The notes under the pieces are model-generated. The model was not told where the DNA came from. It saw nothing but the letters and a program-made list of their open reading frames with translations, and did not search any database. A stretch of DNA of 64,000 bases, from the NCBI GenBank assembly GCA_965198065.1, contig CBDAON010000004.1, positions 448,001 to 512,000 on the forward strand. The letters are read 5' to 3'. The translations under genes were made by a program, and so were the position numbers. How positions within the stretch are numbered: the first letter of the stretch is position 1; the number at the start of each line of letters is the position of its first letter. This document shows, one piece after another, positions 1 to 64,000 of the stretch. The stretch is from Longimicrobiales bacterium (lineage in GTDB: Bacteria; Gemmatimonadota; Gemmatimonadetes; Longimicrobiales; Gaopeijiaceae).

Positions 1-809
1 TGCCTTCCTCGGGAGATCCGCCAGAACGTGGAATCCGCCGGTGTTGTTGAAGACGAGCGTCACAGTGTTGGACGCGCGGAGCGACGTCTCCCCGCCGCTC
101 ACCAGCTGGGCGGAGACCGTATGCGATCCGTTGGCGTGTCTCACGAACGCGACGCCGGCCTCCTCGTCCACCGTGCCGCAGGCCGCGCCAGCCTCGCCGC
201 TCGAGTAGCACCCGGAGTCGAAGGACAGCGTGATCCTCTGGATCGCCTGTGCGTCAGGACCGTCCCCTTCGGCGGCAGTGGCGACGCCGAGCGTCTGTGA
301 CGCGACCGCCGTGTTGTCGACCAGAAGATCGACGCGCTCGAGGATTTCCGTGCCGCGCTCGATGTTCAGCGCCACGTCGACCTGGCCCTGGATGTTGCCG
401 ATCGGCGCCGAGGCTCCGCCCTGGTTAATCGCCGCAATCGTCACCCTGGCCGCCGTGGTCACGACGGCGGGGACCGTCAGCGAAGCCGATACGGTGAACG
501 TCTCGGACCCTTTCGTGACCACGGCCGTGACGAGGTAGCTGCCCGACGAGCTGCTGCTGGCGCTGCAGCCGTTCGTCGTGTCCTGCGCGGTGGCCGGCGC
601 CTGGCTCACGGAGCACGTCCACGTCGCCGTCCCTGTGCCGCCAGTGACGTTGAGCGCAAAGTTCGCTGTTGCTCCCACCGCGACCGTCTGCGTGCCCGGC
701 GCAAAAGCCGCGCTCAGCGGAGCCGCGCCGTCTCCGACGACGATCTCATCTCCGCTACCCCGAACGTCGGAAGCACGGCCACCAGAGCGGTGCGAAGAGG
801 CTTGAACAT
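1..809 (-). pseudogene. Secreted/surface beta-rich (Ig-like) protein; runs off the left edge; apparent frameshift near its 5' end
   Basis: ATG at 809 gives signal-like MFKPLRTALVAVLP. A shifted frame from about 760 stays open to base 1 (GDEIVVGDGAAPLSAAFAPGTQTVAVGATANFALNVTGGTGTATWTC...). Confidence 0.55.
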
Positions 810-1132
810 TCGTCCCTGAGCCTTAGTCGGGCCACGGTCTGGGTAGCCCGTAGAAACCGGTCGGCCATCGGCCGCCCCAACCTACCGACCCCGATCTCGA
901 GTCGAGCTTCGCGCCCCTCCAGCTCGGGCTCCGGCATGCCGTAGCATACGGCACGTCGCCCCGCTGACCAATGGTCTAATAGGACACCGCCTGCCGCGTC
1001 AGACGGTCGGCATCTCCGTAAGGTTCGAGGGACCTTCCCGGATCTCCCACTCCTCCTTTCGTTCGTCGAAGTGCGCCCAGCCCCAGCCGTCCAGACGATC
1101 GTCCACGATGATGACGGGATTCAGCAGCTTGA

Positions 1133-1186
1133 TGCCGGGAGCGGGACTCGAACCCGAAAGGGATTGCTCCCAGAGGTTTTTTAGTC
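1133..1186 (-). tRNA. Degenerate 3' half of tRNA-Leu (att-site relic, not a full tRNA)
   Basis: Minus strand reads GACTAAAAAACCTCTGGGAGCAATCCCTTTCGGGTTCGAGTCCCGCTCCCGGCA: long variable arm, T-loop GGTTCGAGTCC, discriminator A. No D-arm or 5' half. Confidence 0.7.
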
Positions 1187-1314
1187 TGAATCCGGCCTTT
1201 ATGGCCTTGTGTGCCCGAGTTGGGCAGCGTATCGGGAAGGCTACTCCTGCTTGGGCCCTTCCCCTCCCTATCGTGTGTCCCTGTATGCTCTAGTTACCCA
1301 GAGTATGGCGCGTT

Positions 1315-1335
1315 TGGCACACCACTGGCACACCA
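1315..1335. repeat. Tandem 10-bp direct repeat TGGCACACCA x2 (possible integrase arm-type sites)
   Basis: Copies at 1315-1324 and 1326-1335, about 130 bp inside the tRNA relic. Confidence 0.5.
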
Positions 1336-1714
1336 GATGGGAGGCACTTCGGACCACGAAGAAGACAGCCACAACCCGTCCGACTCGAAGTAGAGAAATA
1401 GGAATAGTCGCGGAGTGGAGGCAAGTTGACATGAATGGTGGGATCAACGGGAATGGCCGGCGCGGCGGCTGTCACTATGCAAGTCACCCCGTTTTGGCGC
1501 CCATAGGAACAGCAAGCGGTATTGTGATGTGGGAGGAGCCTCACATCCGAATGGTCAAATACAGTGAGTGGGTCCACTATGAGGGGATCCAGCTCGACGT
1601 CTTCGAACGTCTGCTCTCCGTGTTGCCCGAGTCCGGACGGCGTGTGTTTCCGGCGCCAGCGGGCGGCGATGTTCAGGCGCTCAGGCAGAGAGCACCCGAC
1701 ACGGCGGCGCAGGC

Positions 1715-2797
1715 ATGATGGAGTTCCTCACACAGACGCCCTGGGTCCAGCAGGTTGGCTTCGTCCTCGGTGGGCTTCTGCTCGGTATCCTCACGGAGCG
1801 ATTCCTGGTCGGCACCTTCCACGCCATCGCCAAGCGTACCCAATCGACCTGGGACGATCTCTTGATCCAAGCGGTCCACCGGATGCCACTGGTCTGGTGG
1901 ACCGCAGCCGGTGTCTGGGCCGCGATGCGCGTACGCGGGTTCGACGCCGTGGCGCAGGCCCGGATCAACCAGGCCGTGGGCATCGTGATCATCGGGTCGT
2001 TTACGGTGATCACGATGCGGCTGGCCTCAGGCGTGATCACCCGCTTCTCCGCGCGCAGCCAGGCGGGACTCCCATCGACGTCGCTCGTCAGTCACCTTGC
2101 CAACCTCGTCATCGGCACGATCGGGCTCTTCCTCATTCTGCAGAACCTGAGCATCGAGATCACGCCGCTCATCACGGCGCTCGGGATCGGCGGTCTGGCG
2201 GTCGCGCTCGCGCTTCAGGACACGCTCGGCAACCTGTTCGCCGGCGTCTCCATCATCGTTGCGGGCCAGGTCCGGACCAACGACTACATTCGGCTCGCGT
2301 CCGGTGAGGCAGGATTCGTCACGGACGTGAAGGCGCGCAACACGACGATCCGGACGTTTCCCCACGGCAACCTCGTGGTGATTCCCAACGCCGTCATGGC
2401 AGCGAACATCGTCACCAACTACAGCCTGCCCGAACTCAGTCTGTGGATCGAGGTGGCGGTCGGTGTCGCCTACGACAGCGACCTCGAGCACGTCGAACGG
2501 GTTGCGGTCGAGGTTAGCAGGCAGACTCTGAAGGAAGTCGAGGGGAGACCGCCCGAGACCGAACCCATGGTCCGCTATCGGGAGTTCGGGGACTCGAGCA
2601 TCAACTTCGACGTGCTCCTCCCGGTCTCGAAGTTTAGTCAGCAGTTCATTATCCGGCACGATTTCATCAAGAACCTGCACGCCCGGTTCAACCAGGAGGG
2701 AATCGAGATCCCGTTCCCGATCCGCACGGTTTACATGCGCAACGATGAGCCGGCGCCGCTGCAGTCCACACTACCGAGCCCCAGCCCGTTGCCCTGA
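1715..2797 (+). CDS. mscS: Small-conductance mechanosensitive channel (MscS family)
   Basis: TM helices, LGIGGLAVALALQDTLGNLFAG, IPNA, VGVAYDSDLE and GIEIPFP motifs. Confidence 0.92.
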   Translation: MMEFLTQTPWVQQVGFVLGGLLLGILTERFLVGTFHAIAKRTQSTWDDLLIQAVHRMPLVWWTAAGVWAAMRVRGFDAVAQARINQAVGIVIIGSFTVITMRLASGVITRFSARSQAGLPSTSLVSHLANLVIGTIGLFLILQNLSIEITPLITALGIGGLAVALALQDTLGNLFAGVSIIVAGQVRTNDYIRLASGEAGFVTDVKARNTTIRTFPHGNLVVIPNAVMAANIVTNYSLPELSLWIEVAVGVAYDSDLEHVERVAVEVSRQTLKEVEGRPPETEPMVRYREFGDSSINFDVLLPVSKFSQQFIIRHDFIKNLHARFNQEGIEIPFPIRTVYMRNDEPAPLQSTLPSPSPLP

Positions 2798-2913
2798 CCT
2801 GGGCGCAGTGGCTGGAACGGGAGATAGGAAGCACAACTCGATGTCCCTTGCCCTGAACAAGCCGAAGCTCGACAACCTCGCCGACGCACTACGACGAACT
2901 CGCGGATTCTAAG

Positions 2914-3370
2914 TGACCTGACCCGCTGAAACGAGACCAGGTGCAATGTTAGGATCGACCTGGTCCGAAGCTTTTCAGCGAGGAGGTCAGGATGGGAAGG
3001 AAGCGACACACTCCGGAGCAGATCATCACTGCAGTGCGGGAGGCAGAGGTCGGTCTGGCCGGCGGCAAATCCGTGAAGCTGATCAGGGGGGAGCTCGGCA
3101 TCACCGAGCAGACGTACTACCGGTGGAGGCGGGAGTACGGCGGGATGAAGGTGAGCCAGGCACGGCGCCTGAAGGAGCTCGAGCGCGAGAACGGGCGCCT
3201 GAAGCGAGCAGTGGCGGACTTGACACTGGACAAGCTGATCGTGGAGGAAGCGGCCAAGGGAAACTTCTGAGCCCCGAGCGCCGACGACGTTGTGTGGTGC
3301 GTGTACGTCAGCAGCTCGGGGCGTCGGAGAGGAGAGCGTGCCGGGTGCTCGGGCAGCCACGCACGACCCA
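2914..3370 (+). mobile_element. IS3-family element, 5' part only (left IR, orfA 2992-3270, start of orfB)
   Basis: TGACCTGACCCGCTGAAACGAGACCA end; HTH orfA (EQTYYRWRREYGG); GGGAAAC frameshift window; near-identical to the copy at 32280. Confidence 0.9.
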
Positions 3371-3428
3371 GGAATGGGCAGACTATCTGGACCGGTGTGC
3401 AGTATCGTCCAGCACTGTCCATAAGTAA
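3369..3428 (+). pseudogene. C-terminal tail of a P4-type integrase
   Basis: QEWADYLDR...stop matches the typical MQxWADYLD terminus. Confidence 0.5.
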
Positions 3429-3514
3429 CTGCTATAACAATAAGTTATGGACATGTCCTAGCGGATTCTTCCAACTTGACATCCATTGATATCCGCTTCC
3501 ATCCCATATATTAT

Positions 3515-4312
3515 ATGGGGATGGATTCTGTAACGAACAAGGCCACTCCGCCGCGGAAAACCAAGCCCAAGGGCCGCCATCCTGACAAGGCCCTGTCGGC
3601 CGCTTTCGTGCGCACCGCCCCGCCTGGAAGACACGCGGACGGCAACGGGTTGTACCTCTACGTGCAGCCGACGGGAACGCGGAGCTGGATTCAGCGGCTC
3701 GTGATCCGGGGCCGCAAGCGCGAGCTCGGGCTCGGCAGCGTCGCTCTGGTCTCGCTGGCCGAGGCCCGCGAGCAGGCGCTGGCCAACCGCAAGCTCGCCC
3801 GCACGGGCGGCGACCCGCTGGCTGAGAAGCGGCGCTCTGTTGGCATACCCACGTTCGCCGAAGCCGCTCGACGTGTGGTCGAGCAGAAGAGGGCCGGGTG
3901 GCGAAGTCGGGCGCAGGGCCGCGACTGGATCTTGACCTTCGAGCGGTACGCCTTCCCGCGCATCGGGAAGATGCCGGTCTCGGAGGTCACTAGCGCCGAC
4001 GTGCTGGAGATCCTCGCTCCCATCTGGCACACGAAGGCGGACACCGCCCGGCGGTTGCGGCAGCGCATCCGCGCGGTGTTGGAGTGGGCGGTGGCGATGG
4101 AGTTCCGGATCGACAACCCGTGCGACCGGATCGGCCCGGTCCTGGGTCCCCAGCGTGACGTCGTGCAGCACATGCGGGCGCTGCCGCATCGAGAGGTGGC
4201 CGCGGCCATCCAGACCGCGCGGGCATCAACGGTGCCGCTGGCCGTCCGGCTGGCGTTCGAGTTCCTGGTGCTGACGGCGGCACGATGGGGTGAGGTGCGG
4301 TGGGCCGAGTGG
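3515..4312 (+). pseudogene. P4-like tyrosine integrase, N-terminal part (interrupted; continues at 63796)
   Basis: Arm-binding domain (DGNGLYL, LGLGS..VSLAEAR) and LTAARWGEVR present; HxxR and catalytic Tyr missing; paralog of 57298-58512. Confidence 0.88.
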
Positions 4313-4404
4313 GCAGAAGCCGACAGGTTCACATCTGCTTGGGGTAATTGAACTTACGGACGTACCCAACCGGGTTCCCGCCGTTTGATTCCCGCTGATT
4401 GGTC

Positions 4405-5568
4405 TCAGGCGCGAACTCTGCGACGGCTCTCCAGAGCCTTCCTGAGCTGTGCCTCATCGGCCCGCTGGTAGCAGTGCAGCACCGTCTTGGCCTCCTTCCA
4501 ACCGCCGAGTTCGCAGAGCACCTTGAGCGGCTGGTCCATGAGGTCGGAGGCGAACTTCCGCCTTAGGGAGTGCCAGCCGCGGCCACGCTTGGATTCCAGC
4601 CCTGCGAGCGCTACGGCCTTCTCCCACCAGCGCTGCATCCACGAACAGCTCACGCACCTCGAGCGATCCCAAGGCGAGGGCAGCACGGGTGCGTCCCCGA
4701 TACCGGGATTCCTCTTTCGCGCCTCCTCCAGGGCAGCGAGCGCCTCGGCGGTCACCGGCGTCCGGTGCTCGTAGCCCGACTTGTCGTGCTCTGCGTGCCA
4801 CCGCACCACTCCGCATTCAAGGTCGACATCCGACCATCGAAGCTGACGGATGGCGCCGATGCGGTGTCCTGTCTCGTGTGCGAGGACCAGAGCAACGTGA
4901 AAGCGCCAGTCCATCTCCAGAGACACGTGGAGCAGGACCCGGTATTCTTCCTCGGTAAGCATCACCCGTGTCGGGTTCTTCTCCGTGGGCGTCTTCAGGC
5001 CCTTGAGCGGGTTCGAGCCGAGGAGCAGTTCGCCCCGCTCGTCCCTCGACTTCACGGCCCAGTTGAGGACCGCGAGCAGGAACTTCAAGTCCCGTTCGAT
5101 CATCCGGTCGGACACGGGTTTGCCGCTCGGGCCAACCCTGCCCGCGCGGCGCTCCCGGATGAACCGGTCCCAGTCGCGCTGGGAGAGCGTTGCGGGCTTC
5201 CGGTCCCTGCCGAAGCAACCGAGGAACATCCTCATCGCGGCCCTGTCGTGCAGCCGCGACTGCCCACGCTTGGTGGGCGTCACCTCTTCACCGTAGATGT
5301 CAAAAAGCGTCTCCAGGGTGAGCGGCTCGGACTCGGCTTCCGCCTTGCCCTCGATCTCCGGCCCGGCGAAGCCAGCGGCGAACTCGTCCGCCTGCCGCTT
5401 CGCCCGTCTCCAGTCGCGGTGCTTGAGCGACCTTGTGAGCCTGCGCCCGTTCTCGCGCCACTCGATCTGGAACAGGCCGGTCTTGGGATCGGGAAAGACC
5501 CGGACCCGGTTCCGGCCCCATTCGCCGGCGCCGTAGCTGCGCCGGATAGGTTTCGTGCGTGCCATCAT
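4405..5568 (-). CDS. int: Tyrosine recombinase/integrase of the ICE
   Basis: ETGHRIG..LRW, HSLRR, LGGW and terminal Tyr (HCYQ) catalytic motifs; intact 387 aa. Confidence 0.9.
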   Translation of the reverse strand: MMARTKPIRRSYGAGEWGRNRVRVFPDPKTGLFQIEWRENGRRLTRSLKHRDWRRAKRQADEFAAGFAGPEIEGKAEAESEPLTLETLFDIYGEEVTPTKRGQSRLHDRAAMRMFLGCFGRDRKPATLSQRDWDRFIRERRAGRVGPSGKPVSDRMIERDLKFLLAVLNWAVKSRDERGELLLGSNPLKGLKTPTEKNPTRVMLTEEEYRVLLHVSLEMDWRFHVALVLAHETGHRIGAIRQLRWSDVDLECGVVRWHAEHDKSGYEHRTPVTAEALAALEEARKRNPGIGDAPVLPSPWDRSRCVSCSWMQRWWEKAVALAGLESKRGRGWHSLRRKFASDLMDQPLKVLCELGGWKEAKTVLHCYQRADEAQLRKALESRRRVRA

Positions 5569-5948
5569 TCGATTCCTTTTTCGATGATGGACTGCACGAT
5601 CTGCGCATTGGAAACTTGGCGCGGACGAAGCTCGTTGACCACTCGCGGCTCGGCTGGTGCCTTCCGTGGCAGGTGTCTGCGGGCGATCCTGGGCGCGCCG
5701 GGTCTTCCGGCGTTGGGGATCTTGCCGTCCCGCACAAGACGGCCGAGATGGTCAGCGGAGTAGCCGCTCTCCCTGGCTGCCTCCGTCAGCGAGAGGGTGG
5801 TCTCGTCCCTCTCCCGGAGCGTGGCCTCGAGCTCGGCCGCGCAGCTTTCGAGCGCGACGGCTGGCGTCTCGCCCCCGTACCGGCGGAGCGCCTTGGCCTG
5901 CGTCCGCCAGGTGGCTGGCAGGGTCTCGACGGATGCACGGCCGGTCAT
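5565..5948 (-). CDS. Excisionase-like HTH protein
   Basis: LSLTEAARESGYSADHLGRLVRDGKIP is an Xis/HTH_17-like motif; overlaps the int start. Confidence 0.65.
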   Translation of the reverse strand: MTGRASVETLPATWRTQAKALRRYGGETPAVALESCAAELEATLRERDETTLSLTEAARESGYSADHLGRLVRDGKIPNAGRPGAPRIARRHLPRKAPAEPRVVNELRPRQVSNAQIVQSIIEKGIE

Positions 5949-5964
5949 GCGCGTCCGTCCGCGC

Positions 5965-6279
5965 TCAGTCCCAGTCACCTTCGGCGTCCCTGCGGAGCGC
6001 GTCGGTGAGGCCCGGGTCCCCGTCGCCGCGCCGTACAGACCGTTCGGCGAGATCGACGCGCCGCCCGAGGTCGGCGAGTCCGGCTGCACGAGCGACGGCG
6101 TAGATGGCGGCCGCAACGGCTGCGAGTGCGAGCCCGGCGTGCACTGCGATCAAGATGCCGTGGTTGGCGAGGATCACCGTCCAGAACGGCGCGAGGAATT
6201 CGAGGCGCGGACCGGCGAGCAGCACGGCAGACCCCGCGATCGCGGCGGTGAGTCCTGCACTGATTTTCCAAGGCTGCAT
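5965..6279 (-). CDS. Small membrane protein, unknown function
   Basis: 104 aa with 2-3 hydrophobic segments; in operon. Confidence 0.6.
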   Translation of the reverse strand: MQPWKISAGLTAAIAGSAVLLAGPRLEFLAPFWTVILANHGILIAVHAGLALAAVAAAIYAVARAAGLADLGRRVDLAERSVRRGDGDPGLTDALRRDAEGDWD

Positions 6280-6298
6280 GGCAGGCTACTCGTGGGAG

Positions 6299-7186
6299 TC
6301 AGAGTTCAAGCGCGGCCGGATCCCGGTCGGTCGGCCCTCGCAGGGAGGAGCGATCTCCGCCGTCGCCCACGCCGAGTGAGCGGAGCAGACGCGCGGCCGC
6401 CGGTCCGTTGGCGTGCATCCGGAACCCGGCGGCGGCCTTGGCGCGGACGGACCGTTCGCGGTAGTTGCCCGAGGCGACCTCGATGTTGACGCGTCCGGTG
6501 CGCCCCTCGGAGTCGGTGTACTCGATCTGCGCATCCGGGTAGAGCACGCGTCCCCGCGCATCGATCGGCAAGCCGAGCTCCTCGGCCACGCGGTGCCGCT
6601 CGGCGTCTGCGGCCCGCCGGCCGTCTTTCGCCCGCGCGGACTCACTGCGGCGCGCGACGGTGCTCCTGAGTTCGGTGTCGAGCCGGATGCGCCGCACGGT
6701 GGCACCCCAGTCGAGGAGGCGTTGCTGCTCCTTTCGGCAGGCGCGATAGACGGCGATGTCGTGCGCGGCCTCGGAGGGGCGGATGCGCGCGAACCGGATC
6801 TCCTGGCCGGGATCCATTCCCCGTTCGCCGGCCCGCAGCCGAGCCTCGGCCACGCCTTTCCGCGTGAGGGTCAGGACCTTGAACGGGTTGCCCTTGGGTC
6901 CGGTGGCCTGGGTCTCCTGGGCGAGCCCGTCGCGGACCCAAGCGTTCACGGCCCGCCGGGTGGTGTAGGGATGCCCGCCGAAGTGGGCCTCGGCGAGATC
7001 GCGGTACGATACGGCTCCGTAGACGCCGATGTCGGCAAGCGCACGGCCGCACCGTTCGGGGAAGGAGATGGACCCGCGGTCCCGGCTCGCGGCGTGTTCT
7101 CGGCGATGGCCGTTCCGCATGCGTTGGTTCGCGCGGCTGGGTGGCGCGGCGGGACGCGGGTCCGGTTCGATCGTGCGATCGAACAT
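6299..7186 (-). CDS. Winged-helix plus PD-(D/E)XK-like protein; candidate Replic_Relax/MOBC-like relaxase
   Basis: RBS GAGGAG/AGGAG before ATG 7186; wHTH-like N-terminus (LTLTRKG); AHDIAVY; YPDAQIEY...NIEVASGNY. Confidence 0.55.
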   Translation of the reverse strand: MFDRTIEPDPRPAAPPSRANQRMRNGHRREHAASRDRGSISFPERCGRALADIGVYGAVSYRDLAEAHFGGHPYTTRRAVNAWVRDGLAQETQATGPKGNPFKVLTLTRKGVAEARLRAGERGMDPGQEIRFARIRPSEAAHDIAVYRACRKEQQRLLDWGATVRRIRLDTELRSTVARRSESARAKDGRRAADAERHRVAEELGLPIDARGRVLYPDAQIEYTDSEGRTGRVNIEVASGNYRERSVRAKAAAGFRMHANGPAAARLLRSLGVGDGGDRSSLRGPTDRDPAALEL

Positions 7187-7208
7187 CTCCTGGGCTCCTC
7201 CCCGGTCG

Positions 7209-8237
7209 TCAGCGGCGAGGAGCGAAGCTCCGCTCCGGGATCGGGAGCGACGGCACGGGGTGGACGGCCCGGCCTGGCGCGGGTGCGCGGGTCGCGGCCA
7301 CGGGCGTGGGCTCCCGCTCGGCCTGGCGCTCACGGCTCCGCGTCAGCACGAAGTCGGAGATCTTCTGCGCGTCAGCCGCGGCGCGGCGGATCTCCCGGGG
7401 ATCCTCCTCGAGGGCGGCGACCCACCCCTCGACATAGGCGGCCCCGCGGCTCGGGTCGTGGCCGACGCCCACGCGCTCGCCCGTCATCATCGCGCTGATT
7501 TCCGCGCGGAGCTCCTCCTTCGCATAGGCCGGCGACCCGAACCCTTCGCCGATCCCTTGGGTGAGCGTTGGGCGGTTCATCCGTTCTGGATGGCCGGTGC
7601 TGTGCCCCAGCTCGTGCAGCGCCGTCTGGTAGTAGTGGTTCGCGGAGGGGAACTGTCCGCGCTCGGGGAGCACGATCTCGTCGCGGTTCAGGTTGTAGAA
7701 CGCCCGGTCCCCCGCCACGTGACGGACGGGGACCCCGCCGTCCTCGAGGACGCGTTCGGCCTGCTGGTGCACCTTCCAGAGCGGCTCGGCCGTGGGTGTG
7801 GGCCGGGCCGGGAGGCCGTCGGCCTGCTCGGCGTTGAAGACGGTGTACTGCCGGACGACGGGCGTGGGCATCCGCTCGTAGCGGTAGACGCGCTTGCCCT
7901 CGGCGTCCCTCCTGGGCCGTCCGCGCTCGTCGGTGACGGCGATCTTCCGGTGGTCCTGGAAGGAGAGGATGCGGGTGCCCTGCTCGCCCTTCCGGACCTG
8001 TCCGCCCCGGGCCTGGATCTGGCGGTAGGTTCCCCAGCGCACGTCGCCGTAGCCGCGCTCCTGCTGGACGGCGGCAAGGTGCAGGCTGTTCCCTCCGGCG
8101 TAGGAGCGTCCGGTATCGACGTTCGCGGGGAGCACGCGCTCGCCCGGCCCCCAGGGCTTCTGCCAGGGGGCCGTGCCCTGGCGGATCTGCTCGATGACCC
8201 GGTCGGCGAACTGGCGGTGATATTCGTCGTGTTTCAT
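7209..8237 (-). CDS. ardC: ArdC-family antirestriction / ssDNA-binding protein with zincin domain
   Basis: PWQKPW, YxGxN, WGTYRQ..GGQVRKGE, YTVFNAEQ, LHELGHSTGH, YAKEELRAE. Confidence 0.9.
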   Translation of the reverse strand: MKHDEYHRQFADRVIEQIRQGTAPWQKPWGPGERVLPANVDTGRSYAGGNSLHLAAVQQERGYGDVRWGTYRQIQARGGQVRKGEQGTRILSFQDHRKIAVTDERGRPRRDAEGKRVYRYERMPTPVVRQYTVFNAEQADGLPARPTPTAEPLWKVHQQAERVLEDGGVPVRHVAGDRAFYNLNRDEIVLPERGQFPSANHYYQTALHELGHSTGHPERMNRPTLTQGIGEGFGSPAYAKEELRAEISAMMTGERVGVGHDPSRGAAYVEGWVAALEEDPREIRRAAADAQKISDFVLTRSRERQAEREPTPVAATRAPAPGRAVHPVPSLPIPERSFAPRR

Positions 8238-8434
8238 AGCTCTTCCTCCTCGGGGCCGTGCGGATCCTCTCCGGCGTCGCGGATCTCGTCCTCGCTGCCC
8301 ACGTCCTCGGAGAAGAGGCCGTACTCTTCGGCCAGCGAGGCCGGCACCTCGAGGGCCTCGCCTCCGTCGCGCGCGAGTTCGCGGTCGAAGTCATCGAGCG
8401 TCTCGACGCGAACGATGTTCTCGTCGCCTTTCAT
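8234..8434 (-). CDS. Small highly acidic protein (66 aa)
   Basis: 24 D/E versus 5 K/R; GAGGAGG RBS; 4-nt overlaps with virB11 and ardC. Confidence 0.75.
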   Translation of the reverse strand: MKGDENIVRVETLDDFDRELARDGGEALEVPASLAEEYGLFSEDVGSEDEIRDAGEDPHGPEEEEL

Positions 8435-9438
8435 GGGTTCACCTCCTCGGTGTGTGGGTGCTGTTCTTGCGGGGCTTCGTCGGCCCCGCTCCAGATCGGT
8501 TCGGCGATCCAGCGGCCCTTGGCCGCGTCGTAGCCGCGCACTTCGAGTGCCTCCTCGACGAACCGCCTGCCCCGTTGCCGGGCCGTGTGTAGCACAAGTG
8601 CGATCCCGTCGACGACGCCCCGGCAGGTGACCTCCCAGGGGAGCGCCCCTCCGGCTTGCATGGCACAGCTCGCGAGGCGCGAGAGCGCGGAGCGTGCGTT
8701 GTTGGCGTGGACGGTGGTGAGCGAGCCGCCGTGGCCGGTGTTGAGCGCCTGGAGCAGATCGGCGGCCTCGCCGCCTCGCACCTCGCCGACGACGATGTGA
8801 TCGGGCCGGTGGCGCAGCGCGTGCCGGACCAGGTCGCGGATCGATACGGGCGCGTCGGAGCCCGCCGCTCCGGCCTCGAAGCGCAGGCAGTTGGTCCGGT
8901 CGATCCTGAGCTCGAGCGTGTCCTCGATGGCGACGATCCGCTCCTCTTCTGGGAGCAGCTCGATCAGCGCGTTCAGCAGCGTGGTCTTGCCCGAGCCGGT
9001 GCCTCCGGAGACCAGGATGTTCCTGCGGGCCAAGAGGGCCGACCGGGCGGCCCCGAGGACCGTCTCCGGCAGCGAGCCCATGCGCACCAGGTCCTGAGCC
9101 GAGAACGCGCGGCCCCCGAACCGGCGTATCGTCATAGCCACGTGGGGGCTCGCGGGCGGCGTGCAGATGGCGACCCTCGAGCCGTCCTCGAGCCGCGCAT
9201 CGAGGACGGGCCGTGTGGCCGGATCGAGCCCGAGCGGCCGCGCGATGTGGATCGCCGCCCGATGGAGCGCGGCGGCGGTAAGCGCCGGCGCCTCGATGGG
9301 CTCGAGCTCGCCGCCGCGTTCGACCCAGACGTTGCCGGGGCCGTTGATCATCAGCTCGGAGACCTCCGGATCCTCGAGCACGGCCTCAAGTCCCGGCAGA
9401 AACGGCTTCAGATGCCCGATCCCGCTCGCGCGCTTCAC
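8431..9438 (-). CDS. virB11: VirB11/TrbB secretion ATPase
   Basis: [45 protein letters not shown] start overlaps the virD4 stop. Confidence 0.9.
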
Positions 9439-11471
9439 AGCCGGCCCTCCTCGCGAAGGCGCCAGTGGCCCGTGCCCCTCGGCAGGTAATGGGGCTTCAG
9501 ATAGACGCGCCGGGCCGGCAGGGACTTCGTGCCGTCGTAGGGCAGGCAGATCGCCTGATAGTTGGCGAGGAGGCTGAAGTCCCGGGGCGTGAAGACCGGC
9601 TCCCTCTGCTGACGGAACGACTTGCTCGCGCCGATCGTGCCGCGTCCGCCGCCTGCGCGCCCGGAGAGCAGCGAGAACTCGGGGCGTCCCGTGGTCTCGG
9701 TGAACGTGTAGGAGGGCTGCGTCTTCAGGACGCTCCCGCACATCTCGGACGCGATCCGCGCCGAGGACTCGTCGGAGAGCGAGAGGAAGATCCGGGTGCG
9801 GAGCGTCTGGACGAGCGTGCGCCAGGCCTCGCCCCCGGGCAGCACGGAGCGGAGCGAGGAGATCGACTGCGTGGCGACGATCGGGATGCAGCGGCACTGC
9901 CGGGTCAGCGCGAACGCCTTCTCGTCGCCCGACGGATCGTCCTGCCCGACGGTGGCGAACGCCTGGTACTCGTCGCAGATGAAGACGGCGGGCCGGAGGT
10001 AGCGGCCGGGCCGGCGGGCGGCCTCGGCGGGCCGCCGCAGGAGCGCCTGCATCCAGGCGTTCTTGAGGAGCACGCCGATGGCGCGGGCGAGCGCGGGGTT
10101 CGCGCCCGCGGGCATGTTCAGCGCGAGGACCCTTCCCTCGTCGATCAGCTCGGCTAGCGGCGGCAGCCTCCGCCGAAGGCCCGGCACGGGCCGGACGGAC
10201 TCGGCGTCCTCGTCCGGCGCGGCACCATACATATGTATGGATTCGTCCGGGTCCGGAGGCGGCGGGCAGAACACGCCGGCGACCTGCGGCTGGTCGAACA
10301 GCGACAGGAAGACACTGATCCCCTCGACGATCGAGGTGCGAAGCTTGGCATCGAGCGCCATCCAGTCATGCAGATACCACCGCTCGATGGCCTCGACCTG
10401 CGCGCCGAACTCGCTCCCCGCGCCGCCCCCGATCTCCTCCGTCTCGTACGCGACGCCGAGTTCGGCGAGTCGCGCTCTGAGTTCCGGGTCGAGCCGGCAG
10501 CTCACGTTCTCGGTGTCGGGCACCCGTTCCCAGGCCCAGTTCTTCAGTGTTTCCGGATGGCCGATCATATCGTCGTGGGAGATGACGGCGCGTACCGGAG
10601 AGAGCCGGGCCGCGAGCTCCCGGGCCTCGCGGATCTTCTCCGCGAAGAGCTCCGCGTCGACCGTGCAGCGGTAGATGTCCTGGAGCGTGACCCAGCCCCC
10701 CGGCAAGAGCCGGTACAGTTCGATGATCCAGCGCACGAGATTTGTATAGGCTTGCTGCCAGAACGGTTCTCGGCTCTTGCCGAAGAGCTGGTTGATGAGG
10801 GAGGCGACGCTGTAGGCGAGCGAGTAGGTGTCGAGCAGCGGATCGTCGAGCGGGTTCCACTGCAACGAGCCGTCGAGCCCGATCTCCAGGTAGTCGCCGC
10901 CGCGCCCGGCCTTCTCGAGGATCCCCCGCACTGCGTGGCAGAAGTCGCCCTTGACCTCGAGCACCAGGGCACTGGCCCGGCGCCCGGCCCGGTCGGCCTG
11001 CCAGGAGAGGAGCTGCTGGGCGAACGGATACATGCAGGCGGTGGTCTTGCCGGAGCCGACGGCGCCGACGATGAGGACGCCGGTGTAGAGCCCCGTCTCG
11101 GGGATGACGAGCCAGGAGGGCCGCTCGCTCTCGCGCGGGACGACGGGATGGTGGAGCTCGCCGATCACCAGCGATGGTGTCTCGTCCTCGGGCGAGGCTG
11201 GCCAGGGTGGCAACGTGCCCCGGCGCCCTCCTCCCGCTCGTGGCTGGAGCCATACTCGCCACACGGAGAGGCAGAGGCTCCCGGCGAGCACGACGGCGAT
11301 GGCGGGCGCCACGTAGTACCAGACGCGGATCGTGGAGTGGAGGCCCGGATCGTGGTAGGCGATCAGGTCTAGCACCGGGTCGCCGCCAGTGCCGGGGAAC
11401 GGTGCCCTGAGGGCGTGTCCGGCGGAGGCGCCCAGCGCAGTGCCGATGACGGCGAGCGTTGCTGGCCTCAT
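9435..11471 (-). CDS. virD4: Type IV coupling protein (VirD4/TraD-like)
   Basis: N-terminal TM segments, GAVGSGKT, LEVKGD, WNPL, ICDEYQ, VATQS. Confidence 0.85.
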   Translation of the reverse strand: MRPATLAVIGTALGASAGHALRAPFPGTGGDPVLDLIAYHDPGLHSTIRVWYYVAPAIAVVLAGSLCLSVWRVWLQPRAGGGRRGTLPPWPASPEDETPSLVIGELHHPVVPRESERPSWLVIPETGLYTGVLIVGAVGSGKTTACMYPFAQQLLSWQADRAGRRASALVLEVKGDFCHAVRGILEKAGRGGDYLEIGLDGSLQWNPLDDPLLDTYSLAYSVASLINQLFGKSREPFWQQAYTNLVRWIIELYRLLPGGWVTLQDIYRCTVDAELFAEKIREARELAARLSPVRAVISHDDMIGHPETLKNWAWERVPDTENVSCRLDPELRARLAELGVAYETEEIGGGAGSEFGAQVEAIERWYLHDWMALDAKLRTSIVEGISVFLSLFDQPQVAGVFCPPPPDPDESIHMYGAAPDEDAESVRPVPGLRRRLPPLAELIDEGRVLALNMPAGANPALARAIGVLLKNAWMQALLRRPAEAARRPGRYLRPAVFICDEYQAFATVGQDDPSGDEKAFALTRQCRCIPIVATQSISSLRSVLPGGEAWRTLVQTLRTRIFLSLSDESSARIASEMCGSVLKTQPSYTFTETTGRPEFSLLSGRAGGGRGTIGASKSFRQQREPVFTPRDFSLLANYQAICLPYDGTKSLPARRVYLKPHYLPRGTGHWRLREEGRL

Positions 11472-11505
11472 CGGTCTAACACCCTTCCTGGAAGGATCGC
11501 TGGAC

Positions 11506-11596
11506 GGGAGCGACCCCGCCGGGGAGGGTGGCATGGGCGTGCACATGCCACCTTCCCCGATGCCGTACTAGGCATCCCGAAGGGGGGGTCGCTCCC
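11506..11596. other. Conserved three-way stem-loop element (candidate oriT or structured RNA)
   Basis: Outer stem GGGAGCGACCCC/GGGGTCGCTCCC enclosing two hairpins; homolog at 37035-37120. Confidence 0.6.
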
Positions 11597-11771
11597 TCCA
11601 CGGCCGCACCCTCCGGAACGGCATCGCCGGTCCTGCGGCCGTGGTGCAACCGCAACGCCGCCAGCGATATGCGGAATCGGCGGCGCGCACATGGAAGCGG
11701 CGTTTTCGTGCACAAGCACCCCGATGTCGATGTGCACGCGCGGCACGCCACCGACGCCCGCCGTCCGGCGG

Positions 11772-12707
11772 TCAAGATCCGCCCCCTGGAAGCCGGCTCG
11801 AACGCCATGTCGTGAACCCGTCGATCGCCGTTCCGGGCCGCGCGGACCGGAGCAGGTCCTTCAGCTCGACGATCCGCTTGAGGCAGGCCTGCAGGTCGCC
11901 ATACTCTTTGAGCACCCGGTCATCCTTCTTGCGGATGGCCTGCTCGATTCGGACGATCTCGCGGCGGGCCGCACTGTCGGGTTCCGGAGCGGCGGAGGGG
12001 CCGGATGCTGTAGATGTGTTGGTCCAGCCCTCGAGGATCGTCAGGGCCCGCTGCAGCTCCCTCACGGTGCGGACGACGGCCACGACCTCGATGGATCGGC
12101 CGCGCTCCCGCAGCGCTTCCCAGAGGCCGCGATGTGCCACGGCCCACGAGCGTAGCGCCGTCGTGGTATCGTGTCCGGGATCGACGTAGACGAACACGGC
12201 GCGCTCGGCTTCGAGCGCGACCGGCAGCTTGAGCGGGAAATAGCGCCGGGTGTTCCCGGCGGCTCCGCGGTAGAGCCGCGAGGGCAGGAGCCGGCGCTCG
12301 ATGCCGAGCGCCTCGAACGCGCCGACCTTCTCCATCTCGGTGGGCAGCCACGACAAGCCGGTGTGCTCGAGCACGTAGTCGAGCGAGAGCAGGCGGCGCA
12401 TGAGCACCTCCTCGGAGGCAGACCTGCGGTGGCGGATGTGCTCGGCGCCGAGCGCGCGGTAGGTCCGCCGGGCGAAGATCCGGCAGACCCTCAGGCCCCC
12501 AAGGATCTCCTCGTCCGCCAGCCGTTGGTCCGACATGGCGCGGACGAACCGGAGCGCCTTCCAGCGGTCGAGGCCGAGATGGGCCGAGAGCTGGGTGCGG
12601 GTGAACACGCCGCTGTGCAGGCAGACGAGCGCGATCCACTCGGCCTGGCGTCCCGTCCAGCCGAGCGGCTCGAGCGCCGCCTCGCGCCCCCGAAGATGGG
12701 CGATCAC
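11772..12707 (-). CDS. Conserved T4SS-associated protein of unknown function (wHTH-like N-terminus)
   Basis: Clean 311-aa ORF coupled to virB8; homolog fragments at about 36565-36830 and 47548-47760. Confidence 0.75.
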   Translation of the reverse strand: MIAHLRGREAALEPLGWTGRQAEWIALVCLHSGVFTRTQLSAHLGLDRWKALRFVRAMSDQRLADEEILGGLRVCRIFARRTYRALGAEHIRHRRSASEEVLMRRLLSLDYVLEHTGLSWLPTEMEKVGAFEALGIERRLLPSRLYRGAAGNTRRYFPLKLPVALEAERAVFVYVDPGHDTTTALRSWAVAHRGLWEALRERGRSIEVVAVVRTVRELQRALTILEGWTNTSTASGPSAAPEPDSAARREIVRIEQAIRKKDDRVLKEYGDLQACLKRIVELKDLLRSARPGTAIDGFTTWRSSRLPGGGS

Positions 12708-13372
12708 CTCGAGTCGTCCGTGACCAGGGCCTGGTCGGCCTGGAGGTAGGTGATGAGGATGCCCATCGGGTTGTAGACGACGAGCTCGGAGGGGATGACG
12801 GTGAGGAAGGTGAACCGGAGCGTGAGCGACCAGCGCTCGCGGCGGATCTCCTGTTCGTCCCTGAGGTGCACGAGATCGAAGTCGGCGGTCGCGCCGTGGG
12901 GTGCCTCCGGTGCGGGGTGGATGCGGAGCACGACCTGCTCGACCTGGTGCTCGGTGTCGGAGGTGCCGGCCGCCATGGCGGCGACCTCGGCGCCGTCCCT
13001 CGTGAACGCGGCGTTCGCCAGCTCGGTCGACAGGAAGCGGAGGCTCCGGGTCCAGTGCTCCTCGACCGTGGCGTGGCGGCGCGAATAGAAGTCGGCGATG
13101 AACCGGTTAAGGAAGTATTTGGTCGTGGGATCGAGCGGATCCGCCTGCGCCGTGGCGGCCTCGTAGGCCACGGCCTCGGCACGGCCGACCTCGTCGACCC
13201 GCACGACGATCGGCCGGGGCGGCTCGACGGTCGCGACCCGGAGCAGGAGCACGCCGAGCGCGAGGCACGCGGCAGCGAGGACGATTGCAAGGGTCCTGAG
13301 CTTCCGGTTAGCCTCGACGGTCTCACCCCAGATCTCCGCGTACTCGCGGCCGGCATCGTGTTCTCGGTTCAT
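12704..13372 (-). CDS. virB8: VirB8/TrbF
   Basis: Single TM, IVVRVDEVG, C-terminal NPMGILIT. Confidence 0.85.
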   Translation of the reverse strand: MNREHDAGREYAEIWGETVEANRKLRTLAIVLAAACLALGVLLLRVATVEPPRPIVVRVDEVGRAEAVAYEAATAQADPLDPTTKYFLNRFIADFYSRRHATVEEHWTRSLRFLSTELANAAFTRDGAEVAAMAAGTSDTEHQVEQVVLRIHPAPEAPHGATADFDLVHLRDEQEIRRERWSLTLRFTFLTVIPSELVVYNPMGILITYLQADQALVTDDSR

Positions 13373-13383
13373 GGATGTCTCCT

Positions 13384-14394
13384 TCAGCCTCCGGGGACTG
13401 GGGGGCGGGCCGGGTTCGCGGCAGCCGTGAGGCGCCCGCCGCCGCGGACCACGAGCGCCATCATGCCCGACCCGACGGATCCGGAGCCGGAGACGAGCAT
13501 CGCGGCGAGCTCGCCCACCTTCATGCCGGCCATCAGGCCGGAGACGACGAGCGGGAGGAGGACGACGACCCAGATCCCGAGCTCGGCGGGGTCGGAGGAG
13601 CCGGTGCCCATCAGGGCGCCGGTATAGGTCGTGACGTAGCCCATGCCCACGCCCATGAACACACGGAGGATGGCTCCGGCCACGACGCCGTAGAGCGTGT
13701 AGACCATGAGCGTGCGGAACCATCCCCAAAACAGGAACGCGAGCGGCTCGAATAGCAGCCAGGGGATGAAGACCGGGCCCAAGAGGATCACGATAGCGAG
13801 CGCCACCTGGGCCCAGATCACCTGCGCGTAGGTCAGGCAGAAGAGTGCGACCAGGCCGAGCACGAGCGGCACGCCCATCATCAGCGCGACGAGGGACGAG
13901 AAGAACACGCTCACGCCCTCGGTCACGACGGTCATCAGGCTCCCGCCCGACCATGCGGCGCCGAGCCGTGCGGCGAACGCCTGGACGAGCGCGGTCATCT
14001 CCGTATAGCCGACGGACACGACGTCGGAGATGAACAGGTTCTGGAGCCAGATCCCTCCGGCCGCGACCATGGCCGGAAAGGTGAAGCCCACGCCCGGGAT
14101 CGGGATGCTGTAGTAATGGAGCAGCGTCCGGGGGATCGCGATCCCGAGCACGACCCGCACGAGGGACCAGGGCTCGAAGGTTCCGCTGTACGCGATCTTG
14201 AGGCCGGTCCAGGCGACGACGATCGCCGCGAGACCGCCCCACAGCTGGTGGCCGAGCGTCAGCACGTCGGGCGCCGCGCCGCCGACCACCGTATCGAGCA
14301 CGACGTCCAGGAACCCCTTGAAGTCCTGGAGCTGATCCGCCGGGATCTGGGCCGGGACGTTCGGATCGATGGACTGGGGGGGAGGAAGCTGCAT
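13384..14394 (-). CDS. virB6: VirB6/TrbL
   Basis: Polytopic membrane protein; LLGPVFIPWLLF...FWGWFR. Confidence 0.85.
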   Translation of the reverse strand: MQLPPPQSIDPNVPAQIPADQLQDFKGFLDVVLDTVVGGAAPDVLTLGHQLWGGLAAIVVAWTGLKIAYSGTFEPWSLVRVVLGIAIPRTLLHYYSIPIPGVGFTFPAMVAAGGIWLQNLFISDVVSVGYTEMTALVQAFAARLGAAWSGGSLMTVVTEGVSVFFSSLVALMMGVPLVLGLVALFCLTYAQVIWAQVALAIVILLGPVFIPWLLFEPLAFLFWGWFRTLMVYTLYGVVAGAILRVFMGVGMGYVTTYTGALMGTGSSDPAELGIWVVVLLPLVVSGLMAGMKVGELAAMLVSGSGSVGSGMMALVVRGGGRLTAAANPARPPVPGG

Positions 14395-14413
14395 GACGGT
14401 CGCTCCCCGGGGC

Positions 14414-15343
14414 CTAAACTTGGCCGCCCATGTAGAACGACGGGACCTTGAAGAGGAGCCCTTCCCGGAGCCGGTCGCGGTTCTGGAACGCGGCCGCCCG
14501 CATCGCATCCGCCATCGCGTTCGTACGGAGGCGCGCGTCCCTCCACTCGGCGAGCCGCTCGAGCCGGTCGATCTCGGCCTGCTGCATCCGGTTCGCCTGC
14601 TCGACGGCCTGATAGGCGAGCACCTGCGCCACGGCGGCGTTGATCCGGCCCTGCGTCAGCGCGGCCGCGACCTGCGCCTGCTGGAGTGCCGTATTCGACA
14701 GGTTCCCATTCGCGGTGAGCTCGTCGAACGAGCTCTGCGCGCTCTCGACGGTCGAGGCGAGCGAGGCCGCGGCGTCCATCATCGCGTAGTCGAGCACGCG
14801 CTGGCGGTCGGCGGCCTCCTTGGCCTGGCGGTAGTCCTCAACCGCGCGGGAGGATGCCTCGGCCGGGCGGTTACGGTAGAGCCCCAAGATGTCCGCCTCG
14901 CTCACCTGGTCGGCCACACCCTGGGCGCTACGCCAGCCGTCGGTGAACGAATCTCCGCTCCCCATGTCACGCACCGCGTCGACCAGCTCGCCGGCCGCTC
15001 CGGTGAACTCGGAGCCCCAGTCGAGGCCGTCGCCGACGAGGCCGATGGATCCGGCCGCCAGCTCCGCGAACGGTTCGATCAGCCCGTCCACCTCGCCCCG
15101 GGCAACCTCCTTCATGTAGTCGAGCTGCTCCTCGAGCTCGGTGAGCTGGCGGGTCATCGTCCGCATCTGGCGGATCTGGTTCGCGATCTGGGTTGCTTGG
15201 TTCACGATCATCTGGGCTCGCTGAATCGCGCCGCCGATGTCGAAGAAGGCGTTGGCCGGCCCTGCGCTCGCGAGCATCAGGATGGAGACCAAGAGGACGG
15301 TGGTAAGGCTGCGGTGACGCATGATGAGCTCCTTTGGTGTCAT
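14414..15343 (-). CDS. VirB5/TrbJ-like protein
   Basis: Signal peptide, Q-rich coiled coil (NQATQIANQIRQ), directly upstream of virB6. Confidence 0.65.
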   Translation of the reverse strand: MTPKELIMRHRSLTTVLLVSILMLASAGPANAFFDIGGAIQRAQMIVNQATQIANQIRQMRTMTRQLTELEEQLDYMKEVARGEVDGLIEPFAELAAGSIGLVGDGLDWGSEFTGAAGELVDAVRDMGSGDSFTDGWRSAQGVADQVSEADILGLYRNRPAEASSRAVEDYRQAKEAADRQRVLDYAMMDAAASLASTVESAQSSFDELTANGNLSNTALQQAQVAAALTQGRINAAVAQVLAYQAVEQANRMQQAEIDRLERLAEWRDARLRTNAMADAMRAAAFQNRDRLREGLLFKVPSFYMGGQV

Positions 15344-16617
15344 TGCCGTGTCCCGGACCTGGGGACCAGGACATCGGACGTGAACCAGATGCGCAGGCGA
15401 TGGCCGGCGCGGATCGTGATCGTGGGTAGCCGGTTCAGGAACCGGTCGAGAACCGAGGTCGCGCTCTGGCCGAGGCCCTGGCCGATGCCAGCCCTCAGGC
15501 CGAACGGCGAACCACCGGCCAAGGCGAGTCCGCTCACGACACCGACGGCTCCGGCGGCCGCGAACGTGCTGAAGTAGTGGCGGTCGACTTGGTCCCGAAG
15601 CGCGCCCTCGCCCGCCTGGTTGAGGCCCGTGAACTCGAGGTCGATCCAGCTGCCGTCGGGCAGCAGCAACCGGTGAAACGCGACCGCGAGCCGGCTCTGG
15701 TCCGGGTCCTGAACGGCCTGGGCCGTGCCGACGACGCGTGCGCCGCGCGGGATCAGGACCCGCTGGCGGTCGGCCGAATAGAACGGGACCGAGACAGTCG
15801 CGAGCACCGGTCCGGGGAAATCGCCCGTGAGCTGAGTGAGGAGCACCCCTTCGAGGAACGAGCCCTCGTAGATCCGCTCCCAGCCCGGCAGGTCGGCAGG
15901 CCGGACGCTACGCCATGGCTCAGCCGTGCCGGGCGCTCGGAGGGAGGCCTGCGGCCCGGACGCGGGCGCCGCCGTAGCGGCGATGCCAGGGGACCCGAGG
16001 AGAAGCTGCTCCGCCGCCAGCTCGCCCTCGAGCGCCCCGAGCGACTGCTCGAAGGAGGCGAGAGCCGCTTGGACCGTGTTCTCGAGGACCGCCACACCCG
16101 CGTCGGCCGCATCGCCGGTGCCGGCTTCGGACGACTCCGCGGTCGCGTTCGGATCCCTGTACGACTGAGCCACGGGAAGGGCACGGAGCGAGCGGGTTCT
16201 TCGCTCCAACTCCTCCAGCCGAAGCGCCTCCCTAAGCTCCGACTCGGCCGCGCTCACGCCTGGGATCAAGGCTGCGGTGTTCGGCGTCTCCGACTCGGTC
16301 TGGAGCCGAGCCATCTCCTCGGCGGCCGCGGCCTGCCGGCGCTCGAGCTCGGCCCGCGCCCGGGCGGCGGCCTCCAGGGTCTGCCGCTCGGCCTCCTGGC
16401 GAATGCGGTCTTGGAGCGACCTCCCCATCCCGTCGTCGACGGCCCGGGCCTCGGGCAAGGCCCCGAGAGCGGTCGCATCTTCCTCGGGACCCGTCACCGC
16501 CCAGGAGAACAGGAGTCCGCCGACGAGCACCGCGATCAGCACCACGCCGGCCTTGGTGACGATCCCCCCCGGCAGCGCGCCTTCGGGCGGCCGGACCCAC
16601 TGCTTCCAGCGGCTCAT
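15340..16617 (-). CDS. virB10: VirB10/TrbI
   Basis: LIPRGARVVG, G.GALRDQVDRHY, PTITIRAG. Confidence 0.9.
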   Translation of the reverse strand: MSRWKQWVRPPEGALPGGIVTKAGVVLIAVLVGGLLFSWAVTGPEEDATALGALPEARAVDDGMGRSLQDRIRQEAERQTLEAAARARAELERRQAAAAEEMARLQTESETPNTAALIPGVSAAESELREALRLEELERRTRSLRALPVAQSYRDPNATAESSEAGTGDAADAGVAVLENTVQAALASFEQSLGALEGELAAEQLLLGSPGIAATAAPASGPQASLRAPGTAEPWRSVRPADLPGWERIYEGSFLEGVLLTQLTGDFPGPVLATVSVPFYSADRQRVLIPRGARVVGTAQAVQDPDQSRLAVAFHRLLLPDGSWIDLEFTGLNQAGEGALRDQVDRHYFSTFAAAGAVGVVSGLALAGGSPFGLRAGIGQGLGQSATSVLDRFLNRLPTITIRAGHRLRIWFTSDVLVPRSGTRQ

Positions 16618-17456
16618 CGGAGTCCTTCCCGTGGCGTGAACCGCCAAGCGGCCCGCTTGTCGCCGATCTGGAGCCACCCGTCGCCCAACACGTGTCGGGT
16701 GATGTAGAGGCCGTCCTCCGTCAGGTCGTAGGCCACGAGCGCCGGCTCGCCGTCCCGGAGCTCATAGAGGGCCGGCGACTCCTGGGCATGCGAGCGGAGG
16801 TAGGTGAACTGCCCGTCGTGCCACATCGCTTCGACCAGGAACGGCCGGTCGGCCGCGTCCCCGTCCAGGCGGTACTCGAACGCGAGACGCTCTGGATAGC
16901 CGGCTCGGAACGCTTCGATCTCCGATGCCGCGCGCGACTCGGCTTCTTCCTGGGTCCTCCTGGCCGCCTCCGCCGCCTCGGCGGCCATCTGCTGGTAGGC
17001 CGCGACCTCGCTCCGCGCGACGAACGCGGGACGGCCGCTGCCGCCGCTGGACACCCCCGTCTTCTCCGTGCCGGACTCGACACGGACGACCAGATGGGGT
17101 GGCCCGTCGCTCTGCTCAGCCACCAGGAACGAGTAAATCCGGCCGGACTCGCAGACGAGCGCGATGTTCGTCGCCGCATCTTGAGAGAGAGGCTTCAGGA
17201 ACGCGACGTTCGCCGCGCCGGTCAGGTGCCAGTACTCCGAGTCGCCGACCACGAAGTCGAGGATGTTCTCCCCGGCGGGGAGCACGATGACCGTCGTGTG
17301 ACGGACTTGGGTCCGCAGCCGGTGGATCCGATCCTCGCCCTCCTCCGGGACCGGCACTCGGAGGAAGGCGTCGTCGTCCTGCTGCGCGACGGCCCCGGCG
17401 GGGAGGGCAGCCAAGAGAAGCGCGGTTAGAACGAGGGGTGTAGTCGGGGATCGCAT
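16614..17456 (-). CDS. virB9: VirB9/TrbG
   Basis: Signal peptide, TVIVLPAGE..VGDS, FLKP, TN, HDGQFTY. Confidence 0.88.
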   Translation of the reverse strand: MRSPTTPLVLTALLLAALPAGAVAQQDDDAFLRVPVPEEGEDRIHRLRTQVRHTTVIVLPAGENILDFVVGDSEYWHLTGAANVAFLKPLSQDAATNIALVCESGRIYSFLVAEQSDGPPHLVVRVESGTEKTGVSSGGSGRPAFVARSEVAAYQQMAAEAAEAARRTQEEAESRAASEIEAFRAGYPERLAFEYRLDGDAADRPFLVEAMWHDGQFTYLRSHAQESPALYELRDGEPALVAYDLTEDGLYITRHVLGDGWLQIGDKRAAWRFTPREGLR

Positions 17457-17462
17457 GGCGTA

Positions 17463-19907
17463 TCAGCTCCTTGCGTTGGGGGTGGGGGTGGGATCGTCTC
17501 GGCTCGCGAGAACCTCGAGGGCCCGGCTCAGTCCATAACGGGAGACCGCCCGGGCCCTCTCCTCGGCGTCCAATGCGGACGAGGTGTAGAGCCAGTAGCT
17601 CTCCGGATCGACCTCGAGCCGGAGCACCGCCGCCCCGTCCGGACGGCGCAGATAGAGCTCGCGTTTGGGGATCAGGCCCCGGACCTGGGCCAGCTCCGAC
17701 TCGTTCAGCCGGAACAGCGCGCCGACCTCGTCGGGGAGCTCGGGGTTCGCGAGGAAGAGCTTGGTCGGGATCGACTCGAGGAGCGCCGCCGCGCCGGGCG
17801 TTGCCGTCACGTCCACGGCGGACTGGGTGGCGAGGATCAGCGCGGCGTTCTTCTTCCGCCACGTCTTCGCCGCCTCGGCCAGATAGCTAAGCACCGCCGG
17901 GTCCTGCAGGTAGCGCCAGGCTTCGTCCACGACCATCAGCTTCAGCCGCGCCGCCTCGGACGGGTCCTCCACCTCCAAGCGCATCCGCTCGAGCAGGTAG
18001 GAGAGCGCCGCGTCGCAGAGATCCGGATGCTCGACCGCCCCGGCGAGATCGATCACCTGCCAGTCGGCGAACTCGAGATCCGGTGCCCCGCCAGCAGGGT
18101 TATCGAAGTACGCGCCCCAGGCGCCGCCTTCGATCCAACGGCTCCAGGCCGGCCACATCGCCGAGGGGAGGGAGCCAGCCAATACGCTCAGCGTCCGCCG
18201 CTCCGGCTCGAACGCATACAGATCCTCGATCCGCGCCCGGATCTCGCTCGTGTCCGCCCCGCTCGCCTCCCAACCGCCGAGCTTCAAAAGCCGGAGCACC
18301 CAACCGGTCAGGAACTGGAAGGTCCTCGTAGTCGCCGGCAGCGCGAACGGCTGCAGCCGGAGCGTCGGCTCCGCCTCGCCTGGCGAGAGCTCCAGGTAGC
18401 GGCCCCCGAGGAACCGGGTCAGCCAACGGTAGGAGCCGCCCAAGTCCAGAATCAGGACCCGAGGGTCGTACCTGAGCGCCTCGACCAGCAGGAAGTTGAG
18501 CGTGAAGCTCTTGCCCGAGCCGGTCGCGCCGAGCATCAGCGTGTGCCCCACGTCGCCAGCGAACAGATCGTAGTGGTACGCCGTACGCCACGGGGTCTCG
18601 AGTACCGCGAGCGCTTCGCGACCGAGGTGACGGCTCTGCGGCGTCCCCCGGGGAGGCCCGAACAGCGGCGCGAGGCACGCGGCCACTCCGGCCGACACGA
18701 ACACCTTCCGTACCTGCCGCCCACGCGGTTGGGCCGGGAGCCGCGAGAACCAGACCGGGAGCTGGCCGTAGCCCTCCCGGATCACTTTCGCGTCGTGCGC
18801 GGCGAAGAGACGGCGGAGGTCGCCGTCCAGCCGCTCGATGCTTCCGAGCTCGCCGTGGAGCGCCACGGTCAGCGTGGCCTCGCCGTAGCTCACCCCGTCT
18901 GCTTCCAGCTCGACCAGCGCCTCGCCCAGCCGGTCGGACTCCGTCGCCGCGGCCGAGTCGACCATCGCGGCCGCCGTGCCCTCCGTCTCCTGCACGTGCG
19001 CCATCATCGAGTAGCGCTTGGCGAAGTAGTGCCGCTGCGCGCCCCGGATGCGGCGCCGGGCCGCTTCCACCGCCCAGGGACGCCACTCGAGCGAGACCGT
19101 CATCGCCGCGTCCAGGCAGTAGAGGTCCCGGAGCAGGTTCGCGTAGGCTTGGCCGGGCGGGGACAGAAGTGAGTAGAGGATCACGGGCTCGCCGTCGAGC
19201 CGCAGGTGGGAGCGCTCCGCCTCGAGCTCAGAGAGCGCGAGCCGCCAGTTCATCCCGCTCCCCGTCGCGCCGTCCCACACCGTGCCCGGCCGGTTGATCA
19301 GCTCGGAGAGGAGACGGGAAGCCTCGCTGGCCGGGAGCATCTCGATCGGTGTGTGCTCCCCGACGAGCGCCCGGCCCGCGTCGACCGTCGCGCGAAAGCG
19401 GGCGGCGGCGGCCTCGATCTCGGAACCGAGGTAGGTCGGCGCGCTCGCCCGGCGGCGCTTCCACCACTGCCTGAGCCGGGAAGCGCTTCCTGTTCTGGGC
19501 CCGTCTGCCACCGCCCGGAGACGGGGATCGTGCGACCAGACCAGGTAGGCCTCGAGCTGCTGCACACGGCCGGCCAGAAACGCACTCCGCTTCCGCTGGG
19601 AGACCGCTACGATGCCGGAGCCCTCGTGGGCCGCGGCCTCGGGTGAGACCGGCCGACGGAGCATATAGAAGTAGAGGCGCGTGTCAGCGTCCAAACCCGA
19701 GAGCAACCGCTGCCAGCGGCCCAGCACCCGGTCGATCTGTTCGGGTGAACGCCCATCGACCACCGCGGGCGCTAGCCGGCCGGCCGCGATCAACTCGCCC
19801 GAGCGGGTCAGGCAGGTACAGCCGTCCTCGAGCCAGCCCCAGTAGGGCAGCTCCTCCGCGAGCGAGCCGGCCGCCTCGTAGTCCCTGAGCTCCGCGGAGA
19901 TCCTCAC
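17463..19907 (-). CDS. virB4: VirB4/TrbE ATPase
   Basis: GHTLMLGATGSGKS, LDLGGSY, VDEAW, WRKKN, ATQS. Confidence 0.92.
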   Translation of the reverse strand: MRISAELRDYEAAGSLAEELPYWGWLEDGCTCLTRSGELIAAGRLAPAVVDGRSPEQIDRVLGRWQRLLSGLDADTRLYFYMLRRPVSPEAAAHEGSGIVAVSQRKRSAFLAGRVQQLEAYLVWSHDPRLRAVADGPRTGSASRLRQWWKRRRASAPTYLGSEIEAAAARFRATVDAGRALVGEHTPIEMLPASEASRLLSELINRPGTVWDGATGSGMNWRLALSELEAERSHLRLDGEPVILYSLLSPPGQAYANLLRDLYCLDAAMTVSLEWRPWAVEAARRRIRGAQRHYFAKRYSMMAHVQETEGTAAAMVDSAAATESDRLGEALVELEADGVSYGEATLTVALHGELGSIERLDGDLRRLFAAHDAKVIREGYGQLPVWFSRLPAQPRGRQVRKVFVSAGVAACLAPLFGPPRGTPQSRHLGREALAVLETPWRTAYHYDLFAGDVGHTLMLGATGSGKSFTLNFLLVEALRYDPRVLILDLGGSYRWLTRFLGGRYLELSPGEAEPTLRLQPFALPATTRTFQFLTGWVLRLLKLGGWEASGADTSEIRARIEDLYAFEPERRTLSVLAGSLPSAMWPAWSRWIEGGAWGAYFDNPAGGAPDLEFADWQVIDLAGAVEHPDLCDAALSYLLERMRLEVEDPSEAARLKLMVVDEAWRYLQDPAVLSYLAEAAKTWRKKNAALILATQSAVDVTATPGAAALLESIPTKLFLANPELPDEVGALFRLNESELAQVRGLIPKRELYLRRPDGAAVLRLEVDPESYWLYTSSALDAEERARAVSRYGLSRALEVLASRDDPTPTPNARS

Positions 19908-20206
19908 CGCCCGCTCCGGATCACGAGATGCCAGGGCTCTTCGGCCCACTTGCCCGGGTCGAAACGCGACGAGTAGCGCGTCCCGGCCCGGAGCACACCC
20001 AGCATGTCCGGGTCTTTGCGGCCCGCGAGCCACCCGGCCCCAAAGCCGACCGCGAACACCACGCCGCCCGTCACGAGCGAAGCCGTCGCGTTCCACATCG
20101 CGAGCCCGAGCGTCGCGCTCAGCAGGAACCCCCTGCGCTCCACGCCCAGGATCGTGAGCGGACGGTTCAACGCCGGATAGCCGGCCCAGCGCCTCAGGCC
20201 CCGCAT
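19904..20206 (-). CDS. virB3: VirB3/TrbD
   Basis: ALNRPLTILGVER, two TM segments, KDP. Confidence 0.85.
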   Translation of the reverse strand: MRGLRRWAGYPALNRPLTILGVERRGFLLSATLGLAMWNATASLVTGGVVFAVGFGAGWLAGRKDPDMLGVLRAGTRYSSRFDPGKWAEEPWHLVIRSGR

Positions 20207-20499
20207 CAGAACAGCCAGGCCAGGAAGTTGGCCGCGCCCATCGCCATCCCGAGACCGAAGATGATCCCGGCCAGCGTCCGCTTGCTCCCGCCCTCGCCGA
20301 ACGCGAACATCAGTCCGCCCACCACGATCGCGATCAGCGACAGCCCTCGTGCGATCGGGCCCGTGAACTGCGCCTGCAGCTCGTTCACCGCCTCCACCCA
20401 CGGGCTCGTCCCCTGCGCCCACAGCACCCCGGGGAACAGCAACCACAGCGTGAGCGTGGTCCAAGCCGCCGCTCGCGTTGTTCTCAAGAACGTCTGCAT
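20206..20499 (-). CDS. virB2: VirB2/TrbC pilin
   Basis: Leader, then SPW...FTGPIARGLSLIAIVVGGLMFAFGEG. Confidence 0.9.
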   Translation of the reverse strand: MQTFLRTTRAAAWTTLTLWLLFPGVLWAQGTSPWVEAVNELQAQFTGPIARGLSLIAIVVGGLMFAFGEGGSKRTLAGIIFGLGMAMGAANFLAWLF

Positions 20500-20532
20500 C
20501 GTCTTCTCCCTCTTTTCCGTTGAATGCGCCGG

Positions 20533-20762
20533 TCACTCAGCGTCGCCGCGGCTCGCCGCGATCTGCTGCCGGATGATCCACTCGTCCACCTCCGACTCGA
20601 TCCAGTTGACCGCATGTGCGCCCAGTTGGACGGGTTTGGGGAAGGCCCCCTTGGCCGTCGCCGATAGATCGTGCTCCGCGACAGCCCCGTGCGGGCTTGC
20701 ACTTGTTGAAACCGAAGGATGCGCGCTGGCACGTCCCTGCCCGGCTCGACCGCTCGTGTCAT
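20533..20762 (-). pseudogene. alpA: AlpA-family regulator with a 1-nt frameshift
   Basis: ILRFQQVQARTGLSRSTIYRR; after a shift near 20660, GAFPKPVQLGAHAVNWIESEVDEWI. Confidence 0.85.
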
Positions 20763-21028
20763 CGCCCCATCTCTCCTGCTGTCGAGGAAGAATCCCCGAG
20801 GCTCTCGCTGCCGGTTGAACTGCGAGCCCCGTGCGCAGCCCCGTCGTAGGCCTCCATGAACGCTAGAACCCGGTCCACGGTCGCCAGCCTCGGCGAACGG
20901 CCGCGCCGCAAGTCTCCGCAGAACTTCCGGTCGCCGATCGCCCGCTCACCGAAATCCGACGGCGTCAGTTGCGTGCGCCGAAGGAATTCCGCGATACGCT
21001 GCTCGAACTGCTCCGTCAGGCTCTCCAT
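20759..21028 (-). CDS. Cro-like HTH protein
   Basis: IAEFLRRTQLTPSDFGERAIGDRKFCGDLRRGRSPRLATVDRV; divergent from the S24 repressor. Confidence 0.7.
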   Translation of the reverse strand: MESLTEQFEQRIAEFLRRTQLTPSDFGERAIGDRKFCGDLRRGRSPRLATVDRVLAFMEAYDGAAHGARSSTGSESLGDSSSTAGEMGR

Positions 21029-21382
21029 ACCAGTGCACCAAATACGGTGTTGGCAAATGACGCAAGACAGTAGGCAATAGGGCATTTCCCACGTTCTTGC
21101 GGAGCAACGAGATGCGGAAACGGGGGTCCGGCGACGCTCCGCCAGCGGGGCCTCGAGCGGGTCCCAGAACACCCGCTCGACGCTGTGGAAGCCTTGGGTC
21201 TAGATGGATTCGGCCGTGTGGCGGCCCGCTGACCGGAAGCCCGGCCGGAGAGTGCTGCCAGGCGATCCGGGCTACGGGGTGATTCCTACGTTCGCCGTCC
21301 CCGAGTCGGGGTGTCCTGTTGTGCCGGCTACAGGTAGTAGGTAATATCCCACTATATGGGACGGGCAACGAGATACGACGAC

Positions 21383-22072
21383 ATGGCGATGGACCCGGTT
21401 CGCCAGCGGATCCTCGGGCTGATTGCGGAGAATCGCTCGAACCTGCGGATGGCCTCGCTCGCCATCGGACGAAACGCGGCCTACCTGCACCAGTTCATCC
21501 ACCGGGGCACGCCCCGTGTCCTGGCCGAGGACGACCGCGAGGCCTTGGCGAAGCACCTGGGCTGCAGCCCCGAAGAGATCAAGCACGGCCGGCCCCCGAA
21601 TGGGGAAGAGCGTCCACAGCCGCCCTCGGCCGACCCGCGCGCCGTTCCGAGGGGCTACAGCGCGGTGCCCGAGATCGACGTCCGTGCGGCGGCGGGTCCG
21701 GGGGCCTGGAACGACGAGATGGAGCAGACCAAGGCGACCTGGCTTCTCCCCGATCCCCTCATCCGGCATGAATTCCGGGCTAGACCGGAAGATCTGCGGA
21801 TGATCACCGTCGACGGGGACTCGATGGAGCCGCTCTTCTCGAGCGGCGACCGGATCCTGATCGATGTGAGCCGGCAGGTCCCGGTCCCCCCGGGCATCTT
21901 CGTGATCTGGGACGGAATGGGACTGGTCACCAAGCGGATCGAGCATGTGCCGCACTCCGAGCCGCCAAGGGTGGTGATCAAGTCGGCCAACCCGGAGTAC
22001 GACAGCTACGAATGCCTCGTCGATGAAATCCGCATCGTCGGACGCGCCGTCTGGGTCTCAAGGCGGCTGTGA
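21383..22072 (+). CDS. CI/LexA-like repressor (HTH plus S24 peptidase)
   Basis: AAAGPG cleavage-site region, VDGDSMEP (Ser), TKRI (Lys), SANPEY, IVGRAV. Confidence 0.9.
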   Translation: MAMDPVRQRILGLIAENRSNLRMASLAIGRNAAYLHQFIHRGTPRVLAEDDREALAKHLGCSPEEIKHGRPPNGEERPQPPSADPRAVPRGYSAVPEIDVRAAAGPGAWNDEMEQTKATWLLPDPLIRHEFRARPEDLRMITVDGDSMEPLFSSGDRILIDVSRQVPVPPGIFVIWDGMGLVTKRIEHVPHSEPPRVVIKSANPEYDSYECLVDEIRIVGRAVWVSRRL

Positions 22073-22600
22073 GGTCAGCGAGGAACCCGGAGGTGGCTGA
22101 GGCAGCCGGCGCAACGCCAAGGAGGTTCTCAGCGCATGACGCTGGTAGCGTCGATACGAACGGCTGGTCTGTGGCGGCTTCCTTCCCACGTGGGTCCATC
22201 CTCCGCGCTCTGGGGGCTTATTCGACTCGGCCTACCGTCGCTCCGCAAAAGAGGGTCCATCCCCGCACATTCGCGGCAACCTTTCGGAGCCATCTGGAAG
22301 CTGTAGCCCCCGAAGAGCTCAACAACAACGGAATCCTGCCGTCCGAGAGGGTGCTTCGACGCGAACGGCGGTGGAGTGGTTCGAGGGGTTGCGCTGGCCC
22401 CGCACGTCAGCGCGGGCTGAAGCCGTGCGGACGCAATCCAACTGCCCCGGGATTTATCGGGATCGACGTAGCACGGATAATCAACGCCATGATCGGGAAC
22501 CCACATTTCAACGGGAAGAGGTATCATAGAGGGGAGGTGCCAAAAGCAAGGAACTTCCTTACAATAGGAGGCACACCAGACCCTGACGGAGGCGGTTTTC

Positions 22601-22819
22601 ATGATCATCAGCAAGCTAACTTCCAAGGCTCAGACTACTATCCCACAGCCGATCCGCGCAGCACTCGGGTTGCAGCCTGGGGACGGGTTGTTGTACGAGA
22701 TCATCGATGGCCAAGTAATTCTCACCAAGGCCCGGCGCGGGTCCACGGCGGACGACCCGTTCCGCACCTTCGAGGAATGGCGCTCAGAAGCAGATACCAA
22801 GGCCTATGCGGACCTTTGA
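22601..22819 (+). CDS. AbrB/MazE-family antitoxin
   Basis: SKLTSKAQTTIPQPIRAALGLQPGD; acidic tail. Confidence 0.88.
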   Translation: MIISKLTSKAQTTIPQPIRAALGLQPGDGLLYEIIDGQVILTKARRGSTADDPFRTFEEWRSEADTKAYADL

Positions 22820-23147
22820 GCGAGGTGACGTTATCAAAGTGCCGTTTCCGTACACGGATCGCGCGACGCGTCAATCTCGACCTGCCTTGGTGGTATCGAC
22901 GGCTCGACTCAAGGATCTACACGGACTGTTGTGGGTCGTCATGATTACCAGCGCCGAGAACCGAGGTTGGCCCGACGATGTTCCGGTCACCAACCTAAAG
23001 ATGGCGGGCCTACCCTCCCCATCCCTCATCCGTAGCGCCAAGATAGCGACAATCGACGCGGCTGACGCCTCGAAGCTGGGGCAGGTGTCGGCGGCCCAGC
23101 TCAGACTGGTCACGGGAAAACTTATGCAGGGGATGGGGGCCGCGTGA
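22806..23147 (+). CDS. PemK/MazF-family toxin
   Basis: RGDVIKVPFP...RPALVVS, MITS, GLPSPS. Confidence 0.9.
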   Translation: MRTFERGDVIKVPFPYTDRATRQSRPALVVSTARLKDLHGLLWVVMITSAENRGWPDDVPVTNLKMAGLPSPSLIRSAKIATIDAADASKLGQVSAAQLRLVTGKLMQGMGAA

Positions 23148-23279
23148 AGAGCGCCCTATCTGCTGTGCCGTGCCTCGGGTCGAGTTCAACAACGGGAGCG
23201 CCGCCACCGGCCCAGGGATGCTCGGAGATGTGACTGTCCAGCACCGCGCGCCGGGTTGCCGCGGCAACCCGTTCCACCG

Positions 23280-23402
23280 CTCCGATTGCTACCTGCGCGG
23301 ACCCTCAGCGGTCCGAAATGACGTCGTAGACGGACAGCAACGCCTGCGCACCGTTTGGGAGTTATGCCAAGGCAAATTCAAGCTCCCAAAGGACGCCGAC
23401 CC
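23280..23402 (+). pseudogene. DUF262 (DGQQR) protein fragment
   Basis: DVVDGQQRLRTVWE. Confidence 0.6.
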
Positions 23403-23407
23403 GCGGC

Positions 23408-23632
23408 CTGTTCCACGGCTTCGACTTCGACAACACCATGCTGCATCGGCAGCATGAACATGCTGTTGCACGGTGTGGGGAACCCGGACATCCGGTACTG
23501 CGACTCGTTGGCGCAGGAGCACGGAGGCGAGGAAGAGAAGTACACGCTGGTGCTGGCGAACCCGCCTTTCGCCGGCAGCCTCGACTACGAAAATACCACC
23601 AAGGGCCTGCTCCAAATCGTCAAGACCAAGCG
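23408..23632 (+). pseudogene. Type I DNA methyltransferase (HsdM) internal fragment
   Basis: FHGFDFDNTML / IGSMNMLLHGV...DSL...LANPPFAGSLD with a frameshift. Confidence 0.8.
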
Positions 23633-23986
23633 ATACCCTGCACGGCTTCCTGCGACGTTGACATGGTGCCGTCCCTCGCGCTGGCGAGTGAGAACGGGTG
23701 GGTACAATTCGTAGCGGACACCGGTGTGGTCACTCATTGAGAGGAGGATTCAGAAGACAATCCGCCTCAGCTAGGAGCCTGCGCCGCAGAACGGTTTTAG
23801 CCCCTGTTTTGGACGGGCGTGATACCATATGCGGTAGTATGCAGATGCTTGACCCACTAGTTCTTGGGGATCAGGGGGGCAGAGTTTTCTGACGCGCAGG
23901 CTCCTAGCGCTACGCTAGCCGTGGTCCTCGGCACCAACACGAGGGTGGATGACGACAGATCGTTGGATTTCGGGATCCGTTGAGGG

Positions 23987-24586
23987 TTGCAGAGGAGGCT
24001 GATTTTGAAGAATCATGACACAAGAAGAACATGTCAGCGCGGCGCGGTGATCTTCACTGTGCTCGCCGCTGTTCTGGTACCGTATCCCTTGCTCGCCCAG
24101 GCTGTCGGAGACCGCGTTCGCTTCTCCTACGCAGGTGAATTGGTGACGGGCCGAATCAGCGTGGTGGGCGACGAACGGCTCGAACTTCAGGATCAGGCGC
24201 AACGCACGTTCGCTTTCGACCGCATACAACGTCTGGAGCGGAGCACCGGTGCCCAATCACGTTGGAAGAACGGTCTTCTCATCGGCGGCGGCGTGGGCAT
24301 TCTCGTGGGATCAGTTGTCGGCGAACTGTACGGCGCAACGTGCGAGGTGTTCATAGGTGCCAGCGACGAATGCGACGAAGTGGAGTCAGGAATCGGCATT
24401 CGCGCGATGGCCTTGTACGGTGGGACCTTGGGCGCCATTGGCGCGGGCGTCGGCTACTTGATCAAGCGTGAATCATGGGTGCCCGTCTCGCTTTCCGGGA
24501 ATGACATCGACATCAGCCCTGTCGCGGCGCTGCTTTCTGCAGAGGAGGGGCCGAGGTTGGCTCTGGGAGTCCGTGTCAGGTTCTGA
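23987..24586 (+). CDS. Exported/membrane protein with glycine-zipper segments
   Basis: Signal-like segment, GLLIGGGVGILVG and GTLGAIGAGVG repeats; start uncertain. Confidence 0.6.
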   Translation: MQRRLILKNHDTRRTCQRGAVIFTVLAAVLVPYPLLAQAVGDRVRFSYAGELVTGRISVVGDERLELQDQAQRTFAFDRIQRLERSTGAQSRWKNGLLIGGGVGILVGSVVGELYGATCEVFIGASDECDEVESGIGIRAMALYGGTLGAIGAGVGYLIKRESWVPVSLSGNDIDISPVAALLSAEEGPRLALGVRVRF

Positions 24587-24826
24587 AGGGACGCTTCCTC
24601 ACGCTCGCCAGCGGGACCCAGGTTTTCGACCTCTCCGTAGACTTCCTCGAGTCGGGCCAGCAACTCGTCTCCCACGCCCCGCAGATAGCGACTCAGCAAC
24701 CGCAACCGTGTGAGAAATTCCGGATCGTAGGCGACCCCCGCATCGGTCACAGCATGGGGTTGGGGCATGACACGTACGTTGCCAAACTCCCGGAAGTAGC
24801 GCACGAGCACAACAAACGCTTCGAGG

Positions 24827-25615
24827 TTGCTACAGCTCCAGCGCACCGACGACGAAGATCTCCGGGCCCCGGGGCCCGCCAACATCACGGTAAGCGTGCG
24901 GGAGGGTGCACCCTTCCCCATGCGGATCCCACTATCAGCCGAGGGAGGCGACCTGTCGGCGTCCGAGCTGGTGGTTGACGCAGGACGTGTGCTCGGCACG
25001 GACGTGATCGTGACACGGAATGAGGCTGGCGCTGGCGGCACGCAGGTTGCTGCGGGGCGGGCGCCACCGGCGCCCGAGGATATCCGGAGCATCGAGAGCG
25101 GGTCAGCCGAGCCGATCGCGCTGTTCCAACCGACAGCACCCACGGTGTCGTTCGTCTCCCGGTCAGAGTCCGCGCCGGAGGGCGGCACGGCGGTGCTGGA
25201 GGTTGCCCTCAGCACCCCCGCGAGCTCGGCGGTCGCCTTTGGGTACACGCTCGGCGTAGATGACGATCCCGAAAGAGACGATGCAGACGCGTCGGACCAT
25301 TCGCACGGTGGTGGGGGCACCATCGAGATTACCGCGGGGGCCAGCAGCGCTTCGATCGAGATTGCCATCACCGATGACGATGACATCGAGCCAGCGCGCG
25401 AAGTTGTTGCCGTTACGTTGGATCTGCCCGGAGAGGAGACCGGGTACGTTCGCGGCTACCCGCATGCCGCCCAAGTGACGATCGAGGAGGGCGTCTGCGA
25501 CCGTACTCCACGAATCCGGGACGAGATCGTCGGGCAAGCCGGTGCCGTCGGCTGCATCGAGATCGACGGACCTGCGTTGGCGCGTATCCGGACCCTGAAC
25601 CTTTCCGGCGGACAA
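24827..25615 (+). pseudogene. Internal fragment of a large surface protein (Calx-beta domain plus LRR-cap-like motif)
   Basis: TVSF..ESAPEGG...IAITDDDDIE...AQVTIEE, then VCDRTPRIRDEI; no signal peptide and scrambled 3' end. Confidence 0.6.
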
Positions 25616-26017
25616 TGGACCAGCGATGGCGGAGGCAGAACGAGCGGCCACATAACGGTGGTGAGACAGGGTACGGAAGCGTTCCTGAAGCCCTGCGACC
25701 CGATAACCACGCCTGGTCCGGATGGGGCGTGGCAAGAAAGAGGAGCCCGACGACAGTTTCCGTCAAGCTCCCCGATCTGGCCGACACCTACGAGATCGAG
25801 GAGGGCGAGGTGTCAGATGCCAAAGACACAAAGACGGTACCCGCCGGAGCCCGGCCGGCTGATTCCTGACGGCGACGACATCCCGAGGGGACCCACTTTG
25901 GTGGTCGACAATTGGCGGTCGACAGCACCGGGGGTGTCGTCCGGGTGAGTCCCTTAATCGCGGGCGGACACCGCGTGACTTCCCAGACAGCCTTCCAGAT
26001 GGCGGGGCCGATGCAGT

Positions 26018-26668
26018 CTACTCAAAGATGTCCGAGAAGCTAATCGTCTCGGAAAAAGAGATGTCGTCATCGCAGACCTGACCTTCGGTCGTGAGGGTCA
26101 GCACCTCTGTGACGAAATTCAGAGAAGTGGCGAAGCCCATGTCGATGCCGCACAACCCGACTCGGTCGTCGGGTGTCTCCCAGCGGACACTGCCTATGGC
26201 CGTCCCCTGAACACTCAGGCCGGCGTTGATGTCTCCCAGCAGCTCAACGGTGAAGGTGATGTTCGGCGCTCCCGTCATCGTGAACTGGAAGCCGGTTCCT
26301 TCGTCGACCGCCACGCAGCCCCTGTGGACCGTGACCAGCGATACGATCACGCTCAGGACATCGTCGCTCTCCGTGTCTCCGGTAACGGTGCTTGAACCGC
26401 TCAAACCCATGGATCCCCCGAGTGCACAGGGCAGAGTGGCCGACACTTGCTCGGTGATGCTGAAAGGCGCTCGGGCGGGAGTGGCCGCCGGGGCGAGCGC
26501 AGAGGGCGCCTCATCATCCACGAACGACGTGATTTGAAAGACGAGGATATTGGCGAGTGCCGTCGATTCCGCCGCGCTCAGCGTATCGTTCATCCCGACC
26601 GGGTCGTCGTCGCTGCCGCAAGCGACTAGCGATATAGCCAACAGGACCGCGGCAAGACGTGATCGCAT
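26018..26668 (-). CDS. Lipoprotein, unknown function
   Basis: MRSRLAAVLLAISLVA-C lipobox; acidic, beta-rich. Confidence 0.75.
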   Translation of the reverse strand: MRSRLAAVLLAISLVACGSDDDPVGMNDTLSAAESTALANILVFQITSFVDDEAPSALAPAATPARAPFSITEQVSATLPCALGGSMGLSGSSTVTGDTESDDVLSVIVSLVTVHRGCVAVDEGTGFQFTMTGAPNITFTVELLGDINAGLSVQGTAIGSVRWETPDDRVGLCGIDMGFATSLNFVTEVLTLTTEGQVCDDDISFSETISFSDIFE

Positions 26669-26881
26669 GTGAGACTCCGTTAAGAGAACCGCATACAGAC
26701 ATTCCGGAATGGAGATAACCGCATCCGGACTCCTGAACAATGAAGTGCCTCGGTCAGGCCGCCACCGCGAGCCTCCTCTTCTTCCTCCATGGCGCGGATC
26801 TGACACATTCTTCCCTCCGCCCTCCGCCGGCGCGACCCCGGAGTCGGCCGTGAAGCGCCCTCGCAGCGAGAGGCGCCGTTG

Positions 26882-28167
26882 TGACCTACCCCCCCAAGCG
26901 GTACCACCTAGAGTGTTAGTCCAAGCACCTCCTTTTGGCTGGGGGGTGGTCCAAGAAGCAGAGGTAGGTTGAGCAGCTTTGGGTCTGGCCGGATCGCTTC
27001 GGGGGCCGGGGGTCGATAACCCAGAGAGCTGTGCGGTCGATGCGTGTTGTATTCGCGCCGCCACTGCTCGATCAGCACCTTCGCCTCCTCCAGCGAATAG
27101 AAGATTTCGCGCTTTAGCAGCTCGTTTCGGAGCGTGCCGTTAAAGCTCTCATTGTAGCCGTTCTCCCACGGGCTGCCCGGCTCGATGAACAGCGTCTTCA
27201 CGCCTAGCTCACCGAGCCACTGCCGAACCACTCGGGCCGTGAACTCCGGACCGTTGTCGGAGCGAAGATTCGCCGGTGGACCGTGCTCGGCAAACAGCTC
27301 GCTCAGCGTCTGCAGAACATCGTCCGCCTGAAGCCTGCGAGTCACCACGATCGCCAGGCACTCCCGGCTGTACTCATCCAGCACCGTCAGCATCTTGAGC
27401 GGCCGTCCATCATGCGTCCGGTCCGCCACGAAGTCATACGCCCATACATGGTGTCGGTACAGGGGCCGCAGTCGGATACAAGAACCGTCGGTCAGCCACA
27501 GCCTTCCCTCGTTTCGGCTGCTTACTTGGCACCTTGAGCCCCTCCTGTCTCCAGATCCGCTCCACCCGCTTGTGGTTCACGGCCCAGCCCTCCGTCCTCA
27601 GCATCCCCGTCACCATCCGGTACCCGTAGCGCCCGAACCTGCGAGCCACCTTCACCACGTCCTGCCTCAGGGCCTCTTCGTCCTCCCTGCGCTTCGGTAT
27701 CCGACGCTGTGTCGAGCGTGACTGTCCCGAGCACCCGGCACGCTCTCCTCTCCGACGCCCCGAGCTACTGACGTACACGCACCACACAACGTCGTCGGCG
27801 CTCGGGGCTCAGAAGTTTCCCTCGGAGGCTTCCTTCAAGATCAGCTTGTCCAGCGTCAGCTCTGCCACCGCCCGCTTCAGCTGTTGGTTCTCCTTCTCGA
27901 GCTCCTTGAGACGCTTCGCCTGGCTCAGCTTCATTCCCCCGTACTCCCGCCGCCATCGGTAGTACGTTTGCTCGCTCACCCCCAGCTCTCGGTACACCTC
28001 TTTGGTCGTATTGCCGTTCGCCAGGGCCACCTCTGCCTTGCGTGGCCGGTTGATGATCTGTGCCGGACTCAGCCTCTTTGGTGCGGCCATTGTGCCCTCT
28101 CCTTTCGTGTCTTGACCCCGTCCAGATTCTAAAACTGGACTCGGTCTCGTTTTAGGGGGGTAGATCA
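26882..28167 (-). mobile_element. IS3-family element with both ends; orfB frameshifted
   Basis: Ends TGACCTACCCCCC / GGGGGGTAGATCA; orfA 27809-28090; DDE motifs WAYDF, SDNGPEF, WENGYNESFNG; shift near 27505. Confidence 0.9.
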
Positions 28168-28220
28168 CCGAGGCGGTGGGACTAACACCACTGTAGGTGG
28201 TGCCGCTTTGGGGCAGGTCA
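28168..28220 (+). mobile_element. Isolated right end of another IS3-family element
   Basis: GTGGTGCCGCTTTGGGGCAGGTCA resembles the IR ending at 33550. Confidence 0.65.
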
Positions 28221-28317
28221 GAGCCAGGCAAAGCACCTTCTCCGGCGCCTGCACAAGCTCGGCCTCGAGATCCAGATCAAGCAGGCCGCACAGAAGTCCG
28301 AAGGGAGTTTCACAGGA

Positions 28318-28357
28318 AGACAAAGGCCCCCTGGCTTCCGCTAGGGGGCCTTTGTCT
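28318..28357. terminator. Strong hairpin, probable terminator for 28391-28885
   Basis: AGACAAAGGCCCCCTGG-loop-CTAGGGGGCCTTTGTCT. Confidence 0.6.
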
Positions 28358-28390
28358 ATCTGACCCTCTCGGGTTTGTTCTCCGGTTAGG

Positions 28391-28885
28391 TCATTCGGTT
28401 TTCGCTCGTTGAAGTCTCACCGTATCTCTCCGGATGAGATCGCGATCCTCGTCGAGCAATTCCACAACGACAAACACGGAACTAGCGGATCCTGGTAGGC
28501 CGGCCATCTCATCAAGTGTAACGCTGACGAATGCTGGTTCTAGCTTGTAGGCTGATCCAGTAACAAAGTCGATGACTATTCCTGGGAGGCCGCCCCAGAG
28601 AAGATTCACCCACACCCATCCATTCGTGCCTCTGGTGAGGGCAAGTGTGCTCGTCTCGTATCCGTCTAGGGAGATCTCAAGTTGGTACTGATTGCGGCGC
28701 GGTAGGGATACCATAGCAGGAACCCCACCCGAAGCCATTTCGATGCCACCGGAAGAGACGACCGTATAGGTCGCTTGAGAAGGAGCCGCCGTCACTGACA
28801 CGACCTGCGCGCCCCCGCCACCGACGAGTGTGGCGCATCCGGCGACGAATGACAGCATTGCGATCGCGAGTAGAGTCCGTATCAC
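28391..28885 (-). CDS. PEGA-like domain lipoprotein
   Basis: VAG-C lipobox (GCATLVGG), LDGYE, WVNLLWGG..GIVIDFVTG. Confidence 0.75.
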   Translation of the reverse strand: MIRTLLAIAMLSFVAGCATLVGGGGAQVVSVTAAPSQATYTVVSSGGIEMASGGVPAMVSLPRRNQYQLEISLDGYETSTLALTRGTNGWVWVNLLWGGLPGIVIDFVTGSAYKLEPAFVSVTLDEMAGLPGSASSVFVVVELLDEDRDLIRRDTVRLQRAKTE

Positions 28886-29011
28886 TGAAAGGTCCTCTCG
28901 GGTAGGGGTACCTGCGAGTTGGCATGAACATTACGGCGGTAAAAAAGTGAGGATACCCCGCGAATCACAACCGTGCAACCCCCCGCGAGAATCGACTGCG
29001 TCGGCGCCATC

Positions 29012-29825
29012 TGACCTGCCCCCAAAAGCGGTACCACCTAGAGTGTTAGTCCAAGCACCTCCTTTTGGCTGGGGGGTGGTCCAAGAAGCAGAGGCAGGTT
29101 GAGCAGCTTTGGGTCTGGCCGGATCGCTTCGGGGGCCGGGGGTCGATAACTCAGAGAGCTGTGCGGTCGATACCGTTGTCGGAGCGAAGATTCGCCGGTG
29201 GACCGTGCTCGGCAAACAGCTCGCTCAGCGTCTGCAGAACATCGTCCGCCTGAAGCTTGCGAGTCACCACGATCGCCAGGCACTCCCGGCTGTACTCATC
29301 CAGCACCGTCAGCATCTTGAGCGGCCGTCCATCATGCGTCCGGTCCGCCACGAAGTCATATGCCCATACATGGTGTCGGTACAGGGGCCGCAGTCGGATA
29401 CAAGAACCGGCGGTCAGCCACAGCCTTCCTCGCTTCGGCTGCCGCTCCGGCACCTTCAGCCCCTCCTGCCTCCAGATCCACTCCACCCGCTTGTGGTTCA
29501 CCCCCCAGCCCTCGATCCGCAGCAGGTTCGTGATCTGGCGGTACCCGTAGCGGCCGAACCGGCTCGCTAACCGCACCACGTCCGAGCGAAGCGCCGCCTC
29601 GTCGGCCCGCACCTTCCGCCGACGATGCTGCGTCGACCGTGACTGGCCCAGCACCCGGCACGCATGCCGCTCACTCGCCCCGAGCCGCTGGCGCACATGC
29701 ACCACTGCCCTGCGTCTTCGCTCGGGGCTCAGAAGTTTCCCTTCGCCGCTTCCTCTTCGCCACCGCTCGCTTCAGCCGTGCATTCTCCTGCTCAAGCTCC
29801 TTCACGTGGCGTGCCTGGTCCCCTC
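29012..29825 (-). mobile_element. IS3-family remnant with internal deletions
   Basis: IR TGACCTGCCCCC at 29012; partial orfB and orfA. Confidence 0.85.
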
Positions 29826-29855
29826 GCCCACCGTCTTCCCGTTCGCTAGTCACAT

Positions 29856-30492
29856 CACTCTAGGTACGGAAGTTCTGGGAATCGCACTTGCTACTGTTCT
29901 AAGCAATCGTGATAACGGTAGAGGTACTTATTATGGATTGTGACTATTGTGCCGATACGATCCTGAATGCCCCTAGCAATAGATAAAGTATCCCCTACCT
30001 TCTTACCAATTATGGCTCTAGAGATTTCATGATCTGGCGGAAGTTCAGGCTCCGCAAATGGTGGAGTACCATCTCGTAGCTCCTCGAGAATTATCCAATC
30101 CCTTGCTCAACATAGCACACCGCAACTCCACTTTCTACACGTTCTGGGGTTTCTAGAAGCGGCTCAGTCCCAAAAGGAGATAAAGCGATAAGGAACGCCC
30201 GGTGTCCGTCTGGATTGTTGAAATTGGCGCGAATCACCTGATAGGCGTACTCCACTGCGTACTCCGCATGGCCGATTTCTCTCGGAACCCGCACGGCGTC
30301 GGAAGCTATTTGCAGTATCACTCGATCTGGTGTGGGTACTCCTAAGGGATCTTGGTCTATCAAGTGGATCCGGTCGAGTTCCAATCCCATAATCGACCGT
30401 CTCAGCTTGAGTTCTTCATCACTCGGACATCGGTCAATCTCCTGATTTAGAACACTGATGGCAGCGTCGGTATCGTAGATCCTTAGCGTCAA
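29856..30492 (-). pseudogene. Fragment of a TPR / GreA-GreB-C-domain protein
   Basis: Helical repeats, then after a shift ISRAIIGKKVGDTL...IHNKYLYRY...RFP with an internal stop; AT-richer than the flanks. Confidence 0.6.
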
Positions 30493-30496
30493 CTAT

Positions 30497-32082
30497 CTAG
30501 CCCGTGTTGCACTTCAAAGTTGACGCTTGAGCAGCCTCCTCGTCCTCGCTGCGCAACGCACCCTCTGCGTCAACCGGCGCAGTTGACCACAAGTCTTCGA
30601 GTTGCTTCTTCGTCAGAATCTGAGCTGAGCGCATTCTCTCGCTCCCTGTCATATCCGCAACATCGATCTCGTTGAACCTATCTTGAAGCTTGCGCATGTG
30701 AGCGTAGCATCCGATGTCGATCGCGAAAGCCTGGTACGTTCCGGGAGACGATTTATGAGTCAGAGCGGCTCCGGCACTATGGATGATGCGATAGTCGAGC
30801 AGGCGATAGAGTAGTGCCCGAATCTGGTCCTCTTGCTGCATCATCTCCTCGGATACCATCATGATGTTGGTTCTCTTTTCGATGCAGAACTTCCGCAACA
30901 CATAGATCCCTCGAATTAACGTAGCCTGCTCATCACCTGCCGAGTCCTGCTTGAGTTCTTCGATCCGTCTTTCAAAATTCGAGCGACTCATGATTCGAAC
31001 GTCATCCTTGCCGATGCGGCCATCGCCCTGACTCGCACCTTGAAGGGCTTCAAGGAACAGTGACAGGCAATCTCTCGGAACGCCGCCCCCTGCCATTATC
31101 AGCCGATCGAACCCCGCACCCTTGAACAGCGAGTCAATGTCTCCAGAGTTGAGTCCCGCGAGTTTCGCAAACTCGCCGAAGATCTGACGATTTTGGCGCG
31201 CAGTCCTCCGGAAGTCGGTAAAGGCAAAGTCGATGTTAATGGGTTGATAGTCGTGCCGTTCTTGAGCTCCTATGGGTTGGCCGTCGCGGTCGGCGTAAAG
31301 AGTGCTTGAGTGCCGAAGGGTGGCGACCTTGAAATACAGCGGCAGATCCTTACAGAGTCGATGCAGGTAGTCCATCACGTCGGGTTGGTCAACGCGGGCG
31401 AGATGGTAGAAATCGTCGAGTTGGAGGAAGACTGCCTTCACGGTCTTGGAGAGACCAAAGAATTCTCGGATCTGCAGCTTCAACCGTGGGAGCCGCGTTT
31501 GGAGTTCGCCAAGCTTGTCAGTCCGTTGAGCATAACGGAGTTCTAGGGCTGTACTCTTGCCCGCGTGGCTGGTGGATTCACCGGCGAGCCTAAAGCCTTT
31601 CGAGGCAATAGAGCCACCGGCCTTGTCCCCCTCCTGCTCCGTCGCGATGTGCGACTCAACCACGTCAGCCTCTGATTCGTCATCTTGCTGACGGAGGTTC
31701 GCTAGATCAAGGCGAATCTCGGCGATGAGTTCACATGACCTCCTCTTCTTGCCAAACCATCCAGACAGGTTGCGCTCGAGCTCAGCGAAGAGAACATCCA
31801 GGACCTCGATGAGAACGTTTGGGAACGAGTGGTGTTTGAAATCCTCGCAGTTCAGGTAGACCGACTGAAGTCGCCTGGCAGCTCCTTTGCCGAGTGGTGA
31901 AGCAGCAGGGTCTTACCGCAGCCACGGCGGGCGAACACGGCGTGATTCTGGCGCGCACAGATGTCGCTCAGCGCGCGGGATACGTCGATGTACGGAACGG
32001 CGTCTGCCCCGCCACGTTGAACACGAAGATTCTCGGTGATGACTTTGCGGAGGTCTGCCAGCTGTTGGGTTTCAAGTGACAT
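30497..32082 (-). pseudogene. P-loop ATPase (ORC/CDC6- or STAND-like) with one frameshift near 31865
   Basis: NHAVFARRGCGKTLLL, then VYLNCEDFK..., LQLDDFY, GGVPRD. Confidence 0.7.
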
Positions 32083-32203
32083 CTTGAGTTCTCCAAGCGC
32101 GTCTAAGTTTACTCATGGCCTAACGGATATTTAGAGCACGCCCCTTGCGGATACCAAGAAGATATCGACGAAGACGCTTGGAACCCAACAAGGAGCGGCC
32201 CTC

Positions 32204-32279
32204 ATGAAGCGGACGACGAAGTATGTGGCACTGGATGTACATCAAGCAACGATGCTGGCGTCGGTTCGGGCGGAGGGCG
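32204..32279 (+). pseudogene. IS110-family transposase N-terminus cut by IS3
   Basis: AAGGAG RBS; MKRTTKYVALDVHQAT. Confidence 0.7.
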
Positions 32280-33550
32280 TGACCTGACCCGCTGAAACGA
32301 GACCAGGTGCAATGTTAGGATCGACCTGGTCCGAAGCTTTTCAGCGAGGAGGTCAGGATGGGAAGGAAGCGACACACTCCGGAGCAGATCATCACTGCAG
32401 TGCGGGAGGCAGAGGTCGGTCTGGCCGGCGGCAAATCCGTGAAGCTGATCAGGGGGGAGCTCGGCATCACCGAGCAGACGTACTACCGGTGGAGGCGGGA
32501 GTACGGCGGGATGAAGGTGAGCCAGGCACGGCGCCTGAAGGAGCTCGAGCGCGAGAACGGGCGCCTGAAGCGAGCAGTGGCGGACTTGACACTGGACAAG
32601 CTGATCGTGGAGGAAGCGGCCAAGGGAAACTTCTGAGCCCCGAGGGCCGACGACGTTGTGTGGTGCGTGTACGTCAGCAGCTCGGGGCGTCGGAGAGGAG
32701 AGCGTGCCGGGTGCTCGGGCAGCCACGCACGACCCAGCGCGGGGCGAGGAGAGTGGCGAGTGACGAGGGGGCGCTCCGAGGTGATATCGTGCGACTCGCG
32801 AGTCGATTCGGCTGCTACGGCTAGCGACGCGTCACGGACACGCTCCGCATCGAGGGCTGGGGGGTGAACCACAAGCGGGTGGAGCGGATCTGGAGGCAGG
32901 AGGGGCTGAAGGTCCCGGAGCGGCAGCCGAAGCGAGGTCGGCTGTGGCTCAACGACGGATCGTGCATCCGGCTGAGGCCGCTGTATCGGGGCCACGTCTG
33001 GTCGTACGACTTCGTGGCCTCGAGGACGCACGACGGGCGTGCGCTGAAGCTGCTGACAGTGCTGGACGAGCACACGAGGGAGTGCCTGGCGATCGTGGTG
33101 GCTCGCAAGATCCGCTCGCACGACGTGCTCGAGGTGCTGGCCGATCTGTTCGTCCGACACGGGCCTCCCGAGTATCTGAGGTCGGATAACGGACCGGAGT
33201 TCACCGCGAAGCTCGTGCGGTGGTGGTTGGGGCGCGTGGGCGTCGAGACGCTCTTTATCGAGCCGGGCAGCCCGTGGGAGAACGGCTACAACGAGAGCTT
33301 CAACGGCAAGCTCAGGGACGAGCTGTTGAACGGGGAGATCTTCTACATCGTTGGCGGAGGCGGCCGTGCTGGTCGAGCAATGGAGGCGCGAGTACAATAC
33401 CGTCCGACCCCACAGCGCCTGCGGCGGCTTTCCCCCGACCCCTGAGGCGATTAAGCCGTCGCCCTCGTTCCTGAGGATGCCCGTCTTTCACGGCCCTCCA
33501 CAGCTGCTGGGGCTAACATAGGTTGTGGTACCGCTCTTCGGGGCAGGTCA
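32280..33550 (+). mobile_element. IS3-family element, full length; orfB inactivated
   Basis: TGACCTG / GGGCAGGTCA ends; orfA 32358-32636; in-frame TAG at 32822 and a shift near 33350. Confidence 0.92.
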
Positions 33551-33659
33551 GTATCAGCAACGATCCTCGGACATCCTCGGACGCCCCCGACCAAACCTGA
33601 TCGACATCCTATTATCCTGATGTCCAGTCCTCCGGCAACTGAAACTGGGCCAGCCCCTC

Positions 33660-33760
33660 ACCACCGTGGCCGAAACCGTGAGCTCGAGCTCGGCAAATTC
33701 CCTCAGATTTCGCTAGAGGAAGCGCGCGCGAAAACGTTCTCCAACCGTAAGCTGGCCCAG
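33660..33760 (+). pseudogene. P4-type integrase arm-domain fragment
   Basis: RGRNRELELGKFPQISLEEARAKTFSNRKLA. Confidence 0.65.
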
Positions 33761-33989
33761 CCTGCTAGACGAGCATGGACGCATCTATTGGCCCAAAAGC
33801 GGGACCGGGTTCCCACGGTTCAAGCGTTATCTTGCAGAAGGTGCGCCACTACAGGACACCTGGACCGACATACCGCCAATAACCGGAAAACGGTTCGACA
33901 CCCCGAGCGTCGTGGGCCGCCAGGCATCAATCCAGACAGTCTTGCTCAAAGAGAGTTGACGGCCATGACCTTAAGCCCAAAACTTGTCT

Positions 33990-34248
33990 TCGCGTATCCC
34001 AATAGGTTCGTGCGAAGCCTGTGAGTACCGGCGGGAACCCCGGATATGACGAAACGGCCCGACGGCTGGGCCACGACCCCCGCGCCCATGTTGGGGAGGA
34101 AGACCTGCGCACCGGCCAGGGGCCGCTGAGACCTCTCGTCGAAGACCGTGCCCTGGATGACTCCGGTCTCCTGCGCGCCCAGCGACCTCGGGGCGCCGGA
34201 CAGTGCGACGAGGCTCGCCAACGCCCACGGAAGTCCACGCATCGGCAC
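33990..34248 (-). pseudogene. N-terminus of a TonB-dependent receptor-like protein (carboxypeptidase-regulatory-like domain), truncated
   Basis: Signal peptide, then GVIQGTVFD...PLAGAQV...GRFVISGVPAG...LGY. Confidence 0.7.
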
Positions 34249-34369
34249 CTCCTTGTACGGATTCCCCGGCCGGCGGACTGCCTTCTCTTCGGAACAGCCC
34301 GGCTATACCTCGTCGTCGCGCCTTGCCGGCCGCGGCCCATCGTCCGTCTCCGTCTTCACCGTTCATCGG

Positions 34370-35730
34370 ATGCAGGTAACTAGCCGGGTCTCGCGCACCG
34401 ATCCCCTCCTGACCGGGGCCATTACAGGGTTGGCCGCTCGGGCCGCCTCCGTGTTCCACCGGATCGAGGTCCGCGGCGGGCCCATTCCAGGCGGGCCCGT
34501 CATGGTGGTCGCGAACCACCAGAACGCCCTCCTGGATCCGCTGATGGTGTTTAGGGCTGCGGGACGACCCACGCGGCCGCTTGCGAAGGCGGCCCTCTTC
34601 GACCAGCGGATCCTGGGCGCCGTGCTCCGAAGGTTGGGGGGGCTTCCGGTTTACCGGAAACAGGACCACCCCGCCGAGACGCACCGAAATGAGGAGACGT
34701 TCCGGGCCGCCCTCGAAGCCCTGGAGGCTGGTGACTCCCTCCAGATTTACCCGGAGGGAAAGAGCCACTCCGAGCTGTCGATCGAGCCGCTTCGAACCGG
34801 AGCTGCCCGGATCGCCCTGGCCGCCGAGGCGGAGAGCGGCGGCCGGCTCGGCCTCCGGATCGTTCCCATTGGCCTAACATGGGAAGGCAAACATCGGTTT
34901 CGCGGCCGCGTCCTCGCGGACGTCGGCGAGCCGTTCCTGGTCGCCCCCTGGGTCACTCCCGGAGGGACCGAGGACCACGAGGCCGTGCGGGCGCTCACGG
35001 ACGAGATCGCCGACCGGCTGCGGGAGGTCACCCTGAACTTGAGTGGCCGGGACGACCTGGAGCTGATCGTGGCGGCCGACCGCATCTACAGCCGGGAACG
35101 GAGGCTCCACGCCCCCAGGGAGCGGGATCCGCTAGCCAAGCGGGTGCCCCGCCTCCGGCGCTTCGTCGAGGCCCTCGAGTGGCTGCGCGCGAACGAGCCG
35201 GAAACGTATCGAGCGCTGGCCCCACGGGTGCGGCGAGTGGACAGGGTGAGTCGCGCCGCCGGGGTCGGGGAGGGGGTGGTGCCGCGCCGATACCCCGCGG
35301 GATCCGTCGCCTGGTACGCTCTACGCGAGGGGTTCGCACTCGGGCTCGGCCTGCCCCTCGCCCTCGTGGGCTCCGTGATCTGGTACCCTGCGTGGGTCGC
35401 CCCGCGCTGGGTGATTCCCCGGCTGAAGCCTGCTTTGGAGTCGCTCGCGACGTACAAGCTCGCGGCTGCCTTCGTCACCGTGCCCCTCACGGTCCTCGCG
35501 GTGTCCATCGTGTCCTTCTTCTACTGGGGCCGGCTGGGGTTGGTCGCGGCCGCCGCCGGGACCCCGCTTGTCGGGATCGTGGCCCTGTTCTGGCGGGAGC
35601 GCTTCGGTCGGGTTCTGGAGGACGCCCAGGTCTATCTGCGGGTCCTCACCAGGCCAAGATTCCGTCAGAGGCTGGCCTCCGAACGAGCCGAGCTCGCGCG
35701 GGATTTCGACGACGTGCTCCGACGGATGGG
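34370..35730 (+). CDS. Lysophospholipid/glycerol-3-phosphate acyltransferase family; ORF reads through to 36070
   Basis: ANHQNALLDP, LAK, YPEGKSH, TGAARIAL, IVPIGL; C-terminal TM segments. Confidence 0.82.
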
Positions 35731-35782
35731 GTCTCTTGCGACCCAACAACAATCTCAACACAGTACCACGGAGGGAAGATCT

Positions 35783-36070
35783 ATGCCGCAGACATCATCG
35801 AGACGAATTGATGAAAGTACTCTGACGAAGGGACAGCTCCGCAAGCTGCACGCACTTCGCAGGTCGGTCGGCCAAGATATTGGAGAGCGGGCGTTCGCCG
35901 AGTGGCTCTCCTCACAGGTAGCCACGAAAACGACGGACCGTAGCGCCGAATTGATCGCCGAGAGTCTTTGGACCCTTGTTCAAGAAGGTCGGCTTCGGAT
36001 TCGTCCGGGCGGCTATGTGGTCAAGCGCGGGCGTATGCGAATCATCGTCGAACCGGCGAGAAAGACCTAG
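35783..36070 (+). CDS. Small basic protein (95 aa), in frame with the acyltransferase
   Basis: Own GGAGGG RBS and ATG; composition differs from the upstream part. Confidence 0.6.
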   Translation: MPQTSSRRIDESTLTKGQLRKLHALRRSVGQDIGERAFAEWLSSQVATKTTDRSAELIAESLWTLVQEGRLRIRPGGYVVKRGRMRIIVEPARKT

Positions 36071-36355
36071 ACACCGGGAGCCCACAACTTCCCGGACCTT
36101 GCAGCCCTCGACAACCCTACGCCTCTGTACCCTCCACCTAGACCTCACCGGGTCTGGTGGCCTGAGGTGCGGGACACAGCGTCTAACCTGAAGTGGGTTG
36201 GACGAAAGTCCAAGCCAGCGGAAGGCGTGAGTTACGTTGGCGTTCGTGCTCGGCTAGGATCCGGAGCGGGCTGTGGCGCATGAACTGACCCGGCATAGAA
36301 CGTTTTCGACCGACCGTGATTCAGCCTCTCTTCAGGCTCTCCGGGAGGAGATCGA

Positions 36356-36488
36356 GCGTCCCCGTTGGCGGAGCCCCATCCACTTCTGGCACTTCGCTGG
36401 AATCCCTGGGACGTCCACTTTTTTCCCCTTGTTGACATAGCATAAGCCACACGCCTCAATGTAGCTGGTATGGGTACCCTGACAGTCC
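36356..36488. repeat. ~130-bp non-coding repeat, copy A (copy B at 45332-45461)
   Basis: Shared blocks CCGTTGGCGGAGCCC, TCGCTGGAA, CCTGGGAC, TTGTTGACA, CCTCAATGTA, GGTATGG. Confidence 0.8.
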
Positions 36489-36564
36489 TGAACCGGCTCT
36501 CCACCACCACTATCCGTGCGGGCCGAGTCCGCCCGCCTCAAGCGGCTCACCGCACTCGCACGGG

Positions 36565-36830
36565 GCGTGGCTTCCGACGGAGCCCGAGAACGTCGGCGCT
36601 CTTCAAGAGCTCGGCATCGAGCGTCGGCTCCTGCCCTCACGGCTCTACCGCGGAGCCGGCGCAAACACCCGGCGTGGCTTCCCACTTAAGTTACCTGTCG
36701 CTCTGGACACCGGCCGCGCCGTCTTCGTCTACATCGATCCGGGCCATGAGACCACGACGGTGCCCCGTTCCTAGGACGACGTGGATCGCGGCCTCTGGAA
36801 GGTACTGGCCAAGGGCCGATCCACAGTAGC
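36565..36830 (+). pseudogene. Internal fragment homologous to 11772-12707
   Basis: WLPTEPENVGALQELGIERRLLPSRLYRGAGANTRRGFPLKLPVAL. Confidence 0.85.
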
Positions 36831-37034
36831 CGCGCCTGGCAAACGGTGCGCCCTTCCGATGACCGGCCTGCGTGTTCATGCCACGACTAGAGTGTGAAAA
36901 CGACGCGCAGGGTCGATTCACAAATGGCCCGGGGGGCGATTCACAGAGGCATGACTCGCGATTCCTTGTAGTAGTTGCGGTTACGCCCGGTGTTGCCCGG
37001 TCGGCGAGGCACATCGGGGCGCGCCGACCGGAAC

Positions 37035-37120
37035 GGGAGCGACCCCGCCCGCGGACGTCCTGGTGATGGCGTGGGGGCGTGCGTGTTTTCACACGCGCTG
37101 CCCCCGGCGGGGTCGCTCCC
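37035..37120. other. Second copy of the three-way stem-loop element
   Basis: GGGAGCGACCCCGCC...GGCGGGGTCGCTCCC with internal hairpins. Confidence 0.6.
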
Positions 37121-37715
37121 GGTCATCGATCCCTCCGGACTGCCTCGGGAAGTTCCATAACACACGTGATGTCAATCACTTACATATTCAGAAACTGTGC
37201 TCGCCCCCCCATTTCATCCGCCGTTTTGAATCGGCTGTCCAGGGCCCTTCGTGGACGTGATCGGATGGCCATCGCCTGCGCCCCCGTCCTTCCCGCCCCC
37301 TCAGCGGCTTTCAAGAGCGGCGATCGCAGGTGCCCCGGGAGGCGCCAGTCGGCCGCGACCCGGGGGGGTTCGGCCCGTTCCGCGGCCGCGGCAGGCCGAG
37401 AGGAGGCTCTTGGAGACCGTCAGAGCCGACTTCTCGGCGCTGGGTGACCCATAGGACCCCGGGATCCAGCGCGGAGCTCCCCTCGACCTTCAGTTTCGGC
37501 GGAGCCGAAGATCGGGGATCGACGGCGGCGCAGCCGACCCGCCCGGATCCTCCAGCCACTCGAGGACGTCCGCGTGCATGAGCGACACGACCGGCGAGGT
37601 ATCCGAGCGTGGGCGCACGAGTCTGTTTGGTGCACGGGAGGGAAGCACGTCTAGCCAGTCCCCGACGGGGGATTCCTTGAGGAACTGGCGCGCAGCCAAC
37701 TTCCGCCCCCCGTCC

Positions 37716-38264
37716 TCACAGAAACCGCCGAACCCGGCTCCGATACTCCCGGTAAGCGTCGCCGTACTGCTCCTCCAGCCACAGCTCCTCGGCCAGCGGC
37801 GCAACCACGAACACCACCGCTAGGAGAAGGTGCGTGATCCACAGCAATAGTGAGTTCGCGATCACACTCACGCCCACGAAGCAGACGATGTCACCCAGGT
37901 ACTGCGGATTCCGCGTGAACCGGTAGGGGCCGGTGGACACGAACCCGCCCTTCAACCCGCTCGTGTTCTTCCAGCCCACAGTGACCACTCCCCACACGGC
38001 CAGCAGGCCGCCGAGCACCACTAGGGGTACCCCAATGATGAACCGTAAGGGGCTCTGGAAGACCCAGGAGTTCCAGTACATCAGGAGGAGAAGAACGTTG
38101 ATCCCGATCACCGCCCAGAAGCCCGCCCAGGTCAGCAGGTGCTGCCAGGAACCACGGCCCGGCGGTGGCCACAATCGCCTATCTGGGACGGCGACCGACC
38201 AGACGGCTCCCGCCAACTGCGCGATTAGGATGACGACGGCGATGCCGAAAAGGATGGTGGACAT
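37716..38264 (-). CDS. Isoprenylcysteine/phospholipid methyltransferase-family membrane protein
   Basis: TGPYRFTRNPQYLG, EELWLEEQYGDAYREY. Confidence 0.88.
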   Translation of the reverse strand: MSTILFGIAVVILIAQLAGAVWSVAVPDRRLWPPPGRGSWQHLLTWAGFWAVIGINVLLLLMYWNSWVFQSPLRFIIGVPLVVLGGLLAVWGVVTVGWKNTSGLKGGFVSTGPYRFTRNPQYLGDIVCFVGVSVIANSLLLWITHLLLAVVFVVAPLAEELWLEEQYGDAYREYRSRVRRFL

Positions 38265-38448
38265 GTACGGGTACCCCTGGGGCTGTCCCAGGTTGATGGA
38301 CAGGTGAGCGTTGAGCCTTCAGGGGATACTTGACCTACTCCTCCTACTAGGAGAGCGAGGCTTCCCCAGAAGCGGGGGTAAAGGTGCGTTCACGCGGCGG
38401 CATTTCGCTCGAGCCCGGAAGACCTATCCTCGAAGATGGTCTTGTCCT

Positions 38449-39954
38449 TCATACAGTGTTTCCTGACGACTCAAGCTCTTGGGCAATGGCTTGGAACGCT
38501 TCCAACGCAGCATTTAAGTCTTCCACGATCTCGGCAGCCAGCACCTCAGGCTCAGGCAGGTTCTCGCTGTCCTCCAGTGATTCGTCCCTTAGCCAGAAGA
38601 TGTCGAGGTTGAGCTTGTCCCGCTTTAGCAGTTCCTCATAGCTGAACGACCGCCACCGGCCCTTTGGATTCCCTTCGCTCCAAGTATTCTCGCGTTCGCG
38701 TCGTCGACCTGCCCTGTAGCAGTCCACGAAGTCGTCGAGGTCCGAGCGCTGCAACGGCTTCGTCTTCAGCGTGAAATGCTTATTCGTGCGGAGGTCATAG
38801 ACCCACAGCTGTTCGGTCCATGCCTGCTCCCGTGCAGGCTTCCTGTCGAAGAACAGCACGTTCGCCTTCACGCCCTGCGCGTAGAACAGGCCTGTTGGGA
38901 GGCGGAGCAGCGTGTGCACATCGAACTGCTGAAGCATGTTCTTGCGGACGGTCTCACCCGCACCACCCTCGAACAGGACGTTGTCGGGCATGACGATGGC
39001 GCACCGGCCATGGATGCTGAGCAGCGTCTTCACATGCTGAAGGAAGTTGAGCTGCTTGTTCTTCGTGGTGGCCCAGAAGTCCTGGCGCTCGTAGGCGTGA
39101 GCCTCACTCTCCAGCCCTCCCGCTTCGTTCACGATCTGGATACTGCTCCTCGTCCCAAACGGCGGATTTGTGAGTACCACTGAGAACCGTTCACCAGGGT
39201 CGCTCGCGAGGCTGTCAACACCCGAACGGATAGGGCACGGATCGGCGTCGATCCCGTGCAGGTACAAGTTCATGATCCCAAGGCGAGCGGTCGCCGGGAC
39301 CAGTTCCCAGCCATGCACAAAGCCTTCGCGGAGATGTCGCTTCTGGTCGGGATCCAGTTCCGTGCCGTGTTCTCGGACGACATATTCGTGGACGGCAAGC
39401 AGAAAGCCTCCGGTCCCGCACGCAGGGTCGCAAACGGTATCATCGGGACGTGGCTGCATCACGTCCACGATGCCCTTAATCAGCTGACGAGGGGTGAAGT
39501 ACTGACCGGCCCCCTTCGGTGATTCCTGAGCAGACTTCGAAAGCAACCCCTCATAGATGTCGCCCTTTACGTCGGCCTGCATCGACATCCAACTCTCGGG
39601 ATCGATAAGATCGACGATCAGCCGCTTCAGGGTCGCAGGGTTCTGAATCTCCTGTCGTGCTTTCTTGAAGATTTCTCCGAGCATCCCCGACTGTGTACCG
39701 AGCTCCCGTAGGATGTGTCGGTAGTGCAACTCCAACTCCCAGCCATCGCGTGTCAGTAAGCTCGGCCAGTCCATGCCCACAGGAACGATTGGGGCCCGGT
39801 TCCAGGGCGGCTGGGTTTGCTCGTGGGCCATCTTCAGGAAGAGCAGGAAAGTGATCTGCTCCGTGTAGGCCATATAGGAGAGCCCGTCGTCTCTCAGGAC
39901 GTGAGCGAAGCTCCAGGCCTTGTTGACGATCTGCTGGGTGTGGTTGTTCGGCAT
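38449..39954 (-). CDS. hsdM: Type I R-M methyltransferase
   Basis: GQYFTPR, DPACGTGGFL, NPPFG. Confidence 0.95.
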   Translation of the reverse strand: MPNNHTQQIVNKAWSFAHVLRDDGLSYMAYTEQITFLLFLKMAHEQTQPPWNRAPIVPVGMDWPSLLTRDGWELELHYRHILRELGTQSGMLGEIFKKARQEIQNPATLKRLIVDLIDPESWMSMQADVKGDIYEGLLSKSAQESPKGAGQYFTPRQLIKGIVDVMQPRPDDTVCDPACGTGGFLLAVHEYVVREHGTELDPDQKRHLREGFVHGWELVPATARLGIMNLYLHGIDADPCPIRSGVDSLASDPGERFSVVLTNPPFGTRSSIQIVNEAGGLESEAHAYERQDFWATTKNKQLNFLQHVKTLLSIHGRCAIVMPDNVLFEGGAGETVRKNMLQQFDVHTLLRLPTGLFYAQGVKANVLFFDRKPAREQAWTEQLWVYDLRTNKHFTLKTKPLQRSDLDDFVDCYRAGRRRERENTWSEGNPKGRWRSFSYEELLKRDKLNLDIFWLRDESLEDSENLPEPEVLAAEIVEDLNAALEAFQAIAQELESSGNTV

Positions 39955-41465
39955 CACGGGACTTGGTTCCTCCTCTTCCCATTCGGCTTTGTGGGAGGGC
40001 GCATGCTCCGACTGGCTTGCTTGTCGGCCGGAATGCGCTCGAGAAGGACGGAAGCGGGCTCGTCAGTAGGGTCTTGTGGGACGAGGCGGCCCTCGAACGC
40101 ACGCTTGAGGATGGAGTGACGGAGGCAAGCAGCGTGGTTCAGTTGGCGGATGAGCCCTGTGCCAGCGAATTCCACACTCCGCAGAATGTCAGCGAGACGC
40201 CTGACTACGTGTTTCTGTTCCTGAAGCGGTGGAAGTGGAACAGGAAGCGATCGGAGAACGGTTTGATTGATCGAGGCTAGGTTCACGGACTGTGTCGCCC
40301 GTCGATAGAACCATTCTCGTCCGGTCGAATTGCCGTAGTGCGAGAGGAATTCCGAGGAATAGTCCCGAAGGAACGGCCTCACGCGGAAGACATGATTCTG
40401 ATGTAGACACTCCAACAGGTCTCCACACCACACGCAACCACGTCCGAGTTTGTCCCGATCTCCACCTTCATTGAAGAGCACATCGCCCGACTCTAAAGAA
40501 TACCGGCGAATCTCGTCGTCCGAAGCCAAAATAGTCTTGACCACTCTCAGGTCGAGGCGACCCCTCTGCACGTTGGCTACGCGAAGATAGGGAACAGCCC
40601 GACGGGTCACGTCACGCTTCTTGCCACCCTTTGTAATACCGCTCGCTACGTTCCCCACCTGATCCACCGTCGCCCAGCACCACCCTTCGGGCAGCTCGGG
40701 TAGCTCAGTTGTGTTTGGCCCCACGGGTTCCTTGTACTTCTGCTGCCAGTTCTTCGGCGGGTTCTGCCCTTTCGCCTTGAATTTGGCAAGCTGCTCTTCC
40801 TCCCAACGCCTTCTCCGCTCAACCAGAATCCTCTTTAATAGCTCCTCGCCCGTCTCATCGGGCGGATTGTTCCGTCTCCACTGCTCCGTCAGCTTCCCTT
40901 CGACCGCTGCCTTGAGCACCGATGCACGGTAGCGCTTCAGCTTTGCCTGGGCGCGCTCCAGTGCCGCAACGCCCGCATTGAGTTCGGAGAACAGTTCATC
41001 GAGCTTCGCGACGATGCGGTGCTGCTCTTGGATGGAAGGGAGGACAAGGGGCAGCTTCCGCATCGACCCCTGGGTCAACTTTAGTCGGGTTGTACCACTG
41101 ACGTAGTGGCGATAGTTGAGAGAATTCAACAGGTGAAGGAGAAACCGATTCTCCAAAAGGCCATTCTTGCCCTTGAGGATATGTGCGTGGTTATTGACCC
41201 AGAATCTCCCACGCACCAGGTAGGCTGTCGGCCGGGACGGATCGAGGAAGGGAGCACCGTCTTCGCCAAGTAGGACGTACTCCCCGTCACACTTGTAACC
41301 GTCAATCCAGTCAACTTGACCTGTTGCCCCGTAGTATGGGTACTCCCCCTGGCGCGTGGAGCGCTCTTTTGAGTTGACGGGCTCGCGGAGATTGTCATGG
41401 ATATCGACGGCTTCCTCAAGAGCCAAGGATACCCAGCGGCTGGGAACGGAGGCAGTCTGACTCAC
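39954..41465 (-). CDS. hsdS: Type I R-M specificity subunit
   Basis: Two TRDs with P..EQ.RIV repeats, LP.GW, SILKRAFEGRL. Confidence 0.93.
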   Translation of the reverse strand: MSQTASVPSRWVSLALEEAVDIHDNLREPVNSKERSTRQGEYPYYGATGQVDWIDGYKCDGEYVLLGEDGAPFLDPSRPTAYLVRGRFWVNNHAHILKGKNGLLENRFLLHLLNSLNYRHYVSGTTRLKLTQGSMRKLPLVLPSIQEQHRIVAKLDELFSELNAGVAALERAQAKLKRYRASVLKAAVEGKLTEQWRRNNPPDETGEELLKRILVERRRRWEEEQLAKFKAKGQNPPKNWQQKYKEPVGPNTTELPELPEGWCWATVDQVGNVASGITKGGKKRDVTRRAVPYLRVANVQRGRLDLRVVKTILASDDEIRRYSLESGDVLFNEGGDRDKLGRGCVWCGDLLECLHQNHVFRVRPFLRDYSSEFLSHYGNSTGREWFYRRATQSVNLASINQTVLRSLPVPLPPLQEQKHVVRRLADILRSVEFAGTGLIRQLNHAACLRHSILKRAFEGRLVPQDPTDEPASVLLERIPADKQASRSMRPPTKPNGKRRNQVP

Positions 41466-44257
41466 GCAGCCAACCTCTCGTTCAACTCACCCAGCACGAC
41501 TGTGAGCTGGGCACCGAAGACCTGGTGCGCCTTCCCGAGCCCACCCATCTGACTGAAGGGCACCTCTTGGAAGTCGTCCTGCTCGATGCTCAGAGCATTC
41601 GCGATGTGGTCCTTGATGGCGTCTAACCAGAGTCCCTGCTCGGGCGTAAAGACTAAGCCTGTCGCCTCCTTCTCCCCTCTCCACTCCCGATACCGCGATT
41701 CAACTGTCTCAGCGACAGGCTCGAGGGGCTGCTCGGGTGTGATCGCGTGCTTTATGATGGCCACAAGGTCGACGAGGGCGTTCCCTCTTGCCCCTGTCAC
41801 GCTCTGGGGCTCTACGGCGGTGTACATGGACCAGAGCTGGTTGATAGGGTCGTGCAGGGACAGTGGCGGCTTCTTCAGTTCCTCAGCCAGTTTCTTGACG
41901 TGTCGGTATCGCAGACCAGCACGATACGGCCGAGAGTAGAGGATCTGGAGGGCTTCGATCTCGTCTTTGTTATCCTCGATGAACTGCCTGAAGTTGGCGA
42001 GCTTCGAGCGGGCGTCGTCGAGAGCGGCCTGATCATACTCAGCCCGTATCAATTCGTCCTGGGTGAGCTCGTCGATGACCTGTTCGAGGATCCGTCGGAC
42101 GTTCAGGATCGTGTCACGCAGCTCAGGCCGATGGAACGGCTTCAACGCCTCCGTCATCTCCTCGCGTTCGACCTTGGCGAGCTGCTTCTCAGTTGGCGCC
42201 TGTTCCTCGGTCAGATCGAACTTCCGTACGGTCAGCTCTCGCGTTCGGTCAGGATCGATACTGGCGAGGAGATTGGCTGCGAGCGTCCCCGGTTCGCTGC
42301 CGTCCGCCTGCTCCGCTATCTCGGATCGCTGCTCGTCTCCTATCTGCCTGTCGAGCCGTGTCAGCCGAGACGCTAGGGTCGAGACGATGTCAGCGTGGAC
42401 GATCCCTTGGGCAACCTGCTGGAGGATTTTGTCAAGCCCGACAGTCGGCTGCCGATCGAACGGCTTCGACAACGACTTGTCGTTCTCACAGACGCCAACC
42501 GCATCCACAACCACAAAGTGCGTCTTCTGCTTCGCGTCGGGCGTCACGCTCTGAAGGTCGTTGGGATTGATGATGCGTACCCCTCGGCCCTTCATCTGCT
42601 CAAAGTACGAGAGCGACCTGATATTCCGCATGAAGAGCAGGCACTCCAATGCCTTCACATCCGTGCCCGTCGCGATCATGTCCACCGTAACCGCGATGCG
42701 CGGGTTGAACGAGTTTCTGAATTGGGCCAGCAGGTCCTCGGGCGCGACACCCGTTGTCTTACTCGTGATCTTCTGGCAGAACTCGTTGCCCTTGCCGAAC
42801 TCCTCTCGGATGATATTGACGATATCCTCGGCATGGTTGTCGGTCTTGGCGAAGACGAGTGTCTTGGGGACTTCAGTGCGACCGGGGAAAATCTCAGTCG
42901 GAAGCCGGTCCCTGAAGGTTCGTACGACAAGTCGAATCTGATCTTCGGCGACCACATCGCGGTCGAGTTGGGTCGAGCTATAGGTGAGGTCATCCTCCAG
43001 TTCCTTAAGCGTCCGCTCCTTCGTGCGCCTATCTCGATGCGGCACGTAGGTGCGAGCACTGATCCGGCCGCCCTGCTGCGTGATTTTCGTATCGATGCGG
43101 TACACCGAGTATCCAACGTTCACCCCATCGGCTACTGCTCGTTCGTGCGAATAGTCCTGCACGACGTTGTTCTTGAAAAAGCCAATGGTCTGGGGCGTCG
43201 GCGTCGCTGTAAGGCCGATGGTGAAGGCGTCGAAGTAGTCGAGCACCTGGCGCCAGACGTTGTAGATCGAGCGGTGACACTCGTCCACTACAACGAAGTC
43301 GAAGGTCTCGATGGGCACGCTCGGGCTGTACTCCACGGGCACAGGGTCTTTCGTCGCAGGGCTGCCCGACTCGAACATCGAGCCCTCCTCGCGCTCCGCC
43401 TCGAACTCTTCGTCGCCCCTCAGGATTGCGTACAGCCGCTGGATCGTCGTGATGATCACCTTGCTAGCGGGGTCGATGGCGTTGCCTCTTAGGTGCTGAA
43501 CGACGTATTCGTTTGTGAAAGAGTCGTTCGTCTGGGGGCTGACGAACTGCTGGAACTCGTTCAGCGTCTGTCGGGCCAGGTTGTTGCGGTCCACCAGGAA
43601 TAGGATCCGCTTTGCCTTTCCAAACTTGATGAGGCGGTAGCAAAACGAGCACGCCGTGTAGGTCTTGCCGCTCCCGGTGGCCATCTGGATGAGTGCGCGC
43701 GGGCGGTTTGCCGCAAGGGACCGCTCTAGGTTCGTGATGGCTTCGCGTTGGACCGGCCATAGCCGCCCAGGCTCCAGCACCGGCATCTCGCGCAGGTTGC
43801 TGCGCAGTTGGCACTGGAGCTCTACCAACCGCTTCAGCTCCTCCGGACTGTGGAACGTGAAGACTTCTCGGCTCCGGTGGTCGGGGTCTAGGCCGTTCGT
43901 GAAGTGGGTGATCTTGCCCGTCGACTCATACGCGAACGGTAGGGGCAACCGGTAGTTCGGGATCCCCTCGGGGAGACCCTCGGTGTACCGTTTGGACTGG
44001 GGTTCGACGCCTCTCAGCGGATACCCTGCCGGCTTCGCCTCGACGACCCCGATCGCGCGTCCGTCGGCGTAGAGCAGGTAGTCGGCGGACCCAGTGCAGG
44101 TCTTCGCGCCTTCCTTCCACCTGAGCGGATACTCCCGAACAGCCACGCCGAGCCCCGCATGGATGTTCATGGACGTGAAGTCCTGAACCACCCATCCGCA
44201 GGCTTCGAGCTGCTCGTCGATCTCCTCGCGGGCTAGCTGTTCAGGAGTCAGTGGCAC
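41462..44257 (-). CDS. hsdR: Type I R-M restriction subunit
   Basis: ADY...VVEAK nuclease, MATGSGKT, DECHR, LTATP, QMKGRG. Confidence 0.93.
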   Translation of the reverse strand: MPLTPEQLAREEIDEQLEACGWVVQDFTSMNIHAGLGVAVREYPLRWKEGAKTCTGSADYLLYADGRAIGVVEAKPAGYPLRGVEPQSKRYTEGLPEGIPNYRLPLPFAYESTGKITHFTNGLDPDHRSREVFTFHSPEELKRLVELQCQLRSNLREMPVLEPGRLWPVQREAITNLERSLAANRPRALIQMATGSGKTYTACSFCYRLIKFGKAKRILFLVDRNNLARQTLNEFQQFVSPQTNDSFTNEYVVQHLRGNAIDPASKVIITTIQRLYAILRGDEEFEAEREEGSMFESGSPATKDPVPVEYSPSVPIETFDFVVVDECHRSIYNVWRQVLDYFDAFTIGLTATPTPQTIGFFKNNVVQDYSHERAVADGVNVGYSVYRIDTKITQQGGRISARTYVPHRDRRTKERTLKELEDDLTYSSTQLDRDVVAEDQIRLVVRTFRDRLPTEIFPGRTEVPKTLVFAKTDNHAEDIVNIIREEFGKGNEFCQKITSKTTGVAPEDLLAQFRNSFNPRIAVTVDMIATGTDVKALECLLFMRNIRSLSYFEQMKGRGVRIINPNDLQSVTPDAKQKTHFVVVDAVGVCENDKSLSKPFDRQPTVGLDKILQQVAQGIVHADIVSTLASRLTRLDRQIGDEQRSEIAEQADGSEPGTLAANLLASIDPDRTRELTVRKFDLTEEQAPTEKQLAKVEREEMTEALKPFHRPELRDTILNVRRILEQVIDELTQDELIRAEYDQAALDDARSKLANFRQFIEDNKDEIEALQILYSRPYRAGLRYRHVKKLAEELKKPPLSLHDPINQLWSMYTAVEPQSVTGARGNALVDLVAIIKHAITPEQPLEPVAETVESRYREWRGEKEATGLVFTPEQGLWLDAIKDHIANALSIEQDDFQEVPFSQMGGLGKAHQVFGAQLTVVLGELNERLAA

Positions 44258-44450
44258 GGGAATGCATTCTCTTTTGGGGTTGTTTCAGGAGCTCAAGGAT
44301 TCTTCGAGAGTCGGGTGCTGGGGCTGTTCGTGAGACGGACGAAGGGGGCGGGGAGTTGGGCCCCTGGAGGAGAAGCTGACGAATCTCGAGACGGCCACGA
44401 CGACGGCCGGCCTTGAGGTGACGACGCTGCTTCGCGAGCAAGTGGCTGGA

Positions 44451-44738
44451 TCACGCCGCCACAAAACTCTCCACCGCGATCTCCTCGGCGCGGCCGCGGG
44501 CCTGCCAAAGATCGTAGGCCATCTGCATCCCCAGCCAGGTCTCGGGCGTCGAGCCGAAGGCCTTAGACAGCCGTATCGCCATCTCTACCGAAACCCCCGT
44601 GCGCTCGTTCACCAACTCCGAAAGCGCCTGCCGGGTAACGCCCAACCCTTCGGCAGCACGGGTCACGGTCAGACCCAGGGGTTCGAGGCATTGCCGCTTC
44701 ACGATACCGCCCGGATGCGGAGGGTTGTGCATCGCCAT
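44451..44738 (-). CDS. higA: HigA antitoxin
   Basis: PPHPG, HTH, MAIRLSK, WLGMQ..YDL. Confidence 0.92.
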   Translation of the reverse strand: MAMHNPPHPGGIVKRQCLEPLGLTVTRAAEGLGVTRQALSELVNERTGVSVEMAIRLSKAFGSTPETWLGMQMAYDLWQARGRAEEIAVESFVAA

Positions 44739-44751
44739 GATCAGCTCCTCC

Positions 44752-45030
44752 TCAGTGATAATCCACGTAGTTCACATCGACCGCCGCGCCGTCCTCGAAC
44801 CGGAAGGTCACGCGCCAGTTGCCGGATACCGAAACCGCGTAGTGCCCCTTCAGCGGCCCCTTGAGTGCGTGTAACCGGAACCCCGGCAGACTCATGCCCT
44901 CCGGCCCCCGGCTGAAATCGAGTGCCGCCAGGATGTCCCGCAACCTGCCTACATGCTCCGGCGCGACTCGCTGTGCCGTCCTTCCCTCATAGAGCGCCTT
45001 CAGCCCCCGGTGGCGGAACGATGCAATCAC
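44752..45030 (-). CDS. higB: HigB (RelE-family) toxin
   Basis: SFRHRGLK, LHALKG, SVSGNWRVTFRF, DYH. Confidence 0.92.
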   Translation of the reverse strand: MIASFRHRGLKALYEGRTAQRVAPEHVGRLRDILAALDFSRGPEGMSLPGFRLHALKGPLKGHYAVSVSGNWRVTFRFEDGAAVDVNYVDYH

Positions 45031-45331
45031 TGCGGAATTCTAGTCCGTCGCCTGTCAAATGACAATTGGCGATCCCAGATGCGGTCGGTTCACACGGTAG
45101 TGCGGCGGCCTTCTCATTCGGACAGCTAACACCGGGGCTGATCCGCCACGATGCGTTCAGAACGTCGTTCCCTATCCCGCTCCCCAGCGGGTACGCGGCG
45201 CCGGGGCGCCCGAGCCCGTATGCAGCGGTAGCCGTTCGGGTCACTCCCAGCAACGGCAGCTTGGCGACCCTTTCCTCCGCGGGCTGCTAGGAGTCGCCAC
45301 AGCTTTGCGCGGCTCCCTCGGTGTACTTCAC

Positions 45332-45461
45332 GCGTCCGTTGGCGGAGCCCGGTCCGCCTCTAGTACGTCGCTGGAACACCTGGGACATCGCCTCTTTGCC
45401 CGTTGTTGACACAGCAAAAAGCAGCCTCCTCAATGTACGGGTATGGCGATTTTGACGGCCC
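45332..45461. repeat. ~130-bp non-coding repeat, copy B
   Basis: Collinear with 36356-36488. Confidence 0.8.
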
Positions 45462-45504
45462 AGTGTTCCGAGCGTCGGCGGGCGAGTTTGGCCGCTACGG
45501 CGGG

Positions 45505-45590
45505 AGAGCCAGCCTACCCTTTGGGGCCACGCTTCGCGGGTCCCCGGCAGGGGCTGGCGGGGGGCCGTGCCCCCTCTGACCCCCCCAACG
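45505..45590 (-). other. ColE1-like oriT; predicted nic between 45509 and 45508
   Basis: Minus strand GGGGGGTCAGAGGGGGCACGGCCCCC..., hairpin, GGGTAGGCTGG^CTCT; resembles the ColE1 nic CTGG^CTTA and lies in the same orientation relative to mbeC. Confidence 0.55.
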
Positions 45591-45600
45591 GCAACGGCAC

Positions 45601-45942
45601 ATGAGGGGCGCTGGACGCGACGTGTGGGTGAAGCTCCGCGCCAGCGAGGCGGAGCGTGCCGAGTGGCACGCGAAGGCGCGCTCTGCAGGGTTGACGCTGT
45701 CGGATCTGGTGCGCCGGTCGGTGGGCCGGGTGCGCACCTGGACCGTGGCGCACGCCGAGGTGGAGCGAGAGCGGACCCGCGAGCTGGCGCGGATCGGGGC
45801 GAACCTGAACCAGATCGCCCGCTGGGCCAATACCTTCAAAGCGAACGCCGAGACCGTCGAGATCGTCGCCCACCTGGTCGCCATCGAGCGGGCGCTCGCA
45901 GCGTTGGCCCCCGTCGTCCGCCCCGACGCCGATGCACATTAA
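45601..45942 (+). CDS. mbeC: MbeC/MobC relaxosome accessory protein
   Basis: RHH-like N-terminus; ELARIGANLNQIAR. Confidence 0.9.
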   Translation: MRGAGRDVWVKLRASEAERAEWHAKARSAGLTLSDLVRRSVGRVRTWTVAHAEVERERTRELARIGANLNQIARWANTFKANAETVEIVAHLVAIERALAALAPVVRPDADAH

Positions 45943-47431
45943 GTTCTTGGCCCGCGGAACCGGCTCGGCCCGGGAGGCGGCCGACTACCTCCTCGGGGTG
46001 CGGGACGCGACGGGGCAACTGCGCGAGGGCGTGGAGGTCCTCCAGGGGGATCCCCATCGGGTGGCCGCGGTGGCCGACGCGCTGGCGTTCGAGCACAAGT
46101 ACACGTCGGGCGTGATCGCCTGGGCACCGGACGACACTCCGAGCGACGCGCAGATCGGCGCGGTCATCGATGCCTTTGAACAGACGGCCTGGGCGGGGCT
46201 CGAGCCCGACCGCTACGCCTGGGCGGCCGTGGTGCATCGGGAGCGCGACGGCGGCGTTCACGTGCATGTCCTCGCCGCGCGATGCGACCTGGAGACCGGC
46301 CGGAGCCTCAACATCGCGCCGCCGGGCTGGCAGAAGACATTCGACCCGCTCCGCGACGCCTTCAACGCCGAGGAGGGCTGGAGCCGGCCGGATGACCCGG
46401 CGCGGGCGCGGGTGCAGCAACCCGGGCACCGCGCCTACGTCGAGGCGGCGCACCTGCGTGCCGGCCTCGCGCTCGAGCCCGCCCCCCGCGACCTGATCCG
46501 GGACTACCTGCTCCAGCGTGTCGAGCACGGCACGGTACGGAATAGGGCCGATATCGTCGCCGCCCTGCGGGAGGCGGGCCTGGAGGTGCCGCGCCAGGGC
46601 CAGGACTACCTGACGGCTCTGGATCCCACGACGGGGGACCGGTGGCGTCTGAAAGGAGAGGTGTACGCACATGACTTCAAACGCGAACGACTTGACCGAG
46701 CGATTGCGCAGACGGCTGGAGAGCGAACGCCAGGCGATCGAGGAATTGACCGCGAGCGAGCTCGAGCGGCTCGGCGCGAACTCCAGGCGCGTTGCGAGCA
46801 ACGCGCTACGTACCATCGAACGCAATACGGCGGTGGCGACCGGGCGGATGCGCGCGCTCCTGCTCAAGGCCTGGCTCCGGCCCCTGGTAGTCGGCCTGAG
46901 CCTCTGGCTCGGCATCTGCGGCGGGAGCTGGGCGACGCTGCACTGGCTGTCGACGCGCATCCAGGCCCGGATCGAGACGGCCGCCGCCCTCGACCTGGAT
47001 ATCGGGGAGGCACGCCAGACCCTGGCGCGGCTCGAGGCGACCACCTGGGGAATCGCGCTTCGGGAGATCGAGGGGGAGCGGTTCGTGGTGCTGCCGGCCG
47101 GCGCGCTCGCCTATCCGCCTTGGACCGTGGACACTCGGCCGGCCGTGAAGCTATCGAACGAGTGAAGGAGCTCTATGACCGCGTTAGAACAGCAGTTGAC
47201 GAAGGCCTTGCGGGCGTTGTCCGCGCAGTACGAGCAGGCGCAGCAGCAGCACGCCGCGCAGGTCGAGACCTTGCGGCGGCAGGTCGAAGCCTTGGAGCGG
47301 CAGGTCGCGCAGCTCAGCGGGCAAGCGACATACTTGGCCCGGGACTACAGGACGCTCGCCGAGACGTTGCGCGGGCGCTGGAGCTGATGCGCCAGCGGGG
47401 GCGAGAGCGCGATCATGGTCCGAGCCGCTAA
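45932..47431 (+). CDS. mbeA: ColE1-family (MOBP5-like) relaxase
   Basis: MHIKF..RGTG...DYLLG, KYTSGV, GL, VHRE..GVHVHV; tail ERDHGPSR. Confidence 0.88.
   Translation: MHIKFLARGTGSAREAADYLLGVRDATGQLREGVEVLQGDPHRVAAVADALAFEHKYTSGVIAWAPDDTPSDAQIGAVIDAFEQTAWAGLEPDRYAWAAVVHRERDGGVHVHVLAARCDLETGRSLNIAPPGWQKTFDPLRDAFNAEEGWSRPDDPARARVQQPGHRAYVEAAHLRAGLALEPAPRDLIRDYLLQRVEHGTVRNRADIVAALREAGLEVPRQGQDYLTALDPTTGDRWRLKGEVYAHDFKRERLDRAIAQTAGERTPGDRGIDRERARAARRELQARCEQRATYHRTQYGGGDRADARAPAQGLAPAPGSRPEPLARHLRRELGDAALAVDAHPGPDRDGRRPRPGYRGGTPDPGAARGDHLGNRASGDRGGAVRGAAGRRARLSALDRGHSAGREAIERVKELYDRVRTAVDEGLAGVVRAVRAGAAAARRAGRDLAAAGRSLGAAGRAAQRASDILGPGLQDARRDVARALELMRQRGRERDHGPSR
46671..47165 (+). CDS. mbeB: MbeB-like protein nested in mbeA in another frame
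   Basis: Coiled coil, TM segment, TWGI...RFVVLP as in ColE1 MbeB. Confidence 0.75.
   Translation: MTSNANDLTERLRRRLESERQAIEELTASELERLGANSRRVASNALRTIERNTAVATGRMRALLLKAWLRPLVVGLSLWLGICGGSWATLHWLSTRIQARIETAAALDLDIGEARQTLARLEATTWGIALREIEGERFVVLPAGALAYPPWTVDTRPAVKLSNE
47175..47387 (+). CDS. mbeD: MbeD-like protein nested in mbeA
   Basis: AAGGAG RBS; MTALEQQLTKAL..L..QY coiled coil. Confidence 0.78.
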   Translation: MTALEQQLTKALRALSAQYEQAQQQHAAQVETLRRQVEALERQVAQLSGQATYLARDYRTLAETLRGRWS

Positions 47432-47547
47432 TGGTTCTAGGCAGCCAATCGGCGCTCGAACAGGTCCGTTCGCTCGACAACCTCGTCCACGGGCGTCTTC
47501 GATCGCCCCATGGATTCCCGTTCAGAAAGAGGGATGGATTGAGGGGA

Positions 47548-47760
47548 TCAGCGTGGGTTCTCTTCGACGGCTACGCCCTGCGCGATGAGGGCATGGACGG
47601 AGCGGCGCACCTTCTCGGTGTAGCACCCCAGAAACCTCGTCCACTGCGCCCGGGTGAAGACGCCGCCGTGGAGACTGGCCAGGACGATCCATTCGGCCCG
47701 GCGTCCCGTCCAGCCCAAGCGCTCCAGCGCCTTCTCGCGTCCCTTCGGATGGGCGATCAT
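47548..47760 (-). pseudogene. N-terminal fragment homologous to 11772-12707
   Basis: MIAHPKGREKALERLGWTGRRAEWIVLASLHGGVFTR. Confidence 0.85.
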
Positions 47761-48013
47761 CGCTGCCGCTTTCTCCCTGTGACCCTGCCTGGTTGGCAGG
47801 ACATCGTGCCGCAAGGACTTCAGCGCGAAGACGGGGAGAGAAGCAGAGAGATGAAGGGTGGAACGATGAGAGGATATGAAGTTGAACGGAACGCGTCGTC
47901 GCTGGCGAGAGTGGGGAAGTCGGGTTGAGACGGTCAAGTCTGATCCCAAGGCGGTCGGGCGGACGACTTGGCCATGGTGGCTCAGTTAGGAAGCAGCGCT
48001 GTCCAGGCCGATG

Positions 48014-51000
48014 TCATACGATACCCTCAAGGGCATAACGCCGATCCAGGTACGGGTGCGCAAATTGGTTGCGGTAGCTGCGCAGGCAACCGTAGCAGCT
48101 CGAGTCGCAGCCGCAGTTTCCCTGAACTCGCTGCCTCGCGTTGGCGAGTATTTCGTCGAATAGAATCTCCTGCTCCATTTGGGCCACCAGCCCGGCGCCG
48201 CCGGGCACGTTGTCGTACAGCACGATGGCGGACTCGCCGGGATTGGTTCCGACAGCGATCGTTACGTTCAGGTCCGTGTCCGGAACGTCCAGAGTTTCCG
48301 CCGCGCCGAGTAGCATCGCATACGCGACCGAATAAGCGGCCCACTCGCCGTGCAATCCCGAAAACTGCAGACGCACGACATCGGTCACCAGTTCGTGGCC
48401 CAGCGAGAACCGTCCCAGCGTCCCGCTGCATGGAGAGTCCGACGGTGAATTGTGCGTCGCCTTGGGCTCGGTCATATGCGCACCGCAAGAACGGCAGATA
48501 AGGAAACCCTCCCGCTTCCTGCCCTCGCAAAGGATAACGAGGGTCCCGGGTTGAGCCTTTGTTACCTGGACGCCGGAGAGGTACGTGGTTTCGGGTAGGT
48601 CATCGTCGTCAAAGCCTCGAAAGAACGGTCGCGTCGTATACAGGCGACGCGCTCGCCCGTGCGGCTCCTTCGGTTGCTTGAAGAGCGGCGTTACGAACCC
48701 GAACTCCGGTATCAGGTACTTTCGTACATTGGGCGGTGCGGTCGGATCGCCTTCGTTCCATTGCTTGAAACTGCGCGCGTCGTCGTATCGATAATGCCGA
48801 ACGGGCCATTCCTTACCGGAGACCTTCTTCACGCCGCAGGATTCCCACTCCAGTTTCCTGGCCACCACCTTGCCGCCGGGGGCATATTCGGCGATGGCCT
48901 GCGACAAATCCCGCTGGAGCGCAACGCCCGTGCGGTTGCCGTCCTGGGGACGAGTATCGAGTTCGACGACATCCACGGGAAACCCGTACTTCGGGATGAC
49001 CGCCTTGCGGGACAGAAAATTAAGCGTCTGCTCGCCGGCGATGGTCTTCATACGGGCTTCCACTCTGTTCGTGCCTTTGCGCCGGTTGAACAGATCCTGC
49101 CGGTGGCGCTCCATGTCGACATAGTCCGAGCACACTTCCATCTCCACGGCAGCAAGCCGACTGTCGGACCCCGCAACCTGCTCAGTCCATGTGTCCGCAG
49201 CGAGTCCGGTGCTCTTGTGCAGGAGCTTGGGAACGATCTCGCGCAGTGACGCCGCCAATGCGCTGTTGTTCTCGCAGAATGCCCTCAGGTCCAGCGTTGC
49301 GCGTGGGCTCTGCCAGTCCCCAACCAAGTCCTGTACACGGTTGAATCGCATGGCGTTGCTGCCGAATCTGAAGAAGGCGGACAGGGCGGTGGCCACCATG
49401 TGCCGTAGGACGATCTTCTCGTTCGTCAACCGCAGGCGCGGCGGGTGCACCGCGCCACGGATCACCCGATGTTCTGGATCTTCGTAGTGATACAGGTCAT
49501 GGGGATTCCGGCGGCAGTAGGTCAGAGCCAAGCCTGGCGTGGCCGCTCGCCCCGCCCGCCCCACGCGTTGCGTGTAGTTGAAGGGCTCCGGCGGCACGTT
49601 GCGCAGAAACACCACATCGAGATCGCCGAGATCGACGCCGACCTCGAACGTCGTCGACGAGCTGAGCAGGTGGATCTTGCCCTTCTTAAACCGGTCCTGC
49701 AGTCGGCGCGCCTCGTCGCTGTCAATCTGGGCGGTATGCTCTTCCGCGCTCAGCGCCGGGGGAAGGTCCAAGTCGTCGTAGAGAATCCGATAGTGATTCT
49801 CCTGGAGACGCTCCTGGTTGGCGGGCGTCAGGTCGCCCGGACAACCATTGCGGGGACAGACACCGCGGATGTTGTAGGTGCTCAGGGTTGCGCAGGTGCC
49901 GCATTCCCAGACTGCTGCGGGATGAGCGGGCTTGATGCGCAGCCAAACCGGATCGATCCGAAACGTCCCGTTCGCCGTTCCGCGCGAAAGGATCGGATCG
50001 TCCGGATCATGCCGCAACGCCGTCCACACCTCGTCCATGAGCCCGGTTGATTCCGACCGCTTCTGTTCCGCTGACAGGCCGGAGTCCGCGAGCAACCGGT
50101 CCAGGAAATGGCTGACGACTGCGGACTGAGGGCCGCCCCATTGCAGAACGCCCCGCCGCCTGCCTGGCGGTCCCTTGCAGTACGCCTGCTGTGGCCAAGG
50201 CGACACGTCGGACCATGCGAGCGACGGTCGTGGCGGCAGATTCATGGCTCGGCGCGGGCGCAACTCGTCCAGCAGGTAGCCGATCAGGCCGCGTGCCTCT
50301 TCCTCCTGGAAACTCCAGGGCGGGTGTAGCATGGATTGCGGCAAACGCAACGAATCTGGTATGGCAACGAACCACTTTACGAGGCCGACGCCGCTCAAGG
50401 ACAGCCTCCTTTCGTCCGTCACCGCCTCCCGCAGAATGGCGGTCAGCACCTTCCGGTTCCTGTCCTCGCTGGTGTCGGATGCCTTCAACAGGCCGGCGCG
50501 TTCCCACTGGACGAGCAAACGGCTCTGGAGATCGCTGATGGACATCCCCCCGCGGTCGACCGGCCCCGCCTTAATCGCCCGCAATATGAGGTTCCGGTCG
50601 CGCAGTTTCTCGTACGAATTCTCCGCATACCAAGCGAAGAACGCCGCCTCTTGGCGGCTGTCCGCGAATGCCAGCACCTTGCGCCGGGGCTCTGGGAGCA
50701 GTTCGTGCAGGGCGGTAGCGATAACAGCGTTCGGTCCGTCGGAGCCGTGCACGATCTCTTGTATGGGGTCGCCGATGCCGCCGCGCCGATACTGGCACGC
50801 CTCGCATCGCTTCATTTGATCGGCGTGGTCCTTGTGGTTCTCACACCGTCTCACGCGAACCGTCGCTCCGCATTCGCACGCCGGCGGCGAGCCCGAGAGC
50901 GCACCGCAGCGCCGACACAGAAGTTGGCCCCCGTCCTCAGCTGGCAGATAGTAGTCCACGCCGAAGTCCGAGTGGCTCGGATCGCGGATGGCCTCCCGAA

Positions 51001-52216
51001 GCATTCCATCCTGATTTCGACCGACGTAGTAGTGCTGACCACACTCCTTGCACAGGGCGATTTCCAACGGCTCTGCGGCGGTGCCATCCCCGGCTTGGCC
51101 CTTACGGTTCAGCACCACCGCGTCCGTGCCGTCTCTGTGCACCAGAAACGCCCCCTCGAGAGCGCGCAGAAAGGCGTGGTAGCGGCGCGGAGGCCCGTCG
51201 GCCGCCGCTACTTGCAACTCGCTGAAGACGATGCTGGGCGCGGAAAAGGACTCCCCGAAGAGTTCGTTGGCGAACTCGGCGACCGCGTGTCTGTCGGCCT
51301 CGCTCTTGCCTGAGGAGAGAGTCGCGCTCGTGGCGATGCAGCGAAATGGATCCCGCCGACCCCCGTCGCGCAACCGCTGCTTGAGACGCCGGATCAGCAT
51401 GCCCATCTCCATGCCCTTGGCGCCCCGGTACTGGTGCGCTTCGTCGAGCACGATGAACTGCCAGCGCTCGCCCCGGCCACTGTCAAACAGTGGGCTATCG
51501 TCGGGGCGGATGAGCAGGTACTCCAACATCGAGTAGTTGGTGAGCAGGATGTGGGGCGGAGCCTCGCGCATCTCGTCGCGGAAGATCATTTCTCCGGGAA
51601 GGCGGTTCTCGGCCCACCAATCAGCATTACGCCACTGGTCCCGGCTGTTTTTGGGTGTCTGGCCGATGTACTGCCCGAATGTAGGCTGGAAACCCGACCC
51701 TGCCTCGCGTAAACCCCAGCCGATGTTGCCCAACCGGTCGCGTTGGTCGTTGGCGAGCGCGTTCATCGGATACAGGATCATGGCCCGAACCCCAGGCTCG
51801 CGCAGTTGGCCAGCGAGATGCTGGCGATACAGCTCGAACAGGATCGGGTACAGGAAACTCTCGGTCTTGCCGCTCGCGGTGTCGGTGGCTACCACGATGT
51901 TGCGCTGCTTCTGATGGACGGCGCGGACGGCTCGCTCCTGGTGCACATACAGCGGAGCGTCGATCAGCGCCGGAAGCAGGTCGGTGGCGGTCTCGGGAAA
52001 GCACTCCCGCGCCAGCGCACGCGCGGCCAATCCCGTGCGGAAGCTCCGAGCCGATTCCAGATAGCTGCCCTTCAGCAGGCTTTCTTCCTCTTGCAGAGCG
52101 GCCTGGAACGAGGCGCGAAGGCCGGGATCCTTGAAGAAGAACGACGTCTTCAGATAGCTTTCGTAGCGCTGGCGAATCCTCTCTGGCCACGAGCCCATGT
52201 CGTGCACGTCAGCCAT
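48014..52216 (-). CDS. SF2 DEAH helicase with Zn ribbons and C-terminal DUF1998 (YprA/DruE-like), 1400 aa
   Basis: LYVHQ, SGKT, YPMNALANDQ, LLTNYSMLE, DEAH, TSAT, FADSRQ, TTFEVGVD, QRVGRAGR, LYDNVPGGAG, CxCxxSCYxCL. Confidence 0.92.
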   Translation of the reverse strand: MADVHDMGSWPERIRQRYESYLKTSFFFKDPGLRASFQAALQEEESLLKGSYLESARSFRTGLAARALARECFPETATDLLPALIDAPLYVHQERAVRAVHQKQRNIVVATDTASGKTESFLYPILFELYRQHLAGQLREPGVRAMILYPMNALANDQRDRLGNIGWGLREAGSGFQPTFGQYIGQTPKNSRDQWRNADWWAENRLPGEMIFRDEMREAPPHILLTNYSMLEYLLIRPDDSPLFDSGRGERWQFIVLDEAHQYRGAKGMEMGMLIRRLKQRLRDGGRRDPFRCIATSATLSSGKSEADRHAVAEFANELFGESFSAPSIVFSELQVAAADGPPRRYHAFLRALEGAFLVHRDGTDAVVLNRKGQAGDGTAAEPLEIALCKECGQHYYVGRNQDGMLREAIRDPSHSDFGVDYYLPAEDGGQLLCRRCGALSGSPPACECGATVRVRRCENHKDHADQMKRCEACQYRRGGIGDPIQEIVHGSDGPNAVIATALHELLPEPRRKVLAFADSRQEAAFFAWYAENSYEKLRDRNLILRAIKAGPVDRGGMSISDLQSRLLVQWERAGLLKASDTSEDRNRKVLTAILREAVTDERRLSLSGVGLVKWFVAIPDSLRLPQSMLHPPWSFQEEEARGLIGYLLDELRPRRAMNLPPRPSLAWSDVSPWPQQAYCKGPPGRRRGVLQWGGPQSAVVSHFLDRLLADSGLSAEQKRSESTGLMDEVWTALRHDPDDPILSRGTANGTFRIDPVWLRIKPAHPAAVWECGTCATLSTYNIRGVCPRNGCPGDLTPANQERLQENHYRILYDDLDLPPALSAEEHTAQIDSDEARRLQDRFKKGKIHLLSSSTTFEVGVDLGDLDVVFLRNVPPEPFNYTQRVGRAGRAATPGLALTYCRRNPHDLYHYEDPEHRVIRGAVHPPRLRLTNEKIVLRHMVATALSAFFRFGSNAMRFNRVQDLVGDWQSPRATLDLRAFCENNSALAASLREIVPKLLHKSTGLAADTWTEQVAGSDSRLAAVEMEVCSDYVDMERHRQDLFNRRKGTNRVEARMKTIAGEQTLNFLSRKAVIPKYGFPVDVVELDTRPQDGNRTGVALQRDLSQAIAEYAPGGKVVARKLEWESCGVKKVSGKEWPVRHYRYDDARSFKQWNEGDPTAPPNVRKYLIPEFGFVTPLFKQPKEPHGRARRLYTTRPFFRGFDDDDLPETTYLSGVQVTKAQPGTLVILCEGRKREGFLICRSCGAHMTEPKATHNSPSDSPCSGTLGRFSLGHELVTDVVRLQFSGLHGEWAAYSVAYAMLLGAAETLDVPDTDLNVTIAVGTNPGESAIVLYDNVPGGAGLVAQMEQEILFDEILANARQRVQGNCGCDSSCYGCLRSYRNQFAHPYLDRRYALEGIV

Positions 52217-54236
52217 TGGACACTTTCCGAAGGTTCTTCACGTTGGCCGGATGCACGCTGCGTCGACGTCTGTCGATCCTGATCGACCTTCGCGCTGCCT
52301 CGGTCGCGCTCAAGCCGATTGCGCGCAACTCTCCGCCGCTGAAGCCCTTGCCGGGTCGCCAGCCGCCACCCCCTCGCAGAACCTTGGCGACCGGTTGGCG
52401 GAACGCGGGGCGGACCAATGGCTTCGATATCGCTATAATTGCCGGCGGCGGGTCGGCGGGAATCCGGACCAAGGTCAGCGGCTTCTGACCGCGTCGGTCG
52501 TTGGACTGATCAAATCGGACGGTGAACAGGGCATCCTCGGTCAGGCGATGGTCGATCTGGACATGATCGACGAAGTGGGCTAGAGGCAATGTGAACTCAT
52601 CTTCCCTCCTCGTGTACTTGAGCCCCGGCTCGTCACCGAACCCCACGACAACCGACCTGATTGGCTTCGGTGATCGCAACCGCAGTATCTGGTTCGAGTC
52701 AGCGCGTTCCCGGAAATCGTGGCGCGTCATCTTGAACGGTGTGCTGCACCACTCGCCATCCCATTCGGTGCCTTCTCGCTCCATCCGCCACCAGATGCGC
52801 GGCAAATGCAAGGCGATGTCCACGCGACCGCCGTCGGCTTCTAGCGCACACGAAATCTCATCCACGTCGGGGTGCGGCTCGGCGATCAGACCGCCCATCC
52901 CGTCCTCCACGCCCGCCGCTCCTGGCGGCAGGGTGGCGTGGACTGGTACGCCATCGGCGCCGATGAACCGCACCGTTGTCGACGGATGGCCTGTCGCGGT
53001 CGGCACGAGCAGCGTGTCTCCGGAGTAAGGCTCTCCATTCAACCGAATCTCTCGAAGACCGCGCAGGTATCGGAACTGGGCACCATCCAGCATTGCCCCT
53101 TGCTCATCGTAGACGCGAAGGAAGAAGCGACCCTGCCGAGCGTCCATGACTTCGGCAAGGGTGCGCTCGGACGGTTTGAAATTACAGCCCTTCCAGCCGT
53201 GTGCGCCTTCCTCTCCGACCCGCGCCCAAACCACTCGGTCCGCATGACTCAGTCGCGGAGGAGTTCCCACGAATAGGTCACCCTCCTCGGAATCGTCGAA
53301 GACACGCTTTCCGCTCAACTTGAATCCGGGTGCGCTCGAGTCGATCTCACGCCCCGAAAAGCCGCCTTGCTCTTCCGTGGACTCGCTACCGTCCCGGAAG
53401 AAATAGTGCGCCATGAACGCCGAGTCGGAGCAGCCATCGGGTTCAACGGGCACATGACCCGAACGAACCAACTCCACCGGCGCGACCACGATGAAGTGGC
53501 CTTTCGTGAGACGGGTGATCTTGCGGCCATCCCCGGTCCAATCTTTGTTCAGCTTGAAGATCAGTGGGCTCTTGTCGAACAGGGAAACGTCGATCGGTGG
53601 GCCTTGCTCGAAGTCGATGGACAGGCGACCGGCGAACGACGTGAGAAGCCACCCTCCGTTCCCCAGGCTGAGCGGCTCACCGTTCTGCTTCACAGCTGCA
53701 ATTCGGGATTCTTCATCTGCGGAGAGCAGTACTTCCCACCGCACTGAACCCCAAGGTCTACGGCAGATAAGCTCCGGACGGGGCTTGGACGTTGGACGTC
53801 CTACACGAGTTCCTCCTCTTTCGTTTTCAATTACGGCTTTGGTCTGCGTCGGTCCGTCTCGTCTTCCTGTAATACTTCGGGGAGGTCGAAGCTCCGGCCC
53901 CTTGCCTTCCTTCCGCCGCTTCGAGGGAGCCGAGCTCTCGCCATCGGTCTTGCGATCATGCCCGTTGGCATCGCTCTTGCCGTCAGGAGTGGATCCGCCA
54001 TCGTTGGGTGAAGCACGAGAAGGCGAATTTCCTATTGCGAGTGGGCTTTCCGGCAGTGCCGGAGGCGATGTCGCCGATGGGCTTTCGCAGCTGGTCGACG
54101 GTGCTTGAGGCTCGGCAGACTCCGTCACGCCCTCATCGTCTGTGCTGTGAGAGGTCCAACGGAACAGCACGCGGCACAATAGGCGGCGCATCCACTTCCT
54201 GCCCTTTGCGAATACCCTTCTCAACACGTCACGCAA
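52209..54236 (-). CDS. Unknown 675-aa protein with C-terminal ribosomal eL13 (L13e)-like domain
   Basis: Long clean ORF overlapping the helicase start by 8 nt; C-terminal RPGKGFSGGELRAIGL...IRIDRRRRSVHPANVKNLR; start codon uncertain. Confidence 0.75.
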   Translation of the reverse strand: MRDVLRRVFAKGRKWMRRLLCRVLFRWTSHSTDDEGVTESAEPQAPSTSCESPSATSPPALPESPLAIGNSPSRASPNDGGSTPDGKSDANGHDRKTDGESSAPSKRRKEGKGPELRPPRSITGRRDGPTQTKAVIENERGGTRVGRPTSKPRPELICRRPWGSVRWEVLLSADEESRIAAVKQNGEPLSLGNGGWLLTSFAGRLSIDFEQGPPIDVSLFDKSPLIFKLNKDWTGDGRKITRLTKGHFIVVAPVELVRSGHVPVEPDGCSDSAFMAHYFFRDGSESTEEQGGFSGREIDSSAPGFKLSGKRVFDDSEEGDLFVGTPPRLSHADRVVWARVGEEGAHGWKGCNFKPSERTLAEVMDARQGRFFLRVYDEQGAMLDGAQFRYLRGLREIRLNGEPYSGDTLLVPTATGHPSTTVRFIGADGVPVHATLPPGAAGVEDGMGGLIAEPHPDVDEISCALEADGGRVDIALHLPRIWWRMEREGTEWDGEWCSTPFKMTRHDFRERADSNQILRLRSPKPIRSVVVGFGDEPGLKYTRREDEFTLPLAHFVDHVQIDHRLTEDALFTVRFDQSNDRRGQKPLTLVRIPADPPPAIIAISKPLVRPAFRQPVAKVLRGGGGWRPGKGFSGGELRAIGLSATEAARRSIRIDRRRRSVHPANVKNLRKVSNG

Positions 54237-55364
54237 GCTCCACGACTTAACTGACCTCCTCCTTGACCAAACCCGGAAGCGTGGCCACGAAAACCGAAAG
54301 CATGCGAGAAATAGTTGGAGGTCTGGACGGCCGCAACTGGCGAATGCCGTTCCAGATCGATACGACTGACCCGCCCGACGCCCGCCAGCTTGGGAGCGGG
54401 AGCGCCGATCCCCTGGAGAAGAGTCTGTTCAGCTTGGCTACATGCTCCTCATAGCGCGCTACGGATCGGCGGCGGACGTCGAACACCTCGAAGAAACCGT
54501 TGTAGAAACTCTGAGTCTCGCCCTTCTCGTATGCTGGCAGAGGTGCGGGGTGTATCCCGCATGGTCACCGGACCCGGTGGGGTCCGGCCTGGAGCACGGC
54601 AGCGAATCGGCCGAAGTGAGGCTGGCCTCGTGGGCCCGGAAGATCACGGCTCTCCGGGGCTCTCAGCGGCCCGGCTTCAGCTACGAAGCCGAGCCGGGTC
54701 GCGGGGTCACATGAGCTCTCAAAGAGGCCCGCCTAGACGCGTCGGTAGGTAGTTGGCGACACGAGCCGGATCACAGCCAAGGGAGGACTCGCCGATAGGA
54801 AGACGCAGGCCGAAGCCACGCGCCAGGAAACCGGCGGTTGAACAAGGGCGACGACCCTGTCCGTGCCGATGTCTTGGCGGCCGCTGTACCTCCACATGTG
54901 TTAATCGCGGATGACGACGGGTCGCCTGTTCCAGGGAAGTCTCTTCGCCGAGGACTTTCTTCGCGACGCGATCACAGAACTTGACGAGTGGCAAGACCTC
55001 CCCGACGCAGCGCTCGGGGATCTCGAGGGTGCTTCCATGAGGCGCCTGCACGACTCACCCAAGCCCCACTCCACCCCATAGCTTCAACCGTCAACCCACA
55101 ACTCCAGCGCCGCTATGGACCTCTGCTCCCACAGGGTGATCGACACCGGTGGAATACGGAGTGGCGGCCCAAGACCGCGAGAAACCGATACCGAACATCG
55201 ACGCGGTGGTGCTGTCCGGTGGTAGCGCGTATGGCTTAAGCGTCGACGGACGTGGTGATGCAGTATCCCGCGAGTCTGGTTTCCGGAATGCGCTACCTAC
55301 GCAACACTATGCAATTTGAGTACATTGTAATGTTCGGTATGTCTTCGGTTGCCGGAGGTGATCC

Positions 55365-56138
55365 GTGGCCCAGCAGACGGGAATCGAGTGGACAGACGCG
55401 ACATGGAACCCCGTCACTGGGTGCACTCGTGTAACAGAAGGGTGTGACAATTGCTACGCTGCCACCCTCGCCGCCCGACTACTTCGACAGGCTTACTTGG
55501 AGCGGGCCCCTGTGATCGACTCGGATATCACCCGGCGAGATCCATTCGCCGTTCGGCTGTGGCCTGAACGGTTATCCCAGCCTCTGAAGTGGCAGGATCC
55601 ACGGGTGATCTTCGTCAACAGCATGAGTGATGTGTTCCATGCCGACATCCCCACTGACTTCCTGCGCCAGACATTCGAGGTCATGCTCGAAGCCAATTGG
55701 CATACCTATCAGGTGCTAACAAAGCGTCCATCACGAGCCGCTCGATTCTGGCGCGAGAATTCAGACCTGTTCGGAGGTGACCCGATTCCCAGCCATATCT
55801 GGATCGGGACATCCGTAGAGCATCAAGATGTGGCCTACCGAGTTGGTCACCTCCGACAAGTACCTGCATGGGTCCGCTTCCTCTCCTGTGAGCCCTTGAT
55901 CGGACCGATTGAGCTGGATCTAAACGATATCGGATGGGTCATCGCTGGCGGGGAGAGTGGACCGGTCCGCCGACCCATGGAGCCTGCCTGGGCCCTGTCG
56001 ATCCGTGACCAGTGTCGCACTGCAGGTGTTCCATTTTTCTTCAAGCAGTGGGGTGGCCGCACGCCCAAGGCCGGCGGCAGGGAGTTGGACGGGAAGCATT
56101 GGGACGAGATGCCAGTGGTAGCGACTGCTGGCAAGTGA
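55365..56138 (+). CDS. DUF5131 / phage Gp37-Gp68 family (three-Cys, radical-SAM-like)
   Basis: IEWTDATWNPVTGC..V..GCDNCYA, FVNSMSD.FH, LTKRP, FLSCEPL, GGESG, FFKQWGG. Confidence 0.92.
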   Translation: MAQQTGIEWTDATWNPVTGCTRVTEGCDNCYAATLAARLLRQAYLERAPVIDSDITRRDPFAVRLWPERLSQPLKWQDPRVIFVNSMSDVFHADIPTDFLRQTFEVMLEANWHTYQVLTKRPSRAARFWRENSDLFGGDPIPSHIWIGTSVEHQDVAYRVGHLRQVPAWVRFLSCEPLIGPIELDLNDIGWVIAGGESGPVRRPMEPAWALSIRDQCRTAGVPFFFKQWGGRTPKAGGRELDGKHWDEMPVVATAGK

Positions 56139-56146
56139 GATGACGG

Positions 56147-57007
56147 TTGTCTGATTACAACTTTCTCGCAGGACTCACAGACGACGGGCTCTACACTCCC
56201 ACGATCAAGTGTCATTCGTTGCACAAGATCCAACTCCACAACTACTACGTGGAGTTGTTCAGTACCTCGATGAAGAGACAATGGCCCCAGCGGGCCTACC
56301 TCGGTCTCTGCTCTGGAGCGGGCCGGGCGAGAGTCGAGGAGACCGACGAAATAGTCGAGACGACGGCGATGTCCGCGGTTCGGGTTCAACATCCTTTCAC
56401 GAAGTACGTCTTCGTGGATAACGACCTCCGGTGCATTGAAGCCCTGAAGGGGCGGATTGCTGCATTGCCGGGCGAGCACGACTTCACGCTTCTCCTCGAA
56501 GACGTCAATTTAGCCGGAGAGAAGATCGTTGAGGCTATGCCAAGCTACAGTTCTGACCACAAGCTACTGTCCTTTTGCTTCATCGACCCTTTTTCTGCCG
56601 ACCTCAATTTCGACGTGATTAAGACCCTCGGGACCCGCTATCAGATGGACTTTCTTATCGTCCTGATGCTGGGTAGAGATGTCCGAACCAACTTCCGTCG
56701 ATACCTATCAGACCCGAGCGACACCAGAATCGCCTCTCTGATCGATGATCCAGATTGGCGGGAAGGGTGGGCTGGCAAGGGCCATGGGAGTCGGGGCTTA
56801 ATACGGTTTATTCTGGAAAAGTTCGACGAGGCGATGACTGGAATCGGTTATCGGGCTGCTCAACCAGATGACGCGCACCCGATCAGAGTTTTTGGAAAGA
56901 ACGTCTTCCTCTATTCATTGGTCTTCTATAGCAAGAATCCGCTCGGCCAGAAGTTCTGGCAGGCCACTCGTCGCGGGACCCATCCACAGATGACCCTCGG
57001 CATCTAA
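56147..57007 (+). CDS. tcmP: Three-Cys-motif partner protein (TcmP-like methyltransferase fold)
   Basis: HS..K..L..Y, YLGLCSGAG, FCFIDPF, YSLVFYSK; directly after DUF5131. Confidence 0.8.
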   Translation: MSDYNFLAGLTDDGLYTPTIKCHSLHKIQLHNYYVELFSTSMKRQWPQRAYLGLCSGAGRARVEETDEIVETTAMSAVRVQHPFTKYVFVDNDLRCIEALKGRIAALPGEHDFTLLLEDVNLAGEKIVEAMPSYSSDHKLLSFCFIDPFSADLNFDVIKTLGTRYQMDFLIVLMLGRDVRTNFRRYLSDPSDTRIASLIDDPDWREGWAGKGHGSRGLIRFILEKFDEAMTGIGYRAAQPDDAHPIRVFGKNVFLYSLVFYSKNPLGQKFWQATRRGTHPQMTLGI

Positions 57008-57174
57008 AGAGAGTGGCCCAGAATCATCCCAGACGGTCCCGGCTCCACCGCGTTGCTCCCTAACTGGTGGTCGACGACCTGATGCGAGCTTTCCGGTACG
57101 GCGGATCCCGTTCCCTGGCGTCTCTTCGAGCCGCAGGAGTCGCTCGTGCTTCGTTGTCAGGCGTGCGCCGTCCA

Positions 57175-57297
57175 GATGAGGTCACGCGCGCCGACGTGAT
57201 CGAGATCCTCACTCCGATCTGGCACACCAAGGCGCCCACGGCCCAGTGTGTACATCACCGCACCCGAACTGTGTTAGAATGGGCCGTGGCGATGGAG
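57175..57297 (+). pseudogene. P4-type integrase internal fragment
   Basis: EVTRADVIEILTPIWHTK...VLEWAVAME. Confidence 0.75.
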
Positions 57298-58512
57298 CTA
57301 CGTGCCCTTCGGTTCTTGACGCTCGCCAGCCAGGTAGCTCGCCCAGTCCTCCATGAGTCGGCGCCGCCGCTCGAACAGGTCCGTGCGCCGATAGGCGGCC
57401 TCGACCTTGTTCTGGACGACATGCGCCAGCGCCGCCTCCACGACCTCGCGGGGATGATCCGTATCTTCGGCCGCCCAGTCCCGGAAACTCGACCGGAACC
57501 CGTGCGGCACAGCCGCGATCTTTAACTCCCTGAGCAGTTCCGACAGCGCTGTGGTCGCAATGGGGTTTCTGCGCAGGCCTGGAAACACGAGCGGGCTGCC
57601 GCGATCGAGCGCCCGCGCCTCCTCGAGGATCTCCAGCGCACGCCGGCACAGCGGGACCCGGTGCTCGCGCGCCGCCTTCGTGCGTCGGGCCGGGATGATC
57701 CACGCACCCTCGCCCCGGTCGATCTCCGTCCAGAGCGCCCCACGCACCTCGCCGGAGCGTGTCGCCGTCAGCACCAGGAACTCGAATGCCAGCTTCACGA
57801 CCGGCCGCGCGTTCGACCTCCGCACCGTCTCGATCGCCGCCGACACCTGGCCGTGCGGCAACGCCCGCATGTGTCGAACGACGCCCCCCTGCGAACCGAG
57901 CACCGGGCCGATCCGGTCGCACGGGTTGTCGGGCCGGAGACCCATCGCCACCGCCCACTCCATGACCGCGCGGATGCGCTGGCGCAACTTCCGGGCCGTG
58001 GGCGGCATGTCGTGCCAGATCGGAGCGAGGATCCCGATCACGTCGGCGCTCGTCACCTCCGAAATTGGCATCTTCCCGATGCGAGGAACAGCGTAGCGCT
58101 CCAGGCTGCTCAGCCAGAGCTGCGCATGCTGGGGGGAGCGCCAGCCCGGCCGCAGCTGGTTCCAGACCTGCCGGGTCGCGTCCGCGAAGGTGGGCGTCGA
58201 CTCGACCCGCCGCTTCTCCGACAGGGGATCGCCTCGCTCGCGGGCGAGCTTCCGGTTGGCGAACGCCTTCTCTCGGGCTTCCTTCAGCGAGACCAGGGGG
58301 AATCCGCCGAGCCCGAGCTCGGTTCGGCGGCCGCGGATCGTGAGGCGCTGGATCCAGCCCCGGCTGCCCGAGGGCCGCACATCGAGATAGAGGCCCTGGC
58401 CGTCACAATAGCGTCCGGCCTGGCTCACGTTGCGCACGAAGGCAGGCGTCAGGGCGTTGTTGGGATGCCGTCTGCGCGGCTTGCGTTGCGGGGGTCGCTT
58501 GGGGGGTGTCAT
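57298..58512 (-). CDS. P4-like tyrosine integrase, intact
   Basis: Arm domain, TATRSGE, PHGFRSSFRDW, LAH, AAY.R. Confidence 0.93.
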   Translation of the reverse strand: MTPPKRPPQRKPRRRHPNNALTPAFVRNVSQAGRYCDGQGLYLDVRPSGSRGWIQRLTIRGRRTELGLGGFPLVSLKEAREKAFANRKLARERGDPLSEKRRVESTPTFADATRQVWNQLRPGWRSPQHAQLWLSSLERYAVPRIGKMPISEVTSADVIGILAPIWHDMPPTARKLRQRIRAVMEWAVAMGLRPDNPCDRIGPVLGSQGGVVRHMRALPHGQVSAAIETVRRSNARPVVKLAFEFLVLTATRSGEVRGALWTEIDRGEGAWIIPARRTKAAREHRVPLCRRALEILEEARALDRGSPLVFPGLRRNPIATTALSELLRELKIAAVPHGFRSSFRDWAAEDTDHPREVVEAALAHVVQNKVEAAYRRTDLFERRRRLMEDWASYLAGERQEPKGT

Positions 58513-58698
58513 ACCTACCAATATATCCACCACAGATTAGCGGATGCAAGGGTATGGAGCGGATCGGTATGGGACAGGAGAGATCCTTATGCATCGTGAT
58601 AAGTCAATATAAACAAGTCAGTTATATGCGTTATGGGACTTGGCTGGACGAGATGGCTATTCCCAATATGGCTGCCCTCCGGGAAGGGTGCCAGCGCG

Positions 58699-59418
58699 AT
58701 GCTGAAACCCGCGACGCTCGTACTCGTGGGCCTCGCTTCGGCGGCCGCCATCGCTCACGCGTTCCGGGCGCCGTTCCCCGGCCCCGGCGGCAACCCGGTG
58801 CTGGACTTGATCGCCTACCACGATCCGGGCTTCCACACGGTGATCCGAGTCTGGTACTACGTGGCGCCCGCCGTCGCCGTGGTGCTCTTCGGCAGCCTCG
58901 GCCTCTCGGTCTGGAGAGTCTGGCTGCAGCCCCGGGCGGGAGGAGGGCGCAGGGGCACGTTGCCACCCTGGCCCGCCTCGCCCGAGGACGAGGCGCCATC
59001 GCTGGTGATCGGCGAGCTCCACCATACCGTCGTCCCGCGAGAGAGAGAGCGGCCGTCCTGGCTCGTCGTTCCCGAGACGGGGCTGTATACGGGCGTGCTC
59101 ATCGTCGGGGCCGTCGGCTCCGGCAAGACATCGGCCTGCATGTATCCGTTCGCGCAGCAGCTCCTCTCCTGGCAGGCCGACCGGCCCGGGCGCCGGGCCA
59201 GCGCCCTGGTGCTAGAGGTCAAGGGCGACTTCTGCCATGACGTGCGCCGGATCCTCGAAGGCGCCGGGCGCGGGGACGACTACCTGGAGATCGGCCTCGG
59301 CGGCGCCTGGCAGTGGAACCCACTCGACGATCCGCTGCTCGACACCTATTCGCTCGCCTACAGCGTCGCCTCCCTGATCAACCAGCTCTTCGGCAAGAGC
59401 CGAGAACCGTTCTGGCAG
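58699..59418 (+). pseudogene. Second VirD4-like gene, N-terminal third
   Basis: Highly similar to 9435-11471 up to EPFWQ, then broken. Confidence 0.88.
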
Positions 59419-59419
59419 C

Positions 59420-59613
59420 GACGACAACCCCTTCTCGGAGGCGCACTTCAAGACCGTCAAATACCACCCCAACCTGAACGCTTCGTGCAGGGGATCCCCA
59501 CGCCCCAGCCTCTCCCAACGGAGGTCTGGATCAATCCACCAGCTGCGGCTCCAACACCGCAGCCTGCTCACTAATTTATGACTCCGGGTGTCTCATTGCT
59601 GTTGACAGGTTCC
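59420..59613 (+). mobile_element. Internally deleted 3' end of an IS3-like element
   Basis: DDNPFSEAHFKTVKYHP / PERFVQG...VWINPP, then TGTCTCATTGCTGTTGACA end-like sequence. Confidence 0.65.
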
Positions 59614-59790
59614 GTCGGGATCGATATGGCAAAGCGCAGCTTTCCAGTACACGGGGCGAAGGCGGACGGGTCGGTAGCATATCGGAGGAAGCTGAGCCGG
59701 GGAAAGTTGCTGAATTTCCTCGCCTCGCAGCGGCCCTGCACGGTGGCGATGGAGGCGTGTGCGAGCGCCCACTACTGGGGCCGACAGATT
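59614..59790 (+). pseudogene. IS110-family transposase N-terminal fragment
   Basis: GIDMAKRSF.VHG...VAMEACASAHYWGR. Confidence 0.85.
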
Positions 59791-59912
59791 GTAAGGCACG
59801 GAGCAAGAACCGAGATGGCAATCGGTCGAGACCCCGTGTATTCTGCGAGTAATGCCACAGTCCAGCCCCTGGAATCACATTAGGTGATCGCTATGGCCCC
59901 TTGGGAAATCCG

Positions 59913-60968
59913 ATGAGCCGTTACCGAACGATGATCAAGATGTCCGCACTATTGGTGGGTCTGGTCTTGGCGTCGGGTTGCGGTGGCAGAGACAGCACCA
60001 CGGCGCCGGAGCCAGTGTCCGATCCGCCTCGTCCCACGACGATCGCGGTGAGCCCATTCGCGGCCGAGCTAACTGCGTTGGGTGAGACCGTACAGCTGAC
60101 AGCGGAGGTTCGGGACCAGAACGGTAGGGTGATGACTGGCGTGACCGTGACGTGGACCAGCAGCGACACATCGGTGGCCACCGTCTCCGAGGGCGTTGTG
60201 ACAGCCGTCCGAGGGGGCAACGCCACGATCACGGCAAGCTATGAGGAGCACACGGTCGAATCGATGATCTCTGTGTGGATTTCCACGCTCAGCGAGTGGT
60301 CGGTGCGTGTGCTGTATGTCGTGCCCGCGGACAAGGAGTTCCGCAATGACTACAGCGACGGCCTCTCCAGGGCGATCGTGGATGTCCAGGGGTGGTACCG
60401 CCGGCAGCTCGACGGCCTAACGTTCGACATCTACAGCGTCATACCGGAACAGTGTCACCTCCCCGGAAACGAGGAGTACTACAGCCGCGTCGACCCCTGG
60501 CAAAAGGTCCTGGACGATGTCCAGTCCTGCGCGCCGGTGGTGGCAGGGGTATCTGTGACCGATCTGATTCCGCGCGATGGGCCGCTCCCTGGCAGCTCCC
60601 GGTTTACATGGTTGCTCTATATCGACGTGGTCGAAGTCTGCGACGGACGCGAAGGCCAGGGGTTTGGGGCGGGGTGGGACGGCGTTGCCATGATGGGGAG
60701 CGGGGATCTGGAGGGTTTGTCGAATCCAGGGCCGTACTCCGCTTGTGATGGAGGACCGTGGGAAGGGACTCTTGGCCGCTGGATGGGGGGAACCGCCCAC
60801 GAACTCGGGCACACGTTCTTGGTGCCGCATCCGCCCGGATGTGAGGAAGGATTGCCAACGTGCGACTACCCAGCCCTGATGTGGGATGGGTATGGCAGCT
60901 ACCCGGACACCTATCTACGCGACGACGAGAAGGCGATTCTGCGGCGGTCGCCGTTCATCAAGCGTTGA
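59913..60968 (+). CDS. Lipoprotein with BIG2 domain and metzincin-like metalloprotease
   Basis: ASG-C lipobox, WTSSDTSVATVS, AHELGHTFLVPH, ALMW Met-turn. Confidence 0.82.
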   Translation: MSRYRTMIKMSALLVGLVLASGCGGRDSTTAPEPVSDPPRPTTIAVSPFAAELTALGETVQLTAEVRDQNGRVMTGVTVTWTSSDTSVATVSEGVVTAVRGGNATITASYEEHTVESMISVWISTLSEWSVRVLYVVPADKEFRNDYSDGLSRAIVDVQGWYRRQLDGLTFDIYSVIPEQCHLPGNEEYYSRVDPWQKVLDDVQSCAPVVAGVSVTDLIPRDGPLPGSSRFTWLLYIDVVEVCDGREGQGFGAGWDGVAMMGSGDLEGLSNPGPYSACDGGPWEGTLGRWMGGTAHELGHTFLVPHPPGCEEGLPTCDYPALMWDGYGSYPDTYLRDDEKAILRRSPFIKR

Positions 60969-61146
60969 TCGCCCGGGGGACTGGCGGGTGAGTGACGTCC
61001 TGACGCGGCTGGGGGCAACGTCAGACCAAGACTGTCGAGGTTCGCCGCAAGACCGGTCGCGGGAGCACGACGCCCGCATGGAAGGTTGTCCATGGATGGT
61101 GCGGATCGGAACAGACCGACCCTAGCACAGGAGAAGGGAAGAACAC
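60969..61146 (+). ncRNA. IS110 upstream non-coding region, candidate bridge RNA
   Basis: About 180 nt with four hairpins directly 5' of an IS110 transposase start. Confidence 0.45.
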
Positions 61147-61260
61147 ATGAGCACCATCCTTCGCACCGTCGGGATCGACATCTCCAAGGACTGGCTCGAC
61201 GCCTTCGCCGCGCCCGAGGGGAAAGCAGCCCGGTTCTCGAACGACAGCCACTCTAATTAG
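61147..61260 (+). pseudogene. IS110-family transposase N-terminal fragment
   Basis: MSTILRTVGIDISKDWLDA...FSND. Confidence 0.8.
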
Positions 61261-61280
61261 CTGTGCGGAGAAGAATCCCC

Positions 61281-63198
61281 ATGAGCCGTCGCCGGACCAT
61301 CGTGCGGCTGTCCGCGGTGCTGGCGGTTGCGGCCTTGGCCAAGGGGTGCGGGAACGGTGACAGCCCTAGCGCGCCTCCAACGCCAGAGCCCGCCCGCCCG
61401 ACGACGGTCGCGGTGAGCCCGGCCACCAACGAGCTGACTGCGTTCGGCGCTACGGTTCAGCTGAGCGCAGAGGTGCGTGACCAGAACGCCAGGGTCATGG
61501 GTGAGGCCACCGTGATCTGGACGAGTAGCGCCAACTCGGTGGCGACGGTGGATGCGTCGGGCCTCGTTACAGCTGTGGGCAATGGGACGGCAACGATCAC
61601 GACGGTCCGCCGGGTCGGCGTCAGGCTCTGCGGTGGTGACGGTGACGCAGTGGGTGGCCTCGGTGGAGGTGTCGCCGTCCGTGGACGAGCTGACTGCGTT
61701 GGGCGCGACCGTTCAGCTGGCGGCAGAGGCGTTCGACGCGAACGGGCATGCGGTGGCGGGAACCGAGTTTTCGTGGGAGTCCAGTGACGTTGCGGTGGCG
61801 ACAGTCGACGAATCGGGCCTCGTGACGGGAGTCTCCGAAGGGGTGGCGACGATTACGGCGAGGGCGGGCGATGCGTCAGGCTCCGCCGTGGTGAGTGTAA
61901 TGCAGCCCGTCGCCTCGGTGGAGGTGTCGCCGTCTGTGGAGACGATTGGGTTGGGCAGTACGCTGCAGTTGATGGCGGAGGGATTCGACGAGAACGGGGA
62001 TGCGGTGGCAGGCGTAGCGTTCTCGTGGGAGTCCAGCGACGTCGCGGTGGCGACGGTGAACGCTAGGGGTCTGGTGACGGGGGTCGCCGAAGGAGTGGCC
62101 ACGATTACGGCAAGCGCGGGTGAGGCGTCAGGCTCCGCGGTGGTCACGGTTCTGCCCACATTTACTCTATCTGGCACGGTGAGCGACAGCCGGAGAAACG
62201 GTCCAATGCTTGCCGGCGCGGTCGTGCGGCTCCAAAACGGCAGACAGGAATCCATGACGACCGGCCCCGACGGGCACTACCGTTTCCAGAACGTCTGGGG
62301 GACGGTTACGGTTACGGTGACCGCCGAGCCCAGCTACGTAGCGGAGACCGTCGAGGTTACTGTGGACGCGGACCGCACGGTCGTTTTCACCCTCGAGCAC
62401 ACGGGAATCCCGCCGTTCGCGGGGACTGTGTTCATCACGCCAAACATCCTCGATGCTTCGGACCCCACATCGCTCCGGAGCGTAGCGTATGCCGGACGCG
62501 GGGAGCGGATGATCTATGACAGGCGGCCCGATATGTGGATCACGGTCGACGCTTACCTTTTCGACGCGCAGTACGACGGACAGGTACTGGAGTTCCAGGT
62601 CAACCCGGAATTTGGCAGCGTGGAGGCAGCACAGACGGAAGTTGAGAAGTACGCGCCGGCGATCGGCCGGCTGCCGACCGTTCTTCTGTCGCGAGCCCTC
62701 GAAGTACAGATCAACGCCGGGGATGAGCTCTTCGGAGGCAACTCACGAGACAGAAGCTTCCTAATTCACACGGACCATGGGGAGAAACGCATCCGCGACG
62801 GCTTCCTGGAGGAAGTGCTTCTCCATGAAGCCGGGCATATCTCGCTGGATCCCGTGCATGCAAACGCCGCCAGATGGCGCGCGGCACAGCAGGCCGACGG
62901 CGTCTTCATTTCCGACTATTCCCGTGATTTTCCAGATAGAGAAGACGTCGCCGAGAGCATCTTAACTTACTTCGCTGTGCGGTACCGGCTCGAGCGGCTG
63001 AGCGAGCCCGACCGGGTTGCGATTCTTGCCGCCATACCGAATCGTCTGGTCTATTTCGACGAGCAGGGACTCGACATGTCGCCCTACGTGGCGACGGAAT
63101 CGATTGCCCCAGTCCTCGCAGTGACTCCGTTCCAGCCGCAGCCGCGGATCTGGCGATCTTTCGAAGGCCCCCGCGCGAGGCCAGGCCCCGGACGCTGA
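61281..63198 (+). pseudogene. Lipoprotein with 3x BIG2, carboxypeptidase-regulatory-like and zincin domains; frameshift near 61605
   Basis: AKG-C lipobox, three W.SS..VATV repeats, LSGTVSD, LHEAGH, EDVAES. Confidence 0.8.
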
Positions 63199-63795
63199 GA
63201 AGTACCATGGAGGTGCCGGGATCGGCGTCATCGCAGATTGCTACCCCACTTGGCGGTGAGATCGATTACCATCAGCCCGATTCGCTACTTTGGGACGATT
63301 TCTGGCGTCTCTACTGCCTCCAACGCCTTGCGATTACGGAGACGCAGAAGTTATTCGAGTCGGACTTCATGTCGCTGCCTCTGGACAGCTCCGCAATCTA
63401 CTCATGAACGCCGAGATCGACCCTTGTCAGGTCGCCGAGCCCGAAGTCGACCTCGGCATCGGAGCGTCGCGCCAAGGGCATGCCGCTGTGGGGCGAACCG
63501 GAGAAGCAGGAGGTATGGGCGCGCGCGCTCTGGTGCCACCTCCCTCATGGCTGCATAGCGGTGGGGGAGGTGTCCCGCGATCCCCCCGGTGTGTCGGGGT
63601 TCCAAGATAACGTGGAGACGGGCAGCTGACCCGGGGATACGAACTCGGATTCCCGCCATTTGTGGTGGTTTTCCCGCTATTTCAGTACTGTCAATTCAGA
63701 TATCGTCTAACGGCAAGGTCGGCAGATCGTGCAGTCCCAGTTTAACTTAGACGATTTCTTGCCGTGAATTACAACACCTGAGCCGTGCCGAGTGG

Positions 63796-63848
63796 ACCGA
63801 GATCGATCGGGACGAGGGTGTGTGGACTGTCCCGGCTAAGCGCATGAA
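63796..63848 (+). pseudogene. Continuation of the integrase interrupted at 4312
   Basis: TEIDRDEGVWTVPAKRM aligns with TEIDRGEGAWIIPARRT of the intact paralog. Confidence 0.75.
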
Positions 63849-63871
63849 CGACCGCGGTGTTGACGGAGGTA

Positions 63872-64000
63872 CGGGCCTCCCGAGTATCTGAGGTCGGACA
63901 ACGGACCGGAGTTCACCGCGAAGCCCGTGCGGCGGTGGTTGGGGCGCGTGGGCGTCGAGACGCTCTTTATCGAGCCGGGCAGCCCGTGGGAGAACGGCTA
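63872..64000 (+). mobile_element. IS3-family orfB fragment; runs off the right edge
   Basis: GPPEYLRSDNGPEFTAK...PGSPWENG; near-identical to 33160-33290. Confidence 0.88.

Follow-up and report, generated by a model that had tools for sequence, protein, structure and literature searches.

The window, which is the whole stretch of 64,000 nucleotides analysed here, contains a 59.5-kb block of mobile DNA that is bounded by matching ends and sited within the integrase gene of another element (Table 1). The interrupted gene encodes a P4-type integrase. Its open reading frame starts at 3515, reads ...GEVRWAEW up to the break at 4304-4312 and is regained from 63787, where the same frame gives AEWTEIDRDEGVWTVPAKRM before the sequences diverge. 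A 9-mer is present at both junctions (4304-4312 and 63787-63795). This 9-mer occurs 7 times in the window and 104 times in the genome (G000), which is compatible with chance, so we dropped it as proof of insertion in its own right; the case for insertion rests on the in-frame halves together with a family of left ends and a family of right ends. An earlier note on this DNA had described the split integrase that resumes in frame at the 9-mer, the paired TTCCCGC and AACTTA motifs at both ends, the element's own integrase gene adjoining the left end and a predicted circle of 59,483 bp. All four were borne out, the last being equal to the core-to-core distance.

Table 1. Features of the window, in order of position.
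Feature	Position	Strand	Evidence or remark
IS3-family 5' piece (first 459 nt), cut by P4-type element	2913..3371	+	99.8% to intact IS3 copy at 32279
Resident P4-type element, end region	3372..3514	+	equal IS3/P4 junction at C4:1364150 and C3:60485
Target P4-type integrase, 5' half (arm-binding and central domains)	3515..4312	+	PF13356, PF22022; 92-93% to paralogs
attL core, GC-(7 nt)-GC	4304..4314	+	same register as anticodon stem-loop of tRNA-inserted paralogs; putative 7-nt overlap 4306-4312
Decayed tRNA 3' half (T-arm relic) within left end	4315..4346	+	19/32 identities to best genome tRNA half
Left arm: AACTTA box (4351), TTCCCGC doublet (4375, 4389)	4347..4395	+	family-conserved; putative arm-type sites
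Own tyrosine integrase, 387 aa, lambda-like three-domain fold	4405..5568	-	R/H-x-x-R/W/Y invariant in 30 relatives
Small HTH protein, weak excisionase candidate	5565..5948	-	HTH_17 E 0.0028, below cut-off; 86-88% conserved
Relaxase candidate, distant Replic_Relax (MOB_C-type)	6299..7186	-	Atlas 0.90 to PF13814 cluster
ArdC-like anti-restriction protein	7209..8237	-	PF08401, PF18818
Type IV conjugation module	8431..20499	-	virB11, virD4, ORF 11772, virB8, virB6, trbJ-like, virB10, virB9, virB4, virB3, virB2
Divergent small ORF and S24-family repressor-like gene; conserved backbone ends	20759..22072	.	family and homolog comparison
Variable cargo: MazEF-like pair, IS3 copies/fragments, acyltransferase, unknown ORFs	22076..36500	.	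family searches
Inverted relic of second family member, part 1	36566..37138	+	sequence comparison
Nested 21.5-kb P4-type mobilizable element: type I R-M, HigBA, mobC and MOB_P relaxase (45601-47431), DruE-like helicase, int (57298-58533)	37139..58682	.	uninterrupted counterpart near C4:1332130
Inverted relic, part 2: virD4 5' portion, cut off	58675..59419	+	87% to 10754-11470; 96% to C4:1331391-1332135
Two Ig-like-domain protein genes (cargo)	59901..63198	+	PF02368
Right arm: TTCCCGC doublet (63650, 63671), conserved GCAGATCGTGCAG block, AACTTA box (63744)	63640..63786	+	right-end family
attR core (63787-63797) and 62-nt target-integrase 3' fragment, then truncation	63787..63848	+	sequence comparison
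IS3 3' piece from position 881 (421 nt of IS missing)	63871..64000	+	extends to C4:512264

The integrase of the block belongs to a large integrase family of Gemmatimonadota. We compared 80 related integrase loci for left ends and found counterparts of 4313-4400 at 79 of them; right ends matching 63640-63786 were found at 47 distinct junctions in the genome and the fetched loci. The conserved ends support the earlier assignment of attL and attR to one family, as well as the position of the crossover. The two sites have a common core and rejoin one target, with some doubt left on their cognate pairing. No other family ends were found within the 4304-63795 interval. Neither an excised circle nor an empty site of the window copy was seen. 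Fragmented mixed-strain contigs, which cannot show absence, yielded no attP joint and contained two non-P4 left flanks. We also sought the empty locus through mscS synteny of the left flank: 8 of 40 relatives matched at E <= 1e-30, at no more than 55% identity, and there was no close strain among them. An attP-like junction with its parts in the predicted order, a joint of the kind that the earlier note had proposed looking for, is present in G062.

The 3' fragment of the target lacks the H-x-x-R and Tyr region. A separate deletion took the rest of the P4 element, including the catalytic 3' end of the target. Excision would not rebuild the split integrase because the gene is truncated 62 nt past the right end, and the target would not be whole after the element had left. 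The resident integrase had been described as disabled by the insertion. The gene is indeed split, but its catalytic 3' end was lost to the separate deletion and the damage cannot be credited to the insertion alone.

A 19-gene integration and conjugation backbone (4405-22072) adjoins the left end and is intact. All 19 of its ORFs are full length when compared with two elements of G004, among them every gene of the type IV conjugation module. The integrase, which matches lambda Int over its full length, lies beside the att site, and the VirB4, coupling protein and mating-pore genes are uninterrupted, in support of the proposed integrative and conjugative element (ICE). The relaxase call is distant, which counts against the interpretation that we favour below: the candidate ORF has no Pfam hit itself, PF13814 was detected in 4 of 56 aligned homologs (best E 4e-7), and a winged-helix part was the sole match in fold searches. 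The stretch at 11470-11770, rich in hairpins, is a candidate oriT. The backbone is common to the G004 elements up to about window 21,000-22,075 at 82-90% identity, after which these continue for at least 18 kb to their right ends; the homologous ICEs therefore do not end near 22 kb, an outcome that had been named as grounds for rejecting the 59.5-kb extent. The integrase gene is 97.5% identical across the genomes of three species, a degree of similarity which suggests recent movement of the int module.

The 59.5-kb block is a composite and not a single simple element. About 40% of its length consists of a nested element and the inverted relic of a second ICE. The nested element is flanked by an 8-bp repeat (37131 and 58675), and the intact paralog of the target integrase at 57298 is its property. 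The clear MOB_P relaxase also belongs to the nested element and not to the outer ICE; the relaxase at 45932 was considered as the outer ICE's own and was ruled out by this location.

No tRNA genes were found within the window, and the element neither lies in nor restores a tRNA gene. The att site nevertheless has the layout of a tRNA site. In tRNA-inserted relatives, the 7 nt of the GC-(7 nt)-GC core are the anticodon loop, and the spacing of the left end (box, 32 nt, GC-N7-GC) is that of a tRNA 3' half plus anticodon stem-loop, as seen in G000 paralogs at tRNA-Ile, -Ala and -Pro. Two distant integrases (L005 and L007) have the same geometry and face tRNA-Ile. The att site of the window is centred on the equivalent of the 7-nt loop and retains the tRNA 3' fragment as a relic, whose score was reached by 26 of 20,000 shuffles. 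Across 60 distinct non-tRNA relics the mean was 16.9 of 32 identities to tRNA halves, compared with 12.5 +/- 0.2 for shuffled sequences. In a quick maximum-likelihood tree of 41 of 92 rows (alignment A2 was made without L087, L151 and L005), the tRNA-inserted members branch near the base and a group of 28 non-tRNA rows has an SH-aLRT of 90; rooting within the family is weak, with long outgroup branches and a tree of the quick kind, a point against our preferred account. The family probably began with insertion into tRNA genes. The statement that this element targeted a P4-type integrase rather than a tRNA thus holds for the target, while the att site itself is tRNA-derived.

tRNA sites account for only 2 of the 79 left ends. 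The 68 distinct junctions carry 34 different 7-mers, which are grouped by integrase lineage, and several left ends lie in rhodanese, metallo-beta-lactamase, FGGY kinase or DctM genes (Pfam target labels were left out for L136, L146, L147, L157 and L158, among others, where the parse is shifted or the frame perhaps off the core). Each of three flank-continuous pairs has one and the same 7-mer at its two ends, namely the window, a 41-kb pair in a sibling int (G004 C15) and an 11.8-kb pair in mobC (G062). A further pair (G004 C14) has overlaps that differ by one base and flanks that are not continuous, and the 61-kb G004 C10 has IstB on its left flank and IS256 on its right. The family likely picks any site that fits a short 11-base core, and so its members often land in other mobile elements and in ordinary genes too.

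Our preferred interpretation, to which we give a probability of about 0.74, is that a composite ICE with a lambda-like integrase entered, likely through a single 7-base strand exchange, a P4-type integrase gene that by chance carried its 11-base core. The ancestral crossover would have occurred in the anticodon loop of tRNA-Ile/Ala/Pro genes, with a replacement tRNA 3' half carried by the element. In the descendants the arm sites and the GC..GC edges of the core would have persisted through drift of the 7-nt overlap and decay of the replacement half. A lineage would now insert wherever its own overlap finds a match, with small demand on the flanks. Over-representation of multi-copy, dispensable mobile-element genes among the targets would likely reflect copy number and tolerance, perhaps together with a right half-site that matches better. 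The cargo, the inverted sibling relic and the nested mobilizable element would have been gained later, and the separate deletion would have removed the rest of the P4 element.

The earlier note read the element as having targeted a resident integrase, and a stronger version of this idea is that the lineage specialises in hunting integrase and transposase genes, recognising extended P4 sites and disabling competitors, with hits in host genes as rare off-targets. Of the eight events with the CGAGTGG overlap, five share one P4 site (the window, G000 135k, G000 2685k, L164 and L084). In G000 three events involve the window's core, each of them in a P4 gene, and 22 non-P4 matches stand empty. This P4 enrichment exceeds the 11-mer prediction and counts against our interpretation. 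For the sister overlap CGAGGCG, all 10 distinct right ends are in mobile-element genes (five IS256, one IstB and, at a second P4 site, four, of which two were assigned by visual inspection), and elsewhere in G000 P4-type elements in turn interrupt virB4 and virD4 of the outer-ICE family. Against dedicated targeting, the remaining three CGAGTGG events lie elsewhere, in an Fpg-like gene and at no fewer than two non-P4 sites, so that it is not the case that all or nearly all insertions of the lineage are in integrase genes. The Fpg-like host gene was entered at the same core by an integrase with 98% amino acid identity (L083), and an intact copy of the gene (L205) carries the identical 11-mer; no right-end partner of L083 was found in 80 kb. 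Moreover, no flank column exceeds 48% consensus when the 68 junctions are pooled, the targets having only the short core in common, and 60 of the 79 left ends have no match to the mobile-element proteins tested, several being in host-type genes. P4 integrases are a hotspot and not the sole target, and we consider dedicated targeting unlikely.

The ends of family members are often scrambled, which weighs against our interpretation: matching flanks could stem from two insertions that struck separate P4 copies at one site and were joined later by IS3- or ICE-mediated recombination, in which case there was never a single moving unit of 59.5 kb. In G000 this site was struck in three P4 copies, two of them present as right ends without a left partner, and L084 in G062 has the same IS3/P4/left-end junction with no cognate right end in 68 kb. 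Several IS3 pieces lie in the interior, together with the inverted sibling relic. The outer IS3 has no evident target duplication around it, which also counts against our interpretation, as does the divergence of the 3' piece: 150 nt on the 5' side of the junction are 98-99% identical to two paralogs, whereas the window's 3' piece is only 90% identical to the same two. It is still the best allele match of the three 3' halves (the 2685k fragment reaches 84% and the 135k fragment gives no hit), and gene, frame and overlap are all the same at the two ends. The lack of other family ends in the interval and the shared orientation of the outer IS3 pieces also argue against a later joining, which we regard as quite improbable. 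An assembly chimera could be suspected in a repeat-rich metagenome-assembled genome with 49 IS3-type and 17 P4-type hits, but is very improbable given a 2.87-Mb contig without N, exact family geometry at both junctions and a left junction that recurs in another genome at about 90%.

A literature search, with most subscription papers outside its coverage, found no description of this integrase family. Several known systems offer parallels. Islander tRNA site-A islands have a crossover centred on the anticodon loop, and a tRNA fragment in attP restores the gene (PMC4383910). This is exactly the behaviour of the paralogs that G000 has at tRNA-Ile, -Ala and -Pro, whereas in the window the fragment has decayed and the protein-gene target is not restored. 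The HE-PICI integrase clade repeatedly targets prophage late genes (PMC10111431) and is similar in that one tyrosine-integrase clade has many site groups in another element's genes, in its 7-bp overlap identity, and in a doubled co-oriented motif with two copies around the attP centre, reminiscent of the TTCCCGC doublets. Unlike the window's element, those phage satellites restore the helper gene on excision; here we have a self-encoded type IV conjugative element with host genes among its family's targets. Integrative mobilizable elements (IMEs) can insert into ICEs, at oriT or in a gene, and composite ICE-IME elements are also known (PMC5704250, PMC5357655). The 37139-58682 element is of this kind, but for the block as a whole the ICE is the outer element and a P4-type integrase the victim, and both directions occur in G000. 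Many insertion sites per family are also known for the low-specificity tyrosine integrases of Tn916 and Tn1549, of which the Tn916 type uses AT-rich sites with no strict sequence (PMC8138268), and for the "site-promiscuous integrase clades" named with TIGER (PMC9580842). The cores here are GC-rich, with identical 7-mers in the three flank-continuous pairs rather than mismatched overlaps and AT-rich targets. As the 7-mer is the same at both ends of each of these pairs and every lineage uses one of its own, the promiscuity is that of the family as a whole. ICEBs1 targets a tRNA gene and also enters non-tRNA secondary sites as costly accidents (PMC3715440), whereas the change here is in the att site itself, and a site outside tRNA genes is the norm from lineage to lineage.

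More tentatively, and we consider this possible though doubtful, the 7-base attP overlap may act as an exchangeable address, with some lineages, the window's among them, locked onto conserved motifs of rival mobile elements and P4-type elements striking back in a two-way conflict. If so, addresses would lie in P4 integrases beside the catalytic Arg/Tyr, in sibling integrases, IS256, IstB, relaxase and mobC, P4-type counter-insertions would be those in ICE virB4 and virD4, and the decayed tRNA half would record each switch.

Taken alone, the window insertion is an ordinary site-specific event. The acquisition of new sites by tRNA-specific integrases is usually inferred from trees. In this family the att sites keep a record, a fading tRNA half beside at least 34 overlaps with integrases that are 72-98% identical, which makes site switching directly testable. 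If the demand on flanks is as low as it appears, the integrase could be aimed through 7 attP bases, which would be of interest for genome engineering; the integrase of phage mv4 has reportedly been the subject of a reprogramming study. The family also helps to explain why these Gemmatimonadota genomes, which are likely sponge-associated, are so heavily nested and scrambled.

The P4-type integrase gene that houses the ICE encodes arm-binding and central domains and breaks off at ...GEVRWAEW; from the right core the frame continues with AEWTEIDRDEGVWTVPAKRM, the segment that comes next in intact paralogs, and then diverges. Direct re-reading of the sequence confirmed all coordinates of the earlier note, in which 4304-63795 was one ICE that hit and disabled a resident P4-type integrase rather than a tRNA. 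No tRNA genes were found in the 64-kb window, which spans 448001-512000 of the source contig C4, and this 2.87-Mb contig contains no Ns. The terminal 9-mer has seven copies in the window and 104 genome-wide, so it is no proof taken alone; we judge the ends real because left and right are each members of a conserved end family. The insertion stands, but the loss of integrase function is not attributable to it alone: the 3' part of the target P4 element, which had itself split an IS3, is missing (as are 421 nt of that IS3), so the target integrase lacks its catalytic end regardless of the ICE. This is not a case of regulated gene integrity, since excision would leave the target gene incomplete. 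One copy of the P4 element (C4 380558) has gone into a different P4 integrase at its 3' end, and three lie at IS3 position 459.

Outward from the integrase stop, a GCGGGAA doublet is followed by a CCGTAAGTTCAAT box, then by 32 nt and finally by the 11-nt core GC-(7 nt)-GC. Three paralogs in the source genome have a tRNA 3' half (Ile, Ala or Pro) as this 32-nt segment, and their core comprises the anticodon loop plus the last two stem pairs, the geometry of site A in Islander (PMC4383910). In the window this segment shares 19 of its 32 positions with a tRNA half, a score reached by 26 of 20,000 shuffles, and 60 distinct non-tRNA relics average 16.9 identities to tRNA halves (12.5 ± 0.2 when shuffled). 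The same geometry, facing tRNA-Ile, is seen for two distant integrases. A quick ML tree built from 41 of 92 rows, with a root that is not firm, places the tRNA users close to its base and groups 28 non-tRNA rows (SH-aLRT 90). In one compared genome (G062) a right arm is joined via the core to relic and left arm, the order of attP parts that had been predicted. The doublets are co-oriented, like the doubled motif of HE-PICI attP (PMC10111431), and may be arm sites. A right-end lineage whose core is not GC-edged recurs at several places (C4 15354, 381914 and 393230; loci L176 and L201), each time with a P4-type integrase gene starting ~250 nt downstream, and a dense array of ~17 tRNA genes (ARAGORN numbering; C4 1710874-1713016) lies near a family member at 1727943.

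Relatives of the ICE integrase were surveyed in one genome per species (442 of 462 stretches confirmed). A left end was identified at 79 of the best 80 of 442 loci (71-98% identity): two lie in tRNA genes, 10 in sibling integrase genes, three in IstB (a single junction), two in P4-type integrases and two in a relaxase, and 60 had no match to any mobile-element protein tested, some of them within rhodanese, metallo-beta-lactamase or FGGY kinase genes. There are 34 different 7-mers in 68 distinct junctions, whose pooled flanks have a consensus of at most 48% at every column, and the overlap 7-mers track the integrase tree. The sister overlap CGAGGCG accounts for 10 of 47 distinct right ends (five in IS256, one in IstB and four at a second P4 site adjoining the catalytic Tyr, two of these assigned by eye). 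Junctions at the Tyr codon of a sibling integrase occur in G004 C15, L112, L114 and L165. One lineage has repeatedly inserted around the active-site Cys codon of rhodanese-domain genes (L093, L108, L110, L111, L126).

Identity across the 7-bp overlap is established for tyrosine integrases (PMC10111431). The ends, core, relic, backbone and range of targets were observed; from tyrosine-integrase chemistry, we infer that the integrase would bind weak core sites with GC edges while arm sites on both attP arms take part; strand exchange would span 7 nt and require a match, and an overlap change would give rise to a new lineage. Excision would release a predicted 59,483-bp circle, which the type IV system would then transfer. 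The ICE works like a site-A tRNA island minus its tRNA. Earlier papers already describe nesting inside other elements' genes (PMC10111431, PMC5704250, PMC5357655) and name site-promiscuous integrase clades (PMC9580842); the significance rests on the integrase family more than on the window insertion alone. No description of this family was found in the literature searched, a scope that did not extend to the TIGER clade paper.

The integrase has matches in 30 of 61 genomes (E ≤ 0.001, the majority weak), with close copies abundant in G000 (the source), G004, G006 and G036. Its predicted model aligns with lambda integrase over 382 columns, covering the arm domain, and the catalytic residues are unchanged across 30 relatives. 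Among the best 80 of 442 loci, 74 have titles naming Gemmatimonadota lineages and six have titles naming Gammaproteobacteria bins. Several runs containing part of the window are labelled sponge metagenome, and the host is probably a sponge-associated Gemmatimonadota.

The two ends could bound one element or stem from two insertions. Gene, frame and overlap agree at both, and no further family end was found within the interval. The 150 nt preceding attL are 98-99% identical to two paralogs, and the window's 3' piece is the best allele match to the same two (90%; 84% at 2685k on the source genome, no hit at 135k), which counts for a single element. Relatives do not stop near 22 kb, in line with the extent first claimed: they share the backbone to window position ~21,000-22,075, followed by unrelated cargo and then the right end, and G004 elements of this build measure 36 and 41 kb. 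Against a single element, these genomes frequently carry scrambled ends, as at G004 C10 and in the case of two orphan right ends in G000. The stretches examined at L083 and L084 yielded no cognate end, no target duplication was found around the outer IS3, and no attP joint among contigs matching the left end. Locus L200 (G062:C1:710041-717100) repeats the run of IS3 5' piece, P4 5' half, left end and backbone of window 2912-9971 at ~90%, with int at 97.4% and its neighbours at 84-92%, a pattern explained either by a mosaic swap of the int module or by an insertion that arose independently.

P4 genes are an insertion hotspot for the window core. Five of eight events with this core are at the P4 site (the window, G000 135k and 2685k, L164, L084). 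The 11-mer has 27 matches in G000: four are junctions of three events, all in P4 genes, and the others comprise one intact P4 site and 22 unoccupied sites outside P4 genes, a distribution that counts against a purely neutral reading. The hotspot may reflect selection, copy number or preference. A dedicated hunter of integrases is unlikely, as three of the eight events fall outside the P4 site (L083, L085 and a loose end in run X18; the flank in run X15 repeats that of L085). At L083, an integrase 98% identical in protein, with the same relic as the window's, interrupts an Fpg-like gene whose intact copy carries the same 11-mer. The interrupted 5' half and the intact copy (L205) lie ~210 kb apart on G061:C6 and are identical over the compared part. 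The ICE also differs from Tn916-type transposition.

At the sequence level the element has the features of an ICE, with a relaxase that is a candidate only; structure searches on this ORF did not confirm a Replic_Relax relationship, and Replic_Relax is listed as MOB_C in PMC5357655. The nested element lies within the inverted remnant of another member of the ICE family; this remnant has an uninterrupted counterpart near C4 1332130.

Features of the window and its ICE
Feature	Coordinates	Remarks
P4 element end	3372-3395	resembles P4 integrase gene 3' end; reads EWADYLD
Target P4-type integrase	from 3515	
Left core	4304-4314	
tRNA-half relic	4315-4346	
ICE integrase	4405-5568	
Backbone	4405-22072	19 ORFs, intact, none shortened relative to two G004 elements; int, HTH excisionase candidate, relaxase candidate, ardC, virB11, virD4, virB8/6/10/9/4/3/2, trbJ-like, S24 repressor-like
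Relaxase candidate	6299-7186	distant Replic_Relax relative
virD4 site	10746-10769	equivalent site cut by P4-type elements
Hairpin-rich DNA	11470-11770	precedes next ORF
Conserved backbone ORF	11772-12707	no family; atlas 0.97 to unnamed clusters, nearest named DUF5697 at 0.87
virB4 site	19291-19299	equivalent site cut by P4-type elements
Nested P4-type mobilizable element	37139-58682	separate, 8-bp repeat; type I R-M, DruE-like helicase, mobC, MOB_P relaxase, integrase
Fragments of ORF 11772-12707	47548-47760	in nested element
Probable defence cargo	48014-57007	DruE-like helicase with upstream 675-aa partner; DUF5131/TcmP pair matching PADLOC candidates PDC-M41A/B
Inverted P4 integrase piece	57178-57302	125 nt; overlaps 3' end of nested integrase
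Nested integrase	57298	intact paralog of target
Right core	63787-63797	

Targeting runs both ways, as P4-type elements interrupt virB4 and virD4 of the ICE family (C4 near 3147, 876791, 1344959-1349253 and 2844908-2859261).

Follow-up and report, generated by a model that had tools for sequence, protein, structure and literature searches.

A Druantia III-like branch, mostly nuclease-free, is the subject of passages in Bell et al. 2025 (PMC12458937), whose Table S1 lists as Druantia Type III-B-like the helicase of one locus treated here (L012) and, likewise, a Clostridium and a Nostoc helicase. Type III-B is given in sections of 10.64898/2026.05.13.724758 as DruH together with a compact DruE without PLDs. 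According to passages of 10.64898/2026.05.12.722862, DruH is built of six Ig domains with a helical domain at each terminus, ssDNA is bound between Ig5 and the C-domain, and deletion of the N- or C-terminal part abolished defence. Portions of 10.64898/2026.05.13.724313 place a putative exonuclease site in the N-domain and DruE-stalk binding in the C-domain, and report the exonuclease and DruE-binding domains as essential. DruH has also been proposed, in part of 10.64898/2026.05.12.724681, to sense phage proteins through its Ig-like domains, and excerpts of PMC13316683 describe direct interaction and late collapse for a mycobacterial DruHE pair.

We have analysed a 64,000-nucleotide stretch of a Longimicrobiales genome (the window) and found in it two genes that form a module of the Druantia III-B lineage, likely anti-phage (Table 1). 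The partner, whose start codon is uncertain, precedes the helicase, and the short overlap between the two is likely a sign of translational coupling. The surroundings are a mobile mosaic in which an integrase and type I R-M are present. A DUF5131/TcmP pair in the window matches PADLOC PDC-M41, and relaxase-, VirB4-, IS- and HigBA-like genes were assigned by inspection alone.

Table 1. Coordinates of the module and its parts within the window
Feature	Position	Strand	Remarks
Partner gene P0001, 675 aa	52209..54236	-	reduced DruH-like protein, eL13 tail
N-terminal helix, residues 2-24	54165..54233	-	amphipathic, not transmembrane; helix in structure model
Disordered linker, residues 24-141	53814..54167	-	pLDDT under 50; length varies across family
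Conserved beta-rich core, residues 150-600	52437..53789	-	Ig/Fn3-like sandwiches
eL13 (L13e) core domain, residues 613-675	52212..52400	-	profile and fold matches
Stop/start overlap, 8 nt, ATGGCTGA	52209..52216	-	same offset in 25/40 loci
Helicase gene P0002, 1400 aa	48014..52216	-	compact DruE-type YprA/SF2 helicase, without C-terminal nuclease domain
Walker A codon 112, Asp	51881..51883	-	Gly in 32/32 full-length relatives
MZB (DUF1998) zinc-binding domain, residues 1298-1378	48083..48325	-	PF09369 E 5.8e-14; four cysteines intact

A sequence-only reading of this DNA had called the helicase Druantia-III-like, and this was borne out. The protein carries the Pfam domains DEAD, Helicase_C and MZB, its top PADLOC matches are DruE1 (E 1e-150) and DruE3 (E 6e-142), and its best match in the PDB is 9tu7 (E 1.6e-72). 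It is 69% identical to the L012 helicase. The helicases of the family fall into one clade with SH-aLRT 100, the same clade as that of L012, on a quick tree that carries a long-branch warning; this clade adjoins the Clostridium and G006 helicases and has a listed III-B helicase among its neighbours. By sequence, the window's helicase is thus a member of the III-B helicase clade. The same reading had claimed a new system, and here it went too far, since the helicase clade has already been catalogued as Druantia III-B-like in the part of PMC12458937 cited above and the partner has the position and the Ig-like core expected of a reduced DruH. Motif II (DEAH), motif VI and MZB/DUF1998 are intact within a single chain. 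The chain stops 22 residues beyond the MZB cysteines (22-39 in 32/32 relatives; 413 in E. coli DruE) and thus lacks the PLD region. The GxGKT-type Walker A motif is not intact (G112D). Contigs with near-identical DNA from runs X2, X3 and X8 read Gly at this codon, and a single contig (depth 3.5) from run X1, which may be the source sample, reads Asp. A double Gly mutant in the Walker A of E. coli DruE abolished defence, as stated in a section of 10.64898/2026.05.13.724758. The helicase copy in the window may therefore be impaired through Asp112, as judged from its sequence, while the family as a whole is not.

The partner matches no PADLOC family, and a PADLOC scan of 16 members of its family gave no match except to fused domains. 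Its N-terminal helix is a family feature, with a median hydrophobic moment of 1.90 (1.45 in shuffled sequences), and is TM-like in 5 of 197 members. In the structure model the core is Ig/Fn3-like and both helical end domains of DruH are missing, the residues after the N-terminal helix being disordered up to position 141 and the C-terminus being eL13. Domains reported essential in DruH are thus missing, and the known DruH mechanism cannot carry over unchanged. We nevertheless consider descent of the partner from DruH likely because of its position, its Ig-like core and one weak colinear profile match. The latter, obtained by profile-profile comparison, spans 134 colinear columns of the 1053-aa gene in DruH position before the nearest outgroup helicase, and its score of 29.7 (E 0.012, HH probability 3.5%) exceeds 20/20 shuffles (best 25.0). 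The core profile gave no match to E. coli DruH or to the Clostridium or Nostoc partner; other proteins in DruH position likewise fail to match one another. DruH 9tud was absent among the fold-search rows for the partner, from libraries that may not contain it.

Relatives of the partner numbered 201 among 8000 candidates, with 120 of them listed. A profile search at E<=1e-30 returned 1379 representatives, of which the best 150 were listed and some may lie outside the family. We compared 43 loci from MAGs of Acidobacteriota, Gemmatimonadota, Rhodothermota, Pseudomonadota, Chloroflexota, Latescibacterota and others. The conserved pairing that had been suspected holds across them, with the helicase gene directly downstream of the partner in 40 of the 43; in L008 none occurs within 4.9 kb, L011 ends at a contig edge and L030 is truncated. 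No full-length frame is present in 8 of these 40 helicase genes, one of which runs into a contig end. When shadow ORFs of the pair were set aside, no third gene recurred in more than 4 of 44 loci, and no conserved nuclease or methylase partner gene was found across these 44, in agreement with the adjacent-gene claim made for the window. Distribution within the window's phylum is patchy: of 401 genomes, 9 match the helicase (E<=1e-40, three near-full matches) and 4 match the tail profile.

The eL13 protein is described in passages of PMC9932298 and PMC11354259 as an archaeal/eukaryotic ribosomal protein, so a phage would have no bacterial ribosomal eL13 to attack. The assignment of an eL13 domain to the last 66 aa of the partner proved real. 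These residues, 16 K/R and 3 D/E among them, match the PF01294 and NF008914 profiles, missing the NF008914 equivalog cut-off at 54 of 96 bits, and fold comparison recovered the eL13 core fold. The nearest solved structure is archaeal eL13 of Pyrobaculum calidifontis (40% over 63 residues). The tail shares sequence and fold of the core with ribosomal eL13 but is fused to a bacterial multidomain protein rather than standing alone, and it lacks the eukaryotic extensions. It is the sole eL13 copy in its genome. Across 243 tail segments, conservation at the G-F-S, E, D, R-R, H and N positions of eL13 is 96-100%, so that many bacterial phyla are seen to keep a true, strongly conserved eL13 domain. 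One stand-alone bacterial eL13-like protein (L071) was found, so that the route of eL13 from archaea may have been indirect. Two Atlas clusters, with scores of 0.89 and 0.87, are leads only for further proteins of this stand-alone kind.

Comparison of the partner sequences establishes the C-terminus as a slot whose tails are swapped between relatives. The idea of a co-opted eL13 tail was therefore correct as regards the domain, and it overlooked the other tails with which eL13 is exchanged. The survey covered 248 proteins, the window's helicase and the repeat protein P0124 being excluded, and a tail profile built from the family matched 205 of the 240 whose core runs to its end. Alternative tails were sought by Pfam scans of hand-chosen sets of 33, 24 and 32 proteins. 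These yielded uS17 (P0120, L036), uS5 (P0181), bS6 (P0022 above the Pfam cut-off, P0027 weakly and four others by likeness) and NusB inserted ahead of eL13 (P0005, P0032). In L038 a weak NusG match (E 0.003) is followed by an SNF2 helicase, and L041 and L043 combine an N-terminal sigma70 domain with a divergent eL13 tail. The tail of P0240 is HhH (E 0.007), NusA-like by inspection, and that of P0024 is the periplasmic domain MacB_PCD. Several further tails have no Pfam assignment, and short or absent tails also occur. The uS17, bS6, uS5, NusB, NusG and sigma70 domains are all nucleic-acid binders. A FastTree phylogeny of 284 cores, truncated rows and some duplicate P and L rows included, was rooted on L041/L043, following the helicase tree. 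On it eL13 is the root state and switches between present and absent about 30 times, with truncations counted. A path of 2.0 substitutions per site separates the two uS17 carriers, whose nearest neighbours are in both cases eL13 carriers. Genome G401 retains a uS17 of its own besides the fused copy, and the two share 55% identity.

The reading we prefer, on which we are evenly divided, is that the borrowed basic tail seizes RNA or ssDNA and so positions a nuclease-free helicase on invader nucleic acid. It is built on the observed domains, pairing, clade, missing DruH helical ends, missing DruE PLD region and tail swapping; its functional steps we infer throughout. Both proteins would be made together, and the Ig-like core would dock on the C-terminal half of the helicase. 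Complex prediction with partner residues 150-675 and helicase residues 930-1400 scored 0.59, compared with 0.00 for the best of three controls, and 60% or more of the contacts recur between runs (pLDDT of the partner 78, no interface given). Of 157 solved pairs 116 attained the mark applied, as did 2 of 215 mismatched ones; at scores <=0.60, only 18 of the 157 solved pairs attained it, yet both of the mismatched ones did. Resemblance to solved DruE-DruH may contribute to the score, and the prediction weakly suggests docking of the Ig core on the helicase. The basic tail would then take over from the single-strand-binding surface to which the C-terminal domain contributes in DruH. It would most likely bind RNA-containing structures at expressed genes (nascent RNA, R-loops, open bubbles), because the identified tails derive from the ribosome and the transcription complex. 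A tail with such a grip would place the helicase on invader nucleic acid, where it would load on the exposed strand and unwind with the 3'-to-5' polarity measured for DruE; phage replication would stall, or the DNA would pass to nucleases of the host, with no dedicated nuclease involved. Lineages that switch tails would switch what is gripped. The periplasmic MacB tail and the NusA-like HhH tail are not obvious RNA binders and count against the grip reading, as do the helicase genes without a full-length frame and the Asp112 of the window's copy.

More doubtful, and offered tentatively, is that a slot of gene-expression parts, which replaced both Druantia nucleases, watches transcription-translation complexes as bait or dock and trips the helicase. 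If so, it would have been filled by eL13 from archaea and then by uS17, uS5, bS6, NusB, NusG, a NusA-like domain or sigma70; the family would parallel, in bacteria, the integrated domains of plant NLRs, and would be a rare instance in which bacterial immunity recruited a ribosomal protein of archaea. In its narrower form as an integrated decoy, which we think unlikely, the tail is bait that mimics the host proteins bound by phage antiterminators, anti-sigma factors and translation hijackers, the helicase being set off once such a phage protein has bound. Nus and sigma factors are phage targets, and the add-ons identified come almost exclusively from gene-expression machinery. The gain of uS17 on two distant branches, the repeated shifts of eL13 on the 284-row tree, the uS17 kept by G401 beside its fused copy and the proposal that DruH senses phage proteins (part of 10.64898/2026.05.12.724681) also fit a decoy. 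Against it, bacterial ribosomes contain nothing that corresponds to eL13, the commonest and by inference ancestral tail, which retains its RNA-type basic residues, a phage collection held no eL13-tail match, and 55% identity with host uS17 is loose for a mimic.

That the pair is a mobile-element or repair helicase module outside defence, with a C-terminus merely tolerant of fusions, appears quite improbable. Its neighbour genes are not conserved, many gene copies are decaying, repair enzymes occur among YprA helicases, and the MacB tail and the short or absent tails would be expected of such tolerance. Nonetheless, the helicase is placed in the Druantia branch, the near-invariant eL13 residues are kept across deep branches, and random fusion would not predict repeated capture from one functional class. 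The most doubtful account has the tail built into or clamped on the host ribosome or elongation complex, which the helicase strips or stalls upon infection to cause growth arrest; whole uS17, uS5, bS6 and NusB domains could fill their native sites, but we know of no eL13 site on bacterial 23S rRNA. The pair encodes no nuclease, so its output must be mechanical or borrowed, which together with the late collapse caused by mycobacterial DruHE (excerpts of PMC13316683) would suit such an arrest, whereas DruE of E. coli and of Pseudomonas acts on DNA without killing the cell (sections of 10.64898/2026.05.13.724758 and 10.64898/2026.05.13.724313).

Under the preferred grip reading or the sensing one, borrowed gene-expression parts would become interchangeable grips or sensors in bacterial immunity. 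A small domain of known structure is swapped in one slot while the scaffold stays constant and the DruH helical domains and DruE PLDs are absent, making the family a natural experiment on DruH sensing and on how nuclease-free III-B stops phages. Our literature search, which covered sources other than bioRxiv supplements, returned no description of a fusion of eL13 to a helicase partner. The terms 'L13', 'ribosomal' and 'DruH' are absent from the text and stored supplements of PMC12458937, as are 'L13' and 'ribosomal' from the available portions of 10.64898/2026.05.12.722862, 10.64898/2026.05.13.724758, PMC13316683, 10.64898/2026.05.12.724681 and the CoCoNuT paper PMC11090510.

DISARM, Dpd and ARMADA have a YprA helicase with DUF1998 in common with this pair. 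In DISARM these are split between DrmA and DrmB, whereas helicase and DUF1998 form one gene here, and no conserved methylase, SNF2 helicase or PLD gene lies near the pair as in the three systems. A DISARM or Dpd identity was rejected, the PADLOC DrmA/DpdJ matches being more than 120 orders of magnitude weaker than DruE. With Druantia III-A of E. coli and P. aeruginosa the family shares gene order, helicase core and MZB (the window's helicase is 27.6% identical to E. coli DruE) and probably the Ig-like array of the partner. It differs in that the helicase lacks 391 C-terminal residues (the PLD domains) besides gaps of 84, 38 and 37, and in that the partner is without the N-terminal exonuclease domain, the C-terminal helical domain and a detectable sequence match to DruH. 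Type III-B is alike in having a DruE-type YprA helicase without PLD, one upstream partner and two genes only. The III-B partners fetched are about 1050-1100 aa long, whereas those of the family are mostly 500-1000 aa, about one quarter to one half disordered, and end in a ribosomal or transcription domain. Borrowed domains and decoys have precedents in other conflict systems (passages of PMC7159879 and PMC12839542). The passages of Kaur et al. 2020 (PMC7159879) and of the CoCoNuT paper (PMC11090510) contain no eL13, uS17, uS5, bS6 or NusB tail on a YprA partner. The systems described there are alike in carrying housekeeping domains in variable slots, namely NusA-like S1-KH, L12/ClpS and SmpB-like OB domains, with decoys proposed, and differ in their core enzymes, which are MoxR-vWA and McrBC there and a YprA pair here.

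The beta-rich, Ig/Fn3-like core of the partner family is followed by an exchangeable tail, most commonly eL13. The eL13 domain is interrupted by an insert of ~65 residues in 12 rows (L002, L003, P0007, P0008, P0013-P0018, P0020 and P0023; L denotes genome loci and P partner proteins), all in the branch nearest the window, and the tails of P0019 and P0021 consist of a domain resembling this insert, standing alone. Further recurring tail types that lack a Pfam match occur in L013, L019, L021, L032-L034, L039 and 11 proteins (P0161, P0168, P0170, P0183, P0196, P0204, P0205, P0211, P0215, P0217 and P0219). By inspection, they were labeled as a basic coiled hairpin, two distinct helix-turn-helix-like kinds, one HARE-HTH-like kind and zinc-ribbon-like ends. 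The core itself is duplicated in tandem, wholly in P0123 and partly in P0204, as is the extra C-terminal beta domain in P0152; the window partner lacks this domain of ~75 residues, which most relatives have.

An eL13-like ORF was also found outside the fusion (L071), and the Atlas contains bacterial protein clusters, 76 and 89 aa long, that share such features. The L071 ORF sits immediately after a gene that, by inspection, resembles the FAD subunit of a molybdo-dehydrogenase.

Position 112 in Walker A of the window helicase is Asp, whereas 32/32 relatives have Gly. Contigs from three of the four sequencing runs compared also encode Gly at this codon.

Coordinates of features in the window and in related loci
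Feature	Location	Strand	Remarks
DUF5131 + TcmP pair	window 55365-57007	+	match to PADLOC candidates PDC-M41/M30
Type I R-M (M, S, R), HigBA-like pair, MobC/relaxase-like genes	window 38449-47431		downstream of module
Mobile-element genes	window 17463-23147, 26882-33551, 57067-59883
Lipoprotein-like ORFs (two or three) carrying Ig-like repeats	window 59901-63198	+
Helicase Walker A codon 112, Gly to Asp	window 51881-51883	-	comparison with relatives and run contigs
Sigma70-bearing partners	L041:7388-11461, L043:7427-11476
Partner + NusG-like domain + whole SNF2 helicase	L038:8687-13957		1756 aa
Partner with split eL13	L002:9605-12127
Stand-alone eL13-like ORF	L071:1489-1689	-	66 aa; genome G388
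BREX-like genes (Lon-type and PglZ-type, by inspection)	L063:12465-18959	-	genome G006

The DUF5131/TcmP pair is oriented divergently from the module, and no conserved adjacency of the two was found across other family loci. Within the type I R-M system, R and S were called by profile; M and the HigBA-like and MobC/relaxase-like genes were called by inspection. The mobile-element genes include a VirB4-like gene and a repressor (by inspection), several IS3-like copies arranged as direct and inverted repeats, and a tyrosine integrase, a portion of which is repeated as a small inverted copy; truncated frames resemble coupling-protein and transposase genes. At L063, the BREX-like genes lie upstream of the outgroup III-B-like pair.

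The earliest-branching partners, L041 and L043, begin with sigma70 regions 2-4 and 1.2, a part that matches MzaA (PADLOC), and end in a divergent eL13 tail; the SNF2 helicase of the L038 fusion is DpdE/ZorD-like.
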